This document shows, in pieces, positions 1 to 64,000 of a stretch of DNA of 64,000 bases. This DNA comes from a virus, in the IMG/VR virus record IMGVR_UViG_3300048834_000169, positions 1-64,000 of that record; one strand, written 5' to 3'. The notes under the pieces were generated by a model. The model was given only the letters and a program-made list of their open reading frames with translations. It was not told where the DNA came from and did no database searches. The first letter of the stretch is position 1; the number at the start of each line of letters is the position of its first letter. The position numbers were made by a program, and so were the translations under genes.

Positions 1-215
1 TGCAGTTCCTCGTCGAAAAGGGCGCTGACGTTAGGGCCCGTGGCGACGAGGCTCTACGCTGGGCGGCGAGTAAAGGGCACCTAGCCGTAGTGCAGTACCT
101 AATCGAAAAGGGCGCTGACGTTAGGGCCCGTGACGACTATGCGCTACGCTGGGCGGTGGCGAGGGGTCACGAAGACGTGGTAAAGTATTTAGAAAACGTT
201 ATTAAGAAAGGTTAA
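1..215 (+). CDS. Ankyrin-repeat protein, 3' part (truncated by window start)
   Basis: Hand translation from nt 3: QFLVEKGADVRARGDEALRWAASKGHLAVVQYLIEKGADVRARDDYALRWAVARGHEDVVKYLENVIKKG, stop TAA 213-215. Not in the ORF track. Confidence 0.9.
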   Translation, partial: QFLVEKGADVRARGDEALRWAASKGHLAVVQYLIEKGADVRARDDYALRWAVARGHEDVVKYLENVIKKG

Positions 216-218
216 TGA

Positions 219-692
219 ATGAAACAGATTAAAGGAATTATTATCATAGTAGGCTTAGTGCTTATATTATTGCTATCCTTTGGACTCCGGGTAGCGCTTT
301 ACGACGCGGCTATGGCTAACTTAGCTAATAAAAGAGTTAATGAAGAACTTCAGACTACAATTACGAAGCTATCCGCCGAAATCGAATCCTTGAAGTCTAA
401 TCCAGTAACAATTACGAAAGAGGTAATAAAGACCGAGACTAAGGTCATTACCGAAGTTATAACTAAAGTAGTGACAGCAGCTTGTCAGCAGGATAGGGCT
501 AGGCAAAATACTTTAATGCTCAGTATGGGACAGGGTTCGGACGGCTTTCGTATAGGCAAGGCCACAGTAGCAGAGCAGATACGTCCGGTAATCGGAGTAG
601 ATTATTTAAGAAAGATTCAAGATAACGCTAGTATAGGAGTAGGGGTTCTATCCAATAAGACCGTAGTAATTAAATACGGAAGGGATTTCTAA
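219..692 (+). CDS. Membrane-anchored coiled-coil protein, function unknown
   Basis: N-terminal hydrophobic helix, coiled coil, T/K/E/V-rich stretch. Confidence 0.7.
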   Translation: MKQIKGIIIIVGLVLILLLSFGLRVALYDAAMANLANKRVNEELQTTITKLSAEIESLKSNPVTITKEVIKTETKVITEVITKVVTAACQQDRARQNTLMLSMGQGSDGFRIGKATVAEQIRPVIGVDYLRKIQDNASIGVGVLSNKTVVIKYGRDF

Positions 693-947
693 ATGGAACA
701 GATTAAATCATTATTCATATTCGACGTAACTACCACCGAACATGATTATCAGTTCGAGTTCTTGGGTGATATCTTAGAGGAAGTGTCAGCGTTTGGGGAT
801 ACTGAGCAGGACGCTAGGGCTATTCTTAAAAAGGAGTTTGGTGCGTTTTTAGAAAAACAGTGCGTCCTTACTCGAGTGGAGACTCGAACATTGTTCGGTA
901 AAGCCCCAGATAAAAATTCAGTATACTCACAGTCAGACCTCTACTAG
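693..947 (+). CDS. Hypothetical protein
   Basis: ORF directly abutting the upstream stop. Confidence 0.65.
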   Translation: MEQIKSLFIFDVTTTEHDYQFEFLGDILEEVSAFGDTEQDARAILKKEFGAFLEKQCVLTRVETRTLFGKAPDKNSVYSQSDLY

Positions 948-1196
948 AGATTCGCCGTAGTAACCAGTAACTAGACTATTACGGTCTAATAGCGTAAAGT
1001 ATGGTATACGTTTAGAGCGCATTGCAAATATAGGGGTACACGAAGACTCTTCGATAATAGAAGCTTCCCATAATAACTCAGATAGCCGCTTCGGGGCGCT
1101 ATCGTAATTTAAATTGAATACGGCACGACAATACGCTGAATTAGTCAACTCGGCTAAAAAAAGCTCGAACTCATCTTGCTCTGAGAAAGAATTCAT
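933..1196 (-). CDS. Hypothetical protein (probable start MNSFSEQ)
   Basis: Fills the gap between plus-strand genes; extended -10 TGCTATAAT just upstream. Confidence 0.55.
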   Translation of the reverse strand: MNSFSEQDEFELFLAELTNSAYCRAVFNLNYDSAPKRLSELLWEASIIEESSCTPIFAMRSKRIPYFTLLDRNSLVTGYYGESLVEV

Positions 1197-1205
1197 GGTA
1201 GCTAT

Positions 1206-1214
1206 ATTATAGCA
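1206..1214 (-). promoter_or_regulatory. Extended -10 promoter element (TGcTATAAT)
   Basis: Consensus TGnTATAAT 9 nt upstream of the ATG at 1196. Confidence 0.5.
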
Positions 1215-1244
1215 GCTCAATTTAAGATTTTAAAGGAGATTTAC

Positions 1245-1448
1245 ATGATAGCTAAAGATAGTAACGGCAACTTAGTGGACATCGTGATATACGGCGATTC
1301 CGTGGATAATTTAGATGTGCTCAGGGCCGTGTACATTTCTAGCGGCTTTGATGTACCTGACGATGAGATTGATTTTATAATGAATGAGCACTACTATCAG
1401 ATTAAAGACGAATTATTCACTGATAATGGAGAGGAATATGAATATTAG
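1245..1448 (+). CDS. Small acidic hypothetical protein
   Basis: AAGGAG Shine-Dalgarno upstream. Confidence 0.7.
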   Translation: MIAKDSNGNLVDIVIYGDSVDNLDVLRAVYISSGFDVPDDEIDFIMNEHYYQIKDELFTDNGEEYEY

Positions 1449-1674
1449 ATACTTAGGGCTAGCCGCCTTATTAGGTTGCGGGGAGATTACAGTCAGGACA
1501 GTTAGCGATCCTGTAGTTGTTAGGCACGAAGTAGATATATCCAAATTAGAGCAGTATTTCGAGCGTTACTGTAGAGACACGTTACCTGACGGTACCCCAG
1601 AAGAGATACAGGCTTGTGTAGACTTAAACGTAGTTAACTTTATAGACGCATTATCCGAGGTTAGTGATGAGTAA
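1438..1674 (+). CDS. Putative lipoprotein
   Basis: GAGG SD; MNIRYLGLAALLGC lipobox-like N-terminus. Confidence 0.6.
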   Translation: MNIRYLGLAALLGCGEITVRTVSDPVVVRHEVDISKLEQYFERYCRDTLPDGTPEEIQACVDLNVVNFIDALSEVSDE

Positions 1675-2224
1675 TTATATCATACGCAGTCTTAAGAAAT
1701 CACCTAAGACTAGAATAGTAGTAATTCAGTACCCCACTAGTTCAGGTCAAGTAATTTTTTGGGCCAATAAGGATGAGAGCGGCCTGATGCGCAGCACATA
1801 CGCAATTTTTAATGACGAAGAGGTTAGTAATGTCGTAGCTGCTATTTTGGCTAGAGGTTACTGCTCTGAGCCAAGTATCAGCTTTACTAATTGTGAAGTG
1901 GCCTGTATGCACTGGGGCGTTACTGATTCGTATGCGCGCATGGCCCCGTTCTTGGGATTTATTAGCGATGAGGATGATGGTTGGCCCTTTGCTAAAACTT
2001 CGAATCCTTTTTCAGGCACGCCTAAAACAGAAGAACTTCGCAGTACTTGTTACTATTGCCAGACCCCGGTCTCTACTAGTCAATTTTTTAGCTACTCTGA
2101 CGATAAGTATGAAATATCTCTAGCTTGCGCAAAGTGCAAACGCGCTGATAAGATTAAGCTTACTGAAGCTCAGATAAAGACCTGCAATGAGCAGGGAAGT
2201 TATCAAGCTTTTCTTGGGAAATGA
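1664..2224 (+). CDS. Hypothetical protein with C-terminal CxxC...CxxC zinc ribbon
   Basis: CYYC and CAKC pairs. Confidence 0.65.
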   Translation: MMSNYIIRSLKKSPKTRIVVIQYPTSSGQVIFWANKDESGLMRSTYAIFNDEEVSNVVAAILARGYCSEPSISFTNCEVACMHWGVTDSYARMAPFLGFISDEDDGWPFAKTSNPFSGTPKTEELRSTCYYCQTPVSTSQFFSYSDDKYEISLACAKCKRADKIKLTEAQIKTCNEQGSYQAFLGK

Positions 2225-2227
2225 TAA

Positions 2228-2881
2228 ATGCGCGGCACAAATACTCAAACAGATCTTAACAATGATATAATCACGTTTAGTCGCTACGGTCACCTCGCCA
2301 TAGTGCAGTACCTAATCGAAAAGGGAGCTGACGTTAGGGTCCTAGACGACTTGGCGCTACGCGAGGCGGCGTATAACGGTCACCTAGCCGTAGTGCAGTA
2401 CCTCGTCGAAAAGGGCGCTAACGTTAGGGCCCGTGACGACGAGGCGCTACGCCGGGCGGCGGAGAATGGTCACCTAGACGTAGTGCAGTACCTAATCGAA
2501 AAGGGCGCTGACGTTAGGGCCCGTGACGACTATGCGCCGCGCTGGGCGGCGTATAACGGGCACCTAGTCGTAGTGCAGTACCTCGTCGAAAAGGGCGCTG
2601 ACGTTAGGGCCCAAGACGACTATGAGCTACGCTGGGCGGCGAATAACGGTCACCTCGCCGTAGTGCAGTACCTAATCGAAAAGGGCGCTAACGTTAGGGC
2701 CCGTGACGACGAGGCGCTACGCGAGGCGGCGTATAACGGGCACCTAGCCGTAGTGCAGTACCTCGTCGAAAAGGGCGCTAACGTTAGGGCCCAGGACGAC
2801 GAGGCGCTACGCTGGGCGGCTCGTAACGGGCACCTAGCCGTAGTGCAGTATTTAAAGAATGTTATTAAGAAAGGTCAATGA
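2228..2881 (+). CDS. Ankyrin-repeat protein (N-cap plus 6 modules of 30 aa)
   Basis: Tandem ALRxAAxNGHLxVVQYLxEKGAxVRA repeats. Confidence 0.95.
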   Translation: MRGTNTQTDLNNDIITFSRYGHLAIVQYLIEKGADVRVLDDLALREAAYNGHLAVVQYLVEKGANVRARDDEALRRAAENGHLDVVQYLIEKGADVRARDDYAPRWAAYNGHLVVVQYLVEKGADVRAQDDYELRWAANNGHLAVVQYLIEKGANVRARDDEALREAAYNGHLAVVQYLVEKGANVRAQDDEALRWAARNGHLAVVQYLKNVIKKGQ

Positions 2882-3137
2882 TATGCAAACTAAAAAACTT
2901 AGTGCGTCGTTTACTACGAGTCGAATAGGCGACCACTTTCGCCTAACTTTCCGTAATGAGAAAGATCTCGAAACTAAGACTATAGGCGAAGTGTTTACGG
3001 TAGGGCATGAATCAGTCACTGTACGACTAACGCCAAGAACTGCGCTAGAACTAGTTGAGTTTATAGATAGAACGTTAGAAGATTACGACTTTAGCTTAGT
3101 CGACGATAAAAAACGAGTAAATAAAAAGAAGAAATGA
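2859..3137 (+). CDS. Hypothetical protein
   Basis: ORF between two ankyrin genes, overlapping the next start (ATGA). Confidence 0.65.
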   Translation: MLLRKVNDMQTKKLSASFTTSRIGDHFRLTFRNEKDLETKTIGEVFTVGHESVTVRLTPRTALELVEFIDRTLEDYDFSLVDDKKRVNKKKK

Positions 3138-3706
3138 GTATGTTAGCAGTAAAGTGTCAAAACGACCTTGACAACGACTTGATCGTGTTTAGCCGATACG
3201 GTCACCTAGCCGTAGTGCAGTACCTAATCGAAAAGGGCGCTGACGTTAGGGCCCTAGGCGACGCGGCGCTACGCTGGGCGGCGGAGAATGGGCACCTAGC
3301 CGTAGTGCAGTACCTAATCGAAAAGGGCGCTGACGTTAGGGACAGCGGCAAGTATGCGCTACGCGGGGCGGCTCGTAAAGGGCACCTATCCGTAGTGCAG
3401 TACCTAATCGAAAAGGGCGCTGACGTTAGGGCCCTAGGCGACGCGCCGCTACACTGGGCGGCGTTTAACGGTCACCTACACGTCGTGCAGTACCTAATCG
3501 AAAAGGGCGCTAACGTTAGGGCTCATGACGACTTGGCGCTACGCGTGGCGGCGGAGAGTGGACACCTACACGTCGTGAAGTACCTCGTCGAAAAGGGCGC
3601 TGACGTTAGGGCCGGTGACGACTGGGCGCTACGCGAGGCGGCGAATAACGGGCACCTACCTGTCGTGAAGTATTTAGAGAATGTTATTAAGGAGAATAAG
3701 AAATGA
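3134..3706 (+). CDS. Ankyrin-repeat protein (N-cap plus 5 modules)
   Basis: Same 30-aa repeat as 2228..2881. Confidence 0.95.
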   Translation: MSMLAVKCQNDLDNDLIVFSRYGHLAVVQYLIEKGADVRALGDAALRWAAENGHLAVVQYLIEKGADVRDSGKYALRGAARKGHLSVVQYLIEKGADVRALGDAPLHWAAFNGHLHVVQYLIEKGANVRAHDDLALRVAAESGHLHVVKYLVEKGADVRAGDDWALREAANNGHLPVVKYLENVIKENKK

Positions 3707-4764
3707 GCGCAGCATTACGATGGTTACTATTTATCACAGTCGGTCTCCCAATTCAGTGGCTACTGTACTTACTATATCCAGTAGCTATTATACTTTTTCG
3801 TAAAAAATGGCGGGGTAAAATAGGCACATCGTTTAAGGTACCCACAGACGGCCCTAGAAGTTTAGAACAAATTATAGATCTTGGCGCGATCACTAAAATG
3901 CGAAACGAGGTGTTTACAGACAGTAAAGACGACCATACCGCACTAGTCCACTACGGTACCTGGTCGTATAAGCCTATGACTATTGCTAGCGAAGGTCTAC
4001 GAAGACTAGTAAGGGCTGACGGCTCCTTGGAACGCATGTATCCGGTACAGACCGACCCTAATCCCGTCTCTAGAGATTGTCTCACTAGCTGGGTGTACAG
4101 TTACACTATGTTTGGCGGGCCCAAACAAGAGCTAAAGAAGATAGGTCTGCACTATCTGAAGCATTGTTTAGGATTAGCACACCATAATGGTATGGTCTCA
4201 GCCCGTAGTTCTAGTAGCGGCATTAATTACACATTTGATGGTTATAAGAATCTATCTCAGCCGGCCTTTGGACCTAACTACTATAGCTCGGCCTCCTTGC
4301 TTGCGCTTATGCGAAAAGAGTTCGGCGGAGTTTGGCACCTAGTATACTTTATCCACTTTATTTTAATGGGCGGGTGGCTATGGTGGATAGAGCCAGTGAT
4401 CTATAATGATAAACATTTAATTTATTACGACCATCACATCACTTTACTTAATCTAACCGCTATGGAACACTTATACTCATCTCCTCTGAATAGACGAGCT
4501 ATTCGAAGGGTAGCTGTAGAAATTGCGCCGCAAAACAATATTAATGCGTTCTTCTACGCTATGGCGTGGAATGCTGGGGTCCTTACTGAAAAAGAAAGGC
4601 AAGATGCTGTAATGGTCCTTAGAAACATTGCCCACTTTTGGCCCCAGGAACCGGCTACTGGGCCGGACTATCTAAATGGCAGACAATCATTAGAAAACTG
4701 GTCGATGATGGGGTATCACGCAAAACTGTTAAAGAACCCTGCAAAAAGGCTACCTAGACCATGA
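3703..4764 (+). CDS. Membrane-associated hypothetical protein
   Basis: 353-aa ORF, N-terminal TM segment, translationally coupled. Confidence 0.7.
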   Translation: MSAALRWLLFITVGLPIQWLLYLLYPVAIILFRKKWRGKIGTSFKVPTDGPRSLEQIIDLGAITKMRNEVFTDSKDDHTALVHYGTWSYKPMTIASEGLRRLVRADGSLERMYPVQTDPNPVSRDCLTSWVYSYTMFGGPKQELKKIGLHYLKHCLGLAHHNGMVSARSSSSGINYTFDGYKNLSQPAFGPNYYSSASLLALMRKEFGGVWHLVYFIHFILMGGWLWWIEPVIYNDKHLIYYDHHITLLNLTAMEHLYSSPLNRRAIRRVAVEIAPQNNINAFFYAMAWNAGVLTEKERQDAVMVLRNIAHFWPQEPATGPDYLNGRQSLENWSMMGYHAKLLKNPAKRLPRP

Positions 4765-4970
4765 AAACTACAGTAATAAAATACACTGGCGTTACCGGCA
4801 AAGCTCGCGAACTAAAGCTAGTGGAAAATATGGTAGGACTAGTTAAGTGGCATAAGAACCTAGAAGCCAGTTCAGCAAGCTTATTCCAAGATGAGAGCGG
4901 AAGATTCCTACAATTACCAAACAATGCATGGGACGTGCTGGGAATTCCCTATGAGATAGAAGTTAAATAA
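4761..4970 (+). CDS. Hypothetical protein
   Basis: ATGA overlap with upstream gene. Confidence 0.6.
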   Translation: MKTTVIKYTGVTGKARELKLVENMVGLVKWHKNLEASSASLFQDESGRFLQLPNNAWDVLGIPYEIEVK

Positions 4971-4971
4971 T

Positions 4972-5406
4972 ATGCAAACTGAGCTAAACTGTGCCCCTAA
5001 ATTTATAGTCGTACTTCAAGATTTCGTTGGCGATGCTGGCATAGCTCATCCTATAACTCAAACAGCCCCTGGTCGACAGTTTAGCATGTGGCTAGAGGCC
5101 GCAGGACTATTAGGGTACGATTTTCGTATTACAAGTGTCATTAAACGCTCTATAAGCCCCACTGAGAGGATTTCTTCTGAAGAACGGGCAAATGCCTTAG
5201 ACGTTCTAAACGTTGAACTACAGCCGTTTAAATGCGTTATATGCCTAGGGACTATTGCATCAACCGCCGTACGTAAGTTAGAATTTACTGATAAAATAGT
5301 GCTGGCCTTAGCTCGCCCTCAGGACATTGAGGGCCAGTCTAGTCTACCTCAAAATATTAAAGATATAATTGAGTCTTTACAGAAGTTCAAATCTAAGCTA
5401 GTCTGA
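4972..5406 (+). CDS. Degenerate uracil-DNA glycosylase family-4-like protein
   Basis: PGRQFSMWLEAAGL, ITSVIK and VICLGTIA resemble UDG-F4 segments; the GEAPG motif is absent. Confidence 0.5.
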   Translation: MQTELNCAPKFIVVLQDFVGDAGIAHPITQTAPGRQFSMWLEAAGLLGYDFRITSVIKRSISPTERISSEERANALDVLNVELQPFKCVICLGTIASTAVRKLEFTDKIVLALARPQDIEGQSSLPQNIKDIIESLQKFKSKLV

Positions 5407-5425
5407 CTATAGAAGGAGTGCCTAA

Positions 5426-5647
5426 ATGAGCTTTAGAGAGTGTCAGGATATTATCGTGCTGGATTTTATGATAAACGGGGAGCGCCGAGATGTGGGTGGT
5501 AGATATGAACGTCCGGCTAAAAGCGATTCTGGCACTAGGCACTGGGTAATCATTAATACGGTACGTCTTACAGTAGACGAGGATAAGATAGTAGATGCCC
5601 AAGCTTATTGGGACTCAAAACGCAAAGCCAATAGTGAGGGTAAATAA
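5426..5647 (+). CDS. Hypothetical protein
   Basis: AAGGAG SD upstream. Confidence 0.6.
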   Translation: MSFRECQDIIVLDFMINGERRDVGGRYERPAKSDSGTRHWVIINTVRLTVDEDKIVDAQAYWDSKRKANSEGK

Positions 5648-5964
5648 TGACTAAGCAAGAAATAGACGAATGGATCGCTATGCAGTCTACTAACTTAATG
5701 GCGGATATGCTTAGTTTTGGCGGCTCAGAATTAGAATTCAGGGATTATATGTACGATAGATTTAAGTTTACCTTGGAGCTTACAGCTTCCATGCTCTCTA
5801 GTGGTCCGTCTGTTAGAGTTTCTAAGTTTGCAGTGGAGAAGATATTTGAGACTGCTATCGTAGAGTTTAATCAAAAAAACGGCGGCCTGACTCCTAGAGA
5901 GGCGGCTATATACGAAGCGGCTTTCTTCGATGCAGCTAGGCGTCTTAATAAGAATAGGGAATAG
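5647..5964 (+). CDS. Hypothetical protein
   Basis: TAATG coupling. Confidence 0.6.
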   Translation: MTKQEIDEWIAMQSTNLMADMLSFGGSELEFRDYMYDRFKFTLELTASMLSSGPSVRVSKFAVEKIFETAIVEFNQKNGGLTPREAAIYEAAFFDAARRLNKNRE

Positions 5965-5966
5965 TT

Positions 5967-6182
5967 ATGAGCGCTGAATCGATGGCCCCGCCAGTCTATC
6001 TCCTTAAGCTTGACAATCAGTGGACTGTTGTGTGGGGTCATTGTTCAGCTTCGGATAAGGATTACTATATAAAAGTGCTCTACGACGATACATTGTCTGA
6101 TACTGCACAAGATAGGTCGGAAGAGCTTAGACGGACTCTTTCTAGATTTGATGCATGGAAACGTAATTCAGGGTTAAAGTAA
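5967..6182 (+). CDS. Hypothetical protein
   Basis: Packed in operon. Confidence 0.55.
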   Translation: MSAESMAPPVYLLKLDNQWTVVWGHCSASDKDYYIKVLYDDTLSDTAQDRSEELRRTLSRFDAWKRNSGLK

Positions 6183-6433
6183 TGAGAAGCGTTCTTGGTA
6201 CTATTGTAGCAGCGTTATTGTTACTTATAGCCTATACGGTAGGCGGCGAGTTTACTTATTACTACATGGCTAAAAATGTAGAAAGAGCTTATCTACTGGG
6301 CTGCGGACTAGGTCGCGCCAAGCAGTACAATTTTACAGTGCCGTTGCCGCCACAAGACGTAGTCTTTTGCCATACTGCGGCCAGTTACTTTAACGGTACG
6401 CTAAACCCCTCCAGCGGTAACGGCTCTAAGTAA
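6182..6433 (+). CDS. Small membrane or secreted protein
   Basis: Hydrophobic N-terminus, TAATG coupling. Confidence 0.6.
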   Translation: MRSVLGTIVAALLLLIAYTVGGEFTYYYMAKNVERAYLLGCGLGRAKQYNFTVPLPPQDVVFCHTAASYFNGTLNPSSGNGSK

Positions 6434-7381
6434 CAGCCTGGCCATCAACTCCCGAAACTCCTGTGCGGAGCCGCCGATATTTAACCTAATATAACTATCA
6501 GAGTCTCCAAAATCTCGCCCCCTATAATACTCTACCCCGATCTGGTCTAGCGTATCGGTAGGGTCCTTGATATAAGCGAACATCCCTCGCTGCTCTCCAT
6601 AAATATGGGTAGGGTACGCCTGATAAAATTCGTTAATACGATCGTTAAGAACCTCTCGTGCTCTATCGAGTATGGAACTCCCCACTTGCATTTCTATAAG
6701 AACGCCCTCTATGAATTCCACGGCTACCTGCTGAGCTAGTGGACTTACTCCACATGTACTCATTTCAATATGAGAAGAGATAACTTTAGCTAAATCTTCG
6801 TGATTATTTACAGTGACGCCCTTTTTAACTAGTGCCCAACCTAGCCTAACTGACGACATTCCGGACAGCTTGCTAAAACTAAAAATTAGTACGTCATTAT
6901 TCAGGGGTACGAGTTTTTCGTCAGGCCTGTAAAACGTAGGCCAATGGTAAGACGCATCCACTACCTTAGCTTCGTTAACTATCGCAGATAGCTTACCATC
7001 AGGATTATTAGGGTAGGTTACCATTAGCTTGTGTAAATTAGGGTTATTGTGGTCGTGGGGAAACTCTCTTGTGAATACCTGCATGTCTTCTACTAAGTAC
7101 CTAAACCTAGACCAAAATGGAATATATACGCCTACTGGCATAGCCCTCGATACAGCCGTCAGCATTTGACTTGCACCATTAGAGATTACCACGTCATAGT
7201 CGTGTATATTTAGTACATTGCCAACTTGCTCATGCAATGACAGGATGCTCTCTATTAAATCCTTTTGCGGTGCCGTATGATCGTAGGACTGGTTAGCCGA
7301 TGATATCGTGCCGTAGTACTGAGCATCAGTTAATTCTTGAATAAATGCTGGATTTCCAAATCTTAGGTCAAGCTTTTTCAT
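6401..7381 (-). CDS. PLP-dependent aminotransferase, alliinase/TAA1-like (fold type I)
   Basis: GASQ, YPNNPDG, DASYHWP and FSFSK(PLP Lys)LSGMSSVRLGWALVK motifs. Confidence 0.85.
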   Translation of the reverse strand: MKKLDLRFGNPAFIQELTDAQYYGTISSANQSYDHTAPQKDLIESILSLHEQVGNVLNIHDYDVVISNGASQMLTAVSRAMPVGVYIPFWSRFRYLVEDMQVFTREFPHDHNNPNLHKLMVTYPNNPDGKLSAIVNEAKVVDASYHWPTFYRPDEKLVPLNNDVLIFSFSKLSGMSSVRLGWALVKKGVTVNNHEDLAKVISSHIEMSTCGVSPLAQQVAVEFIEGVLIEMQVGSSILDRAREVLNDRINEFYQAYPTHIYGEQRGMFAYIKDPTDTLDQIGVEYYRGRDFGDSDSYIRLNIGGSAQEFRELMARLLLRAVTAGGV

Positions 7382-7689
7382 TTAACGGACTTTCTTTGCT
7401 GTTTGCGCGGCTTTTTTTTAGCTCGCTTGAGTTCAGTTAGCCTGTAAAATATCTGGTCGGGGGGTTGCCTTAATACCTCCTCTACTTTACTGTCTAGCGG
7501 GCCAAAGGCATTCTCGGCCACTTTTGCAGCCTCGTTTATATGATAGCTACCCGGGTAGTGCCTTAAACATCTATAAGCAATGTCCCTAATTATCGTAGGA
7601 ACCCCAGGAGTAGCCGATTTATCGATAAGCGCCCTAAGGAAGGCCCTAGTCTTGAGTACAGCGTAAGATCGTTCGTCAGGCATTGTCAT
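7378..7689 (-). CDS. BPSL0761-like family protein
   Basis: MTMPDERSYAV...FL...CLRHYP pattern. Confidence 0.6.
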   Translation of the reverse strand: MTMPDERSYAVLKTRAFLRALIDKSATPGVPTIIRDIAYRCLRHYPGSYHINEAAKVAENAFGPLDSKVEEVLRQPPDQIFYRLTELKRAKKKPRKQQRKSVK

Positions 7690-8000
7690 TTTCGTTTATC
7701 CTCTATATGGGCGGTAAGCCAGTGGAGACAGGCGAACCACCCAGCCTTAAATCCGTCCCTGTCTGGGGTGTAACCTTCGTTATCTTGGGACGGGAAGTTT
7801 GAATATTCTTTTATGAAGGAATTATAGGACGCGGTCTTATCGGGCCATTCAATCTTGCGGGCTTCGCGAAGAGATTTTATAATTTCTAACTTCATTACAG
7901 ACCAATCTTCTTTGTCCCAACTTTCCAGTCCAATTGCCTTGCTTAAAATTTTTCCCACAACTTCATCGGCTTTCCTGTCAGCCCAATCTTGTTCGCTCAT
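7686..8000 (-). CDS. Hypothetical protein (paralogue of 8712..8987)
   Basis: MSEQDW...LREARKIEWP. Confidence 0.65.
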   Translation of the reverse strand: MSEQDWADRKADEVVGKILSKAIGLESWDKEDWSVMKLEIIKSLREARKIEWPDKTASYNSFIKEYSNFPSQDNEGYTPDRDGFKAGWFACLHWLTAHIEDKRK

Positions 8001-8464
8001 GTTCCACTCACAATCTTTTCGCAGTTTTTAAACGTTGCTCTAAGTTTTGATAGAGCAGATAAAAAAGAAGTCGCTTGGTCATTTTTAAAAGGTTCAAAGT
8101 GACGTTTCGCAAGAATGTTAACTTCCTCTCCCGCCTTGTTGCTTTCCTGATCCTTAAACGTAAAATAATCTGTACCTGTTGCGGGCATTGAATAAAAATT
8201 CATTTCACTCAATGCTTTATTCATTTTTTCAATTGTTTCCTTTTGCAGTCTAATCACGGCAATAAGCTTTTTGATTGTGTCGGGATTTGCGGCGGCAAGG
8301 AATTCGGCGTCTGCTAAATCAAATTCTCCGTCATATCCTGTACGAAGACCTGACACCCAAGCCTCGTCACCGTCATCACTATTTAAACTCACAGTCCAAG
8401 GTCCTGGAGCCGCAGCATTAGCTTTTTCTTCAAGATCTTTTAGCAGGGATTCCAGGGTGCTCAT
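7997..8464 (-). CDS. Ead/Ea22-like protein
   Basis: AAAPGPW...DAEFLAAANPDTIKKLI motif. Confidence 0.65.
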   Translation of the reverse strand: MSTLESLLKDLEEKANAAAPGPWTVSLNSDDGDEAWVSGLRTGYDGEFDLADAEFLAAANPDTIKKLIAVIRLQKETIEKMNKALSEMNFYSMPATGTDYFTFKDQESNKAGEEVNILAKRHFEPFKNDQATSFLSALSKLRATFKNCEKIVSGT

Positions 8465-8748
8465 AATTCACCCAAAACTTCTTTACCCTTATTTTGGTAA
8501 TAATAAGGAGCACCAGCAGCTCCTCCCAAATAACATCCTAATTTATAAGCAGGAAATGCTTTTTGAATTCTAGACGGTGTGCGAAGACAATCAGCTCTCC
8601 ATGTATAATTGGGATTTGTGCTACCATTTTTATTAGCGTCAAAAAGACCAACTACAAACGCAAATAAAGACATAATAACATAAGATATAAAAACGATTTT
8701 AATGAAAATTCTCATCTCCGCCTCGATTCTATGTAGGATTTCAGCCAA
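8461..8748 (-). CDS. Small membrane protein
   Basis: One TM helix, coupled in operon. Confidence 0.55.
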   Translation of the reverse strand: MAEILHRIEAEMRIFIKIVFISYVIMSLFAFVVGLFDANKNGSTNPNYTWRADCLRTPSRIQKAFPAYKLGCYLGGAAGAPYYYQNKGKEVLGEL

Positions 8749-8987
8749 TCATAGTCGACGTATAGCTTCTTTTTGTCGGTACCATCTTTTTGTCTTTCAT
8801 ACCCAACAAGAGTTCGAATCGCTTGAATGTCTGTTGGCTCGGGCAATTCAATCTTTTGTGCTTCTCGAAGGGCTTGGGCGATATCTCGAATCATGCACTC
8901 TGGCTTAGAATCAGTGCCTTTGGGGATTGTGAAATAGTTAGACACAATCTTTATAGCCTTTTTCTCAGTCCAATCTTGTTCGCTCAT
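8712..8987 (-). CDS. Hypothetical protein (paralogue of 7686..8000)
   Basis: MSEQDW...LREAQKIELP. Confidence 0.65.
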   Translation of the reverse strand: MSEQDWTEKKAIKIVSNYFTIPKGTDSKPECMIRDIAQALREAQKIELPEPTDIQAIRTLVGYERQKDGTDKKKLYVDYDWLKSYIESRRR

Positions 8988-9000
8988 TTCATTTCACCCC

Positions 9001-9393
9001 TCATAAACCTTCTAATAGTTCCTCGTAATCCGCTGCCACTAGTATAGCCTCTCTTAGGTGCGGGAATTTTTTTACAACTTTAGCATAGGCTCTGCGGTAT
9101 GTCCACATGTGCAGCTTAGTGCTCAAGTATGTCAAGCCTGACCAGTATAGTATGCGGCTACCGTAAAACAAGTCGAAGGTCCATAACCATTTAGGGAACT
9201 GACTATACACATATCTCGGATACACTATGCTATGTAGGGAGTACCAGCCTAGCCCCGTATAGCATCTAAGAGTCCCATACTTCTCTTTTATATCCCTTAC
9301 CGGCACACGATAAAACGCTAGCTCTTCGCTCAACATTTCTCCGGCCTCAAATAGACCGTTATAGTCAAATGGCTGAGATTTATCGTCACTCAT
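9001..9393 (-). CDS. Conserved phage hypothetical protein
   Basis: IKEKYGTLRCY motif, which recurs in phage proteins. Confidence 0.6.
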   Translation of the reverse strand: MSDDKSQPFDYNGLFEAGEMLSEELAFYRVPVRDIKEKYGTLRCYTGLGWYSLHSIVYPRYVYSQFPKWLWTFDLFYGSRILYWSGLTYLSTKLHMWTYRRAYAKVVKKFPHLREAILVAADYEELLEGL

Positions 9394-9411
9394 GCACCCA
9401 TTTTAGCACTG

Positions 9412-11583
9412 TTATTTAGCTTGTGCAAGACTCTGGGTAGTAATAGCGGGGGTGGCCTTCAGCTTTACTCTCAACATATTAGCCACTTTATTATCTATCA
9501 TACACTGCGCTAATACCTCGGAAGCCTTTTGCGCGCCCGCTGCGGGCACTTGGAGTATGATCTCGTCATGGACATTGAGCATTATGGAAGCCCCTAGGCC
9601 TAGTTCTTTATTTTTGATAGAGAAGTCTATCATAGCCTGATTACAGACACTGGCCGCCAAACTCTGAATCTTATGGTTCTTAGCTACGTTAAGTGCGTTA
9701 CGACACTCAAGATATAGTGACTTACCGTCCTGTATTCCATCAATCTCGCCTAGTTTATCCATAATTTGAAAGCACGTCATTTTGCTAAAGTTTCGCACGC
9801 CGTACTTAGAATACAGTTTATGAATGGTCGCGTTTCGTTTACGCCTTCCTACTATGCTCTCAACATAGCCATACTTCTTCATATCTAGTTCAGACCTATC
9901 CATCCATTTCTTTAGTACCGGAAATGCTTTAAGATATTTGTCGTAGACTTCCTGAGCCTCGTCATAGTCTATGCGCATCATTTGAGAAAGCCGACCCGCG
10001 GAAGCTCCGTAAGGTATCGATAATGCTATGCCTTTTATCCACTGACGCTTTTCCTTATCTACTTTACCGAGGTAATTTTCGTCCTTAGGGTTAGCAGATA
10101 CATTCTTCAATCCTAGAACGTTTACGGCAATAGAGCTGTAAAAATCTAGATTATTATTCATGGTATCAATTAGCACAGTCTCGCCACTTTCGTTAGAAAA
10201 GATGTGTGGCTCTAGGCTACTATAATCGATAGCAACAAAAGCGTTACCGTCATCGGGAATAAATCCTGCCTTAATTCTAGTGTCTTCTCTTGGAAGCGTC
10301 TGTAGATTTATGGAATCGCCGCCACAACTGTAACGGCCTGATGTTGTGCCTACCTGGTTAAAGCTTGGATATATTCGGCTATTTATGTGGGTCTGTAAAA
10401 TAGGCTCAACGTACGTAGACAAGAGCTTCTTCTCTTTAGATCTTTCCCGGAGTAGTTTTAATACTATGCTGCTATCTTCATATTGGGCGGCCAGCTCATC
10501 TAGCACGTCCTTAGATGTACTACGCTTGCCTGAGTTAGTAGTCTTATTAGAGGGTAACTTTAATATGTCGAATAGTAGATAGGCCTTGTCGTCTCCGCTA
10601 TCTAGGTTGAAAATCCTGTTAGTGCCGTGCTTATCTTTGTACCAATGCATCATGGCCTTATTGTGAATCTCGGAATTGTCTTTCCAGGGCCACAAATTAT
10701 TCAAGGCTAAAAACTTTCCAAAGTCTGATCTAGGGGTAATATTCACGCCTTTTCGTATCTTATCGCGTGAATACTCGGTCAACTTATCGTCTATTAACGC
10801 AAATATCTCAGATTCGAGGTTGGAGATCTTGTCTAACATGTCTAGCTTAAGCTTCTCAAAATAAGGTACATTAATACGTACCCCTGTGGTATTAAGCTGG
10901 TATGTGACTTCAATTAATGGATATACTTCCTCGTTCCACAGCTTAATAAGCTTAGGGTCTTTGGCAATAGCCGGCCAGAACATGTCATAAAGTCGTCTAG
11001 TGTAGATTACGTCGTAAATAGCATAGTGGCCTAAGAGCTTCCAGTCCCCGCGGTAGAAGTCCTTTTGTTTCTTAGTCCAAGACCCTCCATTGGCTATCAC
11101 TGACTGCTTAAGATCGTCTTGTGGACTGTCAGCATCTGGGTCTAGGTGCAGGACAGCTAACTTTTTTAACCCAAAAGGGCCTTCCTCATTTATAGCTGTG
11201 TGATAGATTAGGGCAGTATCGGCTAGGATGTAAGGGAGGATGTCAATCCCAAAGGTGTTTTGGATGACTTTGGCGTCAAACGTACAGTTGTGTAGTAATA
11301 ACCGTTTAGACTTCGTAAAAACGTCTATAAGCGTTGATACTAATACCTGGTAGGCTGAGTCGGTCCATGGTCTAAAAAGGCCGCTATCGGGCTTATAGAG
11401 CGTTATAGGGATATAATAGCCGGTGTCTGGCGAAGTAGCCATGGATACGCCTATTACATTGGCAAATCGCCCTACCCCATCAGACTCTGTATCTAGCGCT
11501 AATAATTCGGCGGCCATTAGCTCGTCTTTAATGGCTAAGAGGTCCGCCGTATTAGTAATCAGCTTACCGTTAATAGGGATCAT
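9412..11583 (-). CDS. polA: DNA polymerase family A (3'-5' exonuclease plus polymerase)
   Basis: LDTES ExoI, HNCTFD ExoII, YAIYD ExoIII, TTSGRYS, DYSSLE motif A, RQWIKGIALSIPYG motif B, VHDE motif C. Confidence 0.95.
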   Translation of the reverse strand: MIPINGKLITNTADLLAIKDELMAAELLALDTESDGVGRFANVIGVSMATSPDTGYYIPITLYKPDSGLFRPWTDSAYQVLVSTLIDVFTKSKRLLLHNCTFDAKVIQNTFGIDILPYILADTALIYHTAINEEGPFGLKKLAVLHLDPDADSPQDDLKQSVIANGGSWTKKQKDFYRGDWKLLGHYAIYDVIYTRRLYDMFWPAIAKDPKLIKLWNEEVYPLIEVTYQLNTTGVRINVPYFEKLKLDMLDKISNLESEIFALIDDKLTEYSRDKIRKGVNITPRSDFGKFLALNNLWPWKDNSEIHNKAMMHWYKDKHGTNRIFNLDSGDDKAYLLFDILKLPSNKTTNSGKRSTSKDVLDELAAQYEDSSIVLKLLRERSKEKKLLSTYVEPILQTHINSRIYPSFNQVGTTSGRYSCGGDSINLQTLPREDTRIKAGFIPDDGNAFVAIDYSSLEPHIFSNESGETVLIDTMNNNLDFYSSIAVNVLGLKNVSANPKDENYLGKVDKEKRQWIKGIALSIPYGASAGRLSQMMRIDYDEAQEVYDKYLKAFPVLKKWMDRSELDMKKYGYVESIVGRRKRNATIHKLYSKYGVRNFSKMTCFQIMDKLGEIDGIQDGKSLYLECRNALNVAKNHKIQSLAASVCNQAMIDFSIKNKELGLGASIMLNVHDEIILQVPAAGAQKASEVLAQCMIDNKVANMLRVKLKATPAITTQSLAQAK

Positions 11584-11585
11584 AT

Positions 11586-11888
11586 TCAGTTTAAGTTGCG
11601 CTTAGCCGGCTCGTCTTCTATATCAGAATCGTCCGGGCTGGCTAAAGATATCATTTGAATATCTGAATGTTTAATGGCCATGTGGGCTATGGGAGTTTCT
11701 TCAAGCGGCGAGAATTCGCCTAATGTCAAATACATGCTGTCGCTGTCTACTACCAGACCGACTACTTGAACTCTTCCAATAACTTCGCCCATACCATCCT
11801 GCTCTTCCATAGTGGTGACAATTCTAACGTATTGTCCTATGAACCAAGAAGCTGGCGGGAGATTAAGCTCGTAAAGAGGCTTAGTCAT
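11586..11888 (-). CDS. Hypothetical protein, possible Sm/LSm-like beta fold
   Basis: IGQYVRIVT...GLVVDSDSMYLTL...IKHSDI pattern, acidic tail. Confidence 0.55.
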   Translation of the reverse strand: MTKPLYELNLPPASWFIGQYVRIVTTMEEQDGMGEVIGRVQVVGLVVDSDSMYLTLGEFSPLEETPIAHMAIKHSDIQMISLASPDDSDIEDEPAKRNLN

Positions 11889-11895
11889 GGCACAC

Positions 11896-12165
11896 CTATT
11901 CAGGTAATATTTCTGTTTGAGTTTCTAAGTTTACTGTGGCTCGGCTACGCGTAAACGGATTAATAAAAGATAGTGCAAGGTCGTCCTCTACAAATCCGCA
12001 TTCGGGCTGCATTGCGGGCGGCATTACAAGTTCTGCCATTTTCAGGCACCCATAAACTGATCCGCTGATTCGCCCTGCTTTATAAAGGCCCGCGCCTCCT
12101 GCGATAAGAAATAAGCCGGCTAATACGCCAGCGCTAATAATAAGGTATCTTCTAAGTTTTTGCAT
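11896..12165 (-). CDS. Small membrane protein
   Basis: TM helix; GGGGAG SD. Confidence 0.65.
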   Translation of the reverse strand: MQKLRRYLIISAGVLAGLFLIAGGAGLYKAGRISGSVYGCLKMAELVMPPAMQPECGFVEDDLALSFINPFTRSRATVNLETQTEILPE

Positions 12166-12185
12166 GATAATCTCCCCTCACTTTT

Positions 12186-12214
12186 ATATTACACTAGAAT
12201 AGCTTACAGAGCAA
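12186..12214 (-). promoter_or_regulatory. Sigma70-like promoter TTGCTC-17-TAATAT
   Basis: Correct spacing in the intergenic gap upstream of the polA operon. Confidence 0.5.
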
Positions 12215-15178
12215 CTAGAAGTTGCCCCACCCGTCTTTTTCAGTGTCCTTTGTCTCTAAGATCTCTAAGTCTGCTTCTTCCTCGGAGCTAAGCGAGCGAA
12301 TGTTACCAGTCATGCCATCCCAGCCAAGCCCCACAGAAAACTCTTTACCCATGCGCGTCTTTAAGGCTGCAATGCGAAGATACTTATCTTGATCGCCTTT
12401 ATTATAGCCAGGCCTCCACAGGCCAAACAGTACCGTAGCGGATTCCTCAATAGCGGAAGATCCTTTAGCAATTCGGCTATCTGTAAGAGGTGTAGCAGGG
12501 CCGCCCTTAGACCTTGCAATCTGAGCTAAGCTAATAATAAGCGTTTCAGTCTCGTTAGCTAAGTCCGATAGTTTGGGGGCGATATAAGCTAGATTAGCCG
12601 TCTCATCGGAATAGGGCCCTCGAATTCGATTAATGAAATCGTACACTACGAGTTTAAGATCGGAGCCGTGTTGGTCCTTCATGGCCAGTAGATTTTCTCT
12701 AAGCTCACCAATCTCTACTCCAGACCTAAAGTCGAAGAATACGTTCTTGTACTCTTCCATGATCTTTTGCTGGATTTCTTTGATGCGCTTCTGATCTTTG
12801 TTCTTAAAGATATCGTAGAGCCTCTTATCAGTTAGTCCGCTTACTTTCTGGGCCAGCTTTTGGTAGATTAGTGGGGCCCCCATATCCATGCTGCCCATGA
12901 CTGCCTTTAGACCAGCTTTACTGGCGTTGTTTAAAATATTTAGAATAGTGCTAGTATTATGTGTGACTGTAAAGTCTGTGCCCAGCACAAATCGTTTATT
13001 ACCGTCAATCTCAAACCCAAAATACTCTCCAAAACCTATATTCTCTAGTGAGATTTTAGTGCAGTCTTGATATCTCTGTTTAATCTGAGCTACGGCCCTT
13101 TTTCTTGCAAGCTTATTCGGTATAAGATCTAATCTGTCCCCAGTTAGATAAGCCCTATAAGCAACTGCATCCCCTTCGTAGAGTTTTCCTTTAGTAAAAG
13201 ATCTGTAATGCTTTAATTCTCTCTTATAGGTACACTTATACCCTACGGAGCGACATAGCCACTGAAATTGCTGCATAAGTCGCTCATCCGAGGATGTGAA
13301 TTCAAAAGTATTTTTATTGGGATCGTAGTGCCCGTCAGAGTCTAATAAGCCTGCGATTAAATCTAACCTCTGCGCCTTAGATCCCGTTAGATATATCCTA
13401 TGGACGTGCTTATCATTTACAAGCTCCAGTTCTCTAAGCGTATTAACGAATTCGTTTTTATTCCCGTAAAAATATACGGATACTCCATTCTCCGACTCGC
13501 GCGCAGCGTTAAACTTATAACCCTTAGCTGTGGCGTAGTTTTTAATATACTCCAAAACTTCCACGTCTTTCGCATGCATACTCACTTGAGGTTTTGATTT
13601 GCTGCCGTTGCCTAGCCAGTATCCCATAAGATAAGCAGGAATGGGTTGCGATTTTTCTTCGAATTCAACAGCCGCCTTGTATCCTTTAAAGCACTCTTTG
13701 AATTTACCGCTTGCATTTAGGTACTCTTTAACTGAAATATCTACTACTCTATTAGCGATATAAGTCTTAGTGGCCTTGTGTTGCTGATCATTAGTACACT
13801 TTAAGGACAAAATGTGAGACTCGTTTACTATGTAGTCTGCTCCATCTTCTTGGCTCACTTTATATAACGTTTCAGAACCTCTTGCTAGCGACAATACGGT
13901 ACGAGGAGTAGAATCGTCTCCCATAAGCAAGTCGCCTACTTTAACGTCTTCGACTACCTTAGTACTACCGTCGTACATTAGTACTAAGGTCCCCTTACCT
14001 AGACATTTGCCTGAGCCACTCGAACCCGCTATAACTACGTGACTGTGGGTCTGTAGTCTAATACTATCATCAATAGTATCTATTCCAGTCTTAATAGTAT
14101 TTTTATCGATGTTAGTGGCGTAGTTAGAGAAGATGTCTGACACTGAGTCAATCGTTACAAACTCTTTCTTAGCCTTACCGCTACACTTGCCACCGGTAGG
14201 GCAAATAGCCTTTAACCAGTCATGATCTGCGCAAGAGTACGTGGCACCTTTCCAGTGAGGGCCGTACAGCACTTCTATAATATTGTTCCAGATCTCAGTC
14301 TTATCGAACGGCGTTTGGTTATAACGCCTACCTTGAAGTTCGGCTGCACCCTTCAGGATTCTATAATTAACTTCTTTTGGCACGCCTTTAGATTTGTAAT
14401 GTGCGCCTAAAGCCATTAGCGCGTTATTGCGATTACCAGATGGGAAGTCCCCATTTAGGATGCGATACTTACAGGAGGGCATGCCGCGTTCTTTTTTAGA
14501 GTAATCGATGTCACCAACCTCGGCGATGGGCGTAACTTCTGGGGCGCTATTAGCGAGCGCTAGAATGGCCTGAGGAAGCTCTACGCCGTCTACGGCAGGA
14601 GAGGCTGCGTTATCCAAGTTCTTAGCCAGCTCCTTAATCTGGTCCATATTAAACTCGCTTAACTGTTCGATGCTAATAGGGAGTTTGTACAGCCCAGTGG
14701 CGGGGTGCTTAGTATAAGGGACGCGAAATACCCTAGACGCATTATAGATCTTAGTGTCCAGCGTATTTAGTCCAGTGGCTAAGTTCTGGGCTACATTTTT
14801 TAATTGAGTGGGCGTAAAGGAGTGAACAGTTTCTAATTCTACACTAAAGCCTTTAGAGCCTGAATAGGATACAAGCATCTGGTCTCTAGCGACGCCTAAG
14901 CTAATTAGTCTAGATACCAGCTCTACTGTGTCCTTTCTAGCTTGCTCTGTGTCGTCCTTACTATCAAAGTCGAACACTAAGCTAGGAGTGACTACATCGA
15001 CTATACCGGCTACGGTCTTAGTCTTCTGAAACTCGTTAAACTGATTCTCTGAGTAGCGATAGACACTTCTATAGTAATCGCTATTATAATCCTTAATGAA
15101 CTTAGAGATCTCATTAGGGGGGATAAGTTTACCGTAATCTGAAAGTCCTTTAGTAAGTCGTACGTAATTCACTTGCAC
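12215..15178 (-). CDS. AEP primase / DnaB-like helicase fusion containing an intein
   Basis: LVFDFD and SGSKG primase motifs; Walker A AGSSGSGK/T split by the intein; VVYDFI Walker B; LAQIAR; KGSSAIEE. Confidence 0.92.
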   Translation of the reverse strand: MQVNYVRLTKGLSDYGKLIPPNEISKFIKDYNSDYYRSVYRYSENQFNEFQKTKTVAGIVDVVTPSLVFDFDSKDDTEQARKDTVELVSRLISLGVARDQMLVSYSGSKGFSVELETVHSFTPTQLKNVAQNLATGLNTLDTKIYNASRVFRVPYTKHPATGLYKLPISIEQLSEFNMDQIKELAKNLDNAASPAVDGVELPQAILALANSAPEVTPIAEVGDIDYSKKERGMPSCKYRILNGDFPSGNRNNALMALGAHYKSKGVPKEVNYRILKGAAELQGRRYNQTPFDKTEIWNNIIEVLYGPHWKGATYSCADHDWLKAICPTGGKCSGKAKKEFVTIDSVSDIFSNYATNIDKNTIKTGIDTIDDSIRLQTHSHVVIAGSSGSGKCLGKGTLVLMYDGSTKVVEDVKVGDLLMGDDSTPRTVLSLARGSETLYKVSQEDGADYIVNESHILSLKCTNDQQHKATKTYIANRVVDISVKEYLNASGKFKECFKGYKAAVEFEEKSQPIPAYLMGYWLGNGSKSKPQVSMHAKDVEVLEYIKNYATAKGYKFNAARESENGVSVYFYGNKNEFVNTLRELELVNDKHVHRIYLTGSKAQRLDLIAGLLDSDGHYDPNKNTFEFTSSDERLMQQFQWLCRSVGYKCTYKRELKHYRSFTKGKLYEGDAVAYRAYLTGDRLDLIPNKLARKRAVAQIKQRYQDCTKISLENIGFGEYFGFEIDGNKRFVLGTDFTVTHNTSTILNILNNASKAGLKAVMGSMDMGAPLIYQKLAQKVSGLTDKRLYDIFKNKDQKRIKEIQQKIMEEYKNVFFDFRSGVEIGELRENLLAMKDQHGSDLKLVVYDFINRIRGPYSDETANLAYIAPKLSDLANETETLIISLAQIARSKGGPATPLTDSRIAKGSSAIEESATVLFGLWRPGYNKGDQDKYLRIAALKTRMGKEFSVGLGWDGMTGNIRSLSSEEEADLEILETKDTEKDGWGNF
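12956..14005 (-). mobile_element. Intein (350 aa) with LAGLIDADG homing endonuclease
   Basis: Starts CLGKGT after the Walker A Lys; block B NESHIL; LMGYWLGNG and LIAGLLDSDG motifs; ends VTHN before Thr+1. Confidence 0.93.
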
Positions 15179-15213
15179 AGTCCGCTCCTATATGTAAAGT
15201 TAGTGCCTTAAGT

Positions 15214-15546
15214 TTACTTAGCTCTCTTAATAATGTTTCGATCTGCAAAGGCTTCTTCGAACGAAATCTTAGAGTACTCGTCTGAGGTAATAAGTTGCCC
15301 CTTATACCAGCTTCGGCTAATCTTCCTTGTAGGATTAAGATTCAATCTAAAGGGATTAGATAGGCGAAGTTTAAAGTTTGAGGCGTATGAATGAATCACC
15401 CGCTTAGGAGGCATCAATACCGGCATATCTAACACTTCTTTGGGAATGTTATCTGGATTTGAGAAATCTACGTTAGCTAGATCTATTGCAGGCGCCTCTA
15501 AGCTAGGCTCCACAACTTCGGGCGCGCTTGTTTTATCATCAGTCAT
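15214..15546 (-). CDS. Hypothetical protein
   Basis: AAGGAG SD upstream. Confidence 0.65.
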   Translation of the reverse strand: MTDDKTSAPEVVEPSLEAPAIDLANVDFSNPDNIPKEVLDMPVLMPPKRVIHSYASNFKLRLSNPFRLNLNPTRKISRSWYKGQLITSDEYSKISFEEAFADRNIIKRAK

Positions 15547-15574
15547 ATTATCTCCTTTGTTTAGTGCGGTATAC

Positions 15575-16135
15575 TTACAGGTTAAACAGAATTCGCCTAA
15601 TAGTCAACGGCGCGATGGTCCCGGAGTTATTACCCTCTAGTATCAATAACATGTTATCTGTTACTTGGAATACTTCGTCGCTACCTTCGGCTAATGAATT
15701 TACGTGTGATCCCGAACAACTGCTGTTTGGGTAGATCCTAACGTCATTGGCAGTGGTGGATGATTTTTTAGCGCTAAAGTTATTCCCTAGATCAAAGCAC
15801 GAGACGTGGTTAGTGAAGTTGAACGACGTTACTGAAGCCACTGAATTATTACCGTCTGTGCCGTTACAGGAGACTAGTCCGGACTGGAATACATCTCCGG
15901 CACTCACTGTTCCAGAAGAGTCCGTATCTTGGTACACGTCTATTGCGGTTCCAGTAGAGGACGGGCACTCCAGTGCAGTAGCTGTTCTGGCCTGGCTAAT
16001 TAAAGCTAGCCCATTTACACCGTCAGCTCCATCGGCACCATCTACCCCGTTTATACCATTAATTCCTGGCAATAGCTGAGTCTGCGGTGATCCGCATGAC
16101 GCCAGCATTGCTGCCAGCAAAATCTTGTATTTCAT
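15575..16135 (-). CDS. Lipoprotein with short collagen-like Gly-X-Y stretch
   Basis: MKYKILLAAMLASC lipobox; GINGINGVDGADGADGVNG; AGGAG SD. Confidence 0.75.
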   Translation of the reverse strand: MKYKILLAAMLASCGSPQTQLLPGINGINGVDGADGADGVNGLALISQARTATALECPSSTGTAIDVYQDTDSSGTVSAGDVFQSGLVSCNGTDGNNSVASVTSFNFTNHVSCFDLGNNFSAKKSSTTANDVRIYPNSSCSGSHVNSLAEGSDEVFQVTDNMLLILEGNNSGTIAPLTIRRILFNL

Positions 16136-16148
16136 CTTAGCTCCTATA

Positions 16149-16433
16149 TTAGATAAAACGAACGTCGTCGGCAAGCACTTCTACGTAACTCTTACCCTCG
16201 TGAGTACGAGTCTGAACTCGCCCCTCTACGATTACCGCCTTACCTTTTGTAAGAAACTTCTTACACGTATCTGCCAATTTACCAAACATCTTCACATTAA
16301 AGTATTCAGTCTCTTTCTTTTCGCCACGCCCGAAGTTAGTGGCTACTCGAATTTTAACCATGGACTGATCAGGTAAATTAATTACGTCTGGATCTTGAAC
16401 TAAGTTTCCAGCTAATACGATTTTATTATACAT
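16149..16433 (-). CDS. ssb: Single-stranded DNA-binding protein (OB fold, no acidic tail)
   Basis: NKIVLAGNLVQDP...VATN...KGKAVIVEGR. Confidence 0.9.
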   Translation of the reverse strand: MYNKIVLAGNLVQDPDVINLPDQSMVKIRVATNFGRGEKKETEYFNVKMFGKLADTCKKFLTKGKAVIVEGRVQTRTHEGKSYVEVLADDVRFI

Positions 16434-16695
16434 TGCTAATCCTTTCATTAGTGCTCTTATTATTGCTAATCTCTACTACACTGGCGCTGATAATAGTGGC
16501 AGTGTTCAGAAAAACTTCTGACCCGAACGCATCTGTTACATTCTCTATCTTCACTAAATTGCGCTTATGTAACTTAGCCACCGCTGCGCTAGCCGAGGTG
16601 GCATTAAGCTCTACAAAAAAGATATTGCCGTCGACAAGGTACAGCATTACCCTAAATTTCTTAGACTTTCTATAGGCCTTAGACTTACTCCTCAT
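16426..16695 (-). CDS. Hypothetical protein
   Basis: Packed in operon. Confidence 0.55.
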   Translation of the reverse strand: MRSKSKAYRKSKKFRVMLYLVDGNIFFVELNATSASAAVAKLHKRNLVKIENVTDAFGSEVFLNTATIISASVVEISNNKSTNERISNV

Positions 16696-16936
16696 TTTTA
16701 ACCTGCAATTCGAACATTATGAAGCTTGGTGTCTTTTCGCCACGCTCTCTAATCTTTTCGAGTACCTCGTCTGACACCTTTCCAGCGAGTTTATCCGCTA
16801 GGGTTCTTGGATTAACAAGGCTTACGAAAGAGCCAGCCTTGAGCGTAACATCCTCTTTAATCTTAATATAAGCTTCTTTAGTCACTTCGAAGTCTTTTGA
16901 TTTAATCACAGATCCAATTGTTTTATACTTAGCCAT
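16685..16936 (-). CDS. Hypothetical protein
   Basis: AAGGAG SD. Confidence 0.7.
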   Translation of the reverse strand: MAKYKTIGSVIKSKDFEVTKEAYIKIKEDVTLKAGSFVSLVNPRTLADKLAGKVSDEVLEKIRERGEKTPSFIMFELQVKNEE

Positions 16937-16950
16937 TTTATTATTCTCCT

Positions 16951-17055
16951 TTAAATGGTTATTGCCTTATAAACTACATATACTAGTGTTATTACTACCG
17001 CCGTAGCCGTCAATACTGTTTCGAAATCCGGTCGTGGTTGTTTGCGAGTTTTCAT
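16951..17055 (-). CDS. 34-aa single-TM protein (not in ORF track)
   Basis: MKTRKQPRPDFETVLTATAVVITLVYVVYKAITI; ATGA overlap with upstream gene; fills the gap. Confidence 0.55.
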   Translation of the reverse strand: MKTRKQPRPDFETVLTATAVVITLVYVVYKAITI

Positions 17056-17627
17056 GACCACTCATCTGAGCTAGGCACTGCTGCAGCGGCGCCAGGCTTC
17101 TGAAACATTGCCCTTTTTGTAGCGACGGGCTTGGTAACGCCTTCTGCCGTAGGGCTTACTGTACTTGTAACTTCAACGGTAGAGTTAGCTGCGGGACTAT
17201 TAGGGGCGGACAGTATTTCCGATTTCACTTCTTGCTTACGAACATTAACTACTGGACTGTCGATAATGCGTCCGCCTTCGTCTAAGTCTGCGAGCGCGTA
17301 TGCAGTACCGTACCCTAACATGGTGATAGCTCGGCCAATGGCCCCAGTTTCAGCCTTTTCTATAAAATCCGCAAAGTCCTTTTTAGATTCAGATTTAGTT
17401 CCTACGCCCTGCTTTATTAAACGGTTACTGCTATCAAATACCTTTACGGTAGCTTTGATAACTGCACGATCTTCAGACAAAGTAAGATTTTCAGTCTCGA
17501 TACTGAAAGCTCCACCTTCCGTATCTTCATTAAACCAAACTATCCTATGAGCTACCTGCATATACGGCTTACCTTTAAGGCTCATTAAGGGAAGGACTGT
17601 GCCCTTTTTTGTTTTTACTGTATCCAT
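17052..17627 (-). CDS. Putative single-strand annealing protein (Rad52/Sak-like)
   Basis: KGKPYMQVAHRIVWF and EKAETGAIGRA..LGYG motifs; acidic tail DEWS; near ssb and exonuclease. Confidence 0.6.
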   Translation of the reverse strand: MDTVKTKKGTVLPLMSLKGKPYMQVAHRIVWFNEDTEGGAFSIETENLTLSEDRAVIKATVKVFDSSNRLIKQGVGTKSESKKDFADFIEKAETGAIGRAITMLGYGTAYALADLDEGGRIIDSPVVNVRKQEVKSEILSAPNSPAANSTVEVTSTVSPTAEGVTKPVATKRAMFQKPGAAAAVPSSDEWS

Positions 17628-17646
17628 GATTTCCTCCAGTGTTTTT

Positions 17647-17675
17647 AGATTATACTAGTCTTCAGTGAATGTCAA
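17647..17675 (-). promoter_or_regulatory. Sigma70-like promoter TTGACA-17-TAATCT
   Basis: Perfect -35, 17-bp spacer, followed by GGAGG SD. Confidence 0.65.
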
Positions 17676-17863
17676 TGGTCAAAGACGGTAGGGATATGAG
17701 CTTTTGCTTCTTGCGCTTTGATGCTTTCCTGCTCAACCTTTAGTAAAAATTCGTGACATCTAGCGTTAGATAATACTACTACTACGTGCTGCAAGTTACT
17801 TAGTGTAGACGGACGATTGTAGTAAAGCTCTCTAGTTATTGCGATAAAGTTTAGCACTTGCAC
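17672..17863 (-). CDS. Hypothetical protein
   Basis: ORF filling the gap downstream of the ankyrin gene. Confidence 0.45.
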   Translation of the reverse strand: MQVLNFIAITRELYYNRPSTLSNLQHVVVVLSNARCHEFLLKVEQESIKAQEAKAHIPTVFDH

Positions 17864-18549
17864 TTCTTAAGCTCCTTAATAACGTTTTCTAAATATTGTA
17901 CGACGTCTTTGTGTCCATTATGCGCCGCCTCGCGTAGCGCCTCGTCGTCACGGGCCCTAACGTTAGCGCCCTTTTCGATTAGGTACTGCACTACGGCTAG
18001 GTGACCATTCTCCGCCGCGTTACGCAGCGCCTCGTCGTTACGGGCCCTAACGTCAGCGCCCTTTTCGATTAGGTACTGCACTACGGCTAGGTGACCGTTA
18101 TCCGCCGACCAGCGTAGCGCCGAGTCGTCACAGGCCCTAACTTTAGCGCCCTTTTCGATGAGGAGCTGTACTACGTCTAAGTGACCGTTACGAGCCGCCC
18201 AGTGTAGCGCCGCGTCGTTATAGGCCCTAACGTTAGCACCCTTTTCGATGAGGTACTGCACTACGGCTAGGTGCCCGTTAGTAGCCGCCCGGTGTAGCGC
18301 CTCGACATCATCGGCCCTAACGTCAGCGCCCTTTTCGATTAGGTACTGCACGATGTCTAGGTGTCCATTCTCCGCCGCCCTGCGTAGCGCCGCGTCGCCA
18401 CGGGCCCTAACGTTAGCGCCCTTTTCGATTAGGTACTGCACTACGGCTAGGTGCCCGTGGCGGCTAAACTTGATTAAAGCGTCGCTAAGCTCTGTTTGAA
18501 AATGTGCGGTACCGCTATTTACTTTGTTGTTGGTTAAAGTCATAGGCAT
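17851..18549 (-). CDS. Ankyrin-repeat protein (N-cap plus 6 modules)
   Basis: Same 90-bp module as the 2-3.7 kb genes, on the opposite strand. Confidence 0.95.
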   Translation of the reverse strand: MPMTLTNNKVNSGTAHFQTELSDALIKFSRHGHLAVVQYLIEKGANVRARGDAALRRAAENGHLDIVQYLIEKGADVRADDVEALHRAATNGHLAVVQYLIEKGANVRAYNDAALHWAARNGHLDVVQLLIEKGAKVRACDDSALRWSADNGHLAVVQYLIEKGADVRARNDEALRNAAENGHLAVVQYLIEKGANVRARDDEALREAAHNGHKDVVQYLENVIKELKKCKC

Positions 18550-18751
18550 AATATACTGTATTTATTTCCAGTTGTGATATGATTTCGGCCCTATCTGTGG
18601 ACGTGGCTACCGTCTCTACGTGCATAACTTCGTCCCCGTGCATCTTTAACTTACGTAACTCAAAACCATCATGAGTCACTGCAATTCCAAGCACATAGTA
18701 AGGTCCTTTGTCTTCTTGTTTCATTCTAATTGATCTTCCTATTTTTGCCAT
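18515..18751 (-). CDS. Hypothetical protein
   Basis: AGGAG SD and TGGACA-17-TAGATT promoter upstream. Confidence 0.65.
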   Translation of the reverse strand: MAKIGRSIRMKQEDKGPYYVLGIAVTHDGFELRKLKMHGDEVMHVETVATSTDRAEIISQLEINTVYYAYDFNQQQSK

Positions 18752-18801
18752 ATGTCTCCTATATGTTATAATCTAGCAAAAGCGCGAAACTATGTCCACA
18801 C

Positions 18802-19947
18802 TTACTTTTCAATCTTAACTACATCTTTATTATTATTATGCCAGCATACTGAGTAATACGGGCATATTAGGCTTCCATTCTTACAGGCTGACATGTTTCT
18901 CGGGAATACCTGGGCCTTTATAGCATGGTTAACTTCTTCGAAGTTCTGGATAGTTATGGCCTCCGTTTGTTCCGGGATATCTGATATAAGTACTTGGATA
19001 TCCGCTGCCGGCCTCAGCACTTCTTCCCACTCTCCTGAACACCGCTTACCGCCTATTTCGTTATTACAGGTTCTAGCTCTGTTGCCCTCCCCGTCCATAT
19101 TACACACGCTGCACTTCTTACTAGCGTTCTTATTAATAAGTTTTCGTAATACTATGAACCCTGCTGTCCTAGACTTAAGCTCATTCTCGAGTGCGTGCGA
19201 ATATATAGCTAGTTGCGGGCTCTTTAGAACAGCGTCGGCTTCGTACTCCCTAGCCGAGGTTTTGTTATCAAATACTATAGTTCTTCCGTCTTCCCATATG
19301 GCAATTAAATCTATAAATCCCGTAATAGAGTCTCCACTGTCGCTTTGAATATCGATTGCCCGCTGAGCGCTTATCACTCTTTTAATTCTAGGTATAATCT
19401 TCTCTAGATAAGCTTTTATCATCAGCTCACCTTTAATACTTAAGCATAGCCAGTTAGCGTAGTTATAGTACTTGCGCTGATCGTCGTTAAGGTTATTCCA
19501 GCCGTCCGCTTCTTTTTGCTTACCTATAGCCTTAAATAGGTCCACTAGATCGGCGTGATCCCCTTTAGGTAATGGCCCTACTCCTGGATATAGGGACGTG
19601 GCCGCAGTAAGTAGCGCATCAAAGTCTTTATTAGACATTAACTTCCAGTCCATATCTGACGCTGCGTAGACTACATCAGGGTTATCATATAAATCTACGA
19701 TCTTTTTATTAACTTCGCCTCGGCGCCAATTATTGATAAACGTGGTCTTATACGTCTGTCCTAGCCAGTCTATGTTATTTGCCGCATGATCATTTAGCAT
19801 ATCCGTGAGTGCCTTGTCTATTGCCGTGCCGAATAGTAGCGCCGCACTAGGATTTTTGGGGTACAGCTTTTCTATATACCGAAGTTTGTACTTATATGCA
19901 CAAGTAGTATAAGTAGATACTGAACTATGGGATAACTTATTAGTCAT
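18802..19947 (-). CDS. PD-(D/E)XK nuclease (RecB/Cas4-like exonuclease)
   Basis: LSHSS...C, GFIDLI, FDNKTS, QLAIY, C-terminal C..C...C. Confidence 0.85.
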   Translation of the reverse strand: MTNKLSHSSVSTYTTCAYKYKLRYIEKLYPKNPSAALLFGTAIDKALTDMLNDHAANNIDWLGQTYKTTFINNWRRGEVNKKIVDLYDNPDVVYAASDMDWKLMSNKDFDALLTAATSLYPGVGPLPKGDHADLVDLFKAIGKQKEADGWNNLNDDQRKYYNYANWLCLSIKGELMIKAYLEKIIPRIKRVISAQRAIDIQSDSGDSITGFIDLIAIWEDGRTIVFDNKTSAREYEADAVLKSPQLAIYSHALENELKSRTAGFIVLRKLINKNASKKCSVCNMDGEGNRARTCNNEIGGKRCSGEWEEVLRPAADIQVLISDIPEQTEAITIQNFEEVNHAIKAQVFPRNMSACKNGSLICPYYSVCWHNNNKDVVKIEK

Positions 19948-20052
19948 GCTTATACACTAACTCAAATAATGCACGTTGTAAATAGCTATACTTTTGACAC
20001 TTGCATATACTAAGGTACTAATGTATATTGATCATGTGAGGAGAGTAATATC
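19948..20052. promoter_or_regulatory. Divergent sigma70-like promoter region
   Basis: Minus strand TTTACA-17-TAGTGT 6 nt before the ATG at 19947; plus strand TTGCAT-17-TATATT, then GAGGAG SD. Confidence 0.55.
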
Positions 20053-20280
20053 ATGAAAGTTATACTAGAATTTGAAGTGCCCGGGGAGCAATACGAACTA
20101 GATTGTGCCCAAAAGGGGATGGCCTATAAGCACGCAGTGCAGGAGTATGATCAAGAACTTCGCAGTATTGTGAAGTACGGCGGAGAGGAATATTCGGAAG
20201 ATTATACTAAAGCCGTAGCAGAAATGCGAAAGAAGTTGCATGATATATTTTTAAGTGAGGGGCTAAGCATCCATGACTAA
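20053..20280 (+). CDS. Conserved phage hypothetical protein
   Basis: MKVILEF...A......D.ELRS..KYG pattern; strong SD. Confidence 0.7.
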   Translation: MKVILEFEVPGEQYELDCAQKGMAYKHAVQEYDQELRSIVKYGGEEYSEDYTKAVAEMRKKLHDIFLSEGLSIHD

Positions 20281-21190
20281 GAAATTTGACCTACAAGCAT
20301 TTAAAAAGTCGCTTCAGGCGGCAAGCGTTCCGTACAAGAAAGAGAATTATATCCAATGGGACGATGCCCTAAAAGAAGTATCCGGATTACCTGGTCTACC
20401 TTTAGGCCATATAACTCAAATCTACGGACCTAGTAACGGCGGAAAGACTACCCTAGCTCTTACTTTGGCGGCAAAAGCGCTGCAGCAAAACGTGCTGCCC
20501 ATATTCATAATCACAGAAGGTAAGTTTATGCCGGAGCGGGCCGCGACTATGGGCGTCGACGTGGATGCAGTCCTATCTGTTGACGTAACGTATATCGAAG
20601 AGATTTTTGATGAGATTCATAAGTTCCTATCTGCACAAAGCAAGGGCGACATACCTAAAGATATTTTATTTATAGTGGACTCTATCGGAAATACCATTAG
20701 TAGAGATTCTGTACGCATTGCTAAAGACGGTAATACTGAGGTTGGCGGCGCTATGATGAAAACGTCAAAAGTAATTCGCGAGCAGATGCGGGTAGTTAGT
20801 CATAGGATTAACGATACGCGTAAAGTAAATAGCCCGCATTTTGCAGGCCTGGTATTCATTAACCATTCGTATAAGCAGCCGCCAGCGTTTCCTGGAGGGC
20901 CTACTACAGACGTTCCTTACGGCGGGGATGGGATTTACTATTCGTCTAGCTTAGTTATTAAAGTGCGTAAGACACGTCAGCTTAAGGCCGTAAAGGACGG
21001 ACGAGACGTTTCTTTCGGGATAGCAGCCAAGCTGGCTGTTGAGAAGAACCACATTAATGGGGTATCCAATGAGGGCCCTTTCTTAATTACTTCTAACGCT
21101 ATTATACCGGACGATCCTGCAGCGCTTAAGCAGTACAAAGAAGATAATAAAGATTCCTGGGGCAACGTAAAGATAGACGTTGAGGAGTGA
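20273..21190 (+). CDS. recA: RecA/UvsX-like recombinase
   Basis: GLPLGHITQIYGPSNGGKTT Walker A; IVDSIG Walker B; PYGGDGIYYSSS; VEKN. Confidence 0.9.
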   Translation: MTKKFDLQAFKKSLQAASVPYKKENYIQWDDALKEVSGLPGLPLGHITQIYGPSNGGKTTLALTLAAKALQQNVLPIFIITEGKFMPERAATMGVDVDAVLSVDVTYIEEIFDEIHKFLSAQSKGDIPKDILFIVDSIGNTISRDSVRIAKDGNTEVGGAMMKTSKVIREQMRVVSHRINDTRKVNSPHFAGLVFINHSYKQPPAFPGGPTTDVPYGGDGIYYSSSLVIKVRKTRQLKAVKDGRDVSFGIAAKLAVEKNHINGVSNEGPFLITSNAIIPDDPAALKQYKEDNKDSWGNVKIDVEE

Positions 21191-21471
21191 CTATGTACGC
21201 TTATTTGATGTTTATGGCGTCCTTTACTGCGTGTCCCGCTACTGAGATTATAAATAAAACTTTTATACCAATTAATCAATTTGATATGCGGCAGTTAAGT
21301 AGAGCGCAGTTACGTTGCCGACAGCTGTATAAAAAAAGCCCGTGTCTTAAAATCTTCACTAAAATAGGGGAGCAGGATTACACCGCGATTTGCGGTAAGA
21401 CTCGCAGCGCAGAGGTTGCGATAAGATCGGTATCGCCCGACGACATTGATGCTAGTGTACCGCTATACTAG
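21187..21471 (+). CDS. Small Cys-containing hypothetical protein, possibly exported
   Basis: Hydrophobic N-terminus, four Cys. Confidence 0.6.
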   Translation: MTMYAYLMFMASFTACPATEIINKTFIPINQFDMRQLSRAQLRCRQLYKKSPCLKIFTKIGEQDYTAICGKTRSAEVAIRSVSPDDIDASVPLY

Positions 21472-21503
21472 ATTCTTAAGCTTGAGCAGAAGGTTATATA
21501 AGT

Positions 21504-21704
21504 ATGTTAACAGTAGAGTGTCAAAACGATCTTAACAACGACTTAATCACGTTTAGTCGCTACGGTCACCTAGCCGTAGTGCAGTACCTAATCGAAAAGG
21601 GCGCTAACGTTAGGGCCGATGGCGATGCGGCGCTACGCTGGGCGGCGAATAACGGGCACCTAGCCGTAGTACAGTATTTAAAGAATGTTATCGGGGAGAA
21701 TTAA
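21504..21704 (+). CDS. Minimal ankyrin-repeat protein (N-cap plus 1 module/C-cap)
   Basis: Same caps and module as the other copies. Confidence 0.9.
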   Translation: MLTVECQNDLNNDLITFSRYGHLAVVQYLIEKGANVRADGDAALRWAANNGHLAVVQYLKNVIGEN

Positions 21705-21707
21705 ATC

Positions 21708-22391
21708 ATGATACAGTATTTTAGAGATCTAACAGTGCTTCTAGTTGTCCTAATCTCAGTAACTGTATTAGCTGAAACACGTAAGAAAGTAGTTATTATT
21801 GATTCTGGGATGCCGGAAACGTCGCAAGTATTGCCATACTTATGCTCGTCTGGTCATGCAGATTTCACTAAGACAAAGCTAGAGGATTATCACGGGCACG
21901 GTACTAACGTAGCCGGGCTAATAGCTAAGGGCCTTAATCCTAAGACACACTGTATGATTATTCTAAAATTCTACCATACGAAGGAGTTTCCTGGTGGGGC
22001 TCAGGTATCCGCCTCAGATAGTTACCTAAGAGCTTTAGATTACGCTAAAACTCTAAAGCCGCATATTATTAATCTGAGTCTTGCGGGACCTTACTTTATT
22101 CCTAAAGAAGCCGAGCTTATATCTAGTTTATTAAAAAGTGGTACCACAATCGTAACCGCTGCAGGTAATCTAAGGCTAGACTTGTCACAAAGTTGTAACG
22201 CATTTCCTGCATGTTACGAGTTTGGTATACCTGGTTTTTATGTGGTCGCGAGTCCGTCTATACTCAGCAATAAAAATGGTCCGGTAACTCATATTAGGGA
22301 CGGTAATTATCAATGCGGCTTTAACGTATGTCTAAATGGAACTAGTCAGGCTGCGGCAAATTTTACCGCAGAACTCCTTACAGGCGAATAA
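21708..22391 (+). CDS. Secreted subtilisin-like S8 serine protease
   Basis: Signal peptide; IIDSG (Asp), HGTNVAG (His), AAGN, GTSQAA (Ser). Confidence 0.9.
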   Translation: MIQYFRDLTVLLVVLISVTVLAETRKKVVIIDSGMPETSQVLPYLCSSGHADFTKTKLEDYHGHGTNVAGLIAKGLNPKTHCMIILKFYHTKEFPGGAQVSASDSYLRALDYAKTLKPHIINLSLAGPYFIPKEAELISSLLKSGTTIVTAAGNLRLDLSQSCNAFPACYEFGIPGFYVVASPSILSNKNGPVTHIRDGNYQCGFNVCLNGTSQAAANFTAELLTGE

Positions 22392-22392
22392 C

Positions 22393-22827
22393 ATGAAGTG
22401 TACCAGTTCTAGATGTAATAATAAAAGACATCTTATTAAAGGCCTATGTAGATCCTGTTACGGTAAAAAATGGCGTAGAAAGAATGGACAACGTAATGAG
22501 GATTATAGAAGAACGGCCGATAACTTAATATACAGAATTCATAGCCGAATGCGCGATAGGGTACTGGGCAAATATTGCTCAACTCCTAAACTATTTAAAG
22601 GTCTTGCCGTTGTAGCGTTTCCTAAATTTAAAGCGTGGGCAAAATCAGATCCGCAATTCTTAAAACTATTCAACGAGTATATAGGCAGTAATAGGAATAT
22701 CAAGCTCGCACCCGTGGCCTATAGACTTAACCCAGATTTAGGCTATACTATAGGTAACATGGAATGGGTAACTTTTTCAGAATCTAGTAGAAGAGCTATC
22801 ACAGCTAGAAGGAGATTTAGTAAATGA
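22393..22827 (+). CDS. Basic zinc-finger / degenerate HNH-like protein
   Basis: CxxxxC...KGLCRSCY; RLNPDLGYTIGNMEWV resembles the HNH 'DRID..GY..N' segment. Confidence 0.55.
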   Translation: MKCTSSRCNNKRHLIKGLCRSCYGKKWRRKNGQRNEDYRRTADNLIYRIHSRMRDRVLGKYCSTPKLFKGLAVVAFPKFKAWAKSDPQFLKLFNEYIGSNRNIKLAPVAYRLNPDLGYTIGNMEWVTFSESSRRAITARRRFSK

Positions 22828-24131
22828 AGCGATACGTAATTGCGTCGGCGGTGCCGGGCTGCGCAGCTCATGATGGATTTTTATCCGCTATTAAAAATTA
22901 CTGTGCTAGAAATAAGGCAAAGCTCCTTATCCTGCCCACGCCTCCGCTGGCTAAAAAGGACACGCTAGATCCAAAGCTTAAGACCTACGGTACTGTAGTA
23001 ACAGAGGACTTGTCGCTAAACTCAAAATTAATGCTGTCTACTATCCCCGTAGGAGCTGAACAGCCAGATCCTATATCAGGGTTAGAACGATTATCTGGAA
23101 TCGACACTAGCGTAATATACTCGTCCCCTAAGCAAAGATTAAAGTCCGTGGCATCTCCTAGCAACGAACTTCCTAGAGTACTAATGACTCCTGGAGCGGT
23201 AACGCGGCCTCACAAAAAACGCTCTAAAAGATCTTTAATCGCAAATTTAGATCACGTAATCGGAGCTATAATTGTAGAGGTAAAGGGATCATCGCTATAT
23301 CATTTTAGACAAGTACAGGCTAGTAGAGACGGTAGTTTCATAGACTTAGCTAAAACTTATACGCCTGATGGTAAAGTACTCGAGGCTAATGTGGCAGCTT
23401 TAATTCCTGGGGACTGGCACACCGGATACACCGATCCTAAAGTTAAACGCATAGTCAAAGAGATTATGCACAGGTTTAAGCCTGATTATCTCTTTATGCA
23501 CGATTTATTTGACGGTATTTCTGTAAACCATCATATAGAGCATAAGCTTCTTATGAAGGCATTACTAGGCTCCCAGAATAGCTTGGCCTCTGAGTTACAT
23601 AATACTGCTATCGAGCTGGCTGAGTTAGAGAAATTACCTAAGAAAAAACTCGTAGTAGTTAAGAGTAATCACGATGAATTTTTGGATAGATGGTTAGAGG
23701 CAGGTAATTATTTAGAGGACTCGCAAAATCACGTGCTCGGTCTGGAGCTAGCTTTAGCTAAAGCTAGGGGTAGCGACCCTCTCGAATACGGGGTGGCTAA
23801 GTACCAGAGGCTAAAGAAGACTAAATTTCTCAGCTCAGAGGAATCCTTTAAGATTACTAAGAAACAGATAGAGTGCGGCATGCACGGTCACTTAGGATCT
23901 AATGGCGCTAGAGGGTCTACTATATCCCTAGAAAAGGCCTACTTACTTTCAGTAAGCGGGCATACGCATTCCCCAGAAATTCAGCGAGGCGCTTGGGTAG
24001 TAGGTACCAGTTCCTACCTTAAGCTTAATTATAATAAAGGTCCAAGTTCGTGGATGCATACTATGTGCCTAGTGTATGAGAATGGCTCTAGGCAATTAAT
24101 TAACGTTATTAAAGGCGAGTGGCGTGGTTAG
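22824..24131 (+). CDS. Calcineurin-like metallophosphoesterase, T5 A1-like
   Basis: GDWH, HDLFDG, SNHD, HGHLGSNGARGS, GHTHS, NYNKGPSSW. Confidence 0.8.
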   Translation: MKRYVIASAVPGCAAHDGFLSAIKNYCARNKAKLLILPTPPLAKKDTLDPKLKTYGTVVTEDLSLNSKLMLSTIPVGAEQPDPISGLERLSGIDTSVIYSSPKQRLKSVASPSNELPRVLMTPGAVTRPHKKRSKRSLIANLDHVIGAIIVEVKGSSLYHFRQVQASRDGSFIDLAKTYTPDGKVLEANVAALIPGDWHTGYTDPKVKRIVKEIMHRFKPDYLFMHDLFDGISVNHHIEHKLLMKALLGSQNSLASELHNTAIELAELEKLPKKKLVVVKSNHDEFLDRWLEAGNYLEDSQNHVLGLELALAKARGSDPLEYGVAKYQRLKKTKFLSSEESFKITKKQIECGMHGHLGSNGARGSTISLEKAYLLSVSGHTHSPEIQRGAWVVGTSSYLKLNYNKGPSSWMHTMCLVYENGSRQLINVIKGEWRG

Positions 24132-24163
24132 ACTTTTAGCCCATTTTTAGGTAAACTAATATT

Positions 24164-24523
24164 ATGGCCAAAAGAAAACCAAAGACCTCTATTAAGTTAC
24201 AGGTAAACGAAGAAATGTGGACGTGTCAGTTGTGGCCAGCTAAGGTCTATGAAAAACTACACGGTAACGATAGTAACGCAATTACTGATATTGAAGAATG
24301 TACCATAGACTTTAGGGACGACGCAGTCACTTTGGCAATATGCGGCCACGAGCTTATGCACGCCTACTTTAAAAACCTACACTTAGATTCTGTAGTTCAG
24401 CCTAAAATAGAAGACGTAGAAGAGATTATAGCTTCGTGGATCGGAGCTAACTTTGTAAAATTTTACCACAAGGCTAATCTTATTTACTCGGCGCTTGAGC
24501 CATATAAGCTGGAGGCAAAATGA
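24164..24523 (+). CDS. HExxH metallopeptidase-like protein
   Basis: GHELMHA...EE; upstream TAGACT-17-TAAACT promoter. Confidence 0.65.
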   Translation: MAKRKPKTSIKLQVNEEMWTCQLWPAKVYEKLHGNDSNAITDIEECTIDFRDDAVTLAICGHELMHAYFKNLHLDSVVQPKIEDVEEIIASWIGANFVKFYHKANLIYSALEPYKLEAK

Positions 24524-25170
24524 CTATTATAGGTTTAATCGGAAAAAAAGGCTCAGGTAAAACTACGGCGGCTAGACTGCTCACTAATAAGGGCTATAAA
24601 CCTTTGGCCTTTGCGGACGCCATAAAGCAAGCTGCGGCTGACGTATTCGACATTAGCTTAGACATACTCCACGATCCCGCGACAAAGGAAACAGCTAATG
24701 TACCTGTAAACCTCTCTAATACTGCTTTAAAGGCTTACCTTTGGGCGCTAAGTGATCGGTATATGCAAATACACCCCTCTGTAATTGAAGAGGCTGTGGG
24801 GCTTTATAACGGCCCTAAAAACACGTCTACTCCACGCCAGTTACTTCAAGTGTTAGGCTCTGAACTAGTCCGAGATTGCGTTGACCAAGACTATTGGCTA
24901 AAGGCCATAGCTTCCCAAATACAGTTCGACGGTAAATACGCAATCCACGACGTGCGCTTTCAGAATGAGGCCGACTATATTGTAAACAAGCTGGGCGGTA
25001 AGCTAATGATGATAAAACGCCCAGGGCTAGTAAATTCCGACTCGCACGCTTCTGAACAATTCGAACCTAAGGCTGTAGATATTACAATCATAAACAATTC
25101 AACTCTACTTCAATTTGAAGCAGATGTAATAGCCGCTATTTCTAAATTAACCGATGGGCAAGCGACCTAA
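24520..25170 (+). CDS. Deoxynucleoside monophosphate kinase
   Basis: IIGLIGKKGSGKTT, AFAD, TPRQLLQ.LG, DVRFQNE, HASE. Confidence 0.9.
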   Translation: MTIIGLIGKKGSGKTTAARLLTNKGYKPLAFADAIKQAAADVFDISLDILHDPATKETANVPVNLSNTALKAYLWALSDRYMQIHPSVIEEAVGLYNGPKNTSTPRQLLQVLGSELVRDCVDQDYWLKAIASQIQFDGKYAIHDVRFQNEADYIVNKLGGKLMMIKRPGLVNSDSHASEQFEPKAVDITIINNSTLLQFEADVIAAISKLTDGQAT

Positions 25171-25471
25171 AACTCGTAGCGAGCTAGAACACTTACGCGG
25201 AGTTATTAGATCTCTAGAGGCCGAGAATAGACAACTCCGTAAGCAGCTAGCCCGCTCAGATAAAGAACTACAAAAAGCAGTAGATATGGCGTCTACCGTT
25301 CTAGACGATATCACATATCATGATATGCAATACTCTTCCGAACCTAAGTGTCCTAAGTGTGCGAATAAACTAAAGCACGTTGACTTAGGTACTAGAACTT
25401 TGGTATTATGCAGTAATACCGAGTGTACATATAGGAAGACTAATAAGCATGGCCAAACGAAAACAAACTAA
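25154..25471 (+). CDS. Coiled-coil plus zinc-ribbon protein
   Basis: CPKC...CSNTEC. Confidence 0.7.
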   Translation: MGKRPKTRSELEHLRGVIRSLEAENRQLRKQLARSDKELQKAVDMASTVLDDITYHDMQYSSEPKCPKCANKLKHVDLGTRTLVLCSNTECTYRKTNKHGQTKTN

Positions 25472-26156
25472 AAAGAAGTCTAATGCCGTTCTCGCTAAGA
25501 CTAATATTAAGTTCCCCATTACATATACCGAAGGTAAGCACGGGTTTCTATTAGTAGACCCTAGCTCCAGCCACTTAGCGTGGGTTTTAGTCCAATTAGA
25601 TCTAGACGCTAAAGAAATGTACGTAGTAGCTACAGGCATGCTGTGGACTAAGGATTCCTGGTCTAAGGCTCAGCGCTATCGTTATATGCTAAAGGCCGCC
25701 GGCATTCTATTAGACGGCACCGATCACATAATTCCTCACGTAGTTGTTACAGAGTCATTCTTTATGAATCCTAAGCTGCCAATGGGTTCCGCTGTAGTTC
25801 CGACTATCAACGCTCTTATAAGCATGGCCGCCGATGAAAAAGAGGTAATCTATCAAGAACTAGGCCCGTCAGCCTGGCGAGCTATATTAGGCATTAAAAG
25901 CGTTACAGTAGGCTCTAAACGAGACTATAAGATTCCTACTGCTAATTACGTTAAGAAGTTTATATCAGTGCCGGAAAATATCAAAAGCAATATTAATTTA
26001 AAAGAGAGACAGCTTCCACATGATATAACTGACGCTCTGGCTATAGCTCTAGCAGTAGCTAAGCATCACGGGGTCTATAAGATCGAAGTAGCTAATACGG
26101 CATTTACGCCGTTTACAGTTTTAGAAAAACTTAGTAAATTAGGGGAGACTATTTAA
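25449..26156 (+). CDS. RuvC-like Holliday junction resolvase
   Basis: LLVDPS, VVTES, PSAW, DITDALAIA acidic motifs. Confidence 0.8.
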   Translation: MAKRKQTKKKSNAVLAKTNIKFPITYTEGKHGFLLVDPSSSHLAWVLVQLDLDAKEMYVVATGMLWTKDSWSKAQRYRYMLKAAGILLDGTDHIIPHVVVTESFFMNPKLPMGSAVVPTINALISMAADEKEVIYQELGPSAWRAILGIKSVTVGSKRDYKIPTANYVKKFISVPENIKSNINLKERQLPHDITDALAIALAVAKHHGVYKIEVANTAFTPFTVLEKLSKLGETI

Positions 26157-26437
26157 TGTCATTTTTAAAGAAATCGTGGAAAGTAATTGTAACTATTCTT
26201 AGCGCTATCCTGGGACTAATCTTGCTCAGACAATACTTTACTAGGGGTTTACTGGCTAAGCTCGGGTTAGTCAAGACGGGGCAGGATTCTGCGGTAATCG
26301 ATGCTAAGATCGGTGGGCTTAAAGATAATGAGGCTGGACTGCAGTCTGAGGCTGATAAGCTTAGGGAAGCTGGCAATAAGCCGGCAGAAGATCTTAGCTC
26401 TAAGGAAGTAGAAGACTTCTGGAATAAGAAGAAATAA
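26156..26437 (+). CDS. Membrane-anchored coiled-coil protein
   Basis: N-terminal TM helix. Confidence 0.65.
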   Translation: MSFLKKSWKVIVTILSAILGLILLRQYFTRGLLAKLGLVKTGQDSAVIDAKIGGLKDNEAGLQSEADKLREAGNKPAEDLSSKEVEDFWNKKK

Positions 26438-26439
26438 CT

Positions 26440-26862
26440 ATGTCTTATAGTACATTCAAATCTAAGCTTAATATGTCCTATAGGTTATTAGCGTTCGTGG
26501 CCGCGATTGCTATTGCGGCGCCGACTACGGCCCAGGTCCAGTTCGTAGAAAAAGGTCAGGCGGCCCCCTTCACCGGCTACTTATTTAGCCCAGATAAAGA
26601 AAAAGAAGCTCGTCAAGATTCCGAATCCCTCCGCTACTACAAGACCTTAGATGAGACTAATATCAAACTCATGGCCCTTAAAGATCGGGAAATGGAGCTT
26701 ATTAGGGAGCAGTCTAAAATGTGGCAGGAGCAGTCTTCTGAACTATCTAAGCAGCTTCAACAATCCAAAGACTCTAATTTCTGGAAGACTACCCTGTATT
26801 TTGGCTTAGGTGCCTTATTGACTACTGCCCTAGCGTTTGGGGTTAATCAAGCTACTAAATAA
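26440..26862 (+). CDS. Exported coiled-coil protein with C-terminal TM
   Basis: Signal peptide, KGQAAPFTGYL motif, C-terminal hydrophobic helix. Confidence 0.65.
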   Translation: MSYSTFKSKLNMSYRLLAFVAAIAIAAPTTAQVQFVEKGQAAPFTGYLFSPDKEKEARQDSESLRYYKTLDETNIKLMALKDREMELIREQSKMWQEQSSELSKQLQQSKDSNFWKTTLYFGLGALLTTALAFGVNQATK

Positions 26863-26863
26863 T

Positions 26864-27337
26864 ATGGGCAAGCACAAGAAGACTATAGCTGAGCTTATAG
26901 AGGTCGCTAGACAGCCTATAAGCCTCGCCATTGAGACTTCTGTAGACCTAGGGCCCCTACTAGCCGCCGCGCTGTCGGACGGCCCTATAAACGATTCTGA
27001 GCTGTCTTATGAGGAGCGCCAAGTCAAGGCCTTTATCTACGATAATGACATTGTAGAGGGTACTCGCGCCGTTCCGCTCAGGCTTATTTATCAGATATAC
27101 GCTAGTAAAGCTAAAGACCCTATTCCAATGAGAAAGTTCTTTAAATTGTTTAGAAATTACTTTACAAGCAAGGTATCAGGTGCTATAATATTTACATACT
27201 TAGACCCCACGACGGTTGGTCTACCAAGTACATACAGTATGTACATGGATACGAGATTTTTCAGGAAGAAAAGCAATGGCAAAAAAAGCGGCTCCAACAA
27301 AGCAAAAACGAAAACTAAAGCTAAAGTCCAAGACTAA
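26864..27337 (+). CDS. Hypothetical protein, basic C-terminus
   Basis: ORF packed in operon. Confidence 0.6.
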   Translation: MGKHKKTIAELIEVARQPISLAIETSVDLGPLLAAALSDGPINDSELSYEERQVKAFIYDNDIVEGTRAVPLRLIYQIYASKAKDPIPMRKFFKLFRNYFTSKVSGAIIFTYLDPTTVGLPSTYSMYMDTRFFRKKSNGKKSGSNKAKTKTKAKVQD

Positions 27338-27767
27338 GCTAGATACTGATAAACAAGTCATTCCTCGTCACAGAGAAAAATACGCCGCACTCAACTTTAA
27401 GCGGCAGGTAAAGACTAGACTAGACCAGTTAGAAACTGACTATATTGATAAGCTTAGCGATAAAGATAAGGCGTGGCTTAATGCTTTTCTCGAAGAGACA
27501 GTAATCACTAATTTCCAGCACAAAGGTAAAAAATTCTACAAGAGTAAGAAAGCTAAACGAGAGCTGTGGGGCACGAATAACGCTAGAAATAGATGTATGT
27601 TTACCAAAGCTAAGGCTATGAATGCTATTGTAAATACCGAAAATCCCCAGGCTCTGGCGTCCATCTTAGATTCTGAATATATGAGCACTATGCATCCAGG
27701 GGAATACGAGGATGCTGTTTTAGAAGCTATTATGATTAAGCGTAATTTAGAAGAGGACGATACCTAA
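27276..27767 (+). CDS. Basic hypothetical protein
   Basis: Lys/Arg-rich ORF; last plus-strand gene. Confidence 0.65.
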   Translation: MAKKAAPTKQKRKLKLKSKTKLDTDKQVIPRHREKYAALNFKRQVKTRLDQLETDYIDKLSDKDKAWLNAFLEETVITNFQHKGKKFYKSKKAKRELWGTNNARNRCMFTKAKAMNAIVNTENPQALASILDSEYMSTMHPGEYEDAVLEAIMIKRNLEEDDT

Positions 27768-28049
27768 TTGTCTAAGCGCCAGCAGTAATCCTATACTTGC
27801 TGATATGCCAGCGAATACCCACATAATACCTTTAACTCCATACGACACCATGTCCACGTGTTTTTTAATAGGCCCCAGTTCTTTATAGAATCTGCCTTCA
27901 ATTTTAGATACGTGCGTCTCAAGAGTGGTACTGCGTCTGTGATGCTCTTCCATAATGGTAGTATTACGGACAAGGACTTGCTCAACTTTATCTAGCCGCT
28001 CATCGATCTTATCTAGCTTAGCATTAATCCTATTGAATTTATCGTCCAT
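27747..28049 (-). CDS. Coiled-coil plus C-terminal TM protein (holin/XhlA-like)
   Basis: LDKIDERLDKVE heptads and one TM; end of the late operon. Confidence 0.55.
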   Translation of the reverse strand: MDDKFNRINAKLDKIDERLDKVEQVLVRNTTIMEEHHRRSTTLETHVSKIEGRFYKELGPIKKHVDMVSYGVKGIMWVFAGISASIGLLLALRQLGIVLF

Positions 28050-28059
28050 AAATCACCTA

Positions 28060-30546
28060 TTACTTGTCAGAATTATCCTTATCAAATTGGTCAAAAGGTA
28101 TAGCGTCCATATTATCAAACGAAGTGACGTCTGATGACTCTAAATCTCCCGCCTCTAATGCTCTTGCATATTCTGACTTTAGACCAGGATCTTGGCTAAG
28201 CATGAATAGGGCAGCATTCCGGCTGATGTTAGTTGGGCCAATTGCGGACTTAGCTAGGGCGCCTAAGCCTTTATAGCCTTTTCTAATAAGTTCCTCAGAC
28301 TTAGCCATTAACTGTTCGTCAGGTAAATCGGAGAATGTCTTAGCGGCCGACTTAACGATGCCTGCGGGCGTCTTTACTGCGATGTCCTCGGCTTTTTGTG
28401 CTAATCCGCCTAGGGTATATGGAATACCAGAAATACCGCCGCCCTCTGACTGAGCCAATTTCATTACGGTTCCAGTAACCCCTCCAGATGCAAAATTAGT
28501 ATCCGGCTCTGCTGTCAAGTTTAGCATTTTACCTAGTTTGCCGGCACGCTCAATTTTAGGCGTCTTCTCAGTCGTAAGACCAGGAGCTAGAAATTCTGCC
28601 GCTGCTTGTAAATCTTTTCCTTGTTCTGTAGAACGGAGGCCCATATTAGTAGGGTCTGCCGTACCTATAGCCGCCTCTATCCCTCTGAACTCTCGTCCAG
28701 GCACAGAGGAAGACGCATCTAAGAACTTATTGCGTATAGCCTCTGCTTGCTTAAAGGCTTTTCCTGAAGCTTCGCTTTCAGCCAAAACTCGTTGTGCAGT
28801 AGGTTGGTCAGAAACTGACTTTAATAGCGCTTCAACGTTTACGCGCTCTGTTTGCGCTCCTGAGCGAGTCTGGTCTGACAAATTAGCGAGCCAGTCAGTG
28901 AATTGAGGACTAACTACCGACTCAGTTAATTCAGTATCTTTAGCGGTCCTACCTAGCTGTGCCTGTTTAGCGTAAAGTTTTCGACTTTCTAGGAACTGCT
29001 TAGCTGTGCTTTCGTTCAGCATGGCACCCTCAACTTCAGCCAACATCTTTTTAAATCCAAGCTGTGTAGCCGGGTCGCTAGTCATTTGAACTTTGTCTGA
29101 CAGTGCCTTATGTATTTTGTATAAGTCTTTAATAGGAGCTTCAGTTCTAGTGACGGCAGGTATAGTAAGCTCATCAGTACGACTCACCGTCTCTGTTGTT
29201 CCAGCAGGGCCTTCTGTAAGTCCTTGGGCAGTCTGTCCTTGTTTAGACTGCATAGCCTTAGTATCGTCCAAGAGCTTCTGCAAGTCTTCAGAACTTACGT
29301 CCACGTCCTTACTTCGTAAGGTAGTTTTAGTAGTGTCTACTGGAAGGCCAGTCTCTGGATCTAGTTTTCTAGTTAGCGCCTCAGTCCTAGTTAGTTTCGC
29401 CTCAGGCTTGACTATAGAAAGATCATCTACCATTTTCATGACTTTAGCTGCAATTGGTGCTTCGTCTGGAGACATATCAAATTTTTCTGCTATTTTACGA
29501 ACTTTGTCCGCTAGCTTAGAAATATCTGTCGGACTGTCGGACGCTGCCATTTGACGAACAATGGTATCTATTTCTTTAGCGCTTTTAGACTTAGCTGCTG
29601 AAGTTAATTCTAAGATTTCATTTGCAGATTTCATCAGGCCTGCGTATGCTTGCTGCTTCTTAGCTGCAGCGGCTGCGGTTAAGGGTTCGCCAATTTCTCG
29701 CGCTACTTGTTGAATTTCAGATAGCGCTAGTTCGCGACCTTCTCTAGAACCTGGCATAAGTCCGGTAGTCTTTGTAAATTCTTTACCAAACTTAGCGCTC
29801 TGAGCTGGACTAGTCTTAGACAGTAGATTCAATAATGCGGGCGTAGTCTGTAACGGGACGTTAGCTAATTGAGGAAGGATATGGGCAGGGGAAGATAAAG
29901 CTTCGCTTACGGCATCTAACTTATCTCCTTCTGTCCTACCGGCAGCAGACAGGGCTGTAGCCGTCGCAATGTCGCCGGACGAGCCTAGCAATCTACCAAA
30001 GTATCCCAGGTCCTTAGTCTTAGCTGCAGCCTGTACTGCTTTAGTGGCGGGGGCGTAGGCTAGTTGCGCTGCTTTGGATAGCATTGGTAATCTTGAGAGG
30101 GCTGCTGGCGCGGCACCTACTGGCGATATTGCCATGGGGGCGACTGTGCCTAATATTTTACCAGCGGTGTAGGCTTTTGGGCTAGATTCATACAGCTCGT
30201 CAAAAGCTCGTCTAAAGTCCTTAGAGTCTACTCCTGGCATTAAGCCTAAAGCGTCATCCAGTAGGTCATAGGTTAAGCCTTCAGCGGCGCCTAGTCCGGC
30301 AGCGGCCCCAGTCTTGATAGCACCTCCTAATAGATCAGCAGGAGTTTCTTTTTTAGTAAGATTTTCGGCTGCTAGTTGGTTTGCAAATGCCTCCGCCTGT
30401 AGCTTCTTACCTTCTTCTACGCCGGCTTTTAGTGCCTGTGGGGAAGAGCCTAGCAACGCAGCTTGTGAATTATCTGAGCCTTCAGGCGATGACTCGCCCT
30501 GCTCTGCTAAGAAATCTTCAAAGTCAACTACGTCGTCTTTAGCCAT
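28060..30546 (-). CDS. Internal virion / DNA ejection protein (large)
   Basis: Ala/Gly/Lys-rich helical 828 aa; position after nozzle genes as in podoviruses. Confidence 0.6.
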   Translation of the reverse strand: MAKDDVVDFEDFLAEQGESSPEGSDNSQAALLGSSPQALKAGVEEGKKLQAEAFANQLAAENLTKKETPADLLGGAIKTGAAAGLGAAEGLTYDLLDDALGLMPGVDSKDFRRAFDELYESSPKAYTAGKILGTVAPMAISPVGAAPAALSRLPMLSKAAQLAYAPATKAVQAAAKTKDLGYFGRLLGSSGDIATATALSAAGRTEGDKLDAVSEALSSPAHILPQLANVPLQTTPALLNLLSKTSPAQSAKFGKEFTKTTGLMPGSREGRELALSEIQQVAREIGEPLTAAAAAKKQQAYAGLMKSANEILELTSAAKSKSAKEIDTIVRQMAASDSPTDISKLADKVRKIAEKFDMSPDEAPIAAKVMKMVDDLSIVKPEAKLTRTEALTRKLDPETGLPVDTTKTTLRSKDVDVSSEDLQKLLDDTKAMQSKQGQTAQGLTEGPAGTTETVSRTDELTIPAVTRTEAPIKDLYKIHKALSDKVQMTSDPATQLGFKKMLAEVEGAMLNESTAKQFLESRKLYAKQAQLGRTAKDTELTESVVSPQFTDWLANLSDQTRSGAQTERVNVEALLKSVSDQPTAQRVLAESEASGKAFKQAEAIRNKFLDASSSVPGREFRGIEAAIGTADPTNMGLRSTEQGKDLQAAAEFLAPGLTTEKTPKIERAGKLGKMLNLTAEPDTNFASGGVTGTVMKLAQSEGGGISGIPYTLGGLAQKAEDIAVKTPAGIVKSAAKTFSDLPDEQLMAKSEELIRKGYKGLGALAKSAIGPTNISRNAALFMLSQDPGLKSEYARALEAGDLESSDVTSFDNMDAIPFDQFDKDNSDK

Positions 30547-30552
30547 AAGTTA

Positions 30553-32205
30553 CTATTTACCTTTAGCTGCTTTAGCGGCAGCCTCTTCGTATTTAGTTAA
30601 TTCTGTCTGTAAATTCGCCTCTTCGGCGTGCCAAGGCGGGAGAAGGCCTTTACTTAAAGCCGCCGCAGACTGCGCATTAGATACTGCTACTTTTCTTTTG
30701 GTTTTAGGATCAATCCATAACGTTGGTGTGTCAATTAGCCCACCAAGTATGGCGCGACCAGCAGTTTGCTCTGGTACCCCAATCCTAACTAAGTCCTCTG
30801 TATAACGATTTGTAGCTTCTTTGAGCTTATCCTGAGTTTTTCGCTGAATAACTAACGCTAGCTGTTTGGCGTACTTTTGATCGTCTGGAGACAAGTCCTT
30901 ACCTTGAGTTTCAAGAATAGCCATTCTGGTAAGTCGCGCTAAGGCGCTCTGCTCGCCGCCGAATTGCTGAACGTCTTCGTTAGTAAAGCGGCCACCACTC
31001 TCAAACATCTTAAGTAGTCCGCGCTTGATAGCTCCGCCTGAGCCTGGAATATTTGCGTCTATCAAAGATAGAGCCATGTCCACGGACATCAAAGAATCCC
31101 TAGCCTCTGCCACTAGTTTATCCTTAGTGACTTGGTCACGGAAATCCATTACTTTATCTTTTTGTGCTCTATTTAAATCGTAATAATCTTTTCTAATTTG
31201 CTCATTGTAAGTTAATGGTCTGTCAGTAGGTAGATCAAGTGCAGCTTTTTGCCCTAATGGGATAGTAGTTTTGGAGCGGGGCAGGAATATCTTATTTTCG
31301 CCTGTGTCCAAATCTTTCATAAGCTGGCCCTTCTCGGCCATCTTAACGTTAGGCTCAATTGATAGTTGTCGAGTTTGGGTATTATACCAGGCAGGGTGTC
31401 CGCCCTCAACTGCGCCCATATACACGAATTTACCGTCGCCTCCGCCCAGCACGCCCTTACCAAGAACGCCCTCTAGCGCTCGCGCAGTTTCATTGCCCTT
31501 AAGCTTTAGGCCAGCTTTCTCAGCGACTGTGCGATACGTCTGGGATATTTGACTATTAGGGTCGTCTTTTTCAGCCTCTAGGCGCATATCCATGCCGTAC
31601 TTATCTCGGTCCATTTTCATTTTAGTGGCATCTTGCAGCATTTTCTGCATTGTGGTAATGTCTTTTTGAGCGGCATCTATTCCGCTAACGTCGGGCTTTA
31701 CATCTACTCCCTGCACTCTGCTAGCAAGTCCGCCGCCCATTTGTGCAGCTCCTCGAAGCATGGTGAGCAGCGCCATAGAATTATCAGGCTGTTCGACCGG
31801 ATACAGCCTATTAAGCTCGGACGCTCGTGCGTCTCGCTTAGACTTAGCTGAAAGCTCTTCTTCCATGAGGGATGAATCTGATGAGCTGGGGAGCGCTGGT
31901 GCCTTAGGTTCGGCAGGGGCTTTATTGGCCGGCTTGGCTGCGGTATCTTCTGTAGCGTCTGGAGGTGTTGGCGTAGTTAGATTAGAAAGGTCCGCTAACA
32001 TCTTAGATACTGGGGTTTCTATCTCCGGTGCCGGAGCATCTGGCTGTACAGGCGCGGGCGATGGTTGTGCCGGTGCCGTAGCAATATTTGCCAACGCCTC
32101 TTGAATAAAGCCATCTTGAGATGCGGGTGCGCTAGAAGCCAAGGGTTCAGAAGATAACGGGAACAGTGAGGACAGGGTTTCTAGATATGACGGCTTCTTT
32201 TTCAT
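30553..32205 (-). CDS. Internal virion / ejection protein
   Basis: Low-complexity Pro/Ala N-terminus, helical; position. Confidence 0.55.
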   Translation of the reverse strand: MKKKPSYLETLSSLFPLSSEPLASSAPASQDGFIQEALANIATAPAQPSPAPVQPDAPAPEIETPVSKMLADLSNLTTPTPPDATEDTAAKPANKAPAEPKAPALPSSSDSSLMEEELSAKSKRDARASELNRLYPVEQPDNSMALLTMLRGAAQMGGGLASRVQGVDVKPDVSGIDAAQKDITTMQKMLQDATKMKMDRDKYGMDMRLEAEKDDPNSQISQTYRTVAEKAGLKLKGNETARALEGVLGKGVLGGGDGKFVYMGAVEGGHPAWYNTQTRQLSIEPNVKMAEKGQLMKDLDTGENKIFLPRSKTTIPLGQKAALDLPTDRPLTYNEQIRKDYYDLNRAQKDKVMDFRDQVTKDKLVAEARDSLMSVDMALSLIDANIPGSGGAIKRGLLKMFESGGRFTNEDVQQFGGEQSALARLTRMAILETQGKDLSPDDQKYAKQLALVIQRKTQDKLKEATNRYTEDLVRIGVPEQTAGRAILGGLIDTPTLWIDPKTKRKVAVSNAQSAAALSKGLLPPWHAEEANLQTELTKYEEAAAKAAKGK

Positions 32206-32218
32206 AAATCAGTCCTTA

Positions 32219-33253
32219 TTATACTTTTTTAGTGCCGAGTAGTCCAGCGTTTTTTGCGCCTACAGCGACGGTACCGGCACCAGTCATAGTATCGATCCAG
32301 CCCTTTGAAGCCGCAGCTTCAGTCGCATCTTGTGCCTTGCCTGCAGTAGTAGCCATTCCATGCCTAGCTAACAGGCCCTGGTTCTTATCAGCAGCCGCGG
32401 CCAACCTTTGATTACGCTGATCTTGTGCGTATGTATTACGTAGATCTACGTTTTTATTGCTAAGATCCCTGGCGTACTGAAGGTCGTACTGTTGTGCCTG
32501 ATTACTGCGATCAACGTTACGCTGCTGTACGTCTTGTCTAGTTTGTACGTTAAACCTAGACAGCGCATCGCGCCTATCTGCTAATCCAATATCTCGCCCA
32601 TATTCATCTTGCTGCATATTACGGGCTAAATTAAATTTATCTTGAATAAGCTGCCCTTGTCTGCGGTTAGCTTCTGCGGCAATATTAAGTTGCTGCTGAG
32701 CTTGCATATCTTGCGCGCCTTGAGCTGCCTGCAACTGCATGGCCAACTCTTGTCCAGCTCCTGACATACCTTGCTGAGCCATACGGGCCATAATTGCTTC
32801 GCGATTGCCTTGAGCATCCCTAGCGGCATCTCGCTGAGCTTGGAGCATTCTAGCCTCGTCTTCCAAGTCAAAACCTCCACCTTGAAGTTTAAGTTCGAGA
32901 CGAGCTAGAGCATCACGCTGAGCCTGTTGATACGCCGGGTCTAACGATATTTGCTCCGCTGCTGAGGCTTCTTGAAGTATGGCGGCTTCCATTTCTGGGC
33001 TAAATTGTCCGACGCTTTGATAATACTCCAGAGCATATTGACGTTGTTCGGGGGTTGCTATCTCCCAGTTATTTTTAATGTCGTCAGCGGCTTCTCTAGC
33101 AGCCTTTGCTTCAGCAGATTCCCCGCCGCTAATTAGCCCACCTAATCCTCCGATAATCCCGCCAATTGCCGTGCCCCATCCGGGTAAAATAGCTGTTCCG
33201 GCAGCCGCTCCGCTAGCTGCTCCGCCTAATGCTGTACCTAGTTTATTTACCAT
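32219..33253 (-). CDS. DNA pilot/ejection protein with glycine zipper
   Basis: GAAAGTAILPGWGTAIGGIIGGLGG followed by Gln/Ala-rich coiled coil. Confidence 0.65.
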   Translation of the reverse strand: MVNKLGTALGGAASGAAAGTAILPGWGTAIGGIIGGLGGLISGGESAEAKAAREAADDIKNNWEIATPEQRQYALEYYQSVGQFSPEMEAAILQEASAAEQISLDPAYQQAQRDALARLELKLQGGGFDLEDEARMLQAQRDAARDAQGNREAIMARMAQQGMSGAGQELAMQLQAAQGAQDMQAQQQLNIAAEANRRQGQLIQDKFNLARNMQQDEYGRDIGLADRRDALSRFNVQTRQDVQQRNVDRSNQAQQYDLQYARDLSNKNVDLRNTYAQDQRNQRLAAAADKNQGLLARHGMATTAGKAQDATEAAASKGWIDTMTGAGTVAVGAKNAGLLGTKKV

Positions 33254-33265
33254 AGTGTTTCCCTT

Positions 33266-34687
33266 TTATTTATACTGAGCTAAAACCTTACGTAATGCGT
33301 CGCTAGCAGCGTTTCTAACAATGCCCGCATATTTCGCGTCAGATGCATATCCTAAGTCCTTACGCATAGACTGCTTATGAAGCGCATCGTAAGCAGATTC
33401 CATAGAATTACCTATTCGGCGCCCTCGCAAAAGCGGCTCAAGTTGACGCGCTATGTCCTGATGTACTGCTGCAATTTTATTAGCGTCCACCGCAGCGTTT
33501 GATAACGATTGAGCTGTTTGTCCAGCTCGGAACTGCGTAGTACCTTGTACGGCATCAGCTAATTTAGCATACACGGCAGCCTTAATTGGATCAAGTTGTG
33601 AGATTGTGCCAAAATCTCCAGATGAAAGTTGTTGGGCGAATGCATTCTGTGGTAGCACCCCCATATTCCTAAGCATATCATCAGACGCTGTGAATCCTAG
33701 GTACGCCGAAGTATCGCCGGAAAATCCACTCCAAAGTGGCGGCAGCTCGCCCTTTTTCTGTTCTGGTGCCTGGCGACTCAGGTCAAAGTTGAAATTCTTC
33801 ATGGCCGCTCTGGCAGCATCCGCGTCCTGTTTAATAACTCTGTTAGCCTCTTCTTGTGCACGTTGTTTAGCAGTAGCCTCTGCCTGAGTCAGAACTTTAC
33901 CAACTTGCGCTCCAGTATCAGTCTTTAACTGTCCAATATCCCCCTGAACTCCAGCTATGTCTGCTGCTGCTTGCTGTCTGGCCATGGCAGCTTGTTTTTG
34001 AAATTCTGGAGCTTGTCGCCTAATGTCTGATAGTTCTCGAGTTTGTTGACCAAGCAACAGATTGTCTAAAGATGTTTGGCCGGATGTGTAGGTAGGATTC
34101 TGTCTTCCGAAGAATCTTTGGAGTAGCGCGGCGCGCCCTGGGTCTGATTTAGCGGCTTGCCCTATTTGTGATAGGTTCTGAGCCTGAGCCGCGATTTTAT
34201 CCTGACTACCCAGTTGGTCAGGACCAGCATACTGCATGTTATATGCAGTTGAAATATCCGCAATAGATTGTTCAGCTTTTGCTTGATCTGGAGAATACGA
34301 GTTCTGGCTTAGCGCTGTAATAGCATCGGTAACTTTATCCTTAGACGCATCAACTTGATCACGAACGACGCCTAATTGTCCGCCTAGTGTATTTTGCGCC
34401 TGGGATAAAGTGCTAGCTGCTTTTTGCTTCTCTTCTTGAGTCTTGCCCTTAACCATTTGGCCTAGTTGATTGCCTTGATTAGCTTTAATAAAATTTCTTA
34501 CGTTAGTGAAACTTCCAGAACTAGAAGGTCCTTGGGGGGCCGCTTGACCCGCTTGAGGAGCTTGACCGCCACCCTGACCTGCCATAGAAGATTGGCCTGA
34601 AGATGTTGCAAAAGTAGATTGTTCACCTTGAGCGTCAACTGCTTGATCCTTTGCTTTATCTTGATTTTGTTTAAGAATTGTGGCCAT
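33266..34687 (-). CDS. Gln/Ala-rich internal virion protein
   Basis: Composition and position. Confidence 0.55.
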   Translation of the reverse strand: MATILKQNQDKAKDQAVDAQGEQSTFATSSGQSSMAGQGGGQAPQAGQAAPQGPSSSGSFTNVRNFIKANQGNQLGQMVKGKTQEEKQKAASTLSQAQNTLGGQLGVVRDQVDASKDKVTDAITALSQNSYSPDQAKAEQSIADISTAYNMQYAGPDQLGSQDKIAAQAQNLSQIGQAAKSDPGRAALLQRFFGRQNPTYTSGQTSLDNLLLGQQTRELSDIRRQAPEFQKQAAMARQQAAADIAGVQGDIGQLKTDTGAQVGKVLTQAEATAKQRAQEEANRVIKQDADAARAAMKNFNFDLSRQAPEQKKGELPPLWSGFSGDTSAYLGFTASDDMLRNMGVLPQNAFAQQLSSGDFGTISQLDPIKAAVYAKLADAVQGTTQFRAGQTAQSLSNAAVDANKIAAVHQDIARQLEPLLRGRRIGNSMESAYDALHKQSMRKDLGYASDAKYAGIVRNAASDALRKVLAQYK

Positions 34688-34714
34688 ACTTCCCTATTAA
34701 TAATTTGTTTAATG

Positions 34715-35116
34715 CTATGTGAAACAGTAAATACGTAATGAATACCGCGATCCTGCAGTTAAGTTGGTGATATTAGTTACTTTTATATTAGCACCGGCGG
34801 ATTCAAATGTAAAGAAGGGCTGGCCAGTGGGCTGAGTACCTTGTCCAATCAGCTCAGCGGCTATACAAACGATGCCGCGACACGGGCCCTTTAAAGTACT
34901 TCTAAAAAACAATGGGGAGGCATTTGTAGGTAGCGTACTAACGTCCAGAACAGTCTCCTGTGCCGAAAGATTATCGGCAACAGAAAGATTATTGTTCATG
35001 GCGTTAGATAAACTATCAATCGCGTCATTAATCGGTAATAGCAGCTTATCAGTCAAATCTGAATATTGCGAAGGCAAATCTTCAGACAAGATTCGCTTAA
35101 GTTTTATTCGCGCCAT
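34715..35116 (-). CDS. Small virion protein
   Basis: Coupled to the nozzle gene (TAATG). Confidence 0.6.
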   Translation of the reverse strand: MARIKLKRILSEDLPSQYSDLTDKLLLPINDAIDSLSNAMNNNLSVADNLSAQETVLDVSTLPTNASPLFFRSTLKGPCRGIVCIAAELIGQGTQPTGQPFFTFESAGANIKVTNITNLTAGSRYSLRIYCFT

Positions 35117-38100
35117 TATCTGTTAATCCTTGGGCTGCTTACTTCAACTACTAATGATATGCCCTCTAACTGCCACTCTTCTCGAGCGACTTTATGCTTG
35201 AACTGACAATTGAGCAAACTACATCGCTGCTTACCTAATGGTATGTATGTTCTAAATCCGCGCTGCCTAGAGTCTCCGCCCCAGGGCACTCCGCCCCACG
35301 GGAAGTAGCCCCAGTTACCTAGGCCCGGCCCTAATAACTGTATTTCTTCAAATCCAGACTGTAAGTCACTACTAAAGGCCAGCACTGGCGTAGTGATCCT
35401 AGACTTCTTAAAACGCGCTGTAGCCTCTCTAAATTGCTTTATTTCACCTTCATTGCCCGCATCCTCAGGCGCCCATGTGATCTTGCACTGGTAAGCCTTA
35501 TAGAGCGTTATAGGGCCTGTTATAAGGTCGTATACAGTCTCTACAGTTACGGTAGATCTAGCCGCGTTCACTGCTACCACTTTAGCCTCGACCTCATAAT
35601 CATATGATCCGTAGTCTAGTTCCATAGTGTGACTAACGGTCTGTACCAGAATATCGCCTATAGCTACATTAGCTACGCTAGACAACGTGGCGATAGAATT
35701 AGTAGCATCATATGATACTATCGACAGTGCGTATTCTCGGTCAGCATAGTCTGATCTAGTAAATGATTTACGCTCTTGCTCTATTGCGTTAATATCAGAA
35801 GCGCCTAGGTAAAGCTTGTCATCATTGGAATTTACTATGGCGCAGGTCTTAGATTGTATCCAATTAGTCCACGCTTGTGTGACATTATTATATACCCACG
35901 CTCTTTGCGATACTGTATCATTTGAGTCTTCCGGTAACCACAGGATATATTTACGGTCAGTTTGGTAAAACACGGCGAAGGCTGTAGATGGTATATTTGC
36001 GTTGGGAGCTAGCTTTAATAGTTGATCCTCTACTGGTCTGGATATGACTAATACGCCATTATCTGATATGGTGCACACGCCTTGGTTAGAAAATGCGTAG
36101 ATTTGGTTATTACCGATTGCGACGGTGTCTGGGCCTCGCACTTGTGCGGACAAGTCGAAAGCGTCCACAATAAGGCTAGAAGTAGTCTCGCCACTGATTC
36201 TGTACACGCCGTCTGCTTTAAGTACAAAAAGACTGTCGCGCAGAGCAACGATTCTAAGTATGTCTTTATCACCACTACCTACGTTAAAGAAGTTTAGGGT
36301 AGGTACGGCCTCATAAATATTCTGCTTAGAGTAGTAGATTCGGTTCTTAGTTACCTCATTATCTGATACTACCGCTAGTGCTGCTTTTTTAAAGAATCCA
36401 CGAGCAGTGCTTCCGCTTGTAGTAGTATTCACTGCAACAGTAAACGTATTAGATGATCGTGCTGTAATAGTCCTAAGGCCATCGCACAGCTCATCGGTAT
36501 CAGTGTCCACTAAGTACACCTGATCGCCTACCTGTAGGCCATGCGCCGTAGTGGTAGTGATTACTGCTGAGGTAGCCGAGCTTATTGATGTAATGGGATT
36601 ATTCTCTGGCGCTACACTAGGGCTGAAATTAGTGCTACCTACTGTAACGCTGTTAGACATTACGTAAAACGCACTAGAACTTATGGAGCGAGCCTCTAAT
36701 AGTAATTTACCTGGAATATCGTCCACGCCGGAAATATAGTAAGCGTATATCGCGGTATTATCTGCGTATCTGTTTATAGTCCTGACTAAGTTACGCGCAG
36801 TTGTGTCCACATTTTGAGCAGGAGTGCCAGAAGTCTGAACTTCTATTTCATTTCCGTTAGCCGGAGTACCGGATACAAAGTCATACCTAGTATTGCCCAC
36901 CCACAAGGAAGTTCCCACTAATCCAGAAACTCCCGTTAATGATAAGAGTCGCTTGTGGCGAGTCTTAGTATTAGCATAGAATGCAATGTTTTTATAAATA
37001 GCGACATCTTTGGCAAAAGGGGGTTGCTCGTTAGCCTGCAGTATTCCCTCTTGTCTAGGGTTAGTGTAGAGGTCTGCTCCTCTAAAGCCGTCTGGCGTCT
37101 CGTCTGTCACTTCGATAATACCGTCTAGTATTTGCTGGGCTGTAGGGTTACTTTCGAATACTAGGCCCATATCGTCGCCAGGATTGATATTAAGACCTGA
37201 TGAAGCCTGGGTTCTGTATATCTGATAGAAGTAGTTAGTTGTAATGCCTTCGGGTACTGTAAAGGTTAGTGTAACGTTCTTACCTTGAATGGCGTTGGTG
37301 AAGTTCGCCGCTAACTGGGCTTGACCAATATAGTCCGCAGTACCTGATACTGTTATATCAGCGGCTACGGTAATGTCGAATGTAGTGGCGGTTACGTTAG
37401 ATATAGTGTAAGTGCCGTCTATGCTAGGAGTAGTGGTTGATCCTGTTATCTCCACGGAAGCGCCATTGGCCATTAGGTGCGTATCGTTAGTAGTGACTGA
37501 TATGGCGCCGGCTAGGCCAGTAGGAATAGTTAAAGTACCTTGAGCTGAAATATGTGCGTTAGGCTCGGCTATTAAAGCATCTACTACTTCGTCAAAGAAA
37601 GCTTGCTGCTCAATGAAGGCTTCCTCATTATCCACCTCAGGTGCAGGATAGTACTGAGCAATGCCGCTAGTCCACGAGCCCACGTCTACCCCTGTAGCTG
37701 CTACTGTAATAGCCTGATCTATTTTAATAGTGAAGTTAGTTGCTGTACGAGCAGTAATATCGTATGTACCGTCGATAGATGGAAAGCTGGTTGTATTGGC
37801 TAAGGTAACAGAATCGCCTACTGATAGCGTGTTATTGGCAGTGATAATTACGGAAGAGCCAGCGGTGCCTGTAGGAATATTCGTGATTACGCCTGTGCTA
37901 CCATAAACTGCGGGGTCCGGATTAGAGTGGCCAATATCGGCCTCTAATTTAAAGCATAGCTCTTTAAGCGCTGCGTTTAGTTCTACAGCACTAGCGGTAG
38001 TTCCTATGGCAAGCGTGTTGTAATCCGTATCAGTAAGAGTGCCGGTATTTATTGCGGCAGCGTCGTCTAATTTATCCAAAAGAGCGTTGAAGTCTGGGAT

Positions 38101-38928
38101 GGCTAGGCTACTCGCGGATAAGCCTATTGTAGAGCTTGTGCTAGGCGCCCCTAATATTAAGTTTTGATTAGAGTCTTTATAGCCCCATACTACGCGATAA
38201 GCTACTTGTGAATTCTGCGGCATTATAGGCGAAGTTGCTGCATCTACTAATTCTAGGTCCGTATCCAGAGCTTTAGGGGCTCCAATTTCAGACACGTATC
38301 CAGATACGCGGTCCAACTTTTTCATGCCAGTATCTGACGTGAAATAAAAGTTACTATTTACAGCTTCCACTCCACGGATCTTATTAGACGAGTCTATCTG
38401 ATTAATGTGGTAAGTCTTGGCTTCAAGGACAGGGCCTGGAATAGTTGCGGAGCCTGATGGCGTCCCAGTCATGGTATAGGTAAATGTAGTGGAGTTACTT
38501 ACAGTAACGGTAAAAGTACCGTTATATTCGTCTTTATCGGCACCAGAAATTACTACGGAGTCTCCGGTAACTAGTTTATGTGGCTTAAAAGAAACATAAG
38601 TAGCAGTAGTTCCAGAGTTTGTAAGTGAGTTAGCATATACCCACATTTGCTCTTTATATATAGTAAACGTGCCTGGACTAGCTACTAAGTCGTACGACAA
38701 TAAGTCAGAATGGTGTCTTAAGATCGTGTCCTTATAGTCCAGCATCTGCTTAGCGGTGCCGCCACTAAACTCCACGCCGTATACCTTAAAACCACGCCGA
38801 GACTCTAGTACGTCGTCACTGTCGATAATTACGTTCTCAGCTTCAACAAGCGCGCCCTCTGGAACTGATCCAATGGAGTTGGGGTCGGTATACAGGCCCG
38901 CAATCTTAAGTAGGGTACGGACAGCCAC
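35116..38928 (-). CDS. Tail nozzle / head-stabilisation protein (P22 gp10 / T7 gp12-like) with inserted beta domains
   Basis: GLYTD...PEGALVEAENV N-terminus, NRIYYSK, beta-propeller-like segments, WG..PWGG.PWGG C-terminus. Confidence 0.7.
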   Translation of the reverse strand: MAVRTLLKIAGLYTDPNSIGSVPEGALVEAENVIIDSDDVLESRRGFKVYGVEFSGGTAKQMLDYKDTILRHHSDLLSYDLVASPGTFTIYKEQMWVYANSLTNSGTTATYVSFKPHKLVTGDSVVISGADKDEYNGTFTVTVSNSTTFTYTMTGTPSGSATIPGPVLEAKTYHINQIDSSNKIRGVEAVNSNFYFTSDTGMKKLDRVSGYVSEIGAPKALDTDLELVDAATSPIMPQNSQVAYRVVWGYKDSNQNLILGAPSTSSTIGLSASSLAIPDFNALLDKLDDAAAINTGTLTDTDYNTLAIGTTASAVELNAALKELCFKLEADIGHSNPDPAVYGSTGVITNIPTGTAGSSVIITANNTLSVGDSVTLANTTSFPSIDGTYDITARTATNFTIKIDQAITVAATGVDVGSWTSGIAQYYPAPEVDNEEAFIEQQAFFDEVVDALIAEPNAHISAQGTLTIPTGLAGAISVTTNDTHLMANGASVEITGSTTTPSIDGTYTISNVTATTFDITVAADITVSGTADYIGQAQLAANFTNAIQGKNVTLTFTVPEGITTNYFYQIYRTQASSGLNINPGDDMGLVFESNPTAQQILDGIIEVTDETPDGFRGADLYTNPRQEGILQANEQPPFAKDVAIYKNIAFYANTKTRHKRLLSLTGVSGLVGTSLWVGNTRYDFVSGTPANGNEIEVQTSGTPAQNVDTTARNLVRTINRYADNTAIYAYYISGVDDIPGKLLLEARSISSSAFYVMSNSVTVGSTNFSPSVAPENNPITSISSATSAVITTTTAHGLQVGDQVYLVDTDTDELCDGLRTITARSSNTFTVAVNTTTSGSTARGFFKKAALAVVSDNEVTKNRIYYSKQNIYEAVPTLNFFNVGSGDKDILRIVALRDSLFVLKADGVYRISGETTSSLIVDAFDLSAQVRGPDTVAIGNNQIYAFSNQGVCTISDNGVLVISRPVEDQLLKLAPNANIPSTAFAVFYQTDRKYILWLPEDSNDTVSQRAWVYNNVTQAWTNWIQSKTCAIVNSNDDKLYLGASDINAIEQERKSFTRSDYADREYALSIVSYDATNSIATLSSVANVAIGDILVQTVSHTMELDYGSYDYEVEAKVVAVNAARSTVTVETVYDLITGPITLYKAYQCKITWAPEDAGNEGEIKQFREATARFKKSRITTPVLAFSSDLQSGFEEIQLLGPGLGNWGYFPWGGVPWGGDSRQRGFRTYIPLGKQRCSLLNCQFKHKVAREEWQLEGISLVVEVSSPRINR

Positions 38929-38930
38929 GA

Positions 38931-39899
38931 TTAATACCTCCGCAAGCGTCGATTAAATGAATTACCTATAAATGTGTTAGGGTTTTTAACTTTACGTCCA
39001 GGAGCTTCTACTCTGCTGTCTATAACACTCAAGAGCTTTACTTCCATTTCCTGGAGTTTAGCATTAGCGTTAGCTAATCCTTGAGTATCGCCAATAGCTT
39101 CAAGTACGCGACAAGCTACTGCCTGCGCCACCATTACTTGTAGTTCTGATGGCACTTGAGGGATAACAGTCTCGCCGGCTGTGCAAACAAAGTCGCCTAC
39201 GATTAGTTCAGAAGGAACGTCAACAGTGTTGATTGTAATAGTTCGGCTAGCGGCGCTTACAGCCTGAACTGTAATATCATAGCCTTTTGTCTTGTGGTTG
39301 GATTTAGCTTGTATAAAGTCTACTTCTGAGCCTGTAGTGAAGTTAGTAGGCATAGTTGTGCTAATTACTATGTCCGTTAGAGTGGTATTGCCAACTCTCT
39401 CTGTTATGGAAGTAATCTGGCCGCCGCGACTCATTGGCACTACCTTATTAGGTTTCATGTAATACTTCATCACTAGGGACGACGTTACCGTTCCCTGAAT
39501 AGGCGGCAGAATGACTAGTTCATCCGACTGAAGATAGAACCCAGCTTCTTGAAATGAGAAGGATGTAGCTTGATAGTCTGGTAGGAACTCCATGCCTATT
39601 TGTGCAAGCGGTCTAGATGTTCCGTCAGATGTGAGTAAATAAACGTAGCGCACTTTACCGCCAATAGCGCGGTACGGTATCTTATAATTAGACTGATTAG
39701 CAACGAGGGGGACTGTCTCGGTAGTAACGTAGAATTCTTCTCTAACTGATAAGATAGAAGGGACGATTTTAAGGTCGATTTCTTCTGTAGCGAAGTTTAA
39801 TAAATCAGCATCAGTAAACGAAATCTGGGCAAGTGGAACTGCCGCCCTCAATTTAATGGAGGCTAGTAGTTCACTCGAGTCCATATATAGCTTTGACAT
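38931..39899 (-). CDS. Head-tail adaptor-like protein
   Basis: ELLASIK.R...DLLNFATEE; IPQVPSELQ...A..LEAIGD; directly upstream of the nozzle gene. Confidence 0.65.
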   Translation of the reverse strand: MSKLYMDSSELLASIKLRAAVPLAQISFTDADLLNFATEEIDLKIVPSILSVREEFYVTTETVPLVANQSNYKIPYRAIGGKVRYVYLLTSDGTSRPLAQIGMEFLPDYQATSFSFQEAGFYLQSDELVILPPIQGTVTSSLVMKYYMKPNKVVPMSRGGQITSITERVGNTTLTDIVISTTMPTNFTTGSEVDFIQAKSNHKTKGYDITVQAVSAASRTITINTVDVPSELIVGDFVCTAGETVIPQVPSELQVMVAQAVACRVLEAIGDTQGLANANAKLQEMEVKLLSVIDSRVEAPGRKVKNPNTFIGNSFNRRLRRY

Positions 39900-39925
39900 G
39901 TTAGCTCCTTTTTCAGCTAACTAGC

Positions 39926-40288
39926 TTAAGCTTTAAGTTTCTTGGCCTTGAGAGCAGCTAATTTAGCTTCTAATTCTGCAATTTCGTCAGATTCGTCAGA
40001 CATTTCTTCAGATGACTCTTCAGCAAGTTCTTCCATATCATCTGAATCTTCAGACTCTTTAGAGTCTAAGGGCATATCTTCTAAGATGTCTTCAGCTTTT
40101 TCTAAGCCCTTTTTAAGACCTTCAGAATCTTTAGCAGCTACGGTAACTTTCTTCATACCGTCGAGCTCCATGTCGTCTTCGCCCATACCTTCGTGGATAA
40201 GGCCCATAGCCATTTTACGAAGACTCTTGAGCAAATCAAGCTTAGCTTTTTTGTCCATTGACATCTCTTCTTTTTGTTTCTTTTCCAT
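39926..40288 (-). CDS. Acidic charged protein
   Basis: E/D/K/M-rich ORF. Confidence 0.7.
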   Translation of the reverse strand: MEKKQKEEMSMDKKAKLDLLKSLRKMAMGLIHEGMGEDDMELDGMKKVTVAAKDSEGLKKGLEKAEDILEDMPLDSKESEDSDDMEELAEESSEEMSDESDEIAELEAKLAALKAKKLKA

Positions 40289-40323
40289 GTGTTAACTAAT
40301 CCCCTATACTACTAATTTGTTTC

Positions 40324-40779
40324 TTACTTCGTCACTAGCCAAGCGGCTAAAGCGACGTATTTAATAATTCCAAGCACTACCATAGCTTTTACCCATACCG
40401 GAATGTGCTTAACTTCCTTAATTACTGGTATTTTAATGATTTTTTCAACTTCTTTAACTACTTCAACTTCCCTAATCACTTCGACAGGAACCTCTACTGT
40501 ACGCACTACTTCTTTTACAACTTCCTTTACAACCTCTTTTACAACTTCCTTAATTACAGGAACTTCTTCTTTACGTTCAACAATCACTTCCTTGATCACA
40601 GGTACTTCTACTATAACTTCCTTAATTACTTCGATAGGACGCTCTATAATCTCTTTTACGACGACTTCTCTATCCAAAGGCGCATTGCTCATGTCTTCCA
40701 CTAAAGTTTCAATAGCGGGGCTTATAGCGCGTTTAACGGGCTGTGTGGGGCCCTTTTTGTTAAGGTATAGTCGTCCCAT
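40324..40779 (-). CDS. V/I-K-E-V repeat protein with C-terminal TM anchor
   Basis: EVPVIKEV / KEVV tandem repeats. Confidence 0.75.
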   Translation of the reverse strand: MGRLYLNKKGPTQPVKRAISPAIETLVEDMSNAPLDREVVVKEIIERPIEVIKEVIVEVPVIKEVIVERKEEVPVIKEVVKEVVKEVVKEVVRTVEVPVEVIREVEVVKEVEKIIKIPVIKEVKHIPVWVKAMVVLGIIKYVALAAWLVTK

Positions 40780-40785
40780 TGTAGG

Positions 40786-41271
40786 TTAGCTCCTAGCCAA
40801 TAAATGAAGTGTGGCAGTACCTACTGTAATTGAATTAGCGCCAGAAAGCACTACTCTAACTCGTCGAGCCAGGTCAGTGACTTTAGCGGATTTTAGATTT
40901 GCGGTCCCCGTAATAGCTAGTGTAGTTCCGCTAGGAATCCACACGTTGCCCGAGTCTTCGGGACTTATTTCAATGGATACTGTAGCTGAGCCTGTTATGC
41001 CTGCGCCTACGTCTACTAGGAGCTGCATCTCTTGTCGACCCGAAACGTCTAAAGCCGCTACTAAAGTTCCCGTAGATGCGCTATCGATTGAGCCTTCTTC
41101 TGAAACTAAGCTTTTTTCTGCAGCTACGCTATCGCCGTCAGCCGCGCTAAGCTCAATAGCTATTCCGGAGGTGTCGGCTAGAATAATCCGAACTGCATCG
41201 TCATTAGCGTCGATAGTACGCTTCTGAGCTTGTTGCAAGTCGAGAGATGTTAGGTTTGGGTTTAATGCCAT
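40786..41271 (-). CDS. Virion structural protein (beta-sandwich)
   Basis: Composition and position. Confidence 0.6.
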   Translation of the reverse strand: MALNPNLTSLDLQQAQKRTIDANDDAVRIILADTSGIAIELSAADGDSVAAEKSLVSEEGSIDSASTGTLVAALDVSGRQEMQLLVDVGAGITGSATVSIEISPEDSGNVWIPSGTTLAITGTANLKSAKVTDLARRVRVVLSGANSITVGTATLHLLARS

Positions 41272-41272
41272 G

Positions 41273-41557
41273 TTACTGACCTTCCTTGTTTTTAGCGTCT
41301 AAACTAGCGTTATCTTTATTGCCACTAATCCTTCGGCCTAGATACGCGCCAAGCGTTATTATAACCAAATAATTAGCATTATTCAAGTCTACGTCTCCGA
41401 TAAGATTAGTTACTTTTCCAATTTGACCAAGCAAGGCTGTAGTAAAGCTAATAACCGCCATAGTGCCTGTTACAGTGGGCGCGCCATTAATGCGTAATAG
41501 TGGCAGAGGGACGCCCTGCTCGTTCATCTTCTGTATTAATAGCTTTAGCTTTTGCAT
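41273..41557 (-). CDS. Two-TM small protein (holin candidate)
   Basis: Two hydrophobic segments, AYLGRR, charged tail. Confidence 0.55.
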   Translation of the reverse strand: MQKLKLLIQKMNEQGVPLPLLRINGAPTVTGTMAVISFTTALLGQIGKVTNLIGDVDLNNANYLVIITLGAYLGRRISGNKDNASLDAKNKEGQ

Positions 41558-41568
41558 TATAGTAATCC

Positions 41569-43581
41569 TTATACGCTAAGTGCCCACGCTCTAAATTTAA
41601 TCGTACAGGAAACGAACCCACTCGCATTGCCGGAGGTGTACTGTACCTGACCTGCGTTAGTAATAGTTAAATCAATACCTGAGAGGTCTCCGCTAGATGT
41701 TTCAGCAAGATCCCAAGAAGCACCTTTTTGGATGCCCCTGAGTTCTTTTACTTCATATGCGTCTGTGTCGGCGTCAAGGGTGATGGTCGCCAGGGCTTTA
41801 AATCCTCGCACTACGCCGTTAGCGAAAGCTAATCCGGTAACGTTAGCTGGAGATCCTTGGTTATTAGCCGCGCTAAAGCTAGTCTCTGCGATATCGCCTG
41901 CGCTAGCTCCGGCTGCTGCGATTTCAATAGATCCAGCTCCGTTAGTGATACTAATTCCAGCACCAGCGGTCAAGGTAGCAGCAGCGGGAGAAGCTCCAGT
42001 AGAGCCTATAAGAAGTTGGCCGTCAGTAAGGGCGGCAGCTTCTGACATTACGCCAGTGCCGTCGTTAATTAATACTCTGTGCGCGTTACCGCTAGCTAGT
42101 TTAGACCTAGCGATTGCAGCAGCGGCAGCTACTTGGGTATTTGTAATACCGCTATCAGCGACTTTTAATCCGTCAACTGATTTAGAGAGCGTAGCGCCGT
42201 CTAGCTCAAGAGCTAACTGCCCGCCCACTAAGTCCAGACCCTCGCCGTCGTGGTCGATGCTAAGAGGAGAGCCAGCTCCGCCAGCAATACCGTCGCCAGC
42301 TACTGAAGCGTTTAATTTGTCTTCGTTTACTGCGCCGTCCGTAATTTGAACGTCTGTAATACCGTTATCTGCTACTTTAAGGCCGCTAGCAGACTTAGAT
42401 AGCGTAGATCCGTCAAGTTCAAGAGCTAGTTGCGTAGCTGTGAACTGAAGGCCTTGACCATCGTGGTCTACGGAAATGTTAGATCCAGAGACAGTGATAC
42501 CGTCTCCGCCCACAAGAGATGAGCTGGAGTTAAAGAATACAAAGTCGATATCGCTTACGCCGATAGTAGCTACAGTACCAGACTGAACGTATACTTTACC
42601 GGTATTAGCTGTACCTTCTTGAACAGCTACCATTGCACCGTTAATTTCATCGATAGGGCTAAGGCTGTCAAAGTCTGTAGCCCTAACAGGAGCGCCAGAA
42701 GCTTGAACTACATATATACCGTTCTCAGTAGCATCGGCCTGATCTTTGATAAGAACGCGGTTGCCAGTAGCCAGTACTACGCCGTCTACGGTGTCGCCGT
42801 TTTCGAAGTCGGACGCTAAAGTCAGCGGGCCGGTAGTAGCTACGCGTGCTGCAGTTTTAGGCTTAAGTCCTTCAGCTACGGAGTCTACGTAAGCTTTGGT
42901 AGCAGCGTCGGTAGACAGCGTAGGGGCACCTAGTCCAGTAACTTTATTGCCGCCCATAGCTAGATCGCCTGACATGGTGTCGCCAGCTTTAGCTACTTTA
43001 TCGTCAAGTTGATCTTGGATGGCCGATGTGACGCCGCTGAGGTAGCTTAACTCAGTGCTAGTGGTAGCTGAGGCTGTAATAACGCCAGAGCCGTCTGACT
43101 CTAGCGCTCGGCTAGCGGTGACTGGGGCGAGTTTATCTAAATCAATATTAGCGCCAGCGTTAATTTCAGTATTAGTAACTGCTCCGGCTTTAATCTCTAA
43201 ACCGCCAAGCTCTGTTGCTAGGATATCGCCTAAAGTTCCGGTATCTACGGCAGCGGCTTCGTTAGAAGCATTTCCAACTAAGATATGCTCTTCGTTTAGT
43301 GCGAGATCTACTTTATCGTCTAATTGATCTTGGATTGCGCTAGTTACGCCGTTAAGGTACTGAAATTCAGTGTTAGATACTGACCCATCGGCTAACTTAG
43401 CTGCGTCGATGGCCGCGCCAGATTTAATGTCGGCGTTCTCGATGTTAGTTATAGTATTCTGATCGGCATCAATAGTCTTGTTAGTTACTGACTGCGCTGT
43501 AGACTCCTTTAACACTTCTACGCTGTTTACTGTGAGTGACGAGCCTTGTACTACTAGATTACCCTTAATTCTTTGTGACAT
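41569..43581 (-). CDS. Fibre / virion decoration protein
   Basis: YLxGVTSAIQDQLDDKV repeats, GDTMSGDL, DAATKAYVD, RVLIKDQ...ENGIY. Confidence 0.8.
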   Translation of the reverse strand: MSQRIKGNLVVQGSSLTVNSVEVLKESTAQSVTNKTIDADQNTITNIENADIKSGAAIDAAKLADGSVSNTEFQYLNGVTSAIQDQLDDKVDLALNEEHILVGNASNEAAAVDTGTLGDILATELGGLEIKAGAVTNTEINAGANIDLDKLAPVTASRALESDGSGVITASATTSTELSYLSGVTSAIQDQLDDKVAKAGDTMSGDLAMGGNKVTGLGAPTLSTDAATKAYVDSVAEGLKPKTAARVATTGPLTLASDFENGDTVDGVVLATGNRVLIKDQADATENGIYVVQASGAPVRATDFDSLSPIDEINGAMVAVQEGTANTGKVYVQSGTVATIGVSDIDFVFFNSSSSLVGGDGITVSGSNISVDHDGQGLQFTATQLALELDGSTLSKSASGLKVADNGITDVQITDGAVNEDKLNASVAGDGIAGGAGSPLSIDHDGEGLDLVGGQLALELDGATLSKSVDGLKVADSGITNTQVAAAAAIARSKLASGNAHRVLINDGTGVMSEAAALTDGQLLIGSTGASPAAATLTAGAGISITNGAGSIEIAAAGASAGDIAETSFSAANNQGSPANVTGLAFANGVVRGFKALATITLDADTDAYEVKELRGIQKGASWDLAETSSGDLSGIDLTITNAGQVQYTSGNASGFVSCTIKFRAWALSV

Positions 43582-43593
43582 TTTTTATACCCT

Positions 43594-43929
43594 TTATAAA
43601 ATTAAAACTAGTCCGGCAAATCGCGTGTCCGGCGTTTCTAAAACCTTAATCGATACGTCTCCAGATGAGTTTATCTGAAGCGCGTTAACTCCTACTAATT
43701 CATATACACCTGCGCCCATATCTTCATACACAAGAGCCGCGGGGTATAAGCCCTTTCCGTGCGTAGCTGCGGCAATAGTAATAGTATACTCGCCACCGCT
43801 AGCTGAGCCCCAAGAAGTAGTGGCATTAAAAGTAGAGGTATAACGTTCAGCCGGACCTCCGCCCCCACCGCCTCCGCCGGCCCCCACTAAATCAAAATTC
43901 CCTGTTATAGGGTTAAATTGGAGGCTCAA
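43594..43929 (-). CDS. Small virion protein
   Basis: FNPITGNFD followed by poly-Gly. Confidence 0.65.
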   Translation of the reverse strand: MSLQFNPITGNFDLVGAGGGGGGGGPAERYTSTFNATTSWGSASGGEYTITIAAATHGKGLYPAALVYEDMGAGVYELVGVNALQINSSGDVSIKVLETPDTRFAGLVLIL

Positions 43930-43930
43930 G

Positions 43931-44200
43931 TTATACTACCCTCTCGGCAGAGAGTAGGGTCTGCCTAGTTCCGTCAGTGTAAATAATGCGTAAAGTGTAC
44001 AGTACTGCGGCGTTTTCTGAAAATTCTAAATCTGTAGTATCGTTGGGCACTGTAGTAGTTAGTATAGTTTGGGTAATTTTGCGCCCGATCTTACCAACTA
44101 GAAAGCCGCTAGTCGTAATGGACTGGTCTTCGAGATTAACCGATCCCTGTAGTACTTGTGATCCTTCTACGTTAGCTAATCCTTTAGTAGTTTTTGCCAT
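43931..44200 (-). CDS. Small virion protein
   Basis: Packed in late operon. Confidence 0.6.
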   Translation of the reverse strand: MAKTTKGLANVEGSQVLQGSVNLEDQSITTSGFLVGKIGRKITQTILTTTVPNDTTDLEFSENAAVLYTLRIIYTDGTRQTLLSAERVV

Positions 44201-44204
44201 ACAC

Positions 44205-47072
44205 TCAACCTATCCCGCCCCGTTTATTTATGCTGAAATGATTTTGTTGAGCGGAAGCGCTCAGCGGAACAGTCCCGCCTGAGTTTTGGTTAATGTAAAA
44301 CTCAATGTAGTCTCCTGCGTCCATTCTCATAGTTGTACCACCATTCAAACTAACAACTATTGATGTGCCAGTTACGCCGCCGAATCTTGCAAGAGTTTTC
44401 CTATCGGGGAATGTGACAGATCCATTTTTCCTAATTTCAAGTTCAGCGCGTTCGTTTACAGCCCAACCGTTTTCAGAGGCAAATGTGACAATTGCTCGAA
44501 TGTCATACAATCCAGAAATTGGAGCAGTAAATCTGTTAGTTGAAGTGTTCCATGTCCCATCATGAGTATTGTGCGCAAGAGTAGCGAATGGCAAAACCGT
44601 GTCTGTGTTGTTCGAGATGCTAGTTCCTAATGCATTTCCATAGCTCAAAGAAACAACTTCACTTGCAGCGATTTGTGCAGGCCCCGCAGACCTTTTTATA
44701 GATATTGCGCAATCAGCTCCTGAACCTCCAGTTGAAACTATTGTACTACTTCCAGAAGCTTGAGAGATCCTAACGTCTATTAAATCTCCGGCCACGCAAG
44801 GAACAATGAGAGTCCCTGAGTTAATAATACTAAACGATGAAGTAGTTGGATAACGCTGGGCATCTAAATAACCAAATTGAGTGCCGTTTTTGAAAACTCG
44901 AAGACTTGTTCCATTGTTTACTGCACCCGCTGTGACGTTCCCGAGTGTGACATATCCATTCACTTCATAATCTCCGGCAACTGGTGCCCGAAAATTCCAA
45001 GAAGCTCCGGTTGTAACCGCGCTGTGAGTGTCTTTAATCTTCACGTTGCAATCAACAACAAAGGTGTTAGCGGTAGTGAGTGTTGGCGTAGCAGTTGCGC
45101 CGCTGATTTGATATATGGCGGAAATATCTCTCGTGTCAGCGTCTTGTCCGAGAATTGCGGTTGCTCCCCAACCAGAGATAGGAACTCGGAAGTTTCCTCC
45201 GAAAATAGTGCCGTTAGCCCACGTTGTTCCTGGACTACCTGCCGTCAAAGACGATCCGCTACCAATTAAAAATACTTTATCGTTTGCAGATGCTTTTGCA
45301 ATAGTTCCGCTGAAGGGCGTCGCAGATGCGGCTAAATCGCCCACAACTGTGTTTTGACCGATTTTTGTGCTGTCTGCTGTAGTACCTGCTGGAAGTGAAA
45401 TTGAAACAGCCGTTCCAGAGTGCGTTCCGCCAGTCACGGTAAAGTGAACAACCAAGTCCGCCCCATCTCTCCAGTAATACGCCGTAAGAGCGGAAACTGT
45501 TCCAAGACCCTCAAATGTTGGAGAATAAGAAGTTGGTCCCGTTATTACTGCGCCATTTACGACCTTACTTGGACCTACCTGGAAGTTATCGAACTTCACG
45601 GTGTATCCAGTGTCCGCTGTCACTTGATGAATCAAAAGCCTGTAGCTTGTTGAGTTCGATGCTGCTTGAAATTCAAATCTAAGTTCTGCGGAGCCAATAA
45701 CCCGCTGGATGCTATAATTACTGGGCTGAATGAGCAGCGCATTAGTCACATCGTAGATCCAGATAGCCAAGTCACCATTATCAAAGCTAGAGGGCGTATT
45801 TATTTCCATGTACACTGTGCCGGTAAGAACTTGAGCCTTCAAAGCTGAATCTACCGTAAAGTCTGTACTTACACCGTTTCCGAGAGCTCCTGGCGTATAC
45901 AAAAAGCTAGCTGCGCCAACTAATGGTGAACTAGTAGATCTAGTCCAAGTGGCTGTAGGCGAGCCGCCAGTGCCGTCTACAGGGATAGCAGAGCCGTCTG
46001 CATAAGTAGTCCACCCAGTAGTTGAACTTTCCGCGTCGGGGTTCTGGATATAGTTTATGCCGCCGCCGCTGCCCGCGCCTACTTTAGACTCAGTCCCATC
46101 ATCATTCTGCTGGTACAAGAATCCGTCTGATTTAGCATACAGATTGAGATACCCAGAAGCTGGCGTAGCTGGAGTAGCTAATTCAGGCAATCTTAGCGGC
46201 GATCCTTCTACAGAAACTACTCCAGTCCCGTTAGGATCTAGTAATATGTTGCCGTTAGTGTCCGTCGAGCTAAGAGTATTGCCGTCCAGGCGAAGATTGT
46301 CTACGTTTAAAAGTCCAGTTACGGTGGTAGGTGCCTGAAGATCGACGATCCCAGTACCATCTGGCAAAAGGGTAATATTCCCATTTGTATCTGTAGATGC
46401 AATTGTATTACCGTCAAAAGACAGATTGTCTACGGCAAGGGAGCCGCTAACTTCTACTGGCCCAGTAGCTGCGATAGCGCCGCCACCCGAAACAGTTAGA
46501 TTTATGTTATTACCTGCAGCCGCAGATAAGTCTAATGACGAGGTAGGCGATGATACTGTATTAGCGTCAATACGCACATCGTCCACGTCTAGCTGCGTAA
46601 TTCCGGAAACTTCGTCAGTATCGCTGACTACAATTCCAGAAGCTTGGATTACGTCTCCACCTGTGCCATCGAATCTTGGTAAAGTATTATCTACTGATAC
46701 CGCTGGCCCTTCGACTTTATCATCTAATTGACCTTGAATAGGAGCGCTAACGCCGTCTAAGTACTGATACTCTGCGTTAGATACAGAACCGTCTGCGATC
46801 TTAGTAGCGTCAATGGCCGCGCCGGCTTTGATATTAGCATCTGCTACGTTTAAAAGCGTATTGGCGTCGGCGTCGATGGTACTAGACTCTATGTTTTTAT
46901 TGTTAAGGTCCTGAGCTTTGTCTTCAGAAACTAGAGAATCAGTGGTAGAAGCTCCGCGAATCTTAGCTTTGTCAGTGGCGCTATCGTACGCTATTTCGCC
47001 TTGCACAGTGAGTGTAGGACTAGCTACGGGAATCAGTACTGCGGACTTTTTTATTTTGAATGGGGTATCCAT
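44205..47072 (-). CDS. Tail fibre / receptor-binding protein with C-terminal C1q-like domains
   Basis: VDNLxxDGNTxxSTDTNGNI repeats; FRAPVAGDY and FTAPISGLY C1q-type motifs. Confidence 0.8.
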   Translation of the reverse strand: MDTPFKIKKSAVLIPVASPTLTVQGEIAYDSATDKAKIRGASTTDSLVSEDKAQDLNNKNIESSTIDADANTLLNVADANIKAGAAIDATKIADGSVSNAEYQYLDGVSAPIQGQLDDKVEGPAVSVDNTLPRFDGTGGDVIQASGIVVSDTDEVSGITQLDVDDVRIDANTVSSPTSSLDLSAAAGNNINLTVSGGGAIAATGPVEVSGSLAVDNLSFDGNTIASTDTNGNITLLPDGTGIVDLQAPTTVTGLLNVDNLRLDGNTLSSTDTNGNILLDPNGTGVVSVEGSPLRLPELATPATPASGYLNLYAKSDGFLYQQNDDGTESKVGAGSGGGINYIQNPDAESSTTGWTTYADGSAIPVDGTGGSPTATWTRSTSSPLVGAASFLYTPGALGNGVSTDFTVDSALKAQVLTGTVYMEINTPSSFDNGDLAIWIYDVTNALLIQPSNYSIQRVIGSAELRFEFQAASNSTSYRLLIHQVTADTGYTVKFDNFQVGPSKVVNGAVITGPTSYSPTFEGLGTVSALTAYYWRDGADLVVHFTVTGGTHSGTAVSISLPAGTTADSTKIGQNTVVGDLAASATPFSGTIAKASANDKVFLIGSGSSLTAGSPGTTWANGTIFGGNFRVPISGWGATAILGQDADTRDISAIYQISGATATPTLTTANTFVVDCNVKIKDTHSAVTTGASWNFRAPVAGDYEVNGYVTLGNVTAGAVNNGTSLRVFKNGTQFGYLDAQRYPTTSSFSIINSGTLIVPCVAGDLIDVRISQASGSSTIVSTGGSGADCAISIKRSAGPAQIAASEVVSLSYGNALGTSISNNTDTVLPFATLAHNTHDGTWNTSTNRFTAPISGLYDIRAIVTFASENGWAVNERAELEIRKNGSVTFPDRKTLARFGGVTGTSIVVSLNGGTTMRMDAGDYIEFYINQNSGGTVPLSASAQQNHFSINKRGGIG

Positions 47073-47074
47073 AA

Positions 47075-47737
47075 TTATGTGTTTCCTTCATTTTCCGGAA
47101 ATTGTTGTTTATGTTTTGAGATAAATACTACTCTATCTTTTTTGTTATTTGAGGCGGACTTATCATTCATACAGCGCCCTAGTGTTCTTAAACTTATACC
47201 ATATGCTCTTGCTGCGCTGCTTAGTCCGAGAAAAGAAGTTTTGTTTCCATTTTTCTCAAACGTAAAGACAAATTTCTTTTTTTCGGACATTTTTTTGACC
47301 TGTTCTTCTGGCATTTTCTTACCTAAACAAGCTGCTCGACATGCCGCAATTCTTTTAGCCACCATGGCCGGAGTGTGCAGGTGGGCAGGCTTTTTACCTT
47401 TTTTACTTTGCGATAATTTTTTTCTGCTTTCTTCATTAAATTGAACACTACCGTCCCCGCCCGAGGTCATATTGTACCCAAATTCTTGTAAATTACTTCT
47501 ATACTTTGCTATGTAATATTTTTCTAGTTCCTGTAGTAAGCTATGGTCATTTGAGTACATATTAAATAAGATTACGACTTTAAAATTGTCTATACCATAC
47601 TTCGCAGCTGCACGCTTTAGCGCTACGTTTGTTGTGGCCGTAGCCCAGCATTTTCCGTATCTATACTTAAAGCACTTATAAGTCTTACCTATATAACACT
47701 TATTATTAACTGTATTTAGTATTTGATATATTTGCAT
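47075..47737 (-). CDS. Free-standing GIY-YIG homing endonuclease (Seg-like) with NUMOD repeats
   Basis: QIYQI...CYIGKT, LEKYYI, GYNMTSGG; only 5- and 2-nt gaps to neighbours, so no room for an intron. Confidence 0.88.
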   Translation of the reverse strand: MQIYQILNTVNNKCYIGKTYKCFKYRYGKCWATATTNVALKRAAAKYGIDNFKVVILFNMYSNDHSLLQELEKYYIAKYRSNLQEFGYNMTSGGDGSVQFNEESRKKLSQSKKGKKPAHLHTPAMVAKRIAACRAACLGKKMPEEQVKKMSEKKKFVFTFEKNGNKTSFLGLSSAARAYGISLRTLGRCMNDKSASNNKKDRVVFISKHKQQFPENEGNT

Positions 47738-47742
47738 AATTG

Positions 47743-48213
47743 TTATTTAGGTAACGCTCTCACTCGAAAGCGCATTTTGCCTGAGATGTAAGTTCCCGAC
47801 ATAGCCGAAGCTGTGTACTGAAGCTGGTTTACGTTCATTGCGAACGTGACTAGGGTCTCGCCCACTTTACTGCCGACTTGAGCTATAGACCACTCGCCTG
47901 CAGCATCATTATAGTTAAAATAAAGGGTTCCAGACTCTACGAGTTCTAGTGGAGAGTCGGATATGCGCTGGATATAGTATTCGGCGGTGGCGGCCTGAAT
48001 TAGGCTAGAGTCGAGAATAAAGTCCGTGACGTCGTTTGTCCCGCTAGCCGCAATGTTTACTAAAATTTCGGGAGGTATGTCCCCCACTACCACTACGTTG
48101 GCTAGCTCTTCGCCTAAAGCCACTAAATAGTCTGTAGTATTAACACCCCACAACTCATCGTTAGGACTGGGTACCTGATAAGTTATGCCGGCTACTGTTA
48201 CTGAAACTGCCAT
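47743..48213 (-). CDS. Virion structural protein
   Basis: GAGG SD; C-terminus resembles the end of 41569..43581 (QYT...G...FR). Confidence 0.65.
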   Translation of the reverse strand: MAVSVTVAGITYQVPSPNDELWGVNTTDYLVALGEELANVVVVGDIPPEILVNIAASGTNDVTDFILDSSLIQAATAEYYIQRISDSPLELVESGTLYFNYNDAAGEWSIAQVGSKVGETLVTFAMNVNQLQYTASAMSGTYISGKMRFRVRALPK

Positions 48214-48326
48214 TAAAAGACCTCTTTTAAGATTATATCCCTAGCTAATAAGATTTGTTATGCGCGGTTAAGTGCGCGTAAGTAGACTAAATTTAAGGTA
48301 TAATAGCCGACTAAATAAACGGGGCT

Positions 48327-48917
48327 TTAGGGCATGAACTGGCGAGGCTTACATCCAGGTCGATTCATTTCTGCCCTTACGATATAATCTACATGTGCCC
48401 AGCCTTCGGTTTTACTGGGATGCTCTTGCCACATGCCTAATCTAGCTAATACTTCTTGAGCAGAGTCGGATTGCAGGATAGAGTCTAGACTACCGTCTTT
48501 ATCTGCAAAATCGATAGCTAGCCCTCTTAGGTGGCCGGATCTCTTAGCCGCGCCGGATATAGTTGCATTTACGGCAGATGGGCGAAATCCGGAAGACACC
48601 TTAGGCTTTGGTAAGTCTAATTCTCGAAATAAGGCGTTTACTTTATCTACTAAGCCCATGGCGGCTGAGCGTATCTCATACGTAAGTTCTGGGTTAGTAG
48701 CACGTTCTGGGTACTTGCCTGAGGACGTAATCCAATCGTCTAATGTTATTGCCGGCTCAGCTACGGCCACGTCTTCTTGCACTAGACGCTCTATAGGCTC
48801 GATTACGGGACTTTCTTTTACGGGGACGGAGGTAGGCCGGGGCAGGTCTTTTGTGCTTAATGATGCGCCTTTAAACACGTTTAATAGCAGTTTAAGTATG
48901 CCTATAAGCAAGTCCAT
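48327..48917 (-). CDS. Peptidase M15-family endolysin
   Basis: SSGFRP...N...GAAKRSGHLRGLAIDF...WAHVD. Confidence 0.85.
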   Translation of the reverse strand: MDLLIGILKLLLNVFKGASLSTKDLPRPTSVPVKESPVIEPIERLVQEDVAVAEPAITLDDWITSSGKYPERATNPELTYEIRSAAMGLVDKVNALFRELDLPKPKVSSGFRPSAVNATISGAAKRSGHLRGLAIDFADKDGSLDSILQSDSAQEVLARLGMWQEHPSKTEGWAHVDYIVRAEMNRPGCKPRQFMP

Positions 48918-48955
48918 TAGTACCTCGTCGTCTGGAATTGACGCTGATTCGTCTA

Positions 48956-50551
48956 CTAATATTTGTTGCCGCTGTAAACTAATTTAATCTTTCCGCAGTC
49001 ATAGACGCGCTTAAAACCATCTTTTGTGGCGTGCTCCAGTTCGGTCATTCCGGCCGGGGTGTTCACTAGGCGCTTTTGACGAGATTGCTTGGAGACTACT
49101 GAACCATCCTGGCTGGACACATAAAAATAGTCTGGGGCTAATACGTTTACCACTTCCCAGCCGGCTTTAACGTAAGATTGGCCGTCAGACAGTGTTTTGT
49201 GGACCCATGTATAGATAGCTGTGTTAAAGTGCTTAGTGGCTATTTTAGAGAATTTAGATAGTGCCCCGGCCACCGATATGTCATCCTTAAAACACAGTCG
49301 AGACAGCACGATCTCGTTTGAATTTCTATGATGACTAGAGAATGTGGCTAAACCGACTAGTTCGTTATTGTAAAAAGCTCCTAAAGATAGCTTAGAGTGT
49401 TGCGGCGCCCCTTGTATGTGATTTGCTTCGCAGAAATCTCTAGCTGTGGTCCAGTCTACTGGCCTAAACTCACACTTACGCGCTCCAATAGTAGTACTGA
49501 GGCCTAGTTTAGGTTTTAGGAAGTTTAGGACTTGCTTGCGTCGATTTAGCCATTCGTGCTTCCATATGACCATCTTACCGCGTAACTGGGGGTCTTTTAG
49601 GTCCAGTTTGTAGTCACTTATGGCCACAGACTTTAAGACATTTATTCCACTAACGCCCAGAGCCGATGCCATGTCTTGCTCAAGGTCCGGCATTCTTTTC
49701 CATACGTATCCCTTATAGGGTTTACCTGAATCGATAGACTTTTTAATAGGCGTATTTTGATACCCAGCAGCAGTGGCTTCTATGCCAGCGTCGAACACTA
49801 AAGTAGTTTTATCAGAATCTACTGGAACTGCTACAAGAGACTTTTTAATAGCGTCCCTCAATTTTTTCTTGTATTCGGGATCTTTTTTGAATTTTGCAGA
49901 TATGGTTGCAGATATACGAGCATTCTTAGCATCAAGTCTAGTTCTTTTCTCCTCTTGAGTAAGTCTGGTATATTTTACATACTTAGAGCTATATGCATTA
50001 TTGCATTCTCTGCATCTTGGATTTAATTTAGGCTGCTCTAGCACTACGCCCCTTCGTTTTCGTATTTCAGAGAAATTGGATGTTGGTAGAAGTCTTTTAC
50101 ACAGGCCACACTTTTTATGAGGCCTCCCTTCTACCATTTCTATGCGAAACGCGTTCCAAGCTGGCTTACCGGTAGGTCTCTTATTAGCTGCAGATATCTT
50201 ATCCCTTACTTCTTGAGTGAATATGACTCTTTCTGGGGTCTGAAGAACAGAGTTATACCCATTAGGAAGAAGCGCAGAGTAGTAGTTAATAAAGTACTCC
50301 TCTAGCCAATTTAGATCGATTTGGGTTTTAGCTGAAGCTAGTATACTCGTTTCAAATCCGTCCCAGGAATACTTCTTCAGAGCCCTGTAAAAAGCTTTAC
50401 AAGATGCATAGCTGCTAATGCCGTTACTTTCGTTTTTGAACCTTCTAGCCGGGTCTTGTCTAGTTTGTCCTACATATGCCTTGCCGTTATGCTTATTAAT
50501 ATGAACATAAACTATGCCGTAAGGAAGTTTATCATAATTATCTAAAGTCAT
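48956..50551 (-). CDS. GIY-YIG endonuclease fused to zinc-finger/NUMOD and a Hef-like C-terminal domain
   Basis: GIVY...AYVGQT; CGLC/CREC; GARKC...NHIQG...LSRLC...GW...PDYFY...YDCG; likely start ATG 50551 after TTGACT-17-TATGTT. Confidence 0.8.
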   Translation of the reverse strand: MTLDNYDKLPYGIVYVHINKHNGKAYVGQTRQDPARRFKNESNGISSYASCKAFYRALKKYSWDGFETSILASAKTQIDLNWLEEYFINYYSALLPNGYNSVLQTPERVIFTQEVRDKISAANKRPTGKPAWNAFRIEMVEGRPHKKCGLCKRLLPTSNFSEIRKRRGVVLEQPKLNPRCRECNNAYSSKYVKYTRLTQEEKRTRLDAKNARISATISAKFKKDPEYKKKLRDAIKKSLVAVPVDSDKTTLVFDAGIEATAAGYQNTPIKKSIDSGKPYKGYVWKRMPDLEQDMASALGVSGINVLKSVAISDYKLDLKDPQLRGKMVIWKHEWLNRRKQVLNFLKPKLGLSTTIGARKCEFRPVDWTTARDFCEANHIQGAPQHSKLSLGAFYNNELVGLATFSSHHRNSNEIVLSRLCFKDDISVAGALSKFSKIATKHFNTAIYTWVHKTLSDGQSYVKAGWEVVNVLAPDYFYVSSQDGSVVSKQSRQKRLVNTPAGMTELEHATKDGFKRVYDCGKIKLVYSGNKY

Positions 50552-50657
50552 GTATATAAACATATCACACTTAGTACACATAGTCAACTAAATAAGTTTG
50601 ATTCTATAATACTAGTGCGCTTATTCTGACAAACTACTCTTAGTTATTTTAGGCAAT

Positions 50658-50692
50658 AAAAAACCCCCGGCCTATTTCTAGGTCCGAGGGTT
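50658..50692 (-). terminator. Rho-independent terminator after the capsid gene
   Basis: AACCCTCGGACCTA-GAAA-TAGGCCGGGGGTT hairpin followed by T-run. Confidence 0.85.
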
Positions 50693-50717
50693 AGTATCGC
50701 TAATTACTTAAAATTAT

Positions 50718-53700
50718 TTAAGAATTGATGATGTTATGAATGAGAATCAGTTTACCGGGGCAAGCGACAAACAATGCTTGATCCGAATAGGCTCTGATTT
50801 CGAAGCCCGCGACGTTCGGTATAGCTAAGAAGAACGCATCTCCACCGTTGGTCTGGTCCAGAGGTTGCTTGAAGGTAATGTCGGTAGATCCAACGCGCAT
50901 CAATTCAGCTACGGGCAAGATGAAAGCGAGAGACTCTTTTACGTAAGTAGAAGGTCTGATTTCAACTCCACCGTTCTGAGCGTAGAACTTGATAGACTGA
51001 GCGCCGTTCTCTGATTTTTCAACACTGTAAGAAGAGTCGAATTTACGGAGAGCAGCTTGGTCTGTCATGAGCTTAGCCCAAGTCTTGGGGTTAACCAAGC
51101 AAAGAACGTCTTCGTCAAGGCCTTTTTCAACGCCACGAGCGATAGCTTGTTGAATTTTAGCGAAAGAGAGGTCAGCTCCGCCAGCATCATATTCAGTAGC
51201 TTTGAACAAGCTGTACTGAGAAGGGTTAATGCCGAACAAAGAAGAAGTCTCAGTCATGATAGCGTGGAGACCTTTGAATTCGTTACCCATAGAACCTTTG
51301 AAGAAGATCCTGTCGGTAGCTACAACTGTGGCCAAGTTAGAGCTCAGCGTGAGGGTGCGGTCTTCCAAATTAACTCCAGTGATTGTTCTTTCGCCGCGAA
51401 GGGTCAAAAGATCAGCAGAGTAGATTTCGATTACTGCGTTCTCAGCGCCAACCCAGATACCAGGAGCCCAGTCAGCTTGAGAAATCTCAAGTACTGAACC
51501 GGTCATAGCGTCGTCAGCTTTAGCGAGTTCTTTTTGACCGTAGAACATGACGATTTCTAATCGCTTAGCGAAAGATCGAACCATGTTAGCTACGATGAAT
51601 TTCGTGCCGCGCTCGAAAGCTGCTTTGCTAGAAGCAGAACGTGTAGCTACAGACAAAGCAATTTGAGATCGCAGAAGGAACTCATATCCTTGGATTGTAG
51701 CGTCGCGAACTGTTCCGGGAATAGCGTCGTTCAAGTTAAACGCTGTTCCAGCGGAGCCTCCGTAAGATACATGTGTTACCCTAAAGGCTTTTTATCCCTT
51801 AGTTCTTATAGTTTCCTATAAGGTCAGCATATCTTTTCACCCTCCCGAGAGGGGTTGAGGACTCGTGGGTATGTTATAGTCTAGCTAATAAAGCTAGGAT
51901 CAATACCTATGCGTTGCACGTGTATAGACATTTTAATATCTACACTTCCGTTCTGATTAACATAGTCTGAATAGTACATAAAAGTATGCGCCTTGTGCAT
52001 TTGGCGTGCGCTTCGTTTCTTACATATCTGAACAACATTGCTCTTGTGAAATCCGTCATTTTTGACATCCATTAACATGTCATAAATCTTAATAGCTCCG
52101 GTTTTTAGGCATATCGCTACTATCTTCTCTTGACTGAATTTTCTTGATATTTGCTGCTTTGTTTGTTCAGTGTGTGGACGATTAAATCCGGGCTTGAAAA
52201 TTTTAGCAGACCTTTTTATTCCGTCCGATATTCTTTTTCGAGCTAGTGGCGTGTGCTTTGTTCCGCCGTGGCCGCCGTCCTTTAGATTAAAACCATCTGG
52301 GCTCAGAGTATTATACGCTTTCACTAACAAGTATTCTGCCTCGTTCAATGATTGCTCGCTAAACGCTATAAAAAGTTCTTCAACCTTAAATGCGCCTCTT
52401 CCATACTTACGAAGAGCCATATCAATATACATTTTAGACGAAGTTTTCCAGTAATGATCATTAAATCGATCCATTACCGAATCTCTCGTAGTCTTACCTA
52501 CATAAGCTTTTCCATCGCTTATTCTGGTAATTTTATATATTGATCCAAAACGTTTCATACTTTTATTATACCTTATTAGACTTTAGTCTTCCAGGTTTTT
52601 TCCTCAATTCTCGTAAACTTATTACTAAGTCTACCGGGCTATCTTAAAGCTTTAACCCGTGTTCGTGCATTCTGTTAACCTCTATTTCTAGAGTCCTTAG
52701 ACATTTCTGCTAAGGTCTACCGTTTTATTTATGTCGGTAGTTCGGACTATCGCATCCCTCTCGGGTCTTCTCACTTAGTCTCTCAGGCTGCTTTCGCTTG
52801 CCCCTTGTTGCCCTGTTTCTCAGGATGTTCAAGTCAATCAGAGAAGATTTTACTTGGGCCAAATTAACCCAAAATTACTGGTTGATGATCTTATTGTTAT
52901 CATTAGAGTTTTTTATCTCTAACATCTTATAGTTACCTATAAGGTCAGCATACATTTTCACATTTAAGTGTCGGAAGCTCTTGCCCAGATTATATTCTCT
53001 TTCGAGGTTCACTGAGTATGCGTTACGAAGTTTTGGATTCGTTAGGTCCAATTCCCCTCGGTATTAACCTTTTATAAGGCCTTCACCGATACATCCCGAT
53101 TTTTATACGAATTTAAAGTGATATCCGCCGGTACTAATTCTTAGTCCATTACAAACTAAGCTAATTTTGCTATAGTGTAAATTTAAATCTCTAGCGGCTT
53201 CTCTAGCCGACTTATAAACTTTACCAGTTTCTAAACACATTACCGGCTTAGGTCTAATTATTTTATCCTGATGCTCTTTACTATTTTTATGTCCGAGTCT
53301 TGCAATTCTATTCTTAGCTGCGTGCTCTTCTGAAACTTTCTTGCCTTTGCGGTCTTTGGACCATCTAGCCTTCATTTCAGGGGAGTGTAAATTTGAATAG
53401 CCGTTAATCGACTTTGGGCTAACGTTTAACCCGTCTACTCTAGTATTATATTGTAATATAAGCATCTCTTCTAAAATAACTGCCTGATCCAGCGTCAAAT
53501 GCTCCTGAATAAGGACTATTTTGTAATGAGCCCTATTCCACTTACGTTTAGTAACGTGCTGAGCAAATCGTCTAGATAATGGCTGACCCGTCAGCCCTAC
53601 GTAGACCGTCTTGTCATTTATATCTTGGATTTGATATACTTTATAATTCTTCAAGGTATTGTTCCTAAAAGGATTCTACCATATAGCGGGGGCTTTTTCT

Positions 53701-53868
53701 ACCCGCAATCTCCATCTTCAACTTTTAGAGATTACCGGTTTGTTTGTCCATGGGAACGAAGTCAACTTCTTTCATGAGGACTACGTTATCAGGAACTAAG
53801 TTTTCTACTTGATTCGCATAAAGTTCTTTAAAAAATCCATTAAGTGTTGCAACTGTATTTGCTGCCAT
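50718..53868 (-). CDS. Major capsid protein, 409 aa, spliced: join complement(53727..53868, 52867..52889, 52655..52667, 50718..51769)
   Basis: Exons sum to 1230 nt in frame: MAANTVATLNGFFKELY...KQTGNL-YHQPVILG-HEHG-LSYGGSAGTAFNLNDAIPG...; AAGGA SD; downstream of the scaffold gene; strong terminator. Confidence 0.9.
51770..52654 (-). mobile_element. Group I intron 3 in the capsid gene (885 nt) with GIY-YIG ORF
   Basis: P1 CGGGU/GCCCG; P10 UAAGAUA pairs with exon-4 start UAUCUUA; P7-like CAACGCAUA...AAGAUAUGCUGA; terminal G. Confidence 0.92.
51881..52558 (-). CDS. Intron-encoded GIY-YIG homing endonuclease
   Basis: SIYKIT...AYVGKT, GFNLKDGG, NUMOD3-like HTEQTKQQIS. Confidence 0.9.
   Translation of the reverse strand: MKRFGSIYKITRISDGKAYVGKTTRDSVMDRFNDHYWKTSSKMYIDMALRKYGRGAFKVEELFIAFSEQSLNEAEYLLVKAYNTLSPDGFNLKDGGHGGTKHTPLARKRISDGIKRSAKIFKPGFNRPHTEQTKQQISRKFSQEKIVAICLKTGAIKIYDMLMDVKNDGFHKSNVVQICKKRSARQMHKAHTFMYYSDYVNQNGSVDIKMSIHVQRIGIDPSFIS
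52668..52866 (-). ncRNA. Group I intron 2 in the capsid gene (199 nt, no ORF)
   Basis: 5' junction UUGGGU/UAAUUUGGCCCAA gives P1 with U.G; core CUGAGAGACUAA...GCGAUAGUCCGA (P7 GACUA/UAGUC); ends AACAGAAUG. Confidence 0.9.
52890..53726 (-). mobile_element. Group I intron 1 in the capsid gene (837 nt) with GIY-YIG ORF
   Basis: P1 AAUCUCU/GGAGAUU; P10 UUGAAGAU vs exon-2 AUCAUCAA (7/8); core UAACGCAUA...UGUAUGCUGACC; terminal G. Confidence 0.92.
53103..53654 (-). CDS. Intron-encoded GIY-YIG homing endonuclease with NUMOD3 and C-terminal HTH (NUMOD1-like)
   Basis: KVYQI...VYVGLT; KPVMCLETGKVYKSAREAARDL. Confidence 0.9.
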   Translation of the reverse strand: MKNYKVYQIQDINDKTVYVGLTGQPLSRRFAQHVTKRKWNRAHYKIVLIQEHLTLDQAVILEEMLILQYNTRVDGLNVSPKSINGYSNLHSPEMKARWSKDRKGKKVSEEHAAKNRIARLGHKNSKEHQDKIIRPKPVMCLETGKVYKSAREAARDLNLHYSKISLVCNGLRISTGGYHFKFV

Positions 53869-54046
53869 TTTATTATTTTCCTTTTATTTAATTTTAGTTA
53901 TTGGTTGGTTTAATAAAAAGGAACTGAGATAAGCCTTGTCTCGGCGTAACGGGATGCCAGAAGCAGTAAAGTATCCTGGGTCCATAGAGTTACGCGCCTA
54001 GACGTAGCCTAAGCGCATATCCTTTACTATTACTATTTGTTATGGC

Positions 54047-55072
54047 TTATTTGCCGCGCAGCCAGTCGCGCATACTGATCTTAGCCTTCTTAGCCGGCTC
54101 AGAACTAGGTGATGCTACTTCCTTAACTTCCGCTACTTTAGGGGCAGCGGCTTTAGTCGCCTCTCTAGCCTTAGCTATCTGACGATCTCGGAGCTTTTTA
54201 ACCTTTTCAGCGCTAATATAAGCTTCTAGAGCGTCTTCGGGCAATACGTCAATATATTGCTGAATATCTCTTTGCATCTCTTTCTTAATAATATTAAGAG
54301 CTTGCTTAGGGCTAATGTCCTTATTGTTCTCGGCTGCCGTGATCATGACATCAGCTAAACGCTTAAGAACAAAGGGAGATTTAGGCAACTGAGATGCTTC
54401 AAAAGCTTCAGTGATCTGCTCTTCCAGTTGAGCTTCTTGCTGCTGCACGAGTCTTTCATATTCTGCCGCCTGACGACGCTCTTCTTCTTGCTTCATGTGT
54501 GCACGGAGGTCTTCGAGTTCGCGCTGAAGGCGTTCTTTTTCACGTACTTCAGGGCTCTTCTGATCGTCTTCGAGTTTTCTAGACAGGATCTTTTGGGCTA
54601 ATTCGATAACCTTATCTTCTGAACCTAGGATATTGGGGTCAGCGAGTACAGCTTCTGGGTTGGTTCTAAGCATTTGTACTAATTGAATGGCTTCTTGCTT
54701 AATTCTAGCCGCTTCTTCCATTCTAGATTGGCCCGCGCGCCCTAATTGAGCGTACTTGACCATTTCTTCTTTATTAAGCTCTAAAAGCTGACCGTCTACC
54801 TTGATTGTGTACTTTTCGGGGTCGGCTTTAGACTGTTTAGCGTCTACCTTAGCCGCCGCCTGCTTAACTTCTTTCTTGCTGGGCTCTGAACCCTCGCTAG
54901 AAGCCTCATTAGACGCGTTTAAAGCCTCGCCATTGGACGAAGATTCTTCGCTAGACTGATTACCTTCAAGATTAATAGACTCGTTACCTTGGGCGTTTAA
55001 ATCGGTATTAGACGCTTCTGAAGAGCTTGAGTCTGAGCTATTGATGGGGGCAGAACTGCCGTTATCTGACAT
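54047..55072 (-). CDS. Capsid scaffolding protein
   Basis: Acidic/Ser-rich N-terminus, YTIKVDG motif, long coiled coil, directly upstream of the capsid gene. Confidence 0.8.
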   Translation of the reverse strand: MSDNGSSAPINSSDSSSSEASNTDLNAQGNESINLEGNQSSEESSSNGEALNASNEASSEGSEPSKKEVKQAAAKVDAKQSKADPEKYTIKVDGQLLELNKEEMVKYAQLGRAGQSRMEEAARIKQEAIQLVQMLRTNPEAVLADPNILGSEDKVIELAQKILSRKLEDDQKSPEVREKERLQRELEDLRAHMKQEEERRQAAEYERLVQQQEAQLEEQITEAFEASQLPKSPFVLKRLADVMITAAENNKDISPKQALNIIKKEMQRDIQQYIDVLPEDALEAYISAEKVKKLRDRQIAKAREATKAAAPKVAEVKEVASPSSEPAKKAKISMRDWLRGK

Positions 55073-55163
55073 GTGATATACTCCTATGCCTATCCCTAGT
55101 TTAGGGGTAAGGTTTAAGCTAGGCGTCGCGTAATTGCGATAGCCTTATCTATATAGGATTTGT

Positions 55164-55316
55164 TTATTTGAGTAACCAGACTAGGGCGCTAATGGTAACT
55201 GCGTTTAGGATAATCGACGCTATTGCTATCCGCTTCCACTTGGATATTCTAGAGAGGGTAGCCGGCTTTAGAGTATGGGTTGCGTTCTTACTTGGGGTCA
55301 ATCTTAGTCTGGCCAT
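55164..55316 (-). CDS. 50-aa tail-anchored membrane protein (not in ORF track)
   Basis: MARLRLTPSKNATHTLKPATLSRISKWKRIAIASIILNAVTISALVWLLK; GAGGT SD. Confidence 0.6.
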   Translation of the reverse strand: MARLRLTPSKNATHTLKPATLSRISKWKRIAIASIILNAVTISALVWLLK

Positions 55317-55836
55317 CTAATACCTCGTAAATATATCTAGGACCTACTAAGTTTAAGTCCTCTGTTATACTAACACCTAACATGCTAATTATTCTTGCCG
55401 CTATTTCAGAACACACGTTCCCTTTAGTGAACGGATTCTTTATCTTGCACCCGATTTTCCTAGCTATTTTAATTATCCCAATACCTAGTACTTGTAGATG
55501 GCCATACTGCGTTCTGGAGTTATCAATGCAAAACTGGAGTATCTCTGTCTTTTCTTGAGGGCTTACCTCTAATTCAAATGTAGCTACTACTTTATTCTTT
55601 TTATTAAACGAGTGCTCATTAGTAAAATTAACCCCATCTCCGCGAGCTTCATATATAAGAGTTCTATTTAACGAGCTAGAGTGCCAACTTATGAATACGT
55701 GGCTATACGGGGTCCTTCCTTCAAATAGCCTTATCAAATGAGCTAGAACGGCTAATTTAGATTTTGGCCTAGAAAACCCTATAGTTATGTACTGTGCTCT
55801 ACTCTCCGACATATGATGTAATCCTGTCAATAGCAT
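55288..55836 (-). CDS. Permuted papain-like (YiiX/YaeF NlpC/P60) amidase
   Basis: YSHV...IYEA...YG...CSE with His-before-Cys order. Confidence 0.75.
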   Translation of the reverse strand: MLLTGLHHMSESRAQYITIGFSRPKSKLAVLAHLIRLFEGRTPYSHVFISWHSSSLNRTLIYEARGDGVNFTNEHSFNKKNKVVATFELEVSPQEKTEILQFCIDNSRTQYGHLQVLGIGIIKIARKIGCKIKNPFTKGNVCSEIAARIISMLGVSITEDLNLVGPRYIYEVLDGQTKIDPK

Positions 55837-56245
55837 ACTGCAGCTCTTCTGCGTGGTCTGGGTGCATAGGCTTAATGAGCTGAATTATACCTCTAGCGGT
55901 CTTTAATGCTCCGCCTTCAAGTACAAAACCTATATTAATTAGTTGACTAACCAATACAGCTATATCTGCTTCAGATTTATTTAGTATTAAGTTTCTAGCG
56001 CCTATTCTAGCGGTTACGTCGTCTTTAAGACTTTTTCCAAACTGAATAGCTGCCGCCACACTTTGTTGCAGCAGTGGTTTAGGTGACAGCCTATTACCAT
56101 CTAATACCCACCCTATTCCAGGCTGCGGAGTCATGTCATCTATACTTATTAACATTTGAACATTTCTAGCCACGTCGTGAATTTCATCTTCAGAGATGTC
56201 TACTATTTCTACTACTACGTTATTATCTAGTATCGCGTGCTTCAT
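55799..56245 (-). CDS. Hypothetical protein, fibre-assembly-like
   Basis: A.LDNNVVVEI...PGIGW.LDG pattern. Confidence 0.55.
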   Translation of the reverse strand: MKHAILDNNVVVEIVDISEDEIHDVARNVQMLISIDDMTPQPGIGWVLDGNRLSPKPLLQQSVAAAIQFGKSLKDDVTARIGARNLILNKSEADIAVLVSQLINIGFVLEGGALKTARGIIQLIKPMHPDHAEELQYAIDRITSYVGE

Positions 56246-56248
56246 GTG

Positions 56249-56803
56249 CTACTCGTCCAGTTTAGTTATGTCTAGGAAGTCAACTGCGTTTCTTAGTCTA
56301 ACTACGCTATCATATATTCCCAGGTGGTTCACGTATATTCTGTCTCTATATGTTACGCCGGATCTTATAACTGTACCTTCTATCATTAAGGTAGTATCGC
56401 CATCTAAAGATGCTCCAGTTATGCTTGTAATATCTATATCAGCGAAATAATAGCTGTTAGTTTGCTCTATGCCGCCCAAGTTCGCAATAAATACTTCGTT
56501 CCATTTAGGTGTAGTAATGTCCTCTACCCTATAAATGCTAAATGTGGCAGAGGCCGCGCTATCTACGCTGGCATTATCGGAGTTATACAAGTATCCGATA
56601 AGTCTAATTTTATCTAAGGTGCTGGTATCCAGTTGGGCGGCTAACTTTATTACGCGACTTCCAGTAGACAGTGCGCTATTAGGTCCAAATAGAAACTGCC
56701 ACTCTGGCGATACATTAACTATATATCTAGAGTTGTGATCTACTTTTAGCCACTGATTCTCTTCGTTATTATGTTGAGCTAATAACTTTCTAGTAACTGG
56801 CAT
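56249..56803 (-). CDS. Virion structural protein
   Basis: Beta-rich, in late operon. Confidence 0.6.
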   Translation of the reverse strand: MPVTRKLLAQHNNEENQWLKVDHNSRYIVNVSPEWQFLFGPNSALSTGSRVIKLAAQLDTSTLDKIRLIGYLYNSDNASVDSAASATFSIYRVEDITTPKWNEVFIANLGGIEQTNSYYFADIDITSITGASLDGDTTLMIEGTVIRSGVTYRDRIYVNHLGIYDSVVRLRNAVDFLDITKLDE

Positions 56804-56804
56804 A

Positions 56805-58163
56805 CTATGATCCTAGAAGCGTAAAGCCTTTATAAGCTACTCGTTCAACTCCTTGCACTACAATACCGACTTTGGCACTATAGTGGGTTAAGTCGGTGAG
56901 TAAAGCCGCGCTTACTGGTGTAGTATTAAATCTTCCGTTAACGTCGGCGGTTATGCCGGTCTCAGTAAGTCCCGCTACTGGCACCCCGTCTTTATCATAA
57001 ATCGTATAGTTTGCAGCTCCTAGATTACTAGTCTGTACGCGCCCGTTAGAAGTCTCTACCCAAAACGTAGCTTGTAGCTGGTTTAACGCGTTTATAGAGA
57101 ATGTAGCTTTGGCAAATTGTTCTGCTCTTACTGATGTCATCGGAATAAGAGATGTTCTCGCTATTCCATCAACTTCCACTGTAATTCTAGCCGTATATAA
57201 CTGTAAGGACGCGGGGTCTATTCCGGAAACTGGGGTAATTGTATATGTGCCTTGCGCGCCAGCCACTATTCCAGATTCGGATAAGCCTCCAACTATGGCA
57301 CCATCTTGATCTAGTACGTCGTATGATCCTACACCAAGTCTAGCTAATTCGGATATCTGAGTGTCTGCTTCGTCCCTTGCCCAGAATATACCGACTAAGT
57401 CGCCGCTGTTGTCGAAAGTATATTGTCCAGACGTTCCGTAGCTAGGTACTTTTTGAACAATTCCAACATTATCTGTTCTAACTTCTCCGTCGATAGATAT
57501 AGAACATTTTACTACGTAATGATCTAGGGACTCTTGTAAAGAAGATGGTACCGCGGTTATCTTAAACTGTCCGTTAGCATCGGCTGTAATACCAGATTGT
57601 GACATACCTACTACGGCCGCACCAGTCTTGTCATATACTTGGTACGAGGCAGTTCCTAGTACAGTACTGACAGACGTGGCTAGCTCCCCGTTTTTTTTAC
57701 CCCAAATAGTTCCCTGAAACTCGCCTTCCGGTGCTAAAGAAAAAGCCCCGTCCACGTCATATGTGTCGATTGCCGTTAGTACACCAGTAGAAATTACGCT
57801 CATAGAAACGGTATTGCTATCTCTGTTATTTACACCGTCTATAGCACGCACGCCAACATAATAAGTAGTCCCATTAACTAAGAACGACCCATCTGGCATA
57901 GTAAAAATGTCATACTGCAGATTTGGACTAACTGCTATGATGTTAGCGGTATTGAATAAGCCCACCGCTGAAGACGCTTGGATATAGACTTCGTATCTAA
58001 TAGGTGGGGTCGGGTCGGTGGCTGCGGACCACCCGGCTCGGATTTGGCCGCGAGACTCTACGTCCAAAAAAGTTATTCCAGCGAACGTAGGAGGCGTTAG
58101 GTCTGCTATACACGCCTCAGATGTTCCCTGATAGAAATTATTTTCTACTAGGAAATTAGCCAT
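56805..58163 (-). CDS. Virion protein with Fn3-like domain and three internal repeats
   Basis: D.TPPTFAG...WSAATD...YYVGVRA; three LG.ASY.VYD..G..V.G.SESGI repeats. Confidence 0.7.
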   Translation of the reverse strand: MANFLVENNFYQGTSEACIADLTPPTFAGITFLDVESRGQIRAGWSAATDPTPPIRYEVYIQASSAVGLFNTANIIAVSPNLQYDIFTMPDGSFLVNGTTYYVGVRAIDGVNNRDSNTVSMSVISTGVLTAIDTYDVDGAFSLAPEGEFQGTIWGKKNGELATSVSTVLGTASYQVYDKTGAAVVGMSQSGITADANGQFKITAVPSSLQESLDHYVVKCSISIDGEVRTDNVGIVQKVPSYGTSGQYTFDNSGDLVGIFWARDEADTQISELARLGVGSYDVLDQDGAIVGGLSESGIVAGAQGTYTITPVSGIDPASLQLYTARITVEVDGIARTSLIPMTSVRAEQFAKATFSINALNQLQATFWVETSNGRVQTSNLGAANYTIYDKDGVPVAGLTETGITADVNGRFNTTPVSAALLTDLTHYSAKVGIVVQGVERVAYKGFTLLGS

Positions 58164-58165
58164 TT

Positions 58166-60226
58166 TTAACTCTCCTTAAGTCCTGGACGTGCGTCTGTGC
58201 CTGGAGGCGATGTGAAGCTATATCTTAGCAACGTACCTACTACGTTAGGGACAGTCCCTAAAAGAGTCCAAGACGTGCCGTTATCCGTTGAGTACTCAAA
58301 ATTCGCAGCGTTTGTGACTGTGTTGTGATTTACTAGCTGAACGTTAGTCAAATCATATGCTCTATAGTAAAGAGTCGGAACTGAGCTAGTGTAGGCTTTT
58401 TTAAGTCTAAATGCTGTCCGAGATGGAACACCATTGTCTGAAAAATCGTCTGAGAATTCCCAATTATCGGAAATCTCTGTGTTAGATTCAAAGCCTAAAA
58501 AGAATTCGCATAATTGAGCGGGTATAGATGTGTCTAGTCCCAAGGTAGCAAAATTAATCTTAAACTGAACTTGTTCGCCAGAAGCGACAGCAGTAAGATC
58601 CTCTGCAAATCCAATAGGGAGCCATCCTCCAGAAATAGAGCCAAATCCCGAAGTTCTGTAGAATACTTCTAGGCTTCCAGTGTCATCATATAGTTTATCT
58701 ATAGTAGTAATAAATTTATAAACAGAATTAGGCGTATCTAGCACTTTAGTTACGACAAATGAGTAGTCAAATACAGAATCTGATCTTAGGTCTGCCAATA
58801 TAACTCCGCGCTGGCCTGCAGTGGCTCCAGTTTGAAGCACAAGCCACCCATCTTCTACATCTATAGCGCCTACTGTTAGTGTACCTACTGGTACGGCGTC
58901 ACTAGTTGTGGCCTCTCTGTATATATTGTTAGATCCGCCAAATATATCGTCAATGCTGTTATTAACTACTTGCTTAATCACGAATATATTTGTATTTGTA
59001 AGATATACGGCCCTATCTAAAACGTTAGACCAAGTTGCTAAAGTTAGTGCGGGGGTTACTATTTGGTTTACAGTGCCTAAAAGATTAGCTGCAACTAATG
59101 ACGGCCATGTTACTGCCCCTGACGTTAACTCAGATATTTGCCCTAAATATAAGGAAGTACTAGTGCAGAAAAATATACAAGGCTGACCTGCATTAGTTGT
59201 GTGGTTAGGTACTGCATAATCTTCTGAGTCGGAGATGATAAGCGTCCCGGTCAGCGCGGGTAAGTTACCTGTCTTGTGTACCCACGCAGAGCCTGTAGTT
59301 CCAAAAGCTCTGCAAACATCCGCAGTACCGGCTAAGGTTATGTTGATTGCGGCGCCCCCTGAAGTGGCAGATACTTGAAAGTCGTTTACCGTACTATTTC
59401 TAACAAAATATACAGTATTATTAGAAAGTCCTGTTCCGCCCACTAGACTGCTAATAAAAATAGGAGTGTTATCTACGTAACCATGTGCAGTTATTGTAAT
59501 CCTATCTGTAATATCGTCTATAGTTCCAGAAGAAACTGGGCAGTCTAGTGTTGCGTTGGTAGAATACACGTAGAATTGATGCGTAGCCGAGATTCCATTA
59601 TGGACATAAATATTATTATTAGGTAGGTCAAGCGTGATGCCGGCGGTCTGTATATTTAATTGACCTACTCCGATATTTGACGGGTCTTGAAGTAGATATG
59701 TAGCCTTTTGATCAGACCCTGTAGCATTAGGGAATAAAGTTCCAGGACCAACGGCTACAAAGTCAGCTAAGTTTACATTATTTACACAGTAAAGTCCTCC
59801 GTTAATCGACACGTTAGCCGTAGTAGCTAGGAATATTCTCCACCCAGTAGTACCACTATCTACTACTTTAAGGCCGCGCATAACGTGTGTAGACGATGCT
59901 ATGTCTGCAATTTGCATCCTTATGGTTCCTATAAAAGTAGGTGATCCAGTAGTTAAATCAACAGTGTGTAAGCTAACGTTAACTATGCCTCCAGCCTCCG
60001 CGCCGATTGAAAATAAGCGGCCATTAGGGGACATGTAAGTCAATAAAGGTACTACACTAGAAGAGGCTGCGGTATCCGCTACAGTATCAACATATTTATT
60101 AAGTGGAGGCCCTAATGCGTCATCTCCGCCTATGCTCTTAACTTGAGCCCTACCTTGAACGGTAGTCTTAGTTTGATCATATGTTCCAACTACATCGGCT
60201 AATAAGTCTGCTTTTACGTATTTCAT
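58166..60226 (-). CDS. Large beta-rich virion protein
   Basis: T/G/S/V-rich; AHGY....I...GL...VYFV domain. Confidence 0.65.
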   Translation of the reverse strand: MKYVKADLLADVVGTYDQTKTTVQGRAQVKSIGGDDALGPPLNKYVDTVADTAASSSVVPLLTYMSPNGRLFSIGAEAGGIVNVSLHTVDLTTGSPTFIGTIRMQIADIASSTHVMRGLKVVDSGTTGWRIFLATTANVSINGGLYCVNNVNLADFVAVGPGTLFPNATGSDQKATYLLQDPSNIGVGQLNIQTAGITLDLPNNNIYVHNGISATHQFYVYSTNATLDCPVSSGTIDDITDRITITAHGYVDNTPIFISSLVGGTGLSNNTVYFVRNSTVNDFQVSATSGGAAINITLAGTADVCRAFGTTGSAWVHKTGNLPALTGTLIISDSEDYAVPNHTTNAGQPCIFFCTSTSLYLGQISELTSGAVTWPSLVAANLLGTVNQIVTPALTLATWSNVLDRAVYLTNTNIFVIKQVVNNSIDDIFGGSNNIYREATTSDAVPVGTLTVGAIDVEDGWLVLQTGATAGQRGVILADLRSDSVFDYSFVVTKVLDTPNSVYKFITTIDKLYDDTGSLEVFYRTSGFGSISGGWLPIGFAEDLTAVASGEQVQFKINFATLGLDTSIPAQLCEFFLGFESNTEISDNWEFSDDFSDNGVPSRTAFRLKKAYTSSVPTLYYRAYDLTNVQLVNHNTVTNAANFEYSTDNGTSWTLLGTVPNVVGTLLRYSFTSPPGTDARPGLKES

Positions 60227-60236
60227 TTAAGTCCTC

Positions 60237-61202
60237 TTAAGGTAATATTGCCCAGTCTATACTGTCACGTCGGTAGTTTACTCCAACTAGTGTATAAGTA
60301 AAGGTCTTCCTAGCAATTATACCAGGAAACGTGGCACTTGTATAGTCAATTTGTGTAACTCTTTGATTTTTAGTTCCAAAATCCGCATAAGTTATATCTT
60401 GTTCTCTATCATGTGCTGCTAATATTTGTTGACGAACGTTATATACGAATGGGTATTCAGTACCTGATGGGGTACCGTCTATAGTACCTGATATCTTAAT
60501 AGGCTCGGAGCTTATCGTGACTGGTATTGCTGGCTGATCTGAGGCTAGTACTACGGACATACTAGCGGCTGAGGCTAACTGCCCAATAGAGTCAGGTATT
60601 CCAGCTTCTATCGCGTCTAGTATTGTAATTTGAGCATCTTGCTTGGCTTCTGTTGCTGCTCCGGCGGGTAGTGGAAGAGTGCCAGATACGTTTACATCTA
60701 TCGCTGGCTGGTCTGAAGCTAACACAACAGACACGCTATTAGCTGCCGTGAGTTGTCCTAGAGTGGTCGGTAGTTGATTTGATATGGCTGTTAGTGTTGT
60801 ATTGGCTGCCTGTAACTCTGTTACTGCGTCTACGTCTATAACTCTAAGTTTTAGATCCGACCCTACTACTAAAGCGTGTTTTGTGCCTGTCTGCGTGCCA
60901 TCTTCAGAGCCTACTATTAATACGTTATCGGCTGGCACTTTCGTAAAAGAATCTAGGGTTACGGAGACCGAGCCACCACCTCCAGCAATAATGTTCACAT
61001 CTAAGCCAGTTTTAGGGCCTATCGTAGTCGCTGTTATTAGGCTTACACCGTCCCCTAATCTAATAGAGTCCGTAGTATGGTCTATCGCTACTTCTAGATC
61101 ACCGCCTAATGTTATATTAGCGCCTATATCTACACGCAGTCGATTCAGTACTTGATCGTATACTGCTTGTATTATCTGACCTTGGTCTAGTAAAGATGGC
61201 AT
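60237..61202 (-). CDS. Virion fibre-like protein
   Basis: GQLxxAxSxSVVLASDQ repeats, LPLPAGAATEAKQ. Confidence 0.65.
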   Translation of the reverse strand: MPSLLDQGQIIQAVYDQVLNRLRVDIGANITLGGDLEVAIDHTTDSIRLGDGVSLITATTIGPKTGLDVNIIAGGGGSVSVTLDSFTKVPADNVLIVGSEDGTQTGTKHALVVGSDLKLRVIDVDAVTELQAANTTLTAISNQLPTTLGQLTAANSVSVVLASDQPAIDVNVSGTLPLPAGAATEAKQDAQITILDAIEAGIPDSIGQLASAASMSVVLASDQPAIPVTISSEPIKISGTIDGTPSGTEYPFVYNVRQQILAAHDREQDITYADFGTKNQRVTQIDYTSATFPGIIARKTFTYTLVGVNYRRDSIDWAILP

Positions 61203-61275
61203 ATCAATAACTTAGCTTATAGAACAGCTTATAGCCTCCTCAAATAGCAAAGGGTTATGTCACCCATATCCAGCC

Positions 61276-63321
61276 TTATCCTTGTGGATCTGTGTTAGCT
61301 GGGTTAGTTGGTAAATTCTGAAATGGAGCTGGTGGAGTGGGCATTTGTGGTGCCGCTATTTCCTGGCCTGCTGCAAAGTTAGTCTGAGCTTCCATAGCTT
61401 CGGGAATCATCTCAGCGCCTTCCATAGCCTCTTGGGTAGGGCCTTGCGGTGCTTGTGGTCCAGGAGCTCCTTGAGGAGGCATGGGCGGCTGTAAGGGCGG
61501 CAACGCTTGCTGACGAGTTACTGCAAGTACGCCAGGATCGGTATTTCTTAGGAGCTCAATATGTTCCTGGATGTGAGACAGGACCACTTCTACTAGCTGC
61601 TCATCGTTTCTAAGATCGGGGTCGGCCAGCAATGCTTTGTGCTCTTGAATATGGAGTGCGTGGTTATCTAGGCTAAGGGCCCTAGCATAAGTCCCGTCCA
61701 TCATTTTCTCATTCTCAGATTTAACTAGTAACAGCTCTGCTTGATCGCCTTCTGTCATTGAATCTAATCTACCGGTGTTCAGCACCGTAAAATATTGATC
61801 AACGTTCTTTACTAGCCCCATCTGGATTAGTTGATTGGCGATCTCTGCGCGTCCTGCAGTAGTCTTAGCTAAGGCATTAGAGACTTCTACAGCGACCCTA
61901 CCTATTTGTAGCAGATCTTTTGAGGAGAATTCTTTTAAATACGCTCTTTGTGACTTGCCTACGATAGCCGCTACTCTAGGGTATTTAGCGTAGTCTTGTA
62001 ACGTTTGAATTACGCCATTTCCGATATTCTCAATAGCCTTAACGTACGAATGCTGAAGAAGTGATGAGAATTGAACAGCTTGCGCCTGAATAAGGGCTAG
62101 CGAGCTAGCAGATCGAAGGCTAGCCTCTGGCTGCCCTCTGGTTACACTATTAATTCCGGAGATAGTCTCCATTTGCTGCTCAAGAATCTTAATCATCTCA
62201 AAGATTTCAGCGGGAGTCTGGGTCAAGTTAAGAGCTTCTGGCTTAGCATTATTGAGAGCATTATATTCGATTAGGTTAAGGCCGCCAGCTAACTGTGTCC
62301 ATGTAAAGTCTGCGCCCTTAGGTACAAGTACGTTCTGTACTCCAAATGCGTTCTGGTTAGTAATAATAGTGCTATACAACATGTTGATAGCTTCTTGAAT
62401 AGGTAGAAGGTCAAACATTACAGTATAGCCAAAAGGACTTCCTAAGATATTCTCAGGAGAAATTCGATATATTGGCGTTTCTCTATAAGGGAGTGGACCG
62501 TCATACAAGATAGCTTCAGGGGTTACGAATACTATGTAGCGACCATCTGGAAGAGCATCGTTTTTGTTATGGAAGAACTCGTACACTGGAACGTCATCAG
62601 TCTTTTCCATATTAAAGCTTCCAGACTTTAACTCGCCCAGATCATCTTTAGATGGAGCACTTAGAATTTGATCTTCGATTTCAGGATATTTAGCTGCTAA
62701 TGCGAACTTATTCTTATATGATCTGACGATAAGCCAATCATGGCTGGCAGTATCTTCTTTAGATGGGTCTCGAATAACGTCTAATGGGGATACGTTAGTG
62801 AACTCTAGGTCACCCTCGTAAAAGCGCTCGCCGCTATTCTCGTCCTGCTCAAACATTTGACCGGCAGTAGCGTTCCAGCCGAGACGAATATATCCTTCAC
62901 CAAATACGATGGCATATTCAGTAGCCTTACTGACATACGACTCTAAATTCTTTTCTCTGAAGTAGTACTCCAAAAGTCCATCTGCTAGTATGGTTTGAGA
63001 CTGCGATCTTACGTCTGTATTAATAGCGCGTGTTTTAAGACTAGGGCGATTAGCCGTAGTCATATTTAGCAAGTGCCTGGCGATGTTTCTATAGTGGTTT
63101 ACTGGGAATCGTACAAGTTCGTTCTGCTCGCCAGTAAAGCTCAATCCGTGATCTCCTGATCCAGAAGTGAAGTTACCGTGATAAAACGACCAACTACGGC
63201 GAAGCTTGTCTACGTATTCGTTGGCTAATGCGCTCGAGCCCCAATCTTGGGCCTTGTGATAGATCTCTGAAACGGCCTCTTTTGAGGGTAAAGCTGCGAA
63301 ATATTTGTCTTTATTAGCCAT
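61276..63321 (-). CDS. Portal protein (P22-like)
   Basis: 681 aa directly after terminase; DLLPIQEAIN, ISGINSVTRG; Pro/Gln-rich C-terminus. Confidence 0.88.
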   Translation of the reverse strand: MANKDKYFAALPSKEAVSEIYHKAQDWGSSALANEYVDKLRRSWSFYHGNFTSGSGDHGLSFTGEQNELVRFPVNHYRNIARHLLNMTTANRPSLKTRAINTDVRSQSQTILADGLLEYYFREKNLESYVSKATEYAIVFGEGYIRLGWNATAGQMFEQDENSGERFYEGDLEFTNVSPLDVIRDPSKEDTASHDWLIVRSYKNKFALAAKYPEIEDQILSAPSKDDLGELKSGSFNMEKTDDVPVYEFFHNKNDALPDGRYIVFVTPEAILYDGPLPYRETPIYRISPENILGSPFGYTVMFDLLPIQEAINMLYSTIITNQNAFGVQNVLVPKGADFTWTQLAGGLNLIEYNALNNAKPEALNLTQTPAEIFEMIKILEQQMETISGINSVTRGQPEASLRSASSLALIQAQAVQFSSLLQHSYVKAIENIGNGVIQTLQDYAKYPRVAAIVGKSQRAYLKEFSSKDLLQIGRVAVEVSNALAKTTAGRAEIANQLIQMGLVKNVDQYFTVLNTGRLDSMTEGDQAELLLVKSENEKMMDGTYARALSLDNHALHIQEHKALLADPDLRNDEQLVEVVLSHIQEHIELLRNTDPGVLAVTRQQALPPLQPPMPPQGAPGPQAPQGPTQEAMEGAEMIPEAMEAQTNFAAGQEIAAPQMPTPPAPFQNLPTNPANTDPQG

Positions 63322-63335
63322 ATTATTGCCTACCT

Positions 63336-64000
63336 TTATTTGTTTATCTTGTTTTTAACGAACATGCTCTTGACGGCTTGGGCGGTAGAACTCAAGTAAT
63401 CCGCGCTTTTACCGAACATATTGAACGCTTGTAGCGATCTTTCAGTGGGGTATGGATTTTTATGCCACTGTACATTTCTAACTAAGTAAATTAGCGCAGC
63501 TAGTAAATCCTGGTGACCGCCCTGGTCAGTTCGTTCAAATGTCTTGCGGTTCTTACTCCAAGTTGCTGATTTAAGCTGGTATATTAGATTCGCGCATTTT
63601 GGGTTAATGATAATATTCTCGTCAGCTAGGCGAATTCGCACGTCGTTAATGGCTGCTTCGCGGTTATCTTTTCTAGTTGGAATAAATATGAGTCCGTGCT
63701 GTCTTTGGAGGTCGTTTAGTGTTATTAGGTCGTCGTCGGATACTCTTAAGTACGCTGGCTTTGATTCTTTGGAGATGGGGTCTATCCATAGGGATGCCTC
63801 CTTCTCTTTTACTTTATTAGCTAGATTTTTTACTGTAACTTCTTGCCCGTTCATCCACATTTCATCTTCTATTACAAGCTTATTCTCTCTAAAATCATAG
63901 TATGCAAATAAAGCTGCAGTATAATCTACAAAGCCTAAGTCTAGACTGGTATATGCGTCGTAATGCGCTGGCCTAACCCAAGTTTTAATTACCCTCGATG
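63336..64000 (-). CDS. terL: Terminase large subunit, C-terminal nuclease domain (5' truncated)
   Basis: Frame open to the window end; SLDLGFVDYTA, INPKC.NL, GHQDLLAALIY. Confidence 0.88.
   Translation of the reverse strand, partial: SRVIKTWVRPAHYDAYTSLDLGFVDYTAALFAYYDFRENKLVIEDEMWMNGQEVTVKNLANKVKEKEASLWIDPISKESKPAYLRVSDDDLITLNDLQRQHGLIFIPTRKDNREAAINDVRIRLADENIIINPKCANLIYQLKSATWSKNRKTFERTDQGGHQDLLAALIYLVRNVQWHKNPYPTERSLQAFNMFGKSADYLSSTAQAVKSMFVKNKINK

Follow-up and report, generated by a model that had tools for sequence, protein, structure and literature searches.

Eight ankyrin-repeat paralogs with a conserved scaffold and hypervariable surface codons in the genome of an uncultured phage

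The window considered here is the whole stretch of 64,000 nucleotides at positions 1 to 64,000 of IMG/VR virus record IMGVR_UViG_3300048834_000169; the record analyzed is 81,795 bp in length, represents the 82-kb genome of an uncultured phage, and includes the window. The genes of interest are as follows, with window coordinates unless stated otherwise.

1..215, plus strand: 3' end of an ankyrin gene (two complete modules and the C-cap), with the gene start at genome position 81050
2228..2881, plus strand: ankyrin gene, 217 amino acids, N-cap, 6 modules of 30 amino acids, and C-cap (ORF and Pfam)
3134..3706, plus strand: ankyrin gene, 190 amino acids, N-cap, 5 modules, and C-cap (ORF and Pfam)
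17851..18549, minus strand: ankyrin gene, 232 amino acids, N-cap, 6 modules, and C-cap (ORF, Pfam, and model)
20273..21190, plus strand: UvsX-like recombinase gene (phrog_97, E value 2.6e-31)
21504..21704, plus strand: minimal ankyrin gene, 66 amino acids, N-cap, 1 module, and C-cap (ORF and Pfam)
77569-78147, 79293-79673, and 80059-80436 (genome coordinates): three further ankyrin genes
81050 onward (genome coordinates): start of the ankyrin gene whose 3' end is 1..215

A sequence-only reading of the window had recognized five ankyrin genes, and all five ORFs were found where it had placed them, with matches to the Pfam families Ank, Ank_2, and Ank_4 far over the cut-offs; however, the whole record contains eight such genes, and the frame at 1-215 is not a separate one. 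It is the end of the gene that starts at 81050, which wraps the contig ends via a 127-bp terminal overlap. The assembly gives this gene 8 modules, a count that is ambiguous because three copies of the terminal 127-mer (at positions 1, 81399, and 81669) lie within a 167-bp exact repeat. The description of the genes as dispersed was also only partly correct, since six of the eight lie inside one block of about 7.8 kb that spans the contig junction.

The eight paralogs account for 5.3% of the genome and carry 37 complete internal modules (20 of them in the window), every one exactly 30 residues long. Their products, of 66 to 277 amino acids, consist of caps and 1 to 8 modules only, and each of the eight has an unbroken reading frame that includes both caps. 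Alignment of the modules bore out the shared build that had been proposed (N-cap, 30-residue modules, and a YL(K/E)NVI C-cap); within the family, the modules of the gene at 3134..3706 diverge the most. Repetition of the framework DNA was likewise confirmed: a 51-nucleotide string was found 15 times in the window at up to 3 mismatches (7 of them exact) and never in 100 shuffles. The ankyrin genes are, as had been noted, GC rich (0.564 versus 0.442 in 62 other ORFs).

The ankyrin genes are placed among early-type and replication genes, often overlapping the start or stop codons of their neighbors, and their slots are bordered by conserved neighbors; relatives hold other genes there. The gene at 17851..18549 lies in the replication module, and the corresponding slot in one relative (L083) holds an HNH-type endonuclease gene, while that at 21504..21704 has the UvsX-like recombinase gene on one side and a protease gene on the other, in a slot that in another relative (L081) contains unrelated ORFs. 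No Ank_2 match was obtained in any of the five records of nearest relatives retrieved (PolA 41 to 50% identical; four records at least 95% complete), and the same search gave 18 matches across this genome. Because none of these five relatives has ankyrin repeats, the family is a gain specific to this lineage, inserted at variable slots. Searches for an integrase or a serine recombinase, whose positive controls worked, found neither in the genome, and the phage is probably virulent.

All four ankyrin proteins encoded wholly in the window exceed the Pfam gathering scores, with Ank_4 reaching 190.4 bits against a cut-off of 22.7 and Ank_2 38.6 bits against 27.3 for the 66-amino-acid protein, and only Ank families scored above their cut-offs. 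The AlphaFold2 model of the 17851..18549 protein (pLDDT 94, pTM 0.86) is all-helical, a predicted solenoid of stacked helix-turn-helix units in which DSSP assigned no strand or beta-hairpin. Its best Foldseek match was the designed ankyrin 4O60 (TM score 0.82, rmsd 2.7), and natural ankyrin domains followed at TM scores of 0.76 to 0.78. The canonical 33-residue unit with a beta-hairpin and TPLH motif was not found across the 37 modules: the TPLH position reads A-L-R in most of them and P-L-H in only one, and in HMMER alignments to DARPins a 3-residue gap falls in the beta-turn of the module. The phage modules are a short-loop, 30-residue ankyrin variant that lacks three canonical beta-turn residues, and they are still members of the superfamily. 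The N terminus of the modeled protein is a cap helix. The earlier statement that the proteins lack signal peptides agrees with a check of hydrophobicity only, in which the Kyte-Doolittle maximum over a 19-residue window did not exceed 0.99 in any of the eight proteins, so that none had a hydrophobic segment fit for a membrane anchor or signal peptide.

Variation among the modules is concentrated rather than spread evenly over framework and surface sites. The modules are kin by descent, and the entropy, composition, and permutation statistics reported here accordingly overstate independence; with that qualification, the entropy across the 37 modules was 2.97, 2.64, 2.18, and 2.10 bits at positions 21, 11, 18, and 14, respectively, and 0 at many framework sites. 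Positions 26, 22, and 12 also vary strongly, down to 1.42 bits, so that the number of variable codons per module is seven and not the "about five" first suggested. Four codons hold 43% of the pairwise residue differences and seven hold 67%. In the confident model, the top four sites are spread along helix 1, where the four to seven sites that concentrate the differences are spaced at 3-4-3 residues, and tryptophan, tyrosine, and arginine together make up 67 of the 148 residues at these four sites, compared with 8.2% in other ORFs. In ankyrin numbering, the top four sites fall at positions 33, 3, 10, and 13; alignment and model agree that the variable codons lie on the face randomized in designed ankyrin libraries, as had been claimed, although positions 12 and 26 are variable and yet fall outside the randomized sets of those libraries. 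According to the available text of PMC4308713, the positions randomized in the ANK-N5C library include ankyrin positions 33, 3, 10, and 13 and are described as a continuous binding surface, and natural ankyrin repeats show entropy above 1.6 at positions 2, 3, 5, 10, and 13.

Across the framework, pN was 0.032 and pS 0.239 (dN/dS 0.11), and the scaffold codons are under purifying selection. The proposed near-invariance of the framework at synonymous positions was true of individual codons, such as GAA, AAG, and CAC codons that are identical in all 37 modules, but not of the framework as a whole, given that mean pS. In the seven hypervariable codons, dN was 0.65 and thus stood at 2.3 times the dS of the framework (0.29); this is a simple Nei-Gojobori contrast that does not model recombination, and the excess could also reflect homogenized or constrained synonymous framework sites rather than positive selection.

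Mean pairwise identity among the modules was 0.758 for protein, 0.829 for DNA, and 0.909 for framework DNA. The nearest neighbor of a module lies in the same gene in only 9 of 37 cases, and the excess of identity within genes over that between genes was marginal (0.836 versus 0.828; P = 0.05). One ankyrin gene consists of tracts of 96, 81, 109, and 50 nucleotides that are identical to four different paralogs. Of 253 pairs of codon columns, 188 were incompatible, and PHI-type permutation was significant at the nucleotide level (P = 0.0002 to 0.009) and for codon windows 1 to 3 (P = 0.0002, 0.02, and 0.005), with significance lost at window 4 (P = 0.09); selection for convergent residues could add to this homoplasy too. 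Each recurrent residue is nearly always encoded by one codon. The flanks of the eight genes are about 27% identical, which is the random level, and raised GC3 (0.60 to 0.74) is limited to the modules, where it is 0.64 overall against 0.40 in the rest of the genome, and is missing from most C-caps. The exact tracts common to different paralogs, the homoplasy tests, the unrelated flanks, and the use of one codon per recurrent residue point to exchange of sequence between loci. The shared tracts, homoplasy, and unrelated flanks are also what upholds the suggestion that the set was built by recombination, since they mark the paralogs as recombinational mosaics. The accompanying analogy with a "library" is apt for the architecture but not for the variation, in which limited states, one codon per recurrent residue, are reshuffled and sites are not randomized.

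Designed ankyrins (DARPins; ANK-N5C, PDB 4O60) are the best sequence and structure matches of the phage proteins, which resemble them in having an N-cap, self-compatible consensus modules, and a C-cap. Positions 13 and 14 of DARPins, two of the randomized ones, are the counterparts of module positions 21 and 22 in the alignment. Unlike the designed proteins, those of the phage are natural, their modules have 30 residues and not 33, and their variation is of limited, reshuffled codon states and is not random; furthermore, they lack the beta-turn "finger," so that nothing in them matches library positions 5 to 7, and a conserved aspartate takes the place of position 2. The short ankyrins of protists, giant-virus-like sources, and Dependentiae have the same 30-residue period and conserved core as the phage modules, and the positions at which they vary are also the same. 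This repeat type is presumably typical of mimivirus ankyrin proteins, compare the source name "ankyrin repeat protein L25." However, identity of these homologs to the phage modules is at most 58%, they are longer and often have other N-terminal domains (e.g., SAP in P0001), and no bare cap-module-cap protein was seen among the homologs examined.

The ANKp proteins of Ankyphages and the ankyrins of Wolbachia phage WO are, like the present family, ankyrin-repeat accessory proteins of tailed phages. In contrast to the phage studied here, in which no integrase was detected and hydropathy revealed no signal peptide, two of three Ankyphage proteins begin with a signal peptide, and a multiparalog family with shared framework DNA is not mentioned in the available text of the published description through which ANKp was compared. 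Phage WO infects an intracellular bacterium, and its best match to the family is 39.6% identical. Among defense-system ankyrins (MzaA and PDC-M72A), no full-length match was found; the PADLOC matches span only the ankyrin part of the models, and the NCBIfam score for MzaA was 68.1 bits against a cut-off of 800.

The closest analogue is the "high internal conservation" (HIC) repeat evolution of fungal NOD-like receptors. As set out in the available text of PMC13449251, receptors with HIC WD40, ANK, and TPR repeats are encoded by the Podospora het-e/het-d/NWD genes, and such repeats vary in number, with unequal crossing-over or ectopic conversion exchanging them inside a paralog and from one paralog to another. 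Judged by plain identity (0.758 protein, 0.829 DNA) and not by the Psim of at least 0.7 that is the threshold in that paper, the phage modules are similarly conserved; they also have few hypervariable sites with an indication of diversifying selection from the Nei-Gojobori contrast, exchange of repeats between paralogs, and a variable module number. The phage proteins differ from these receptors in that they consist of repeats and caps only, with neither a NACHT or NB-ARC ATPase nor an effector domain. Moreover, they are viral and not cellular immune receptors, and the likeness is drawn from one genome, while polymorphism among strains is one of the observations that define HIC.

Taken together, we favor the reading, at a probability of roughly 0.6, that this phage lineage gained and expanded a set of eight soluble cap-module-cap ankyrin proteins that evolve concertedly and serve as binders. 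Homologous recombination or patchy gene conversion between 90-bp units would homogenize the scaffold, and the same exchange would recombine a limited alphabet of codons on the binding face in new ways and alter the module number; the UvsX-like recombinase of the phage is a candidate for the machinery of inter-locus exchange. Each protein would be made in the cytoplasm of the infected cell and act as a stoichiometric, putative binder of a different target protein. There is precedent for such activity, in that a designed ankyrin in the Escherichia coli cytoplasm blocked a transcription activator (PMC4308713, available text). As targets, bacterial host proteins, in takeover or counterdefense, seem somewhat likelier than eukaryotic proteins, a weak preference against which it counts that no phage ankyrin with an anti-defense or host-takeover role was found in the literature searched.

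That the ankyrins are directed at eukaryotes is a possible but rather unlikely alternative, in which the bacterial host lives in or on a protist or animal and the proteins are freed by lysis or by host secretion to bind eukaryotic proteins. Such binding has been proposed for phage WO and shown for sponge-phage ANKp. According to the available text of bioRxiv 10.1101/608950, ANKp lowers phagocytosis and cytokine expression, and 418 IMG/VR phage contigs have ANK domains. In our data, the nearest named homologs with a 30-residue period are a Dependentiae protein and eukaryotic proteins, from a green alga, oomycetes, and a tapeworm entry that carries the name "L25"; among GenBank phages, WO phages match best; and the 77 genome loci include metagenome-assembled genomes (MAGs) of Rickettsiales, Holosporales, Wolbachia, Legionellales, Babeliaceae, and Chlamydiales. 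However, the MAG matches are at most 43% identical and include many free-living lineages, and the NCBIfam matches to Legionella Dot/Icm Ank effectors are weak, all far under the cut-offs (the best, AnkY, at 57.2 bits against 600). The lack of a signal peptide-like segment, unlike the case of the two Ankyphage proteins, and the location of the genes among early-type and replication genes, with overlapping start and stop codons, also argue against this alternative, and lysogenic conversion is unlikely because no integrase was found.

The remaining explanations concern the origin of the variation. Recent duplication, in one burst, of a single horizontally acquired gene, without exchange continuing afterward and with variable sites under relaxed constraint, would account for the absence of the family from the nearest relatives retrieved, for the atypical GC3 of the modules, and, as the natural-repeat entropies suggest (PMC4308713, available text), for variation at surface positions, which are generally the least constrained in ankyrins. 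It is nevertheless improbable, since the eight genes share 83% identity in their ORFs but have unrelated flanks, the nearest paralog switches along the mosaic genes, homoplasy varies with distance, the variable residues are strongly biased to W, Y, R, and E, and more than half of module pairs differ at two or more nucleotides within one codon at positions 11, 14, 18, and 21 while framework dS is only 0.29. Collapse or chimerism of repeat variants into false loci by short-read assembly is very improbable. The contig ends do fall inside an ankyrin gene, the length of which is rendered ambiguous by the triplicated 127-mer, and the assembled loci may contain collapsed population variation; however, the other exact repeats between loci are all at most 109 bp, below the 127-bp overlap that probably reflects the assembler word size, each locus has unique flanks and a unique combination of variable codons, all frames are intact, and the 66-amino-acid protein and PolA each occur on two contigs in the protein collection. 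The restriction of variation to a few codons in a constant scaffold might also recall a diversity-generating retroelement or another dedicated mutator of this kind, but this explanation is close to refuted: no reverse transcriptase (PF00078) match was found in the genome, with the control positive in three genomes, variation extends beyond adenine-templated positions to all three codon positions, and variable states appear to be copied rather than remade because recurrent residues use one codon.

The family as a whole, with its near-identical scaffold and a few surface residues that differ in nearly every repeat, is as expected of a home-grown panel of putative protein binders. Phage-encoded ankyrin proteins are already known, the one characterized example found in print being a secreted accessory protein, as is the pairing of a constant scaffold with a hypervariable face in fungal and other immune receptors and in protein engineering; in this phage, which is tailed, apparently virulent, and of ordinary size, the two are combined. 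With its 30 residues and no hairpin, the module also provides a minimal ankyrin scaffold of natural origin, the tolerated and preferred surface residues of which can be read from 37 copies. A more speculative extension, which we consider unlikely, is that the repertoire renews itself, with recombination in the phage continually reshuffling binding-face codons and whole modules among the eight loci. If so, a phage population would hold many different ankyrin paratopes, with which it could keep pace with variable host proteins (defense systems, for instance), and the repertoire would be to the attacker what the hypervariable HIC sensor domains are to cellular NLR immune receptors. If the targets of the eight putative binders are host proteins, then the family would offer a compact natural system for learning how a virus evolves new protein binders, and each paralog would serve, without further engineering, to probe a host factor of importance in infection.

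A six-frame search of the whole record (81,795 bp, of which the window is bases 1-64000) identified eight ankyrin genes. The sequence-only reading had counted five, and all five of its ORFs were found in the window; the full record, however, holds eight genes, and the ORF at 1-215 is the end of a gene that wraps around the contig ends.

Ankyrin genes of the record, in genome coordinates, with their internal modules
77569-78147, ankyrin gene, 5 internal modules
79293-79673, ankyrin gene, 3 internal modules
80059-80436, ankyrin gene, 3 internal modules
81050 via the contig junction to 215, wrap-around ankyrin gene, 8 internal modules as assembled
2228-2881, ankyrin gene, 6 internal modules
3134-3706, ankyrin gene, 5 internal modules
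18549-17851, minus strand, ankyrin gene, 6 internal modules
21504-21704, ankyrin gene, 1 internal module

The eight genes occupy 4,299 nt, or 5.3% of the non-redundant genome, and six of them lie within approximately 7.8 kb. Every protein has one to eight modules, each exactly 30 residues long, between an N-cap and a C-cap, and all four proteins tested matched Pfam Ank families far above the cut-offs. The 51-nt framework string picked out by the sequence-only reading occurs 15 times in the window at up to three mismatches, compared to 0 times in shuffled sequences. Open frames of 48 to 83 codons lie antisense to the modules at 3202-3351 (minus strand), 17858-18004 (plus), 18248-18499 (plus), and 13793-14017 (minus) of L080, a stretch of the same genome outside the window, which has its own coordinates; these frames are probably by-products of repeat composition and not genes.

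IMG/VR classes the 81,795-bp record as having direct terminal repeats and as 100% complete. Its 127-bp "terminal repeat" (window 1-127 and genome 81669-81795) sits within an ankyrin gene, and a third copy is located at genome 81399-81525, inside a 167-bp exact repeat. Because the terminal 127-mer is intragenic and present a third time, the best reading of the record is an assembly closed into a circle, with an ambiguous module number in the wrap-around gene, and the "direct terminal repeat" suggests an overlap of assembler word size within a repeat, not a true end of the DNA molecule. No other exact repeat shared by loci exceeds 109 bp, and the flanks are unique at each ankyrin locus. A 75-bp exact inverted repeat (2657-2731, plus strand; 17923-17997, minus strand) joins two ankyrin genes that are 15 kb apart, and a crossover at this repeat would invert the replication module.

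The modules were compared in a register in which position 1 is the Leu of the L-I/V-E-K-G-A stretch. Amino acid entropy was highest at positions 21, 11, 18, and 14 (2.97, 2.64, 2.18, and 2.10 bits, respectively), followed by positions 26, 22, and 12 (1.63, 1.55, and 1.42 bits); positions 7 and 17 are dimorphic, with approximately 1 bit, and the other positions are near zero. Per-codon analysis bore out the proposed concentration of variation, with 43% of the pairwise residue differences falling on four codons and 67% on seven. The 20 framework codons had a pN of 0.032 and a pS of 0.239 (dN/dS, 0.11); therefore, the framework is conserved, yet, contrary to what had been claimed, it is not nearly invariant at synonymous positions. 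In the seven hypervariable codons, dN was 0.65, or 2.3-fold the framework dS, and at positions 11, 14, 18, and 21 more than half of the module pairs carry two or three nucleotide differences in the same codon. The four top sites are rich in W, Y, and R, which together account for 67 of 148 residues (8.2% in other ORFs), and also in E, and they lack K, M, and P; the modules are kin by descent, so the P value for this composition overstates independence. W, Y, and R are typical residues of protein-binding hot spots. Among the 37 modules there are 35 distinct four-site combinations.

The AlphaFold2 model of the 232-aa protein (17851-18549) is confident (pLDDT, 94; pTM, 0.86) and all helix, without a beta-strand. 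Its top structural match was the designed ankyrin ANK-N5C-317 (4O60; TM, 0.82; rmsd, 2.7); DARPins and natural ankyrin domains ranked next. HMMER alignment of the modules to DARPins leaves a 3-residue gap in the beta-turn, which, together with the strand-free model, makes the modules a short-loop, hairpin-free form of the ankyrin repeat. In this alignment, phage positions 11, 14, 18, 21, and 22 fall on ankyrin positions 33, 3, 10, 13, and 14, respectively. DARPin libraries randomise positions 2, 3, 5, 13, 14, and 33. In natural ankyrin repeats, according to the ANK-N5C report, entropy is highest at positions 2, 3, 5, 10, and 13; the ANK-N5C library randomised these positions and position 33, a set that its authors describe as an unbroken surface for binding across beta-turn 1 and helix 1 (PMC4308713). 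The ANK-N5C set includes all four top phage sites, in agreement with the earlier proposal that the variable codons correspond to the face randomised in engineered ankyrin libraries; phage positions 12 and 26 are variable, yet lie outside the designed-library sets. Helix 1 of the model runs from module position 10 or 14 to position 21, and the four top sites, when mapped onto the model, fall along it as anticipated; from helix geometry, their 3-4-3 spacing would place them on one side of the helix. The 66-aa protein (21504-21704) gave a pLDDT of 60.4 and a pTM of 0.42 in a single-sequence fold. Its one-module architecture is not implausible, because a one-repeat designed ankyrin has been described as stable in a separate study (PMC8683736).

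Each ankyrin gene is a mosaic of paralog tracts. In the gene at 79293, the first tract (96 nt) is identical to the gene at 21504, the second (81 nt) to the wrap-around gene, the third (109 nt) to the gene at 77569, and the last (50 nt) to the gene at 80059. Phylogenetic incompatibility was observed in 188 of 253 codon-column pairs, and compatibility between adjacent codon columns exceeded that between shuffled columns (windows of 1, 2, 3, and 4 codons: P = 0.0002, 0.02, 0.005, and 0.09, respectively); the same test on module nucleotide columns gave P values of 0.0002 to 0.009. Modules are no closer within genes than between genes (identity, 0.836 versus 0.828), and just 9 of the 37 find their closest match in their own gene. 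Furthermore, residues that recur at the variable sites use, with few exceptions, one codon each, which argues that the variable-site states were copied and not reinvented. The mosaic tracts, the column incompatibility, and this codon usage uphold, for this genome, the idea of a recombination-diversified ankyrin set, and within this one genome we regard the evolutionary mechanism of the family as well supported.

Homology stops at the ends of the ankyrin ORFs, and the flanks are approximately 27% identical. GC3 is 0.60 to 0.74 in the modules, compared to 0.40 in other genes; in the small samples that the caps provide, it is low in most C-caps (0.22 to 0.29 in five of eight), and the N-caps share the rise only partly. 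Such a pattern would be compatible with GC-biased conversion or with modules of separate origin. No reverse transcriptase was found in the genome. The phage encodes a UvsX-like recombinase and, by reading of the ORFs, an SSB and a PD-(D/E)XK-type exonuclease, and these three proteins may take part in the exchange between loci.

To place the family, relatives were sought through PolA. A search of a large protein collection gave 178 matches, including homologs that were 61 to 64% identical, with contigs reaching 84 kb, and others that were 44 to 50% identical on contigs of approximately 63 to 88 kb. The closer homologs include P0122 (64%, 78.7 kb) and P0123, P0126, and P0127 (61 to 63%, up to 84.2 kb). 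A profile built from 25 of these matches, with intein-bearing sequences left out, found 80 loci in viral_contigs; PolA as a single-protein query found none in viral_contigs or metagenome_contigs, and the best match among GenBank phages was 28.7%. Five of the six nearest loci were examined for ankyrins (L083, 50% PolA identity; L081, 44%; L156, 43%; L148, 42%; L082, 41%), with L153 (41%) left out. Ank_2 was matched in none of the five, four of which are at least 95% complete, compared to 18 matches in this genome in the same search. Synteny with L083 and L081 showed conserved neighbours enclosing variable slots. In L083, the slot of the 232-aa ankyrin gene, after the counterpart of the small gene at 18515-18751, holds a 164-aa ORF (5270-5764) that by eye resembles a homing endonuclease of the HNH type; L081 has two unrelated ORFs in the slot of the 66-aa ankyrin gene, between the genes for the recombinase and the protease. 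The absence of ankyrins from these five relatives and the presence of other genes in the slots argue that the family is a gain of this lineage.

The closest protein relatives of the family are at most 58% identical, with the 30-residue period in common; those with a source name come from a green alga, oomycetes, a tapeworm entry named after "L25", and a Dependentiae bacterium. This homolog search missed the window's own protein and its 73 to 75% identical paralogs, and an exact look-up in the collection found only one of seven ANK proteins, so blanks there say little about ankyrins in closer relatives. In genome_contigs, 77 ankyrin loci (at most 43% identical) belong to many MAG lineages, several of them intracellular; in viral_contigs, the ANK protein matched two loci (at most 40%), one on a GVMAG-labelled contig and one on a 1.02-Mb viral contig. 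The framework DNA pattern had no matches in viral_contigs or metagenome_contigs, and 15 of 50,697 GenBank phage records matched the ANK protein, at 39.6% identity or less.

The ankyrin genes sit amid replication genes and small genes without known function and often overlap the start or stop codons of adjoining genes. In the ankyrin-rich block, a scan for sigma-70 promoters and terminators gave 21 sites against 12.6 expected, most of them opposite to the gene strand. Of 10 neighbours compared with Pfam in this block, six had no match, three were below threshold, and one was PcfJ-like; no known anti-defence gene was recognised among them. Four of nine non-ANK proteins scanned had no PHROGs match. 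No PHROGs match was obtained for the 326-aa ORF at 6401-7381 (minus). By eye, the products of the genes directly after four of the eight ankyrin genes (219-692, 3703-4764, 21708-22391, and L080 16414-16605) begin with a hydrophobic, membrane-spanning-like segment, which could be due to chance. Predicted lipoproteins at 15575-16174 (minus) and L080 12865-13341 (plus) have a hydrophobic leader, a lipobox-like Cys, and collagen-like Gly-X-Y runs; the latter scored 25.5 bits against Pfam Collagen, under the cut-off of 27.2. The primase-helicase at 12215-15178 (minus) has 987 aa, compared to 650 aa in L083, and by eye its extra part breaks the Walker A loop as an intein would, with Cys first, His-Asn last, and LAGLIDADG-like motifs. 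P0127, a PolA relative, has intein Pfam domains.

The ankyrin reading frames are intact, the framework is under purifying selection, and the proteins have no hydrophobic segment, as expected from the reported lack of signal peptides. We postulate that these proteins would engage protein partners by way of the variable stripe on helix 1. The targets may be bacterial: the proteins are presumably cytoplasmic, the phage is apparently virulent, and the gene context points the same way, as do a designed ankyrin that blocks a transcription activator in the Escherichia coli cytoplasm (PMC4308713) and the ankyrin domains of defence-system proteins (PADLOC matches PDC-M72A and MzaA, at the domain level only). 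The available literature on phage ankyrins in defence or counter-defence yielded only reviews citing the sponge work. The targets may also be eukaryotic, a reading favoured by the experimentally characterised sponge-phage protein ANKp (10.1101/608950), the ankyrins of WO phages, and the range of taxa in which the nearest homologs occur. As to the host, an SD-like motif lies ahead of 34 of 80 ORFs, compared to a background of 7.3%, and the genome has no tRNA genes and no recognisable integrase. A homolog of the phage T5 A1-type "DNA transfer protein" is encoded at 22824-24131 (plus; phrog_1745; E = 1.7e-97), with its best GenBank match in an Ochrobactrum phage (40.7%), and the only phages indicated by the A1-like and PolA matches are those of Gram-negative bacteria and cyanobacteria.

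Compared with ANKp, the family has a different copy number and no signal peptide. Its architecture is like that of designed ankyrin libraries; however, it is natural, its module is shorter, and it uses a limited set of states. In evolutionary behaviour it matches the "high internal conservation" (HIC) repeats of fungal NLRs, which are near-identical, set specificity through a few hypervariable sites, and are gained, lost, and swapped between paralogs (PMC13449251). Unlike NLRs, the phage proteins have no ATPase or effector domain, and the family is therefore not an NLR. In conclusion, the ankyrin family of this phage is a real, well-defined feature and a variant of a kind already known.

Follow-up and report, generated by a model that had tools for sequence, protein, structure and literature searches.

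What is the PLP enzyme that a phage encodes at positions 6401–7381, and which reaction would it bring to an infected cell? The original prediction had described it as a phage-encoded enzyme of the alliinase/TAA1 type and as an unusual gene. The window that we analysed, a stretch of 64,000 bases, comprises bases 1–64000 of the 81,795-base (81.8 kb) IMG/VR record IMGVR_UViG_3300048834_000169. This record has direct terminal repeats and an estimated completeness of 100%, and an exact 127-base repeat was found in it. PHROG matches identified a family-A DNA polymerase, a primase-helicase, an exonuclease and virion proteins. The gene thus lies in a complete virus record with terminal repeats and with replication and virion matches, which bears out its description as phage-encoded. 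A Pfam scan of the phage genome, covering 31 of its 127 called ORFs, also revealed several ankyrin-repeat genes, a dNMP kinase and a dCTP-deaminase-like gene.

Family assignment by profile, sequence and fold

A single ORF, free of internal stops, begins with ATG and encodes the 326 amino acids of the enzyme. Its translation contains the eight motifs of the original prediction in the order given there: LDLRFGNP, LIESILSLHEQVGN, VISNGASQ, VTYPNNPDG, DASYHWP, IFSFSKLSGMSSVRLGWALVK, GVSPLAQ and GRDFGDSDSYIRL. The motif written as G.DFG...YIRL is present with a different spacing, the gap between DFG and YIRL being four residues, not three. Two features define the family assignment:

6401–7381, minus strand: compact TAA1/alliinase-family fold-type I PLP enzyme (ORF list, Alliinase_C match, AF2 model and Foldseek)
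6635–7270, minus strand: Pfam Alliinase_C match, residues 38–249 (6638–7270 in a six-frame search of the whole record)

We found that Pfam Alliinase_C (PF04864) matched the enzyme with 85.2 bits (E = 5.4e-24; cut-off 22), compared with 32.4 bits for Aminotran_1_2. In six-frame controls, Alliinase_C cleared its cut-off in 3 of 14 well-known prokaryote genomes; this cut-off is loose, and it is therefore the margin over Aminotran_1_2 that counts, not the cut-off alone. Each of 44 compact relatives also matched Alliinase_C, with a best E-value of 9.2e-63 versus 6.4e-26 for Aminotran_1_2. NCBIfam returned 13 hits, led by DAPAT_plant (26 bits; cut-off 364.7) and including hisC (23 bits; cut-off 276.55). 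The matched models have cut-offs of 276–575, and every score of the phage enzyme was 26 bits or less. A phmmer search of the PDB identified TAA1 (3bwn, 6.9e-14) and garlic alliinase (2hor, 1.1e-11), and the following hit had an E-value of 0.11. The matches to Alliinase_C and to TAA1 are far stronger than chance would give. The AF2 model (pLDDT 95.4, pTM 0.93) gave the same two relatives in Foldseek, with E = 8e-23 and a TMq of 0.80 for 3bwn and E = 1.3e-20 and a TMq of 0.83 for 1lk9. Generic aminotransferases followed at about 1e-15 to 1e-16, the next family at 1.5e-16.

These results bear on whether the gene is an ordinary HisC/AspC-type bacterial aminotransferase taken from the host, whose likeness to alliinase is superficial. 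Aminotran_1_2 does match at 32.4 bits, and the passing of Alliinase_C in three of the prokaryote controls fits such an origin. The 53-bit margin of Alliinase_C, the low NCBIfam scores and a Foldseek E-value gap of six orders of magnitude all argue against it, as do an outgroup split with SH-aLRT of 98–99 in the trees described below and the GTDB genomes, in which 17 loci were found and 11 group with the generic outgroup, none of these 11 being close to the phage enzyme. We regard a HisC/AspC-type enzyme as hardly credible. Generic class I enzymes (kynurenine, aspartate, prephenate and LL-DAP aminotransferases) do have the same fold-type I architecture and catalytic residues, and a similar GMF-type motif, but their scores are far weaker by every measure and they stand apart in the trees. 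The phage enzyme belongs to the TAA1/TAR/alliinase family, whose members begin auxin synthesis in plants and form the allicin of garlic: profile, PDB sequence, fold and tree agree, as had been predicted, that it is closer to TAA1 and alliinase than to generic aminotransferases, and neither NCBIfam, Pfam nor the trees gave HisC/AspC-type enzymes the better score or placement.

The gene as part of a replication operon

The following genes lie upstream of the enzyme gene in the same block:

7378–11583, minus strand: seven small ORFs and the family-A DNA polymerase (ORF list)
9412–11583, minus strand: family-A DNA polymerase (PHROG match, E = 6e-100)

The stop of the ORF at 7378–7689 overlaps the start of the enzyme gene as ATGA (sequence around 7381). 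Because of this start/stop overlap, and because the enzyme gene lies in a strand block common to the polymerase and the primase-helicase, we assign it as the last, translationally coupled gene of a DNA-polymerase/primase operon. A promoter and terminator scan of 5900–12300 found sites no more numerous than in shuffled sequences.

We also examined the gene neighbourhoods of relatives, using a greedy caller that gave 1,134 ORFs in 35 IMG/VR loci and the whole phage genome. The enzyme ORF was called in 33 of the 35 loci, and L011 and L032 were dropped. The commonest neighbour was an M15-peptidase-like gene, found in 13 loci; the phage studied here has an M15-like gene at 48327–48917, 41 kb from the enzyme. 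Other recurrent neighbours were a metallopeptidase-like gene, a 211-amino-acid protein of unknown function, terminase and portal-type genes, a GroEL-like gene, an SbcC-like ATPase, a ribonucleotide reductase and a PD-(D/E)XK exonuclease. No conserved metabolic partner gene was found in the viral loci. Since none of the neighbours was universal and several loci were near-duplicates, we read them as lineage synteny and not as a pathway, and with no conserved metabolic neighbour the context therefore gives no substrate.

The position of the gene, last in a replication operon, would suit a role in nucleotide or DNA hypermodification or in another replication-linked pathway, for example the processing of an amino acid on a modified base, in the manner of the PLP enzymes of thymidine-hypermodifying phages. 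The dNMP kinase and the dCTP-deaminase-like gene in the genome are consistent with such a role, as are the ribonucleotide reductase, SbcC-like ATPase and PD-(D/E)XK exonuclease genes near the enzyme gene in other phages. However, neither the 31 of 127 ORFs nor the 10 recurrent neighbour clusters that were scanned yielded a hydroxymethylase, base kinase or amino-acid:DNA transferase domain, and the invariance of G9 and R299, the predicted ligands of a free alpha-carboxylate, agrees with a free amino acid as substrate. We consider hypermodification unlikely.

Extent and phylogeny of the compact phage clade

Although the gene had been described as unusual, it is not unusual among phages, being a member of a large compact clade. 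We found 201 clusters at 50% identity that match the phage enzyme at E ≤ 1e-10, and 35 of the 55 matches in a single-motif scan of IMG/VR were relatives (35 loci). The nearest ESM Atlas clusters consist of 83% and 96% Viruses, and the relatives occur in many unrelated phage backgrounds. The phage enzyme is 49–55% identical to its eight nearest metagenomic relatives (P0002–P0009) and at most 32% identical to the other four hits. The compact clade is already visible in protein databases under automatic names.

Several other searches returned little. A tblastn search of 50,697 GenBank phage records gave no matches, and PHROGs gave only four weak hits to function-unknown groups (E ≥ 0.0017). Single-protein pattern scans of IMG/VR were empty, both for the enzyme and for the DNA polymerase, and a scan of metagenome contigs returned only the distant locus L055. 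BFVD contained no close viral structure, the best being a Hyperionvirus LL-DAP aminotransferase (E = 8e-14). Literature searches for alliinase or Alliinase_C in phages or viruses gave no paper on a phage alliinase gene among the matches listed, and a search for bacteriophage PLP-dependent aminotransferases as auxiliary metabolic genes gave polyamine work only. The earlier statement that the family is mostly known from eukaryotes agrees with two published sources (10.1101/2024.03.19.585368; PMC9309667).

We built two trees, both by quick LG+G4 searches. The outgroup was small, as it had 14 rows, and a single Peribacillus genome supplied 8 of these. Tree 1 contained P0002–P0100 of 270–380 amino acids and chosen longer sequences, and removal of identical sequences reduced it from 189 to 176 rows; its outgroup rows L056_out and L060_out were wrong ORFs, and the right ORFs were used in tree 2. 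Tree 2 had 116 rows, picked after tree 1, with L065_out left out. In tree 1, a 158-row clade (SH-aLRT 99) united the compact group with TAA/alliinase proteins of plants and protists, apart from generic class I enzymes, and in tree 2 the 14-row outgroup fell on one side of a branch (SH-aLRT 98). Phylogeny thus places the phage enzyme with plant and protist TAA/alliinase proteins, in support of the original prediction. Within tree 1, the enzyme lay in a 12-row metagenome subclade of the compact group (SH-aLRT 96). The plants formed their own clade (SH-aLRT 100), with the phage enzyme outside the plant TAA clade, and TAR3/TAR4 and algal and protist alliinase-type proteins formed a clade of 33 rows (SH-aLRT 98).

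In tree 1 the eukaryotes were nested inside the phage group, at nodes with SH-aLRT of 80–91. We rejected this arrangement because a search constrained to keep the compact group in one clade gave a tree 70 log-likelihood units better than the free quick search, and this tree was the best found (p-AU 0.96, for AU-test groups defined with tree 1 already in view). The trees make the compact phage group the probable sister of the eukaryotic TAA/alliinase group, not of the TAA subclade; this placement therefore gives no direction of transfer.

Active-site residues and candidate reactions

Residue roles were assigned from what we take to hold for AspAT-type enzymes. The features concerned are:

6869–6871, minus strand: K171 codon; this lysine of the FSFSK motif is predicted to form the Schiff base with PLP (present in all 44 relatives)
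6956–7012, minus strand: P124-N125-N126-P127 through D142-Y145, the PNNP motif and the Asp/Tyr pair (N126, D142 and Y145 invariant)
6485–6487, minus strand: codon of R299, the predicted alpha-carboxylate-binding arginine (invariant in the alignment of 44 relatives)
7106–7108, minus strand: R92 codon; this arginine is specific to the compact clade and follows the PLP-stacking aromatic W90 by two residues (column comparison)
6794–6814, minus strand: seven-residue insertion, residues 190–196, private to the phage enzyme (gaps in 99% of compact-group rows)

Eight residues (G9, Y33, N126, D142, Y145, K171, R179 and R299) were invariant across the 44 sequences, in which mean column identity was 31%. 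K171 aligns with K217 of TAA1 and K251 of alliinase (counted in the PDB phmmer alignments), which we take to be the PLP-binding lysines of these enzymes, and the PNNP motif and D142/Y145 presumably hold the PLP ring as in class I aminotransferases. N126 and D142 were also present in 100% of the eukaryotic-type group and of the outgroup; the R299 column was 100% in the compact group and the outgroup and 93% in the eukaryotic-type group. The predicted cofactor and alpha-carboxylate residue set is intact in the phage enzyme. The phage enzyme has H50, N55, W147-P148, F167, W182-A183 and R248 in common with the eukaryotic group and not with the outgroup, the motifs that set the family apart from generic aminotransferases being LH..VGN, Y.WP, F.SK and GWA; all of these residues except R248 occur in at least 79% of the compact group and at least 89% of the eukaryotic-type group, with other residues in the outgroup. 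Position 92 is Arg in 85% of 75 compact-group rows and Val in 75% of plant rows, whereas the outgroup has no consensus; judging by the alignment, R92 would lie in the pocket. At 266–268 the phage enzyme has G-M-F, which is closer to the generic aminotransferase outgroup than to the P-A-Y of plants. The EGF-like alliinase domain (PF04863) had no match in the phage enzyme at E ≤ 1 in Pfam, and the N-terminal arm is almost lacking, the conserved catalytic-domain Gly already being residue 9.

We propose that the phage enzyme is an active, dimeric fold-type I PLP enzyme from a compact (~300–350 amino acids) clade that is carried by phages and is sister to the eukaryotic TAA1/TAR/alliinase family. 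It has neither the EGF-like domain nor the greater part of the N-terminal arm, but retains the whole cofactor and alpha-carboxylate machinery. It would be expressed, in transcription and translation, from the final gene of the DNA-replication operon and, we infer, would act as an L-amino-acid:2-oxo-acid aminotransferase, shifting the amino-acid and keto-acid pools of the infected cell during phage replication. With the clade-specific Arg92 beside the PLP-stacking Trp, the enzyme may take an acidic co-substrate or a negatively charged substrate, in contrast to the hydrophobic pocket of TAA1. For this proposal as a whole, we judge the chances to be evenly balanced.

The enzyme could instead be a C–S or beta-lyase like alliinase, releasing pyruvate, ammonia and a reactive sulfur compound from a cysteine derivative. 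Candidate substrates would be cysteine itself, cystathionine and an S-substituted cysteine or the sulfoxide of one. Garlic alliinase (alliin lyase; PDB 1lk9, 2hor), the second-best solved relative, has the same PLP-binding set and is nearly as close as TAA1 (1.1e-11 versus 6.9e-14; TMq 0.83 versus 0.80). Two papers describe the alliinase-type architecture as the ancestral eukaryotic form and TAA activity as a land-plant specialisation (PMC10015382, PMC5611494), and the compact clade is probably sister to the whole eukaryotic group. TAR3/TAR4 and the algal and protist alliinase-type proteins, which are of unknown function, are in the same Pfam family and form a joint supported clade with the compact group, but they have 400–520 amino acids, mostly carry EGF_alliinase and form their own clade. 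Similarly, garlic alliinase has chains of 427–448 amino acids with an N-terminal EGF-like domain, which the phage enzyme lacks. No sulfur-metabolism neighbours were found among the recurrent clusters scanned, and the conserved residue set suits either chemistry equally. A lyase is possible, though not probable. Transamination and C–S beta-elimination, the reactions of the two characterised relatives, are not separated by any computation here. We weakly favour an aminotransferase over a C–S lyase because TAA1 ranks first by sequence and by fold E-value, G-M-F is outgroup-like and position 92 is Arg in 85% of the compact group; the TM-score of alliinase, which is above that of TAA1, was counted against this lean.

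A narrower form of transamination would be that of TAA1, in which a tryptophan or aromatic aminotransferase yields indole-3-pyruvate, an auxin precursor. Arabidopsis TAA1, TAR1 and TAR2 (L-tryptophan:pyruvate aminotransferases; PDB 3bwn, 3bwo) resemble the phage enzyme in having no EGF-like domain, and TAA1, its best solved relative, has the columns LH..VGN, PNNPDG, D..Y.WP and SK...G...R.GWALVK in common with it. The ankyrin-repeat genes may, in addition, point to a bacterial host living with a eukaryote. However, TAA1 has 391 amino acids in the PDB chain and is only about 22% identical to the phage enzyme by fold alignment. Plant TAA proteins have Val and P-A-Y/F where the phage enzyme has Arg92 and G-M-F, the Arg being conserved in the compact clade, and the two fall in separate clades, that of the phage enzyme being made up of proteins from phages and metagenomes. 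The Pfam scan, which covered 31 of the 127 ORFs, revealed no partner of the YUCCA-like, decarboxylase or dehydrogenase kind, and the spread of relatives over unrelated phage backgrounds also argues against an auxin-type role, which we think improbable.

The origin of the TAA gene is disputed, and horizontal transfer is among the proposals in two papers that treat it (PMC5611494; PMC10015382). Reaching further, the compact clade may be a prokaryote-side reservoir of the TAA/alliinase family, with the auxin-starting enzyme tracing to a virus-borne gene, and the enzyme here, if it acts as an aromatic aminotransferase, may allow a eukaryote-associated bacterium under infection to send out signals of the indole-3-pyruvate or auxin type beside its ankyrin effectors; we offer this as a speculation to which we give little credence. 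As the nearest non-eukaryotic relative, the compact phage clade offers this debate a concrete outgroup or candidate donor. For enzymology, the phage protein offers the fold in a small form, with a single domain of ~320 amino acids and a confident model (pLDDT 95.4). For phage biology, it represents a widespread gene that, from its operon position, is probably expressed with the replication genes.

Family assignment and predicted fold

An earlier reading of the sequence alone proposed that this phage encodes an alliinase/TAA1-like PLP enzyme. Window positions 6401-7381 (-) hold a single ORF of 326 amino acids with an ATG start, and its translation contains all of the motifs on which the original prediction rested, in the order described; the last of these, G.DFG...YIRL, is present with a gap of four residues between DFG and YIRL rather than three. 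A Pfam scan of the enzyme matched Alliinase_C (cut-off 22 bits) at residues 38-249 (E 5.4e-24, 85.2 bits), ahead of Aminotran_1_2 (E 7.2e-8, 32.4 bits). All 13 NCBIfam matches were weak: the best, of 26 bits, was to the plant-type LL-DAP aminotransferase model (cut-off 364.7), with hisC at 23 bits against 276.55, and a PHROGs search gave no useful match. Compared with all PDB sequences, the enzyme best matched TAA1 (3bwn, 6.9e-14), followed by garlic alliinase, represented by two sequences at 1.1e-11 and 1.3e-11; the subsequent match was at 0.11. Higher scores for HisC/AspC-type enzymes, which would have refuted the prediction, were therefore not found. The observation is real, and its alliinase/TAA1 reading is supported.

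An alignment of 44 compact relatives (mean column identity 31%), each of which matches Alliinase_C, contains 20 invariant columns, among them G9, Y33, N126, D142, Y145, K171, R179 and R299. Judged from sequence, the gene is intact and under constraint. Counting along the PDB search alignments placed K171 opposite K217 of TAA1 and K251 of alliinase, N126 opposite TAA1 N168 and D142 opposite TAA1 D191. By the precedent of class I aminotransferases, the conserved set would comprise the lysine of the Schiff base, the asparagine at O3', the aspartate at the ring nitrogen, and the two arginines that bind the phosphate and the alpha-carboxylate. AlphaFold2, given the same alignment, returned a model with a mean pLDDT of 95.4 and a pTM of 0.93. 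In a Foldseek search of the PDB, TAA1 chains came out on top (E 8e-23, TMq 0.80), ahead of alliinase 1lk9 (E 1.3e-20, TMq 0.83), with generic aminotransferases after both (E 1e-16 to 1e-15).

Spread and phylogeny of the compact relatives

Searching an index of 5.8 billion proteins yielded 13 matches; eight share 49-55% identity with the enzyme, and all have PF04864. When 1.84 billion cluster representatives were searched exhaustively, 630 clusters matched at E<=0.001, of which 201 reached E<=1e-10 and 7 reached E<=1e-30; most are 300-360 amino acids long. Ten of the best clusters, when looked up, all came from metagenome sources (ENA, JGI, Logan), with none from NCBI or UniRef. Neither GenBank phages nor BFVD contained a close relative. 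By features, the closest ESM Atlas clusters were two dominated by Viruses (Uroviricota; 83% and 96%), and a Streptophyta cluster ranked between them. A scan of IMG/VR with a single degenerate motif returned 55 stretches, 35 of which encode relatives, and a one-motif scan of 185,579 GTDB species genomes returned 166 stretches with 17 relatives. In the tree, 11 of these 17 fell with generic aminotransferases, three were compact-type and three were long Chlamydiota proteins.

The three compact-type GTDB loci, from Elusimicrobia, Cytophagales and Paceibacterota MAGs, lie amid many small co-directional ORFs with homologues in the viral loci; we read them as phage or prophage DNA. Two of them, L039 (Cytophagales, 146.7-kb contig) and L040 (Paceibacterota, 10.1-kb contig), carry among these ORFs homologues of three genes of this phage. 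Their phage-like regions, each with a compact alliinase-like gene, are near-identical and were assigned to MAGs of two phyla. Both share with this phage homologues of a trypsin-like peptidase and a subtilase-like gene (cluster 150), and L039 has in addition a counterpart of the phage's AAA ATPase (homologue identities 32-37%). Both are probably phage contigs, at least one of them probably mis-binned.

The Chlamydiota proteins (L043:7434-9029, L045:7431-9026 and L052:7434-9023) are about 530 amino acids long, with an N-terminal extension of about 110 amino acids and seemingly ordinary chromosomal surroundings. The two scanned, L043 and L052, match Alliinase_C weakly (42-44 bits), above Aminotran_1_2. 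All three proteins sit on a very long branch within the eukaryote-type group, a placement that may be relevant to exchange between Chlamydiae and eukaryotes or may be a product of long-branch attraction.

A quick LG+G4 tree of 176 rows, which included two wrongly picked outgroup ORFs corrected afterwards, joined all compact proteins with named plant TAR proteins, protist proteins and longer proteins from metagenomes in a single 158-row clade (SH-aLRT 99). The query fell in a 12-row metagenomic subclade (SH-aLRT 96), and the eukaryote-type group comprised 33 rows (SH-aLRT 98); its apparent nesting within the compact group involved weak nodes only (80-91). A second tree of 116 rows split off a 14-row outgroup with an SH-aLRT of 98. 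In the trees the query sits with plant and protist TAA/alliinase proteins, apart from generic aminotransferases. Constraining the 75 compact rows as one clade gained 70 log-likelihood units over the free quick search (p-AU 0.96), in quick searches with a small outgroup and with AU-test groups named after the first tree was viewed. From this gain, the best-supported arrangement is therefore that of two sister groups, compact and eukaryotic, a topology from which the direction of transfer cannot be read.

Genome and operon setting

The window covers bases 1-64000 of an 81,795-base virus record that IMG/VR classes as having direct terminal repeats and being 100% complete; the repeat is exact and 127 bases long. 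A simple greedy caller gave 127 ORFs, and no tRNA genes were detected in the phage sequence. The closest cultured-phage DNA polymerases, from Flavobacterium phages, share only about 29% identity.

Features of the phage genome (PHROG/Pfam scans)
2228-2881, 3134-3706 and 17851-18549 (window) and 77569-78147 (genome; L002:15569-16147, a stretch of the same record): ankyrin-repeat genes (Pfam Ank families)
9412-11583: family-A DNA polymerase
12215-15178 (-): primase-helicase
24520-25170 (+), window: dNMP kinase (PF21448, E 9e-20)
68180-68779, genome (L002:6180-6779), outside the window: dCTP-deaminase-like gene (PF22769, E 2e-29)
Elsewhere in the phage genome: PD-(D/E)XK exonuclease, RecA-like ATPase and virion proteins

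The small ankyrin-repeat genes, at least four, are dispersed over the genome (Pfam Ank E down to 1e-57). No thymidylate-synthase-like gene was found among the scanned phage ORFs, and ORF 4972-5406 (+), of 144 amino acids, matches the uracil-DNA-glycosylase superfamily (PF03167) below threshold, at 19.7 bits where the cut-off is 24.3.

A minus-strand block that opens with the primase-helicase and polymerase ends with the enzyme gene. The gene's start codon and the stop of the ORF before it overlap as ATGA, and its 3' end overlaps a convergent ORF, 6182-6433 (+), by 33 bases (6401-6433), with no terminator-like hairpin found between the two; the 83-residue product of this convergent ORF is hydrophobic at its N-terminus. 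Scans for consensus promoters and terminators around the operon gave no more sites than shuffles. In the same operon, ORFs 7686-8000 (-) and 8712-8987 (-) both start with MSEQDW and look like paralogues. In the 987-residue primase-helicase ORF, the matches to primase PHROGs span residues 64-290 and those to DnaB-like helicase span 742-974. The central section (about 365-752) hits PHROGs annotated as 'terminase large subunit' (E 1e-26); an insertion, for instance an intein, or a wrongly labelled PHROG could account for this.

Clustering 1,134 ORFs from 35 viral loci and this genome, with Pfam scans of ten recurrent neighbour clusters, revealed no universal partner gene among the neighbours. Most often the gene is found in early or replication regions, with neighbours such as ribonucleotide reductase, an SbcC-like ATPase, an exonuclease and a GroEL-like gene; one lineage has it directly ahead of lysis and packaging genes. 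The 31 of 127 phage ORFs scanned with Pfam included no hypermodification enzymes.

Distinguishing features and possible activity

H50, N55, W147-P148, F167, W182-A183 and R248 are common to the compact and eukaryotic groups and absent from the outgroup. Position 92 (Arg92 in this protein), two residues past the aromatic that stacks on PLP, holds Arg in 85% of the compact rows, against Val in 75% of plant rows; residues 266-268 are G-M-F in the compact group (95-97% conserved) and P-A-Y/F in plants. The compact proteins carry no EGF-like domain and nearly lack the N-terminal arm. A seven-residue insertion (residues 190-196) is private to this phage's copy.

Both the Gly9 loop and the alpha-carboxylate arginine, which is invariant, would suit a free amino-acid substrate. 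An aminotransferase is weakly favoured, with a C-S or beta-lyase as the main rival. Given Arg92, the partner substrate of such a putative aminotransferase is possibly acidic.

Where TAA genes came from is a matter of dispute, and horizontal transfer has been proposed (PMC5611494; PMC10015382). Among the papers listed by full-text searches, none deals with phage members of the family. The enzyme is a compact, phage-borne, new variant within the known TAA1/alliinase enzyme family.
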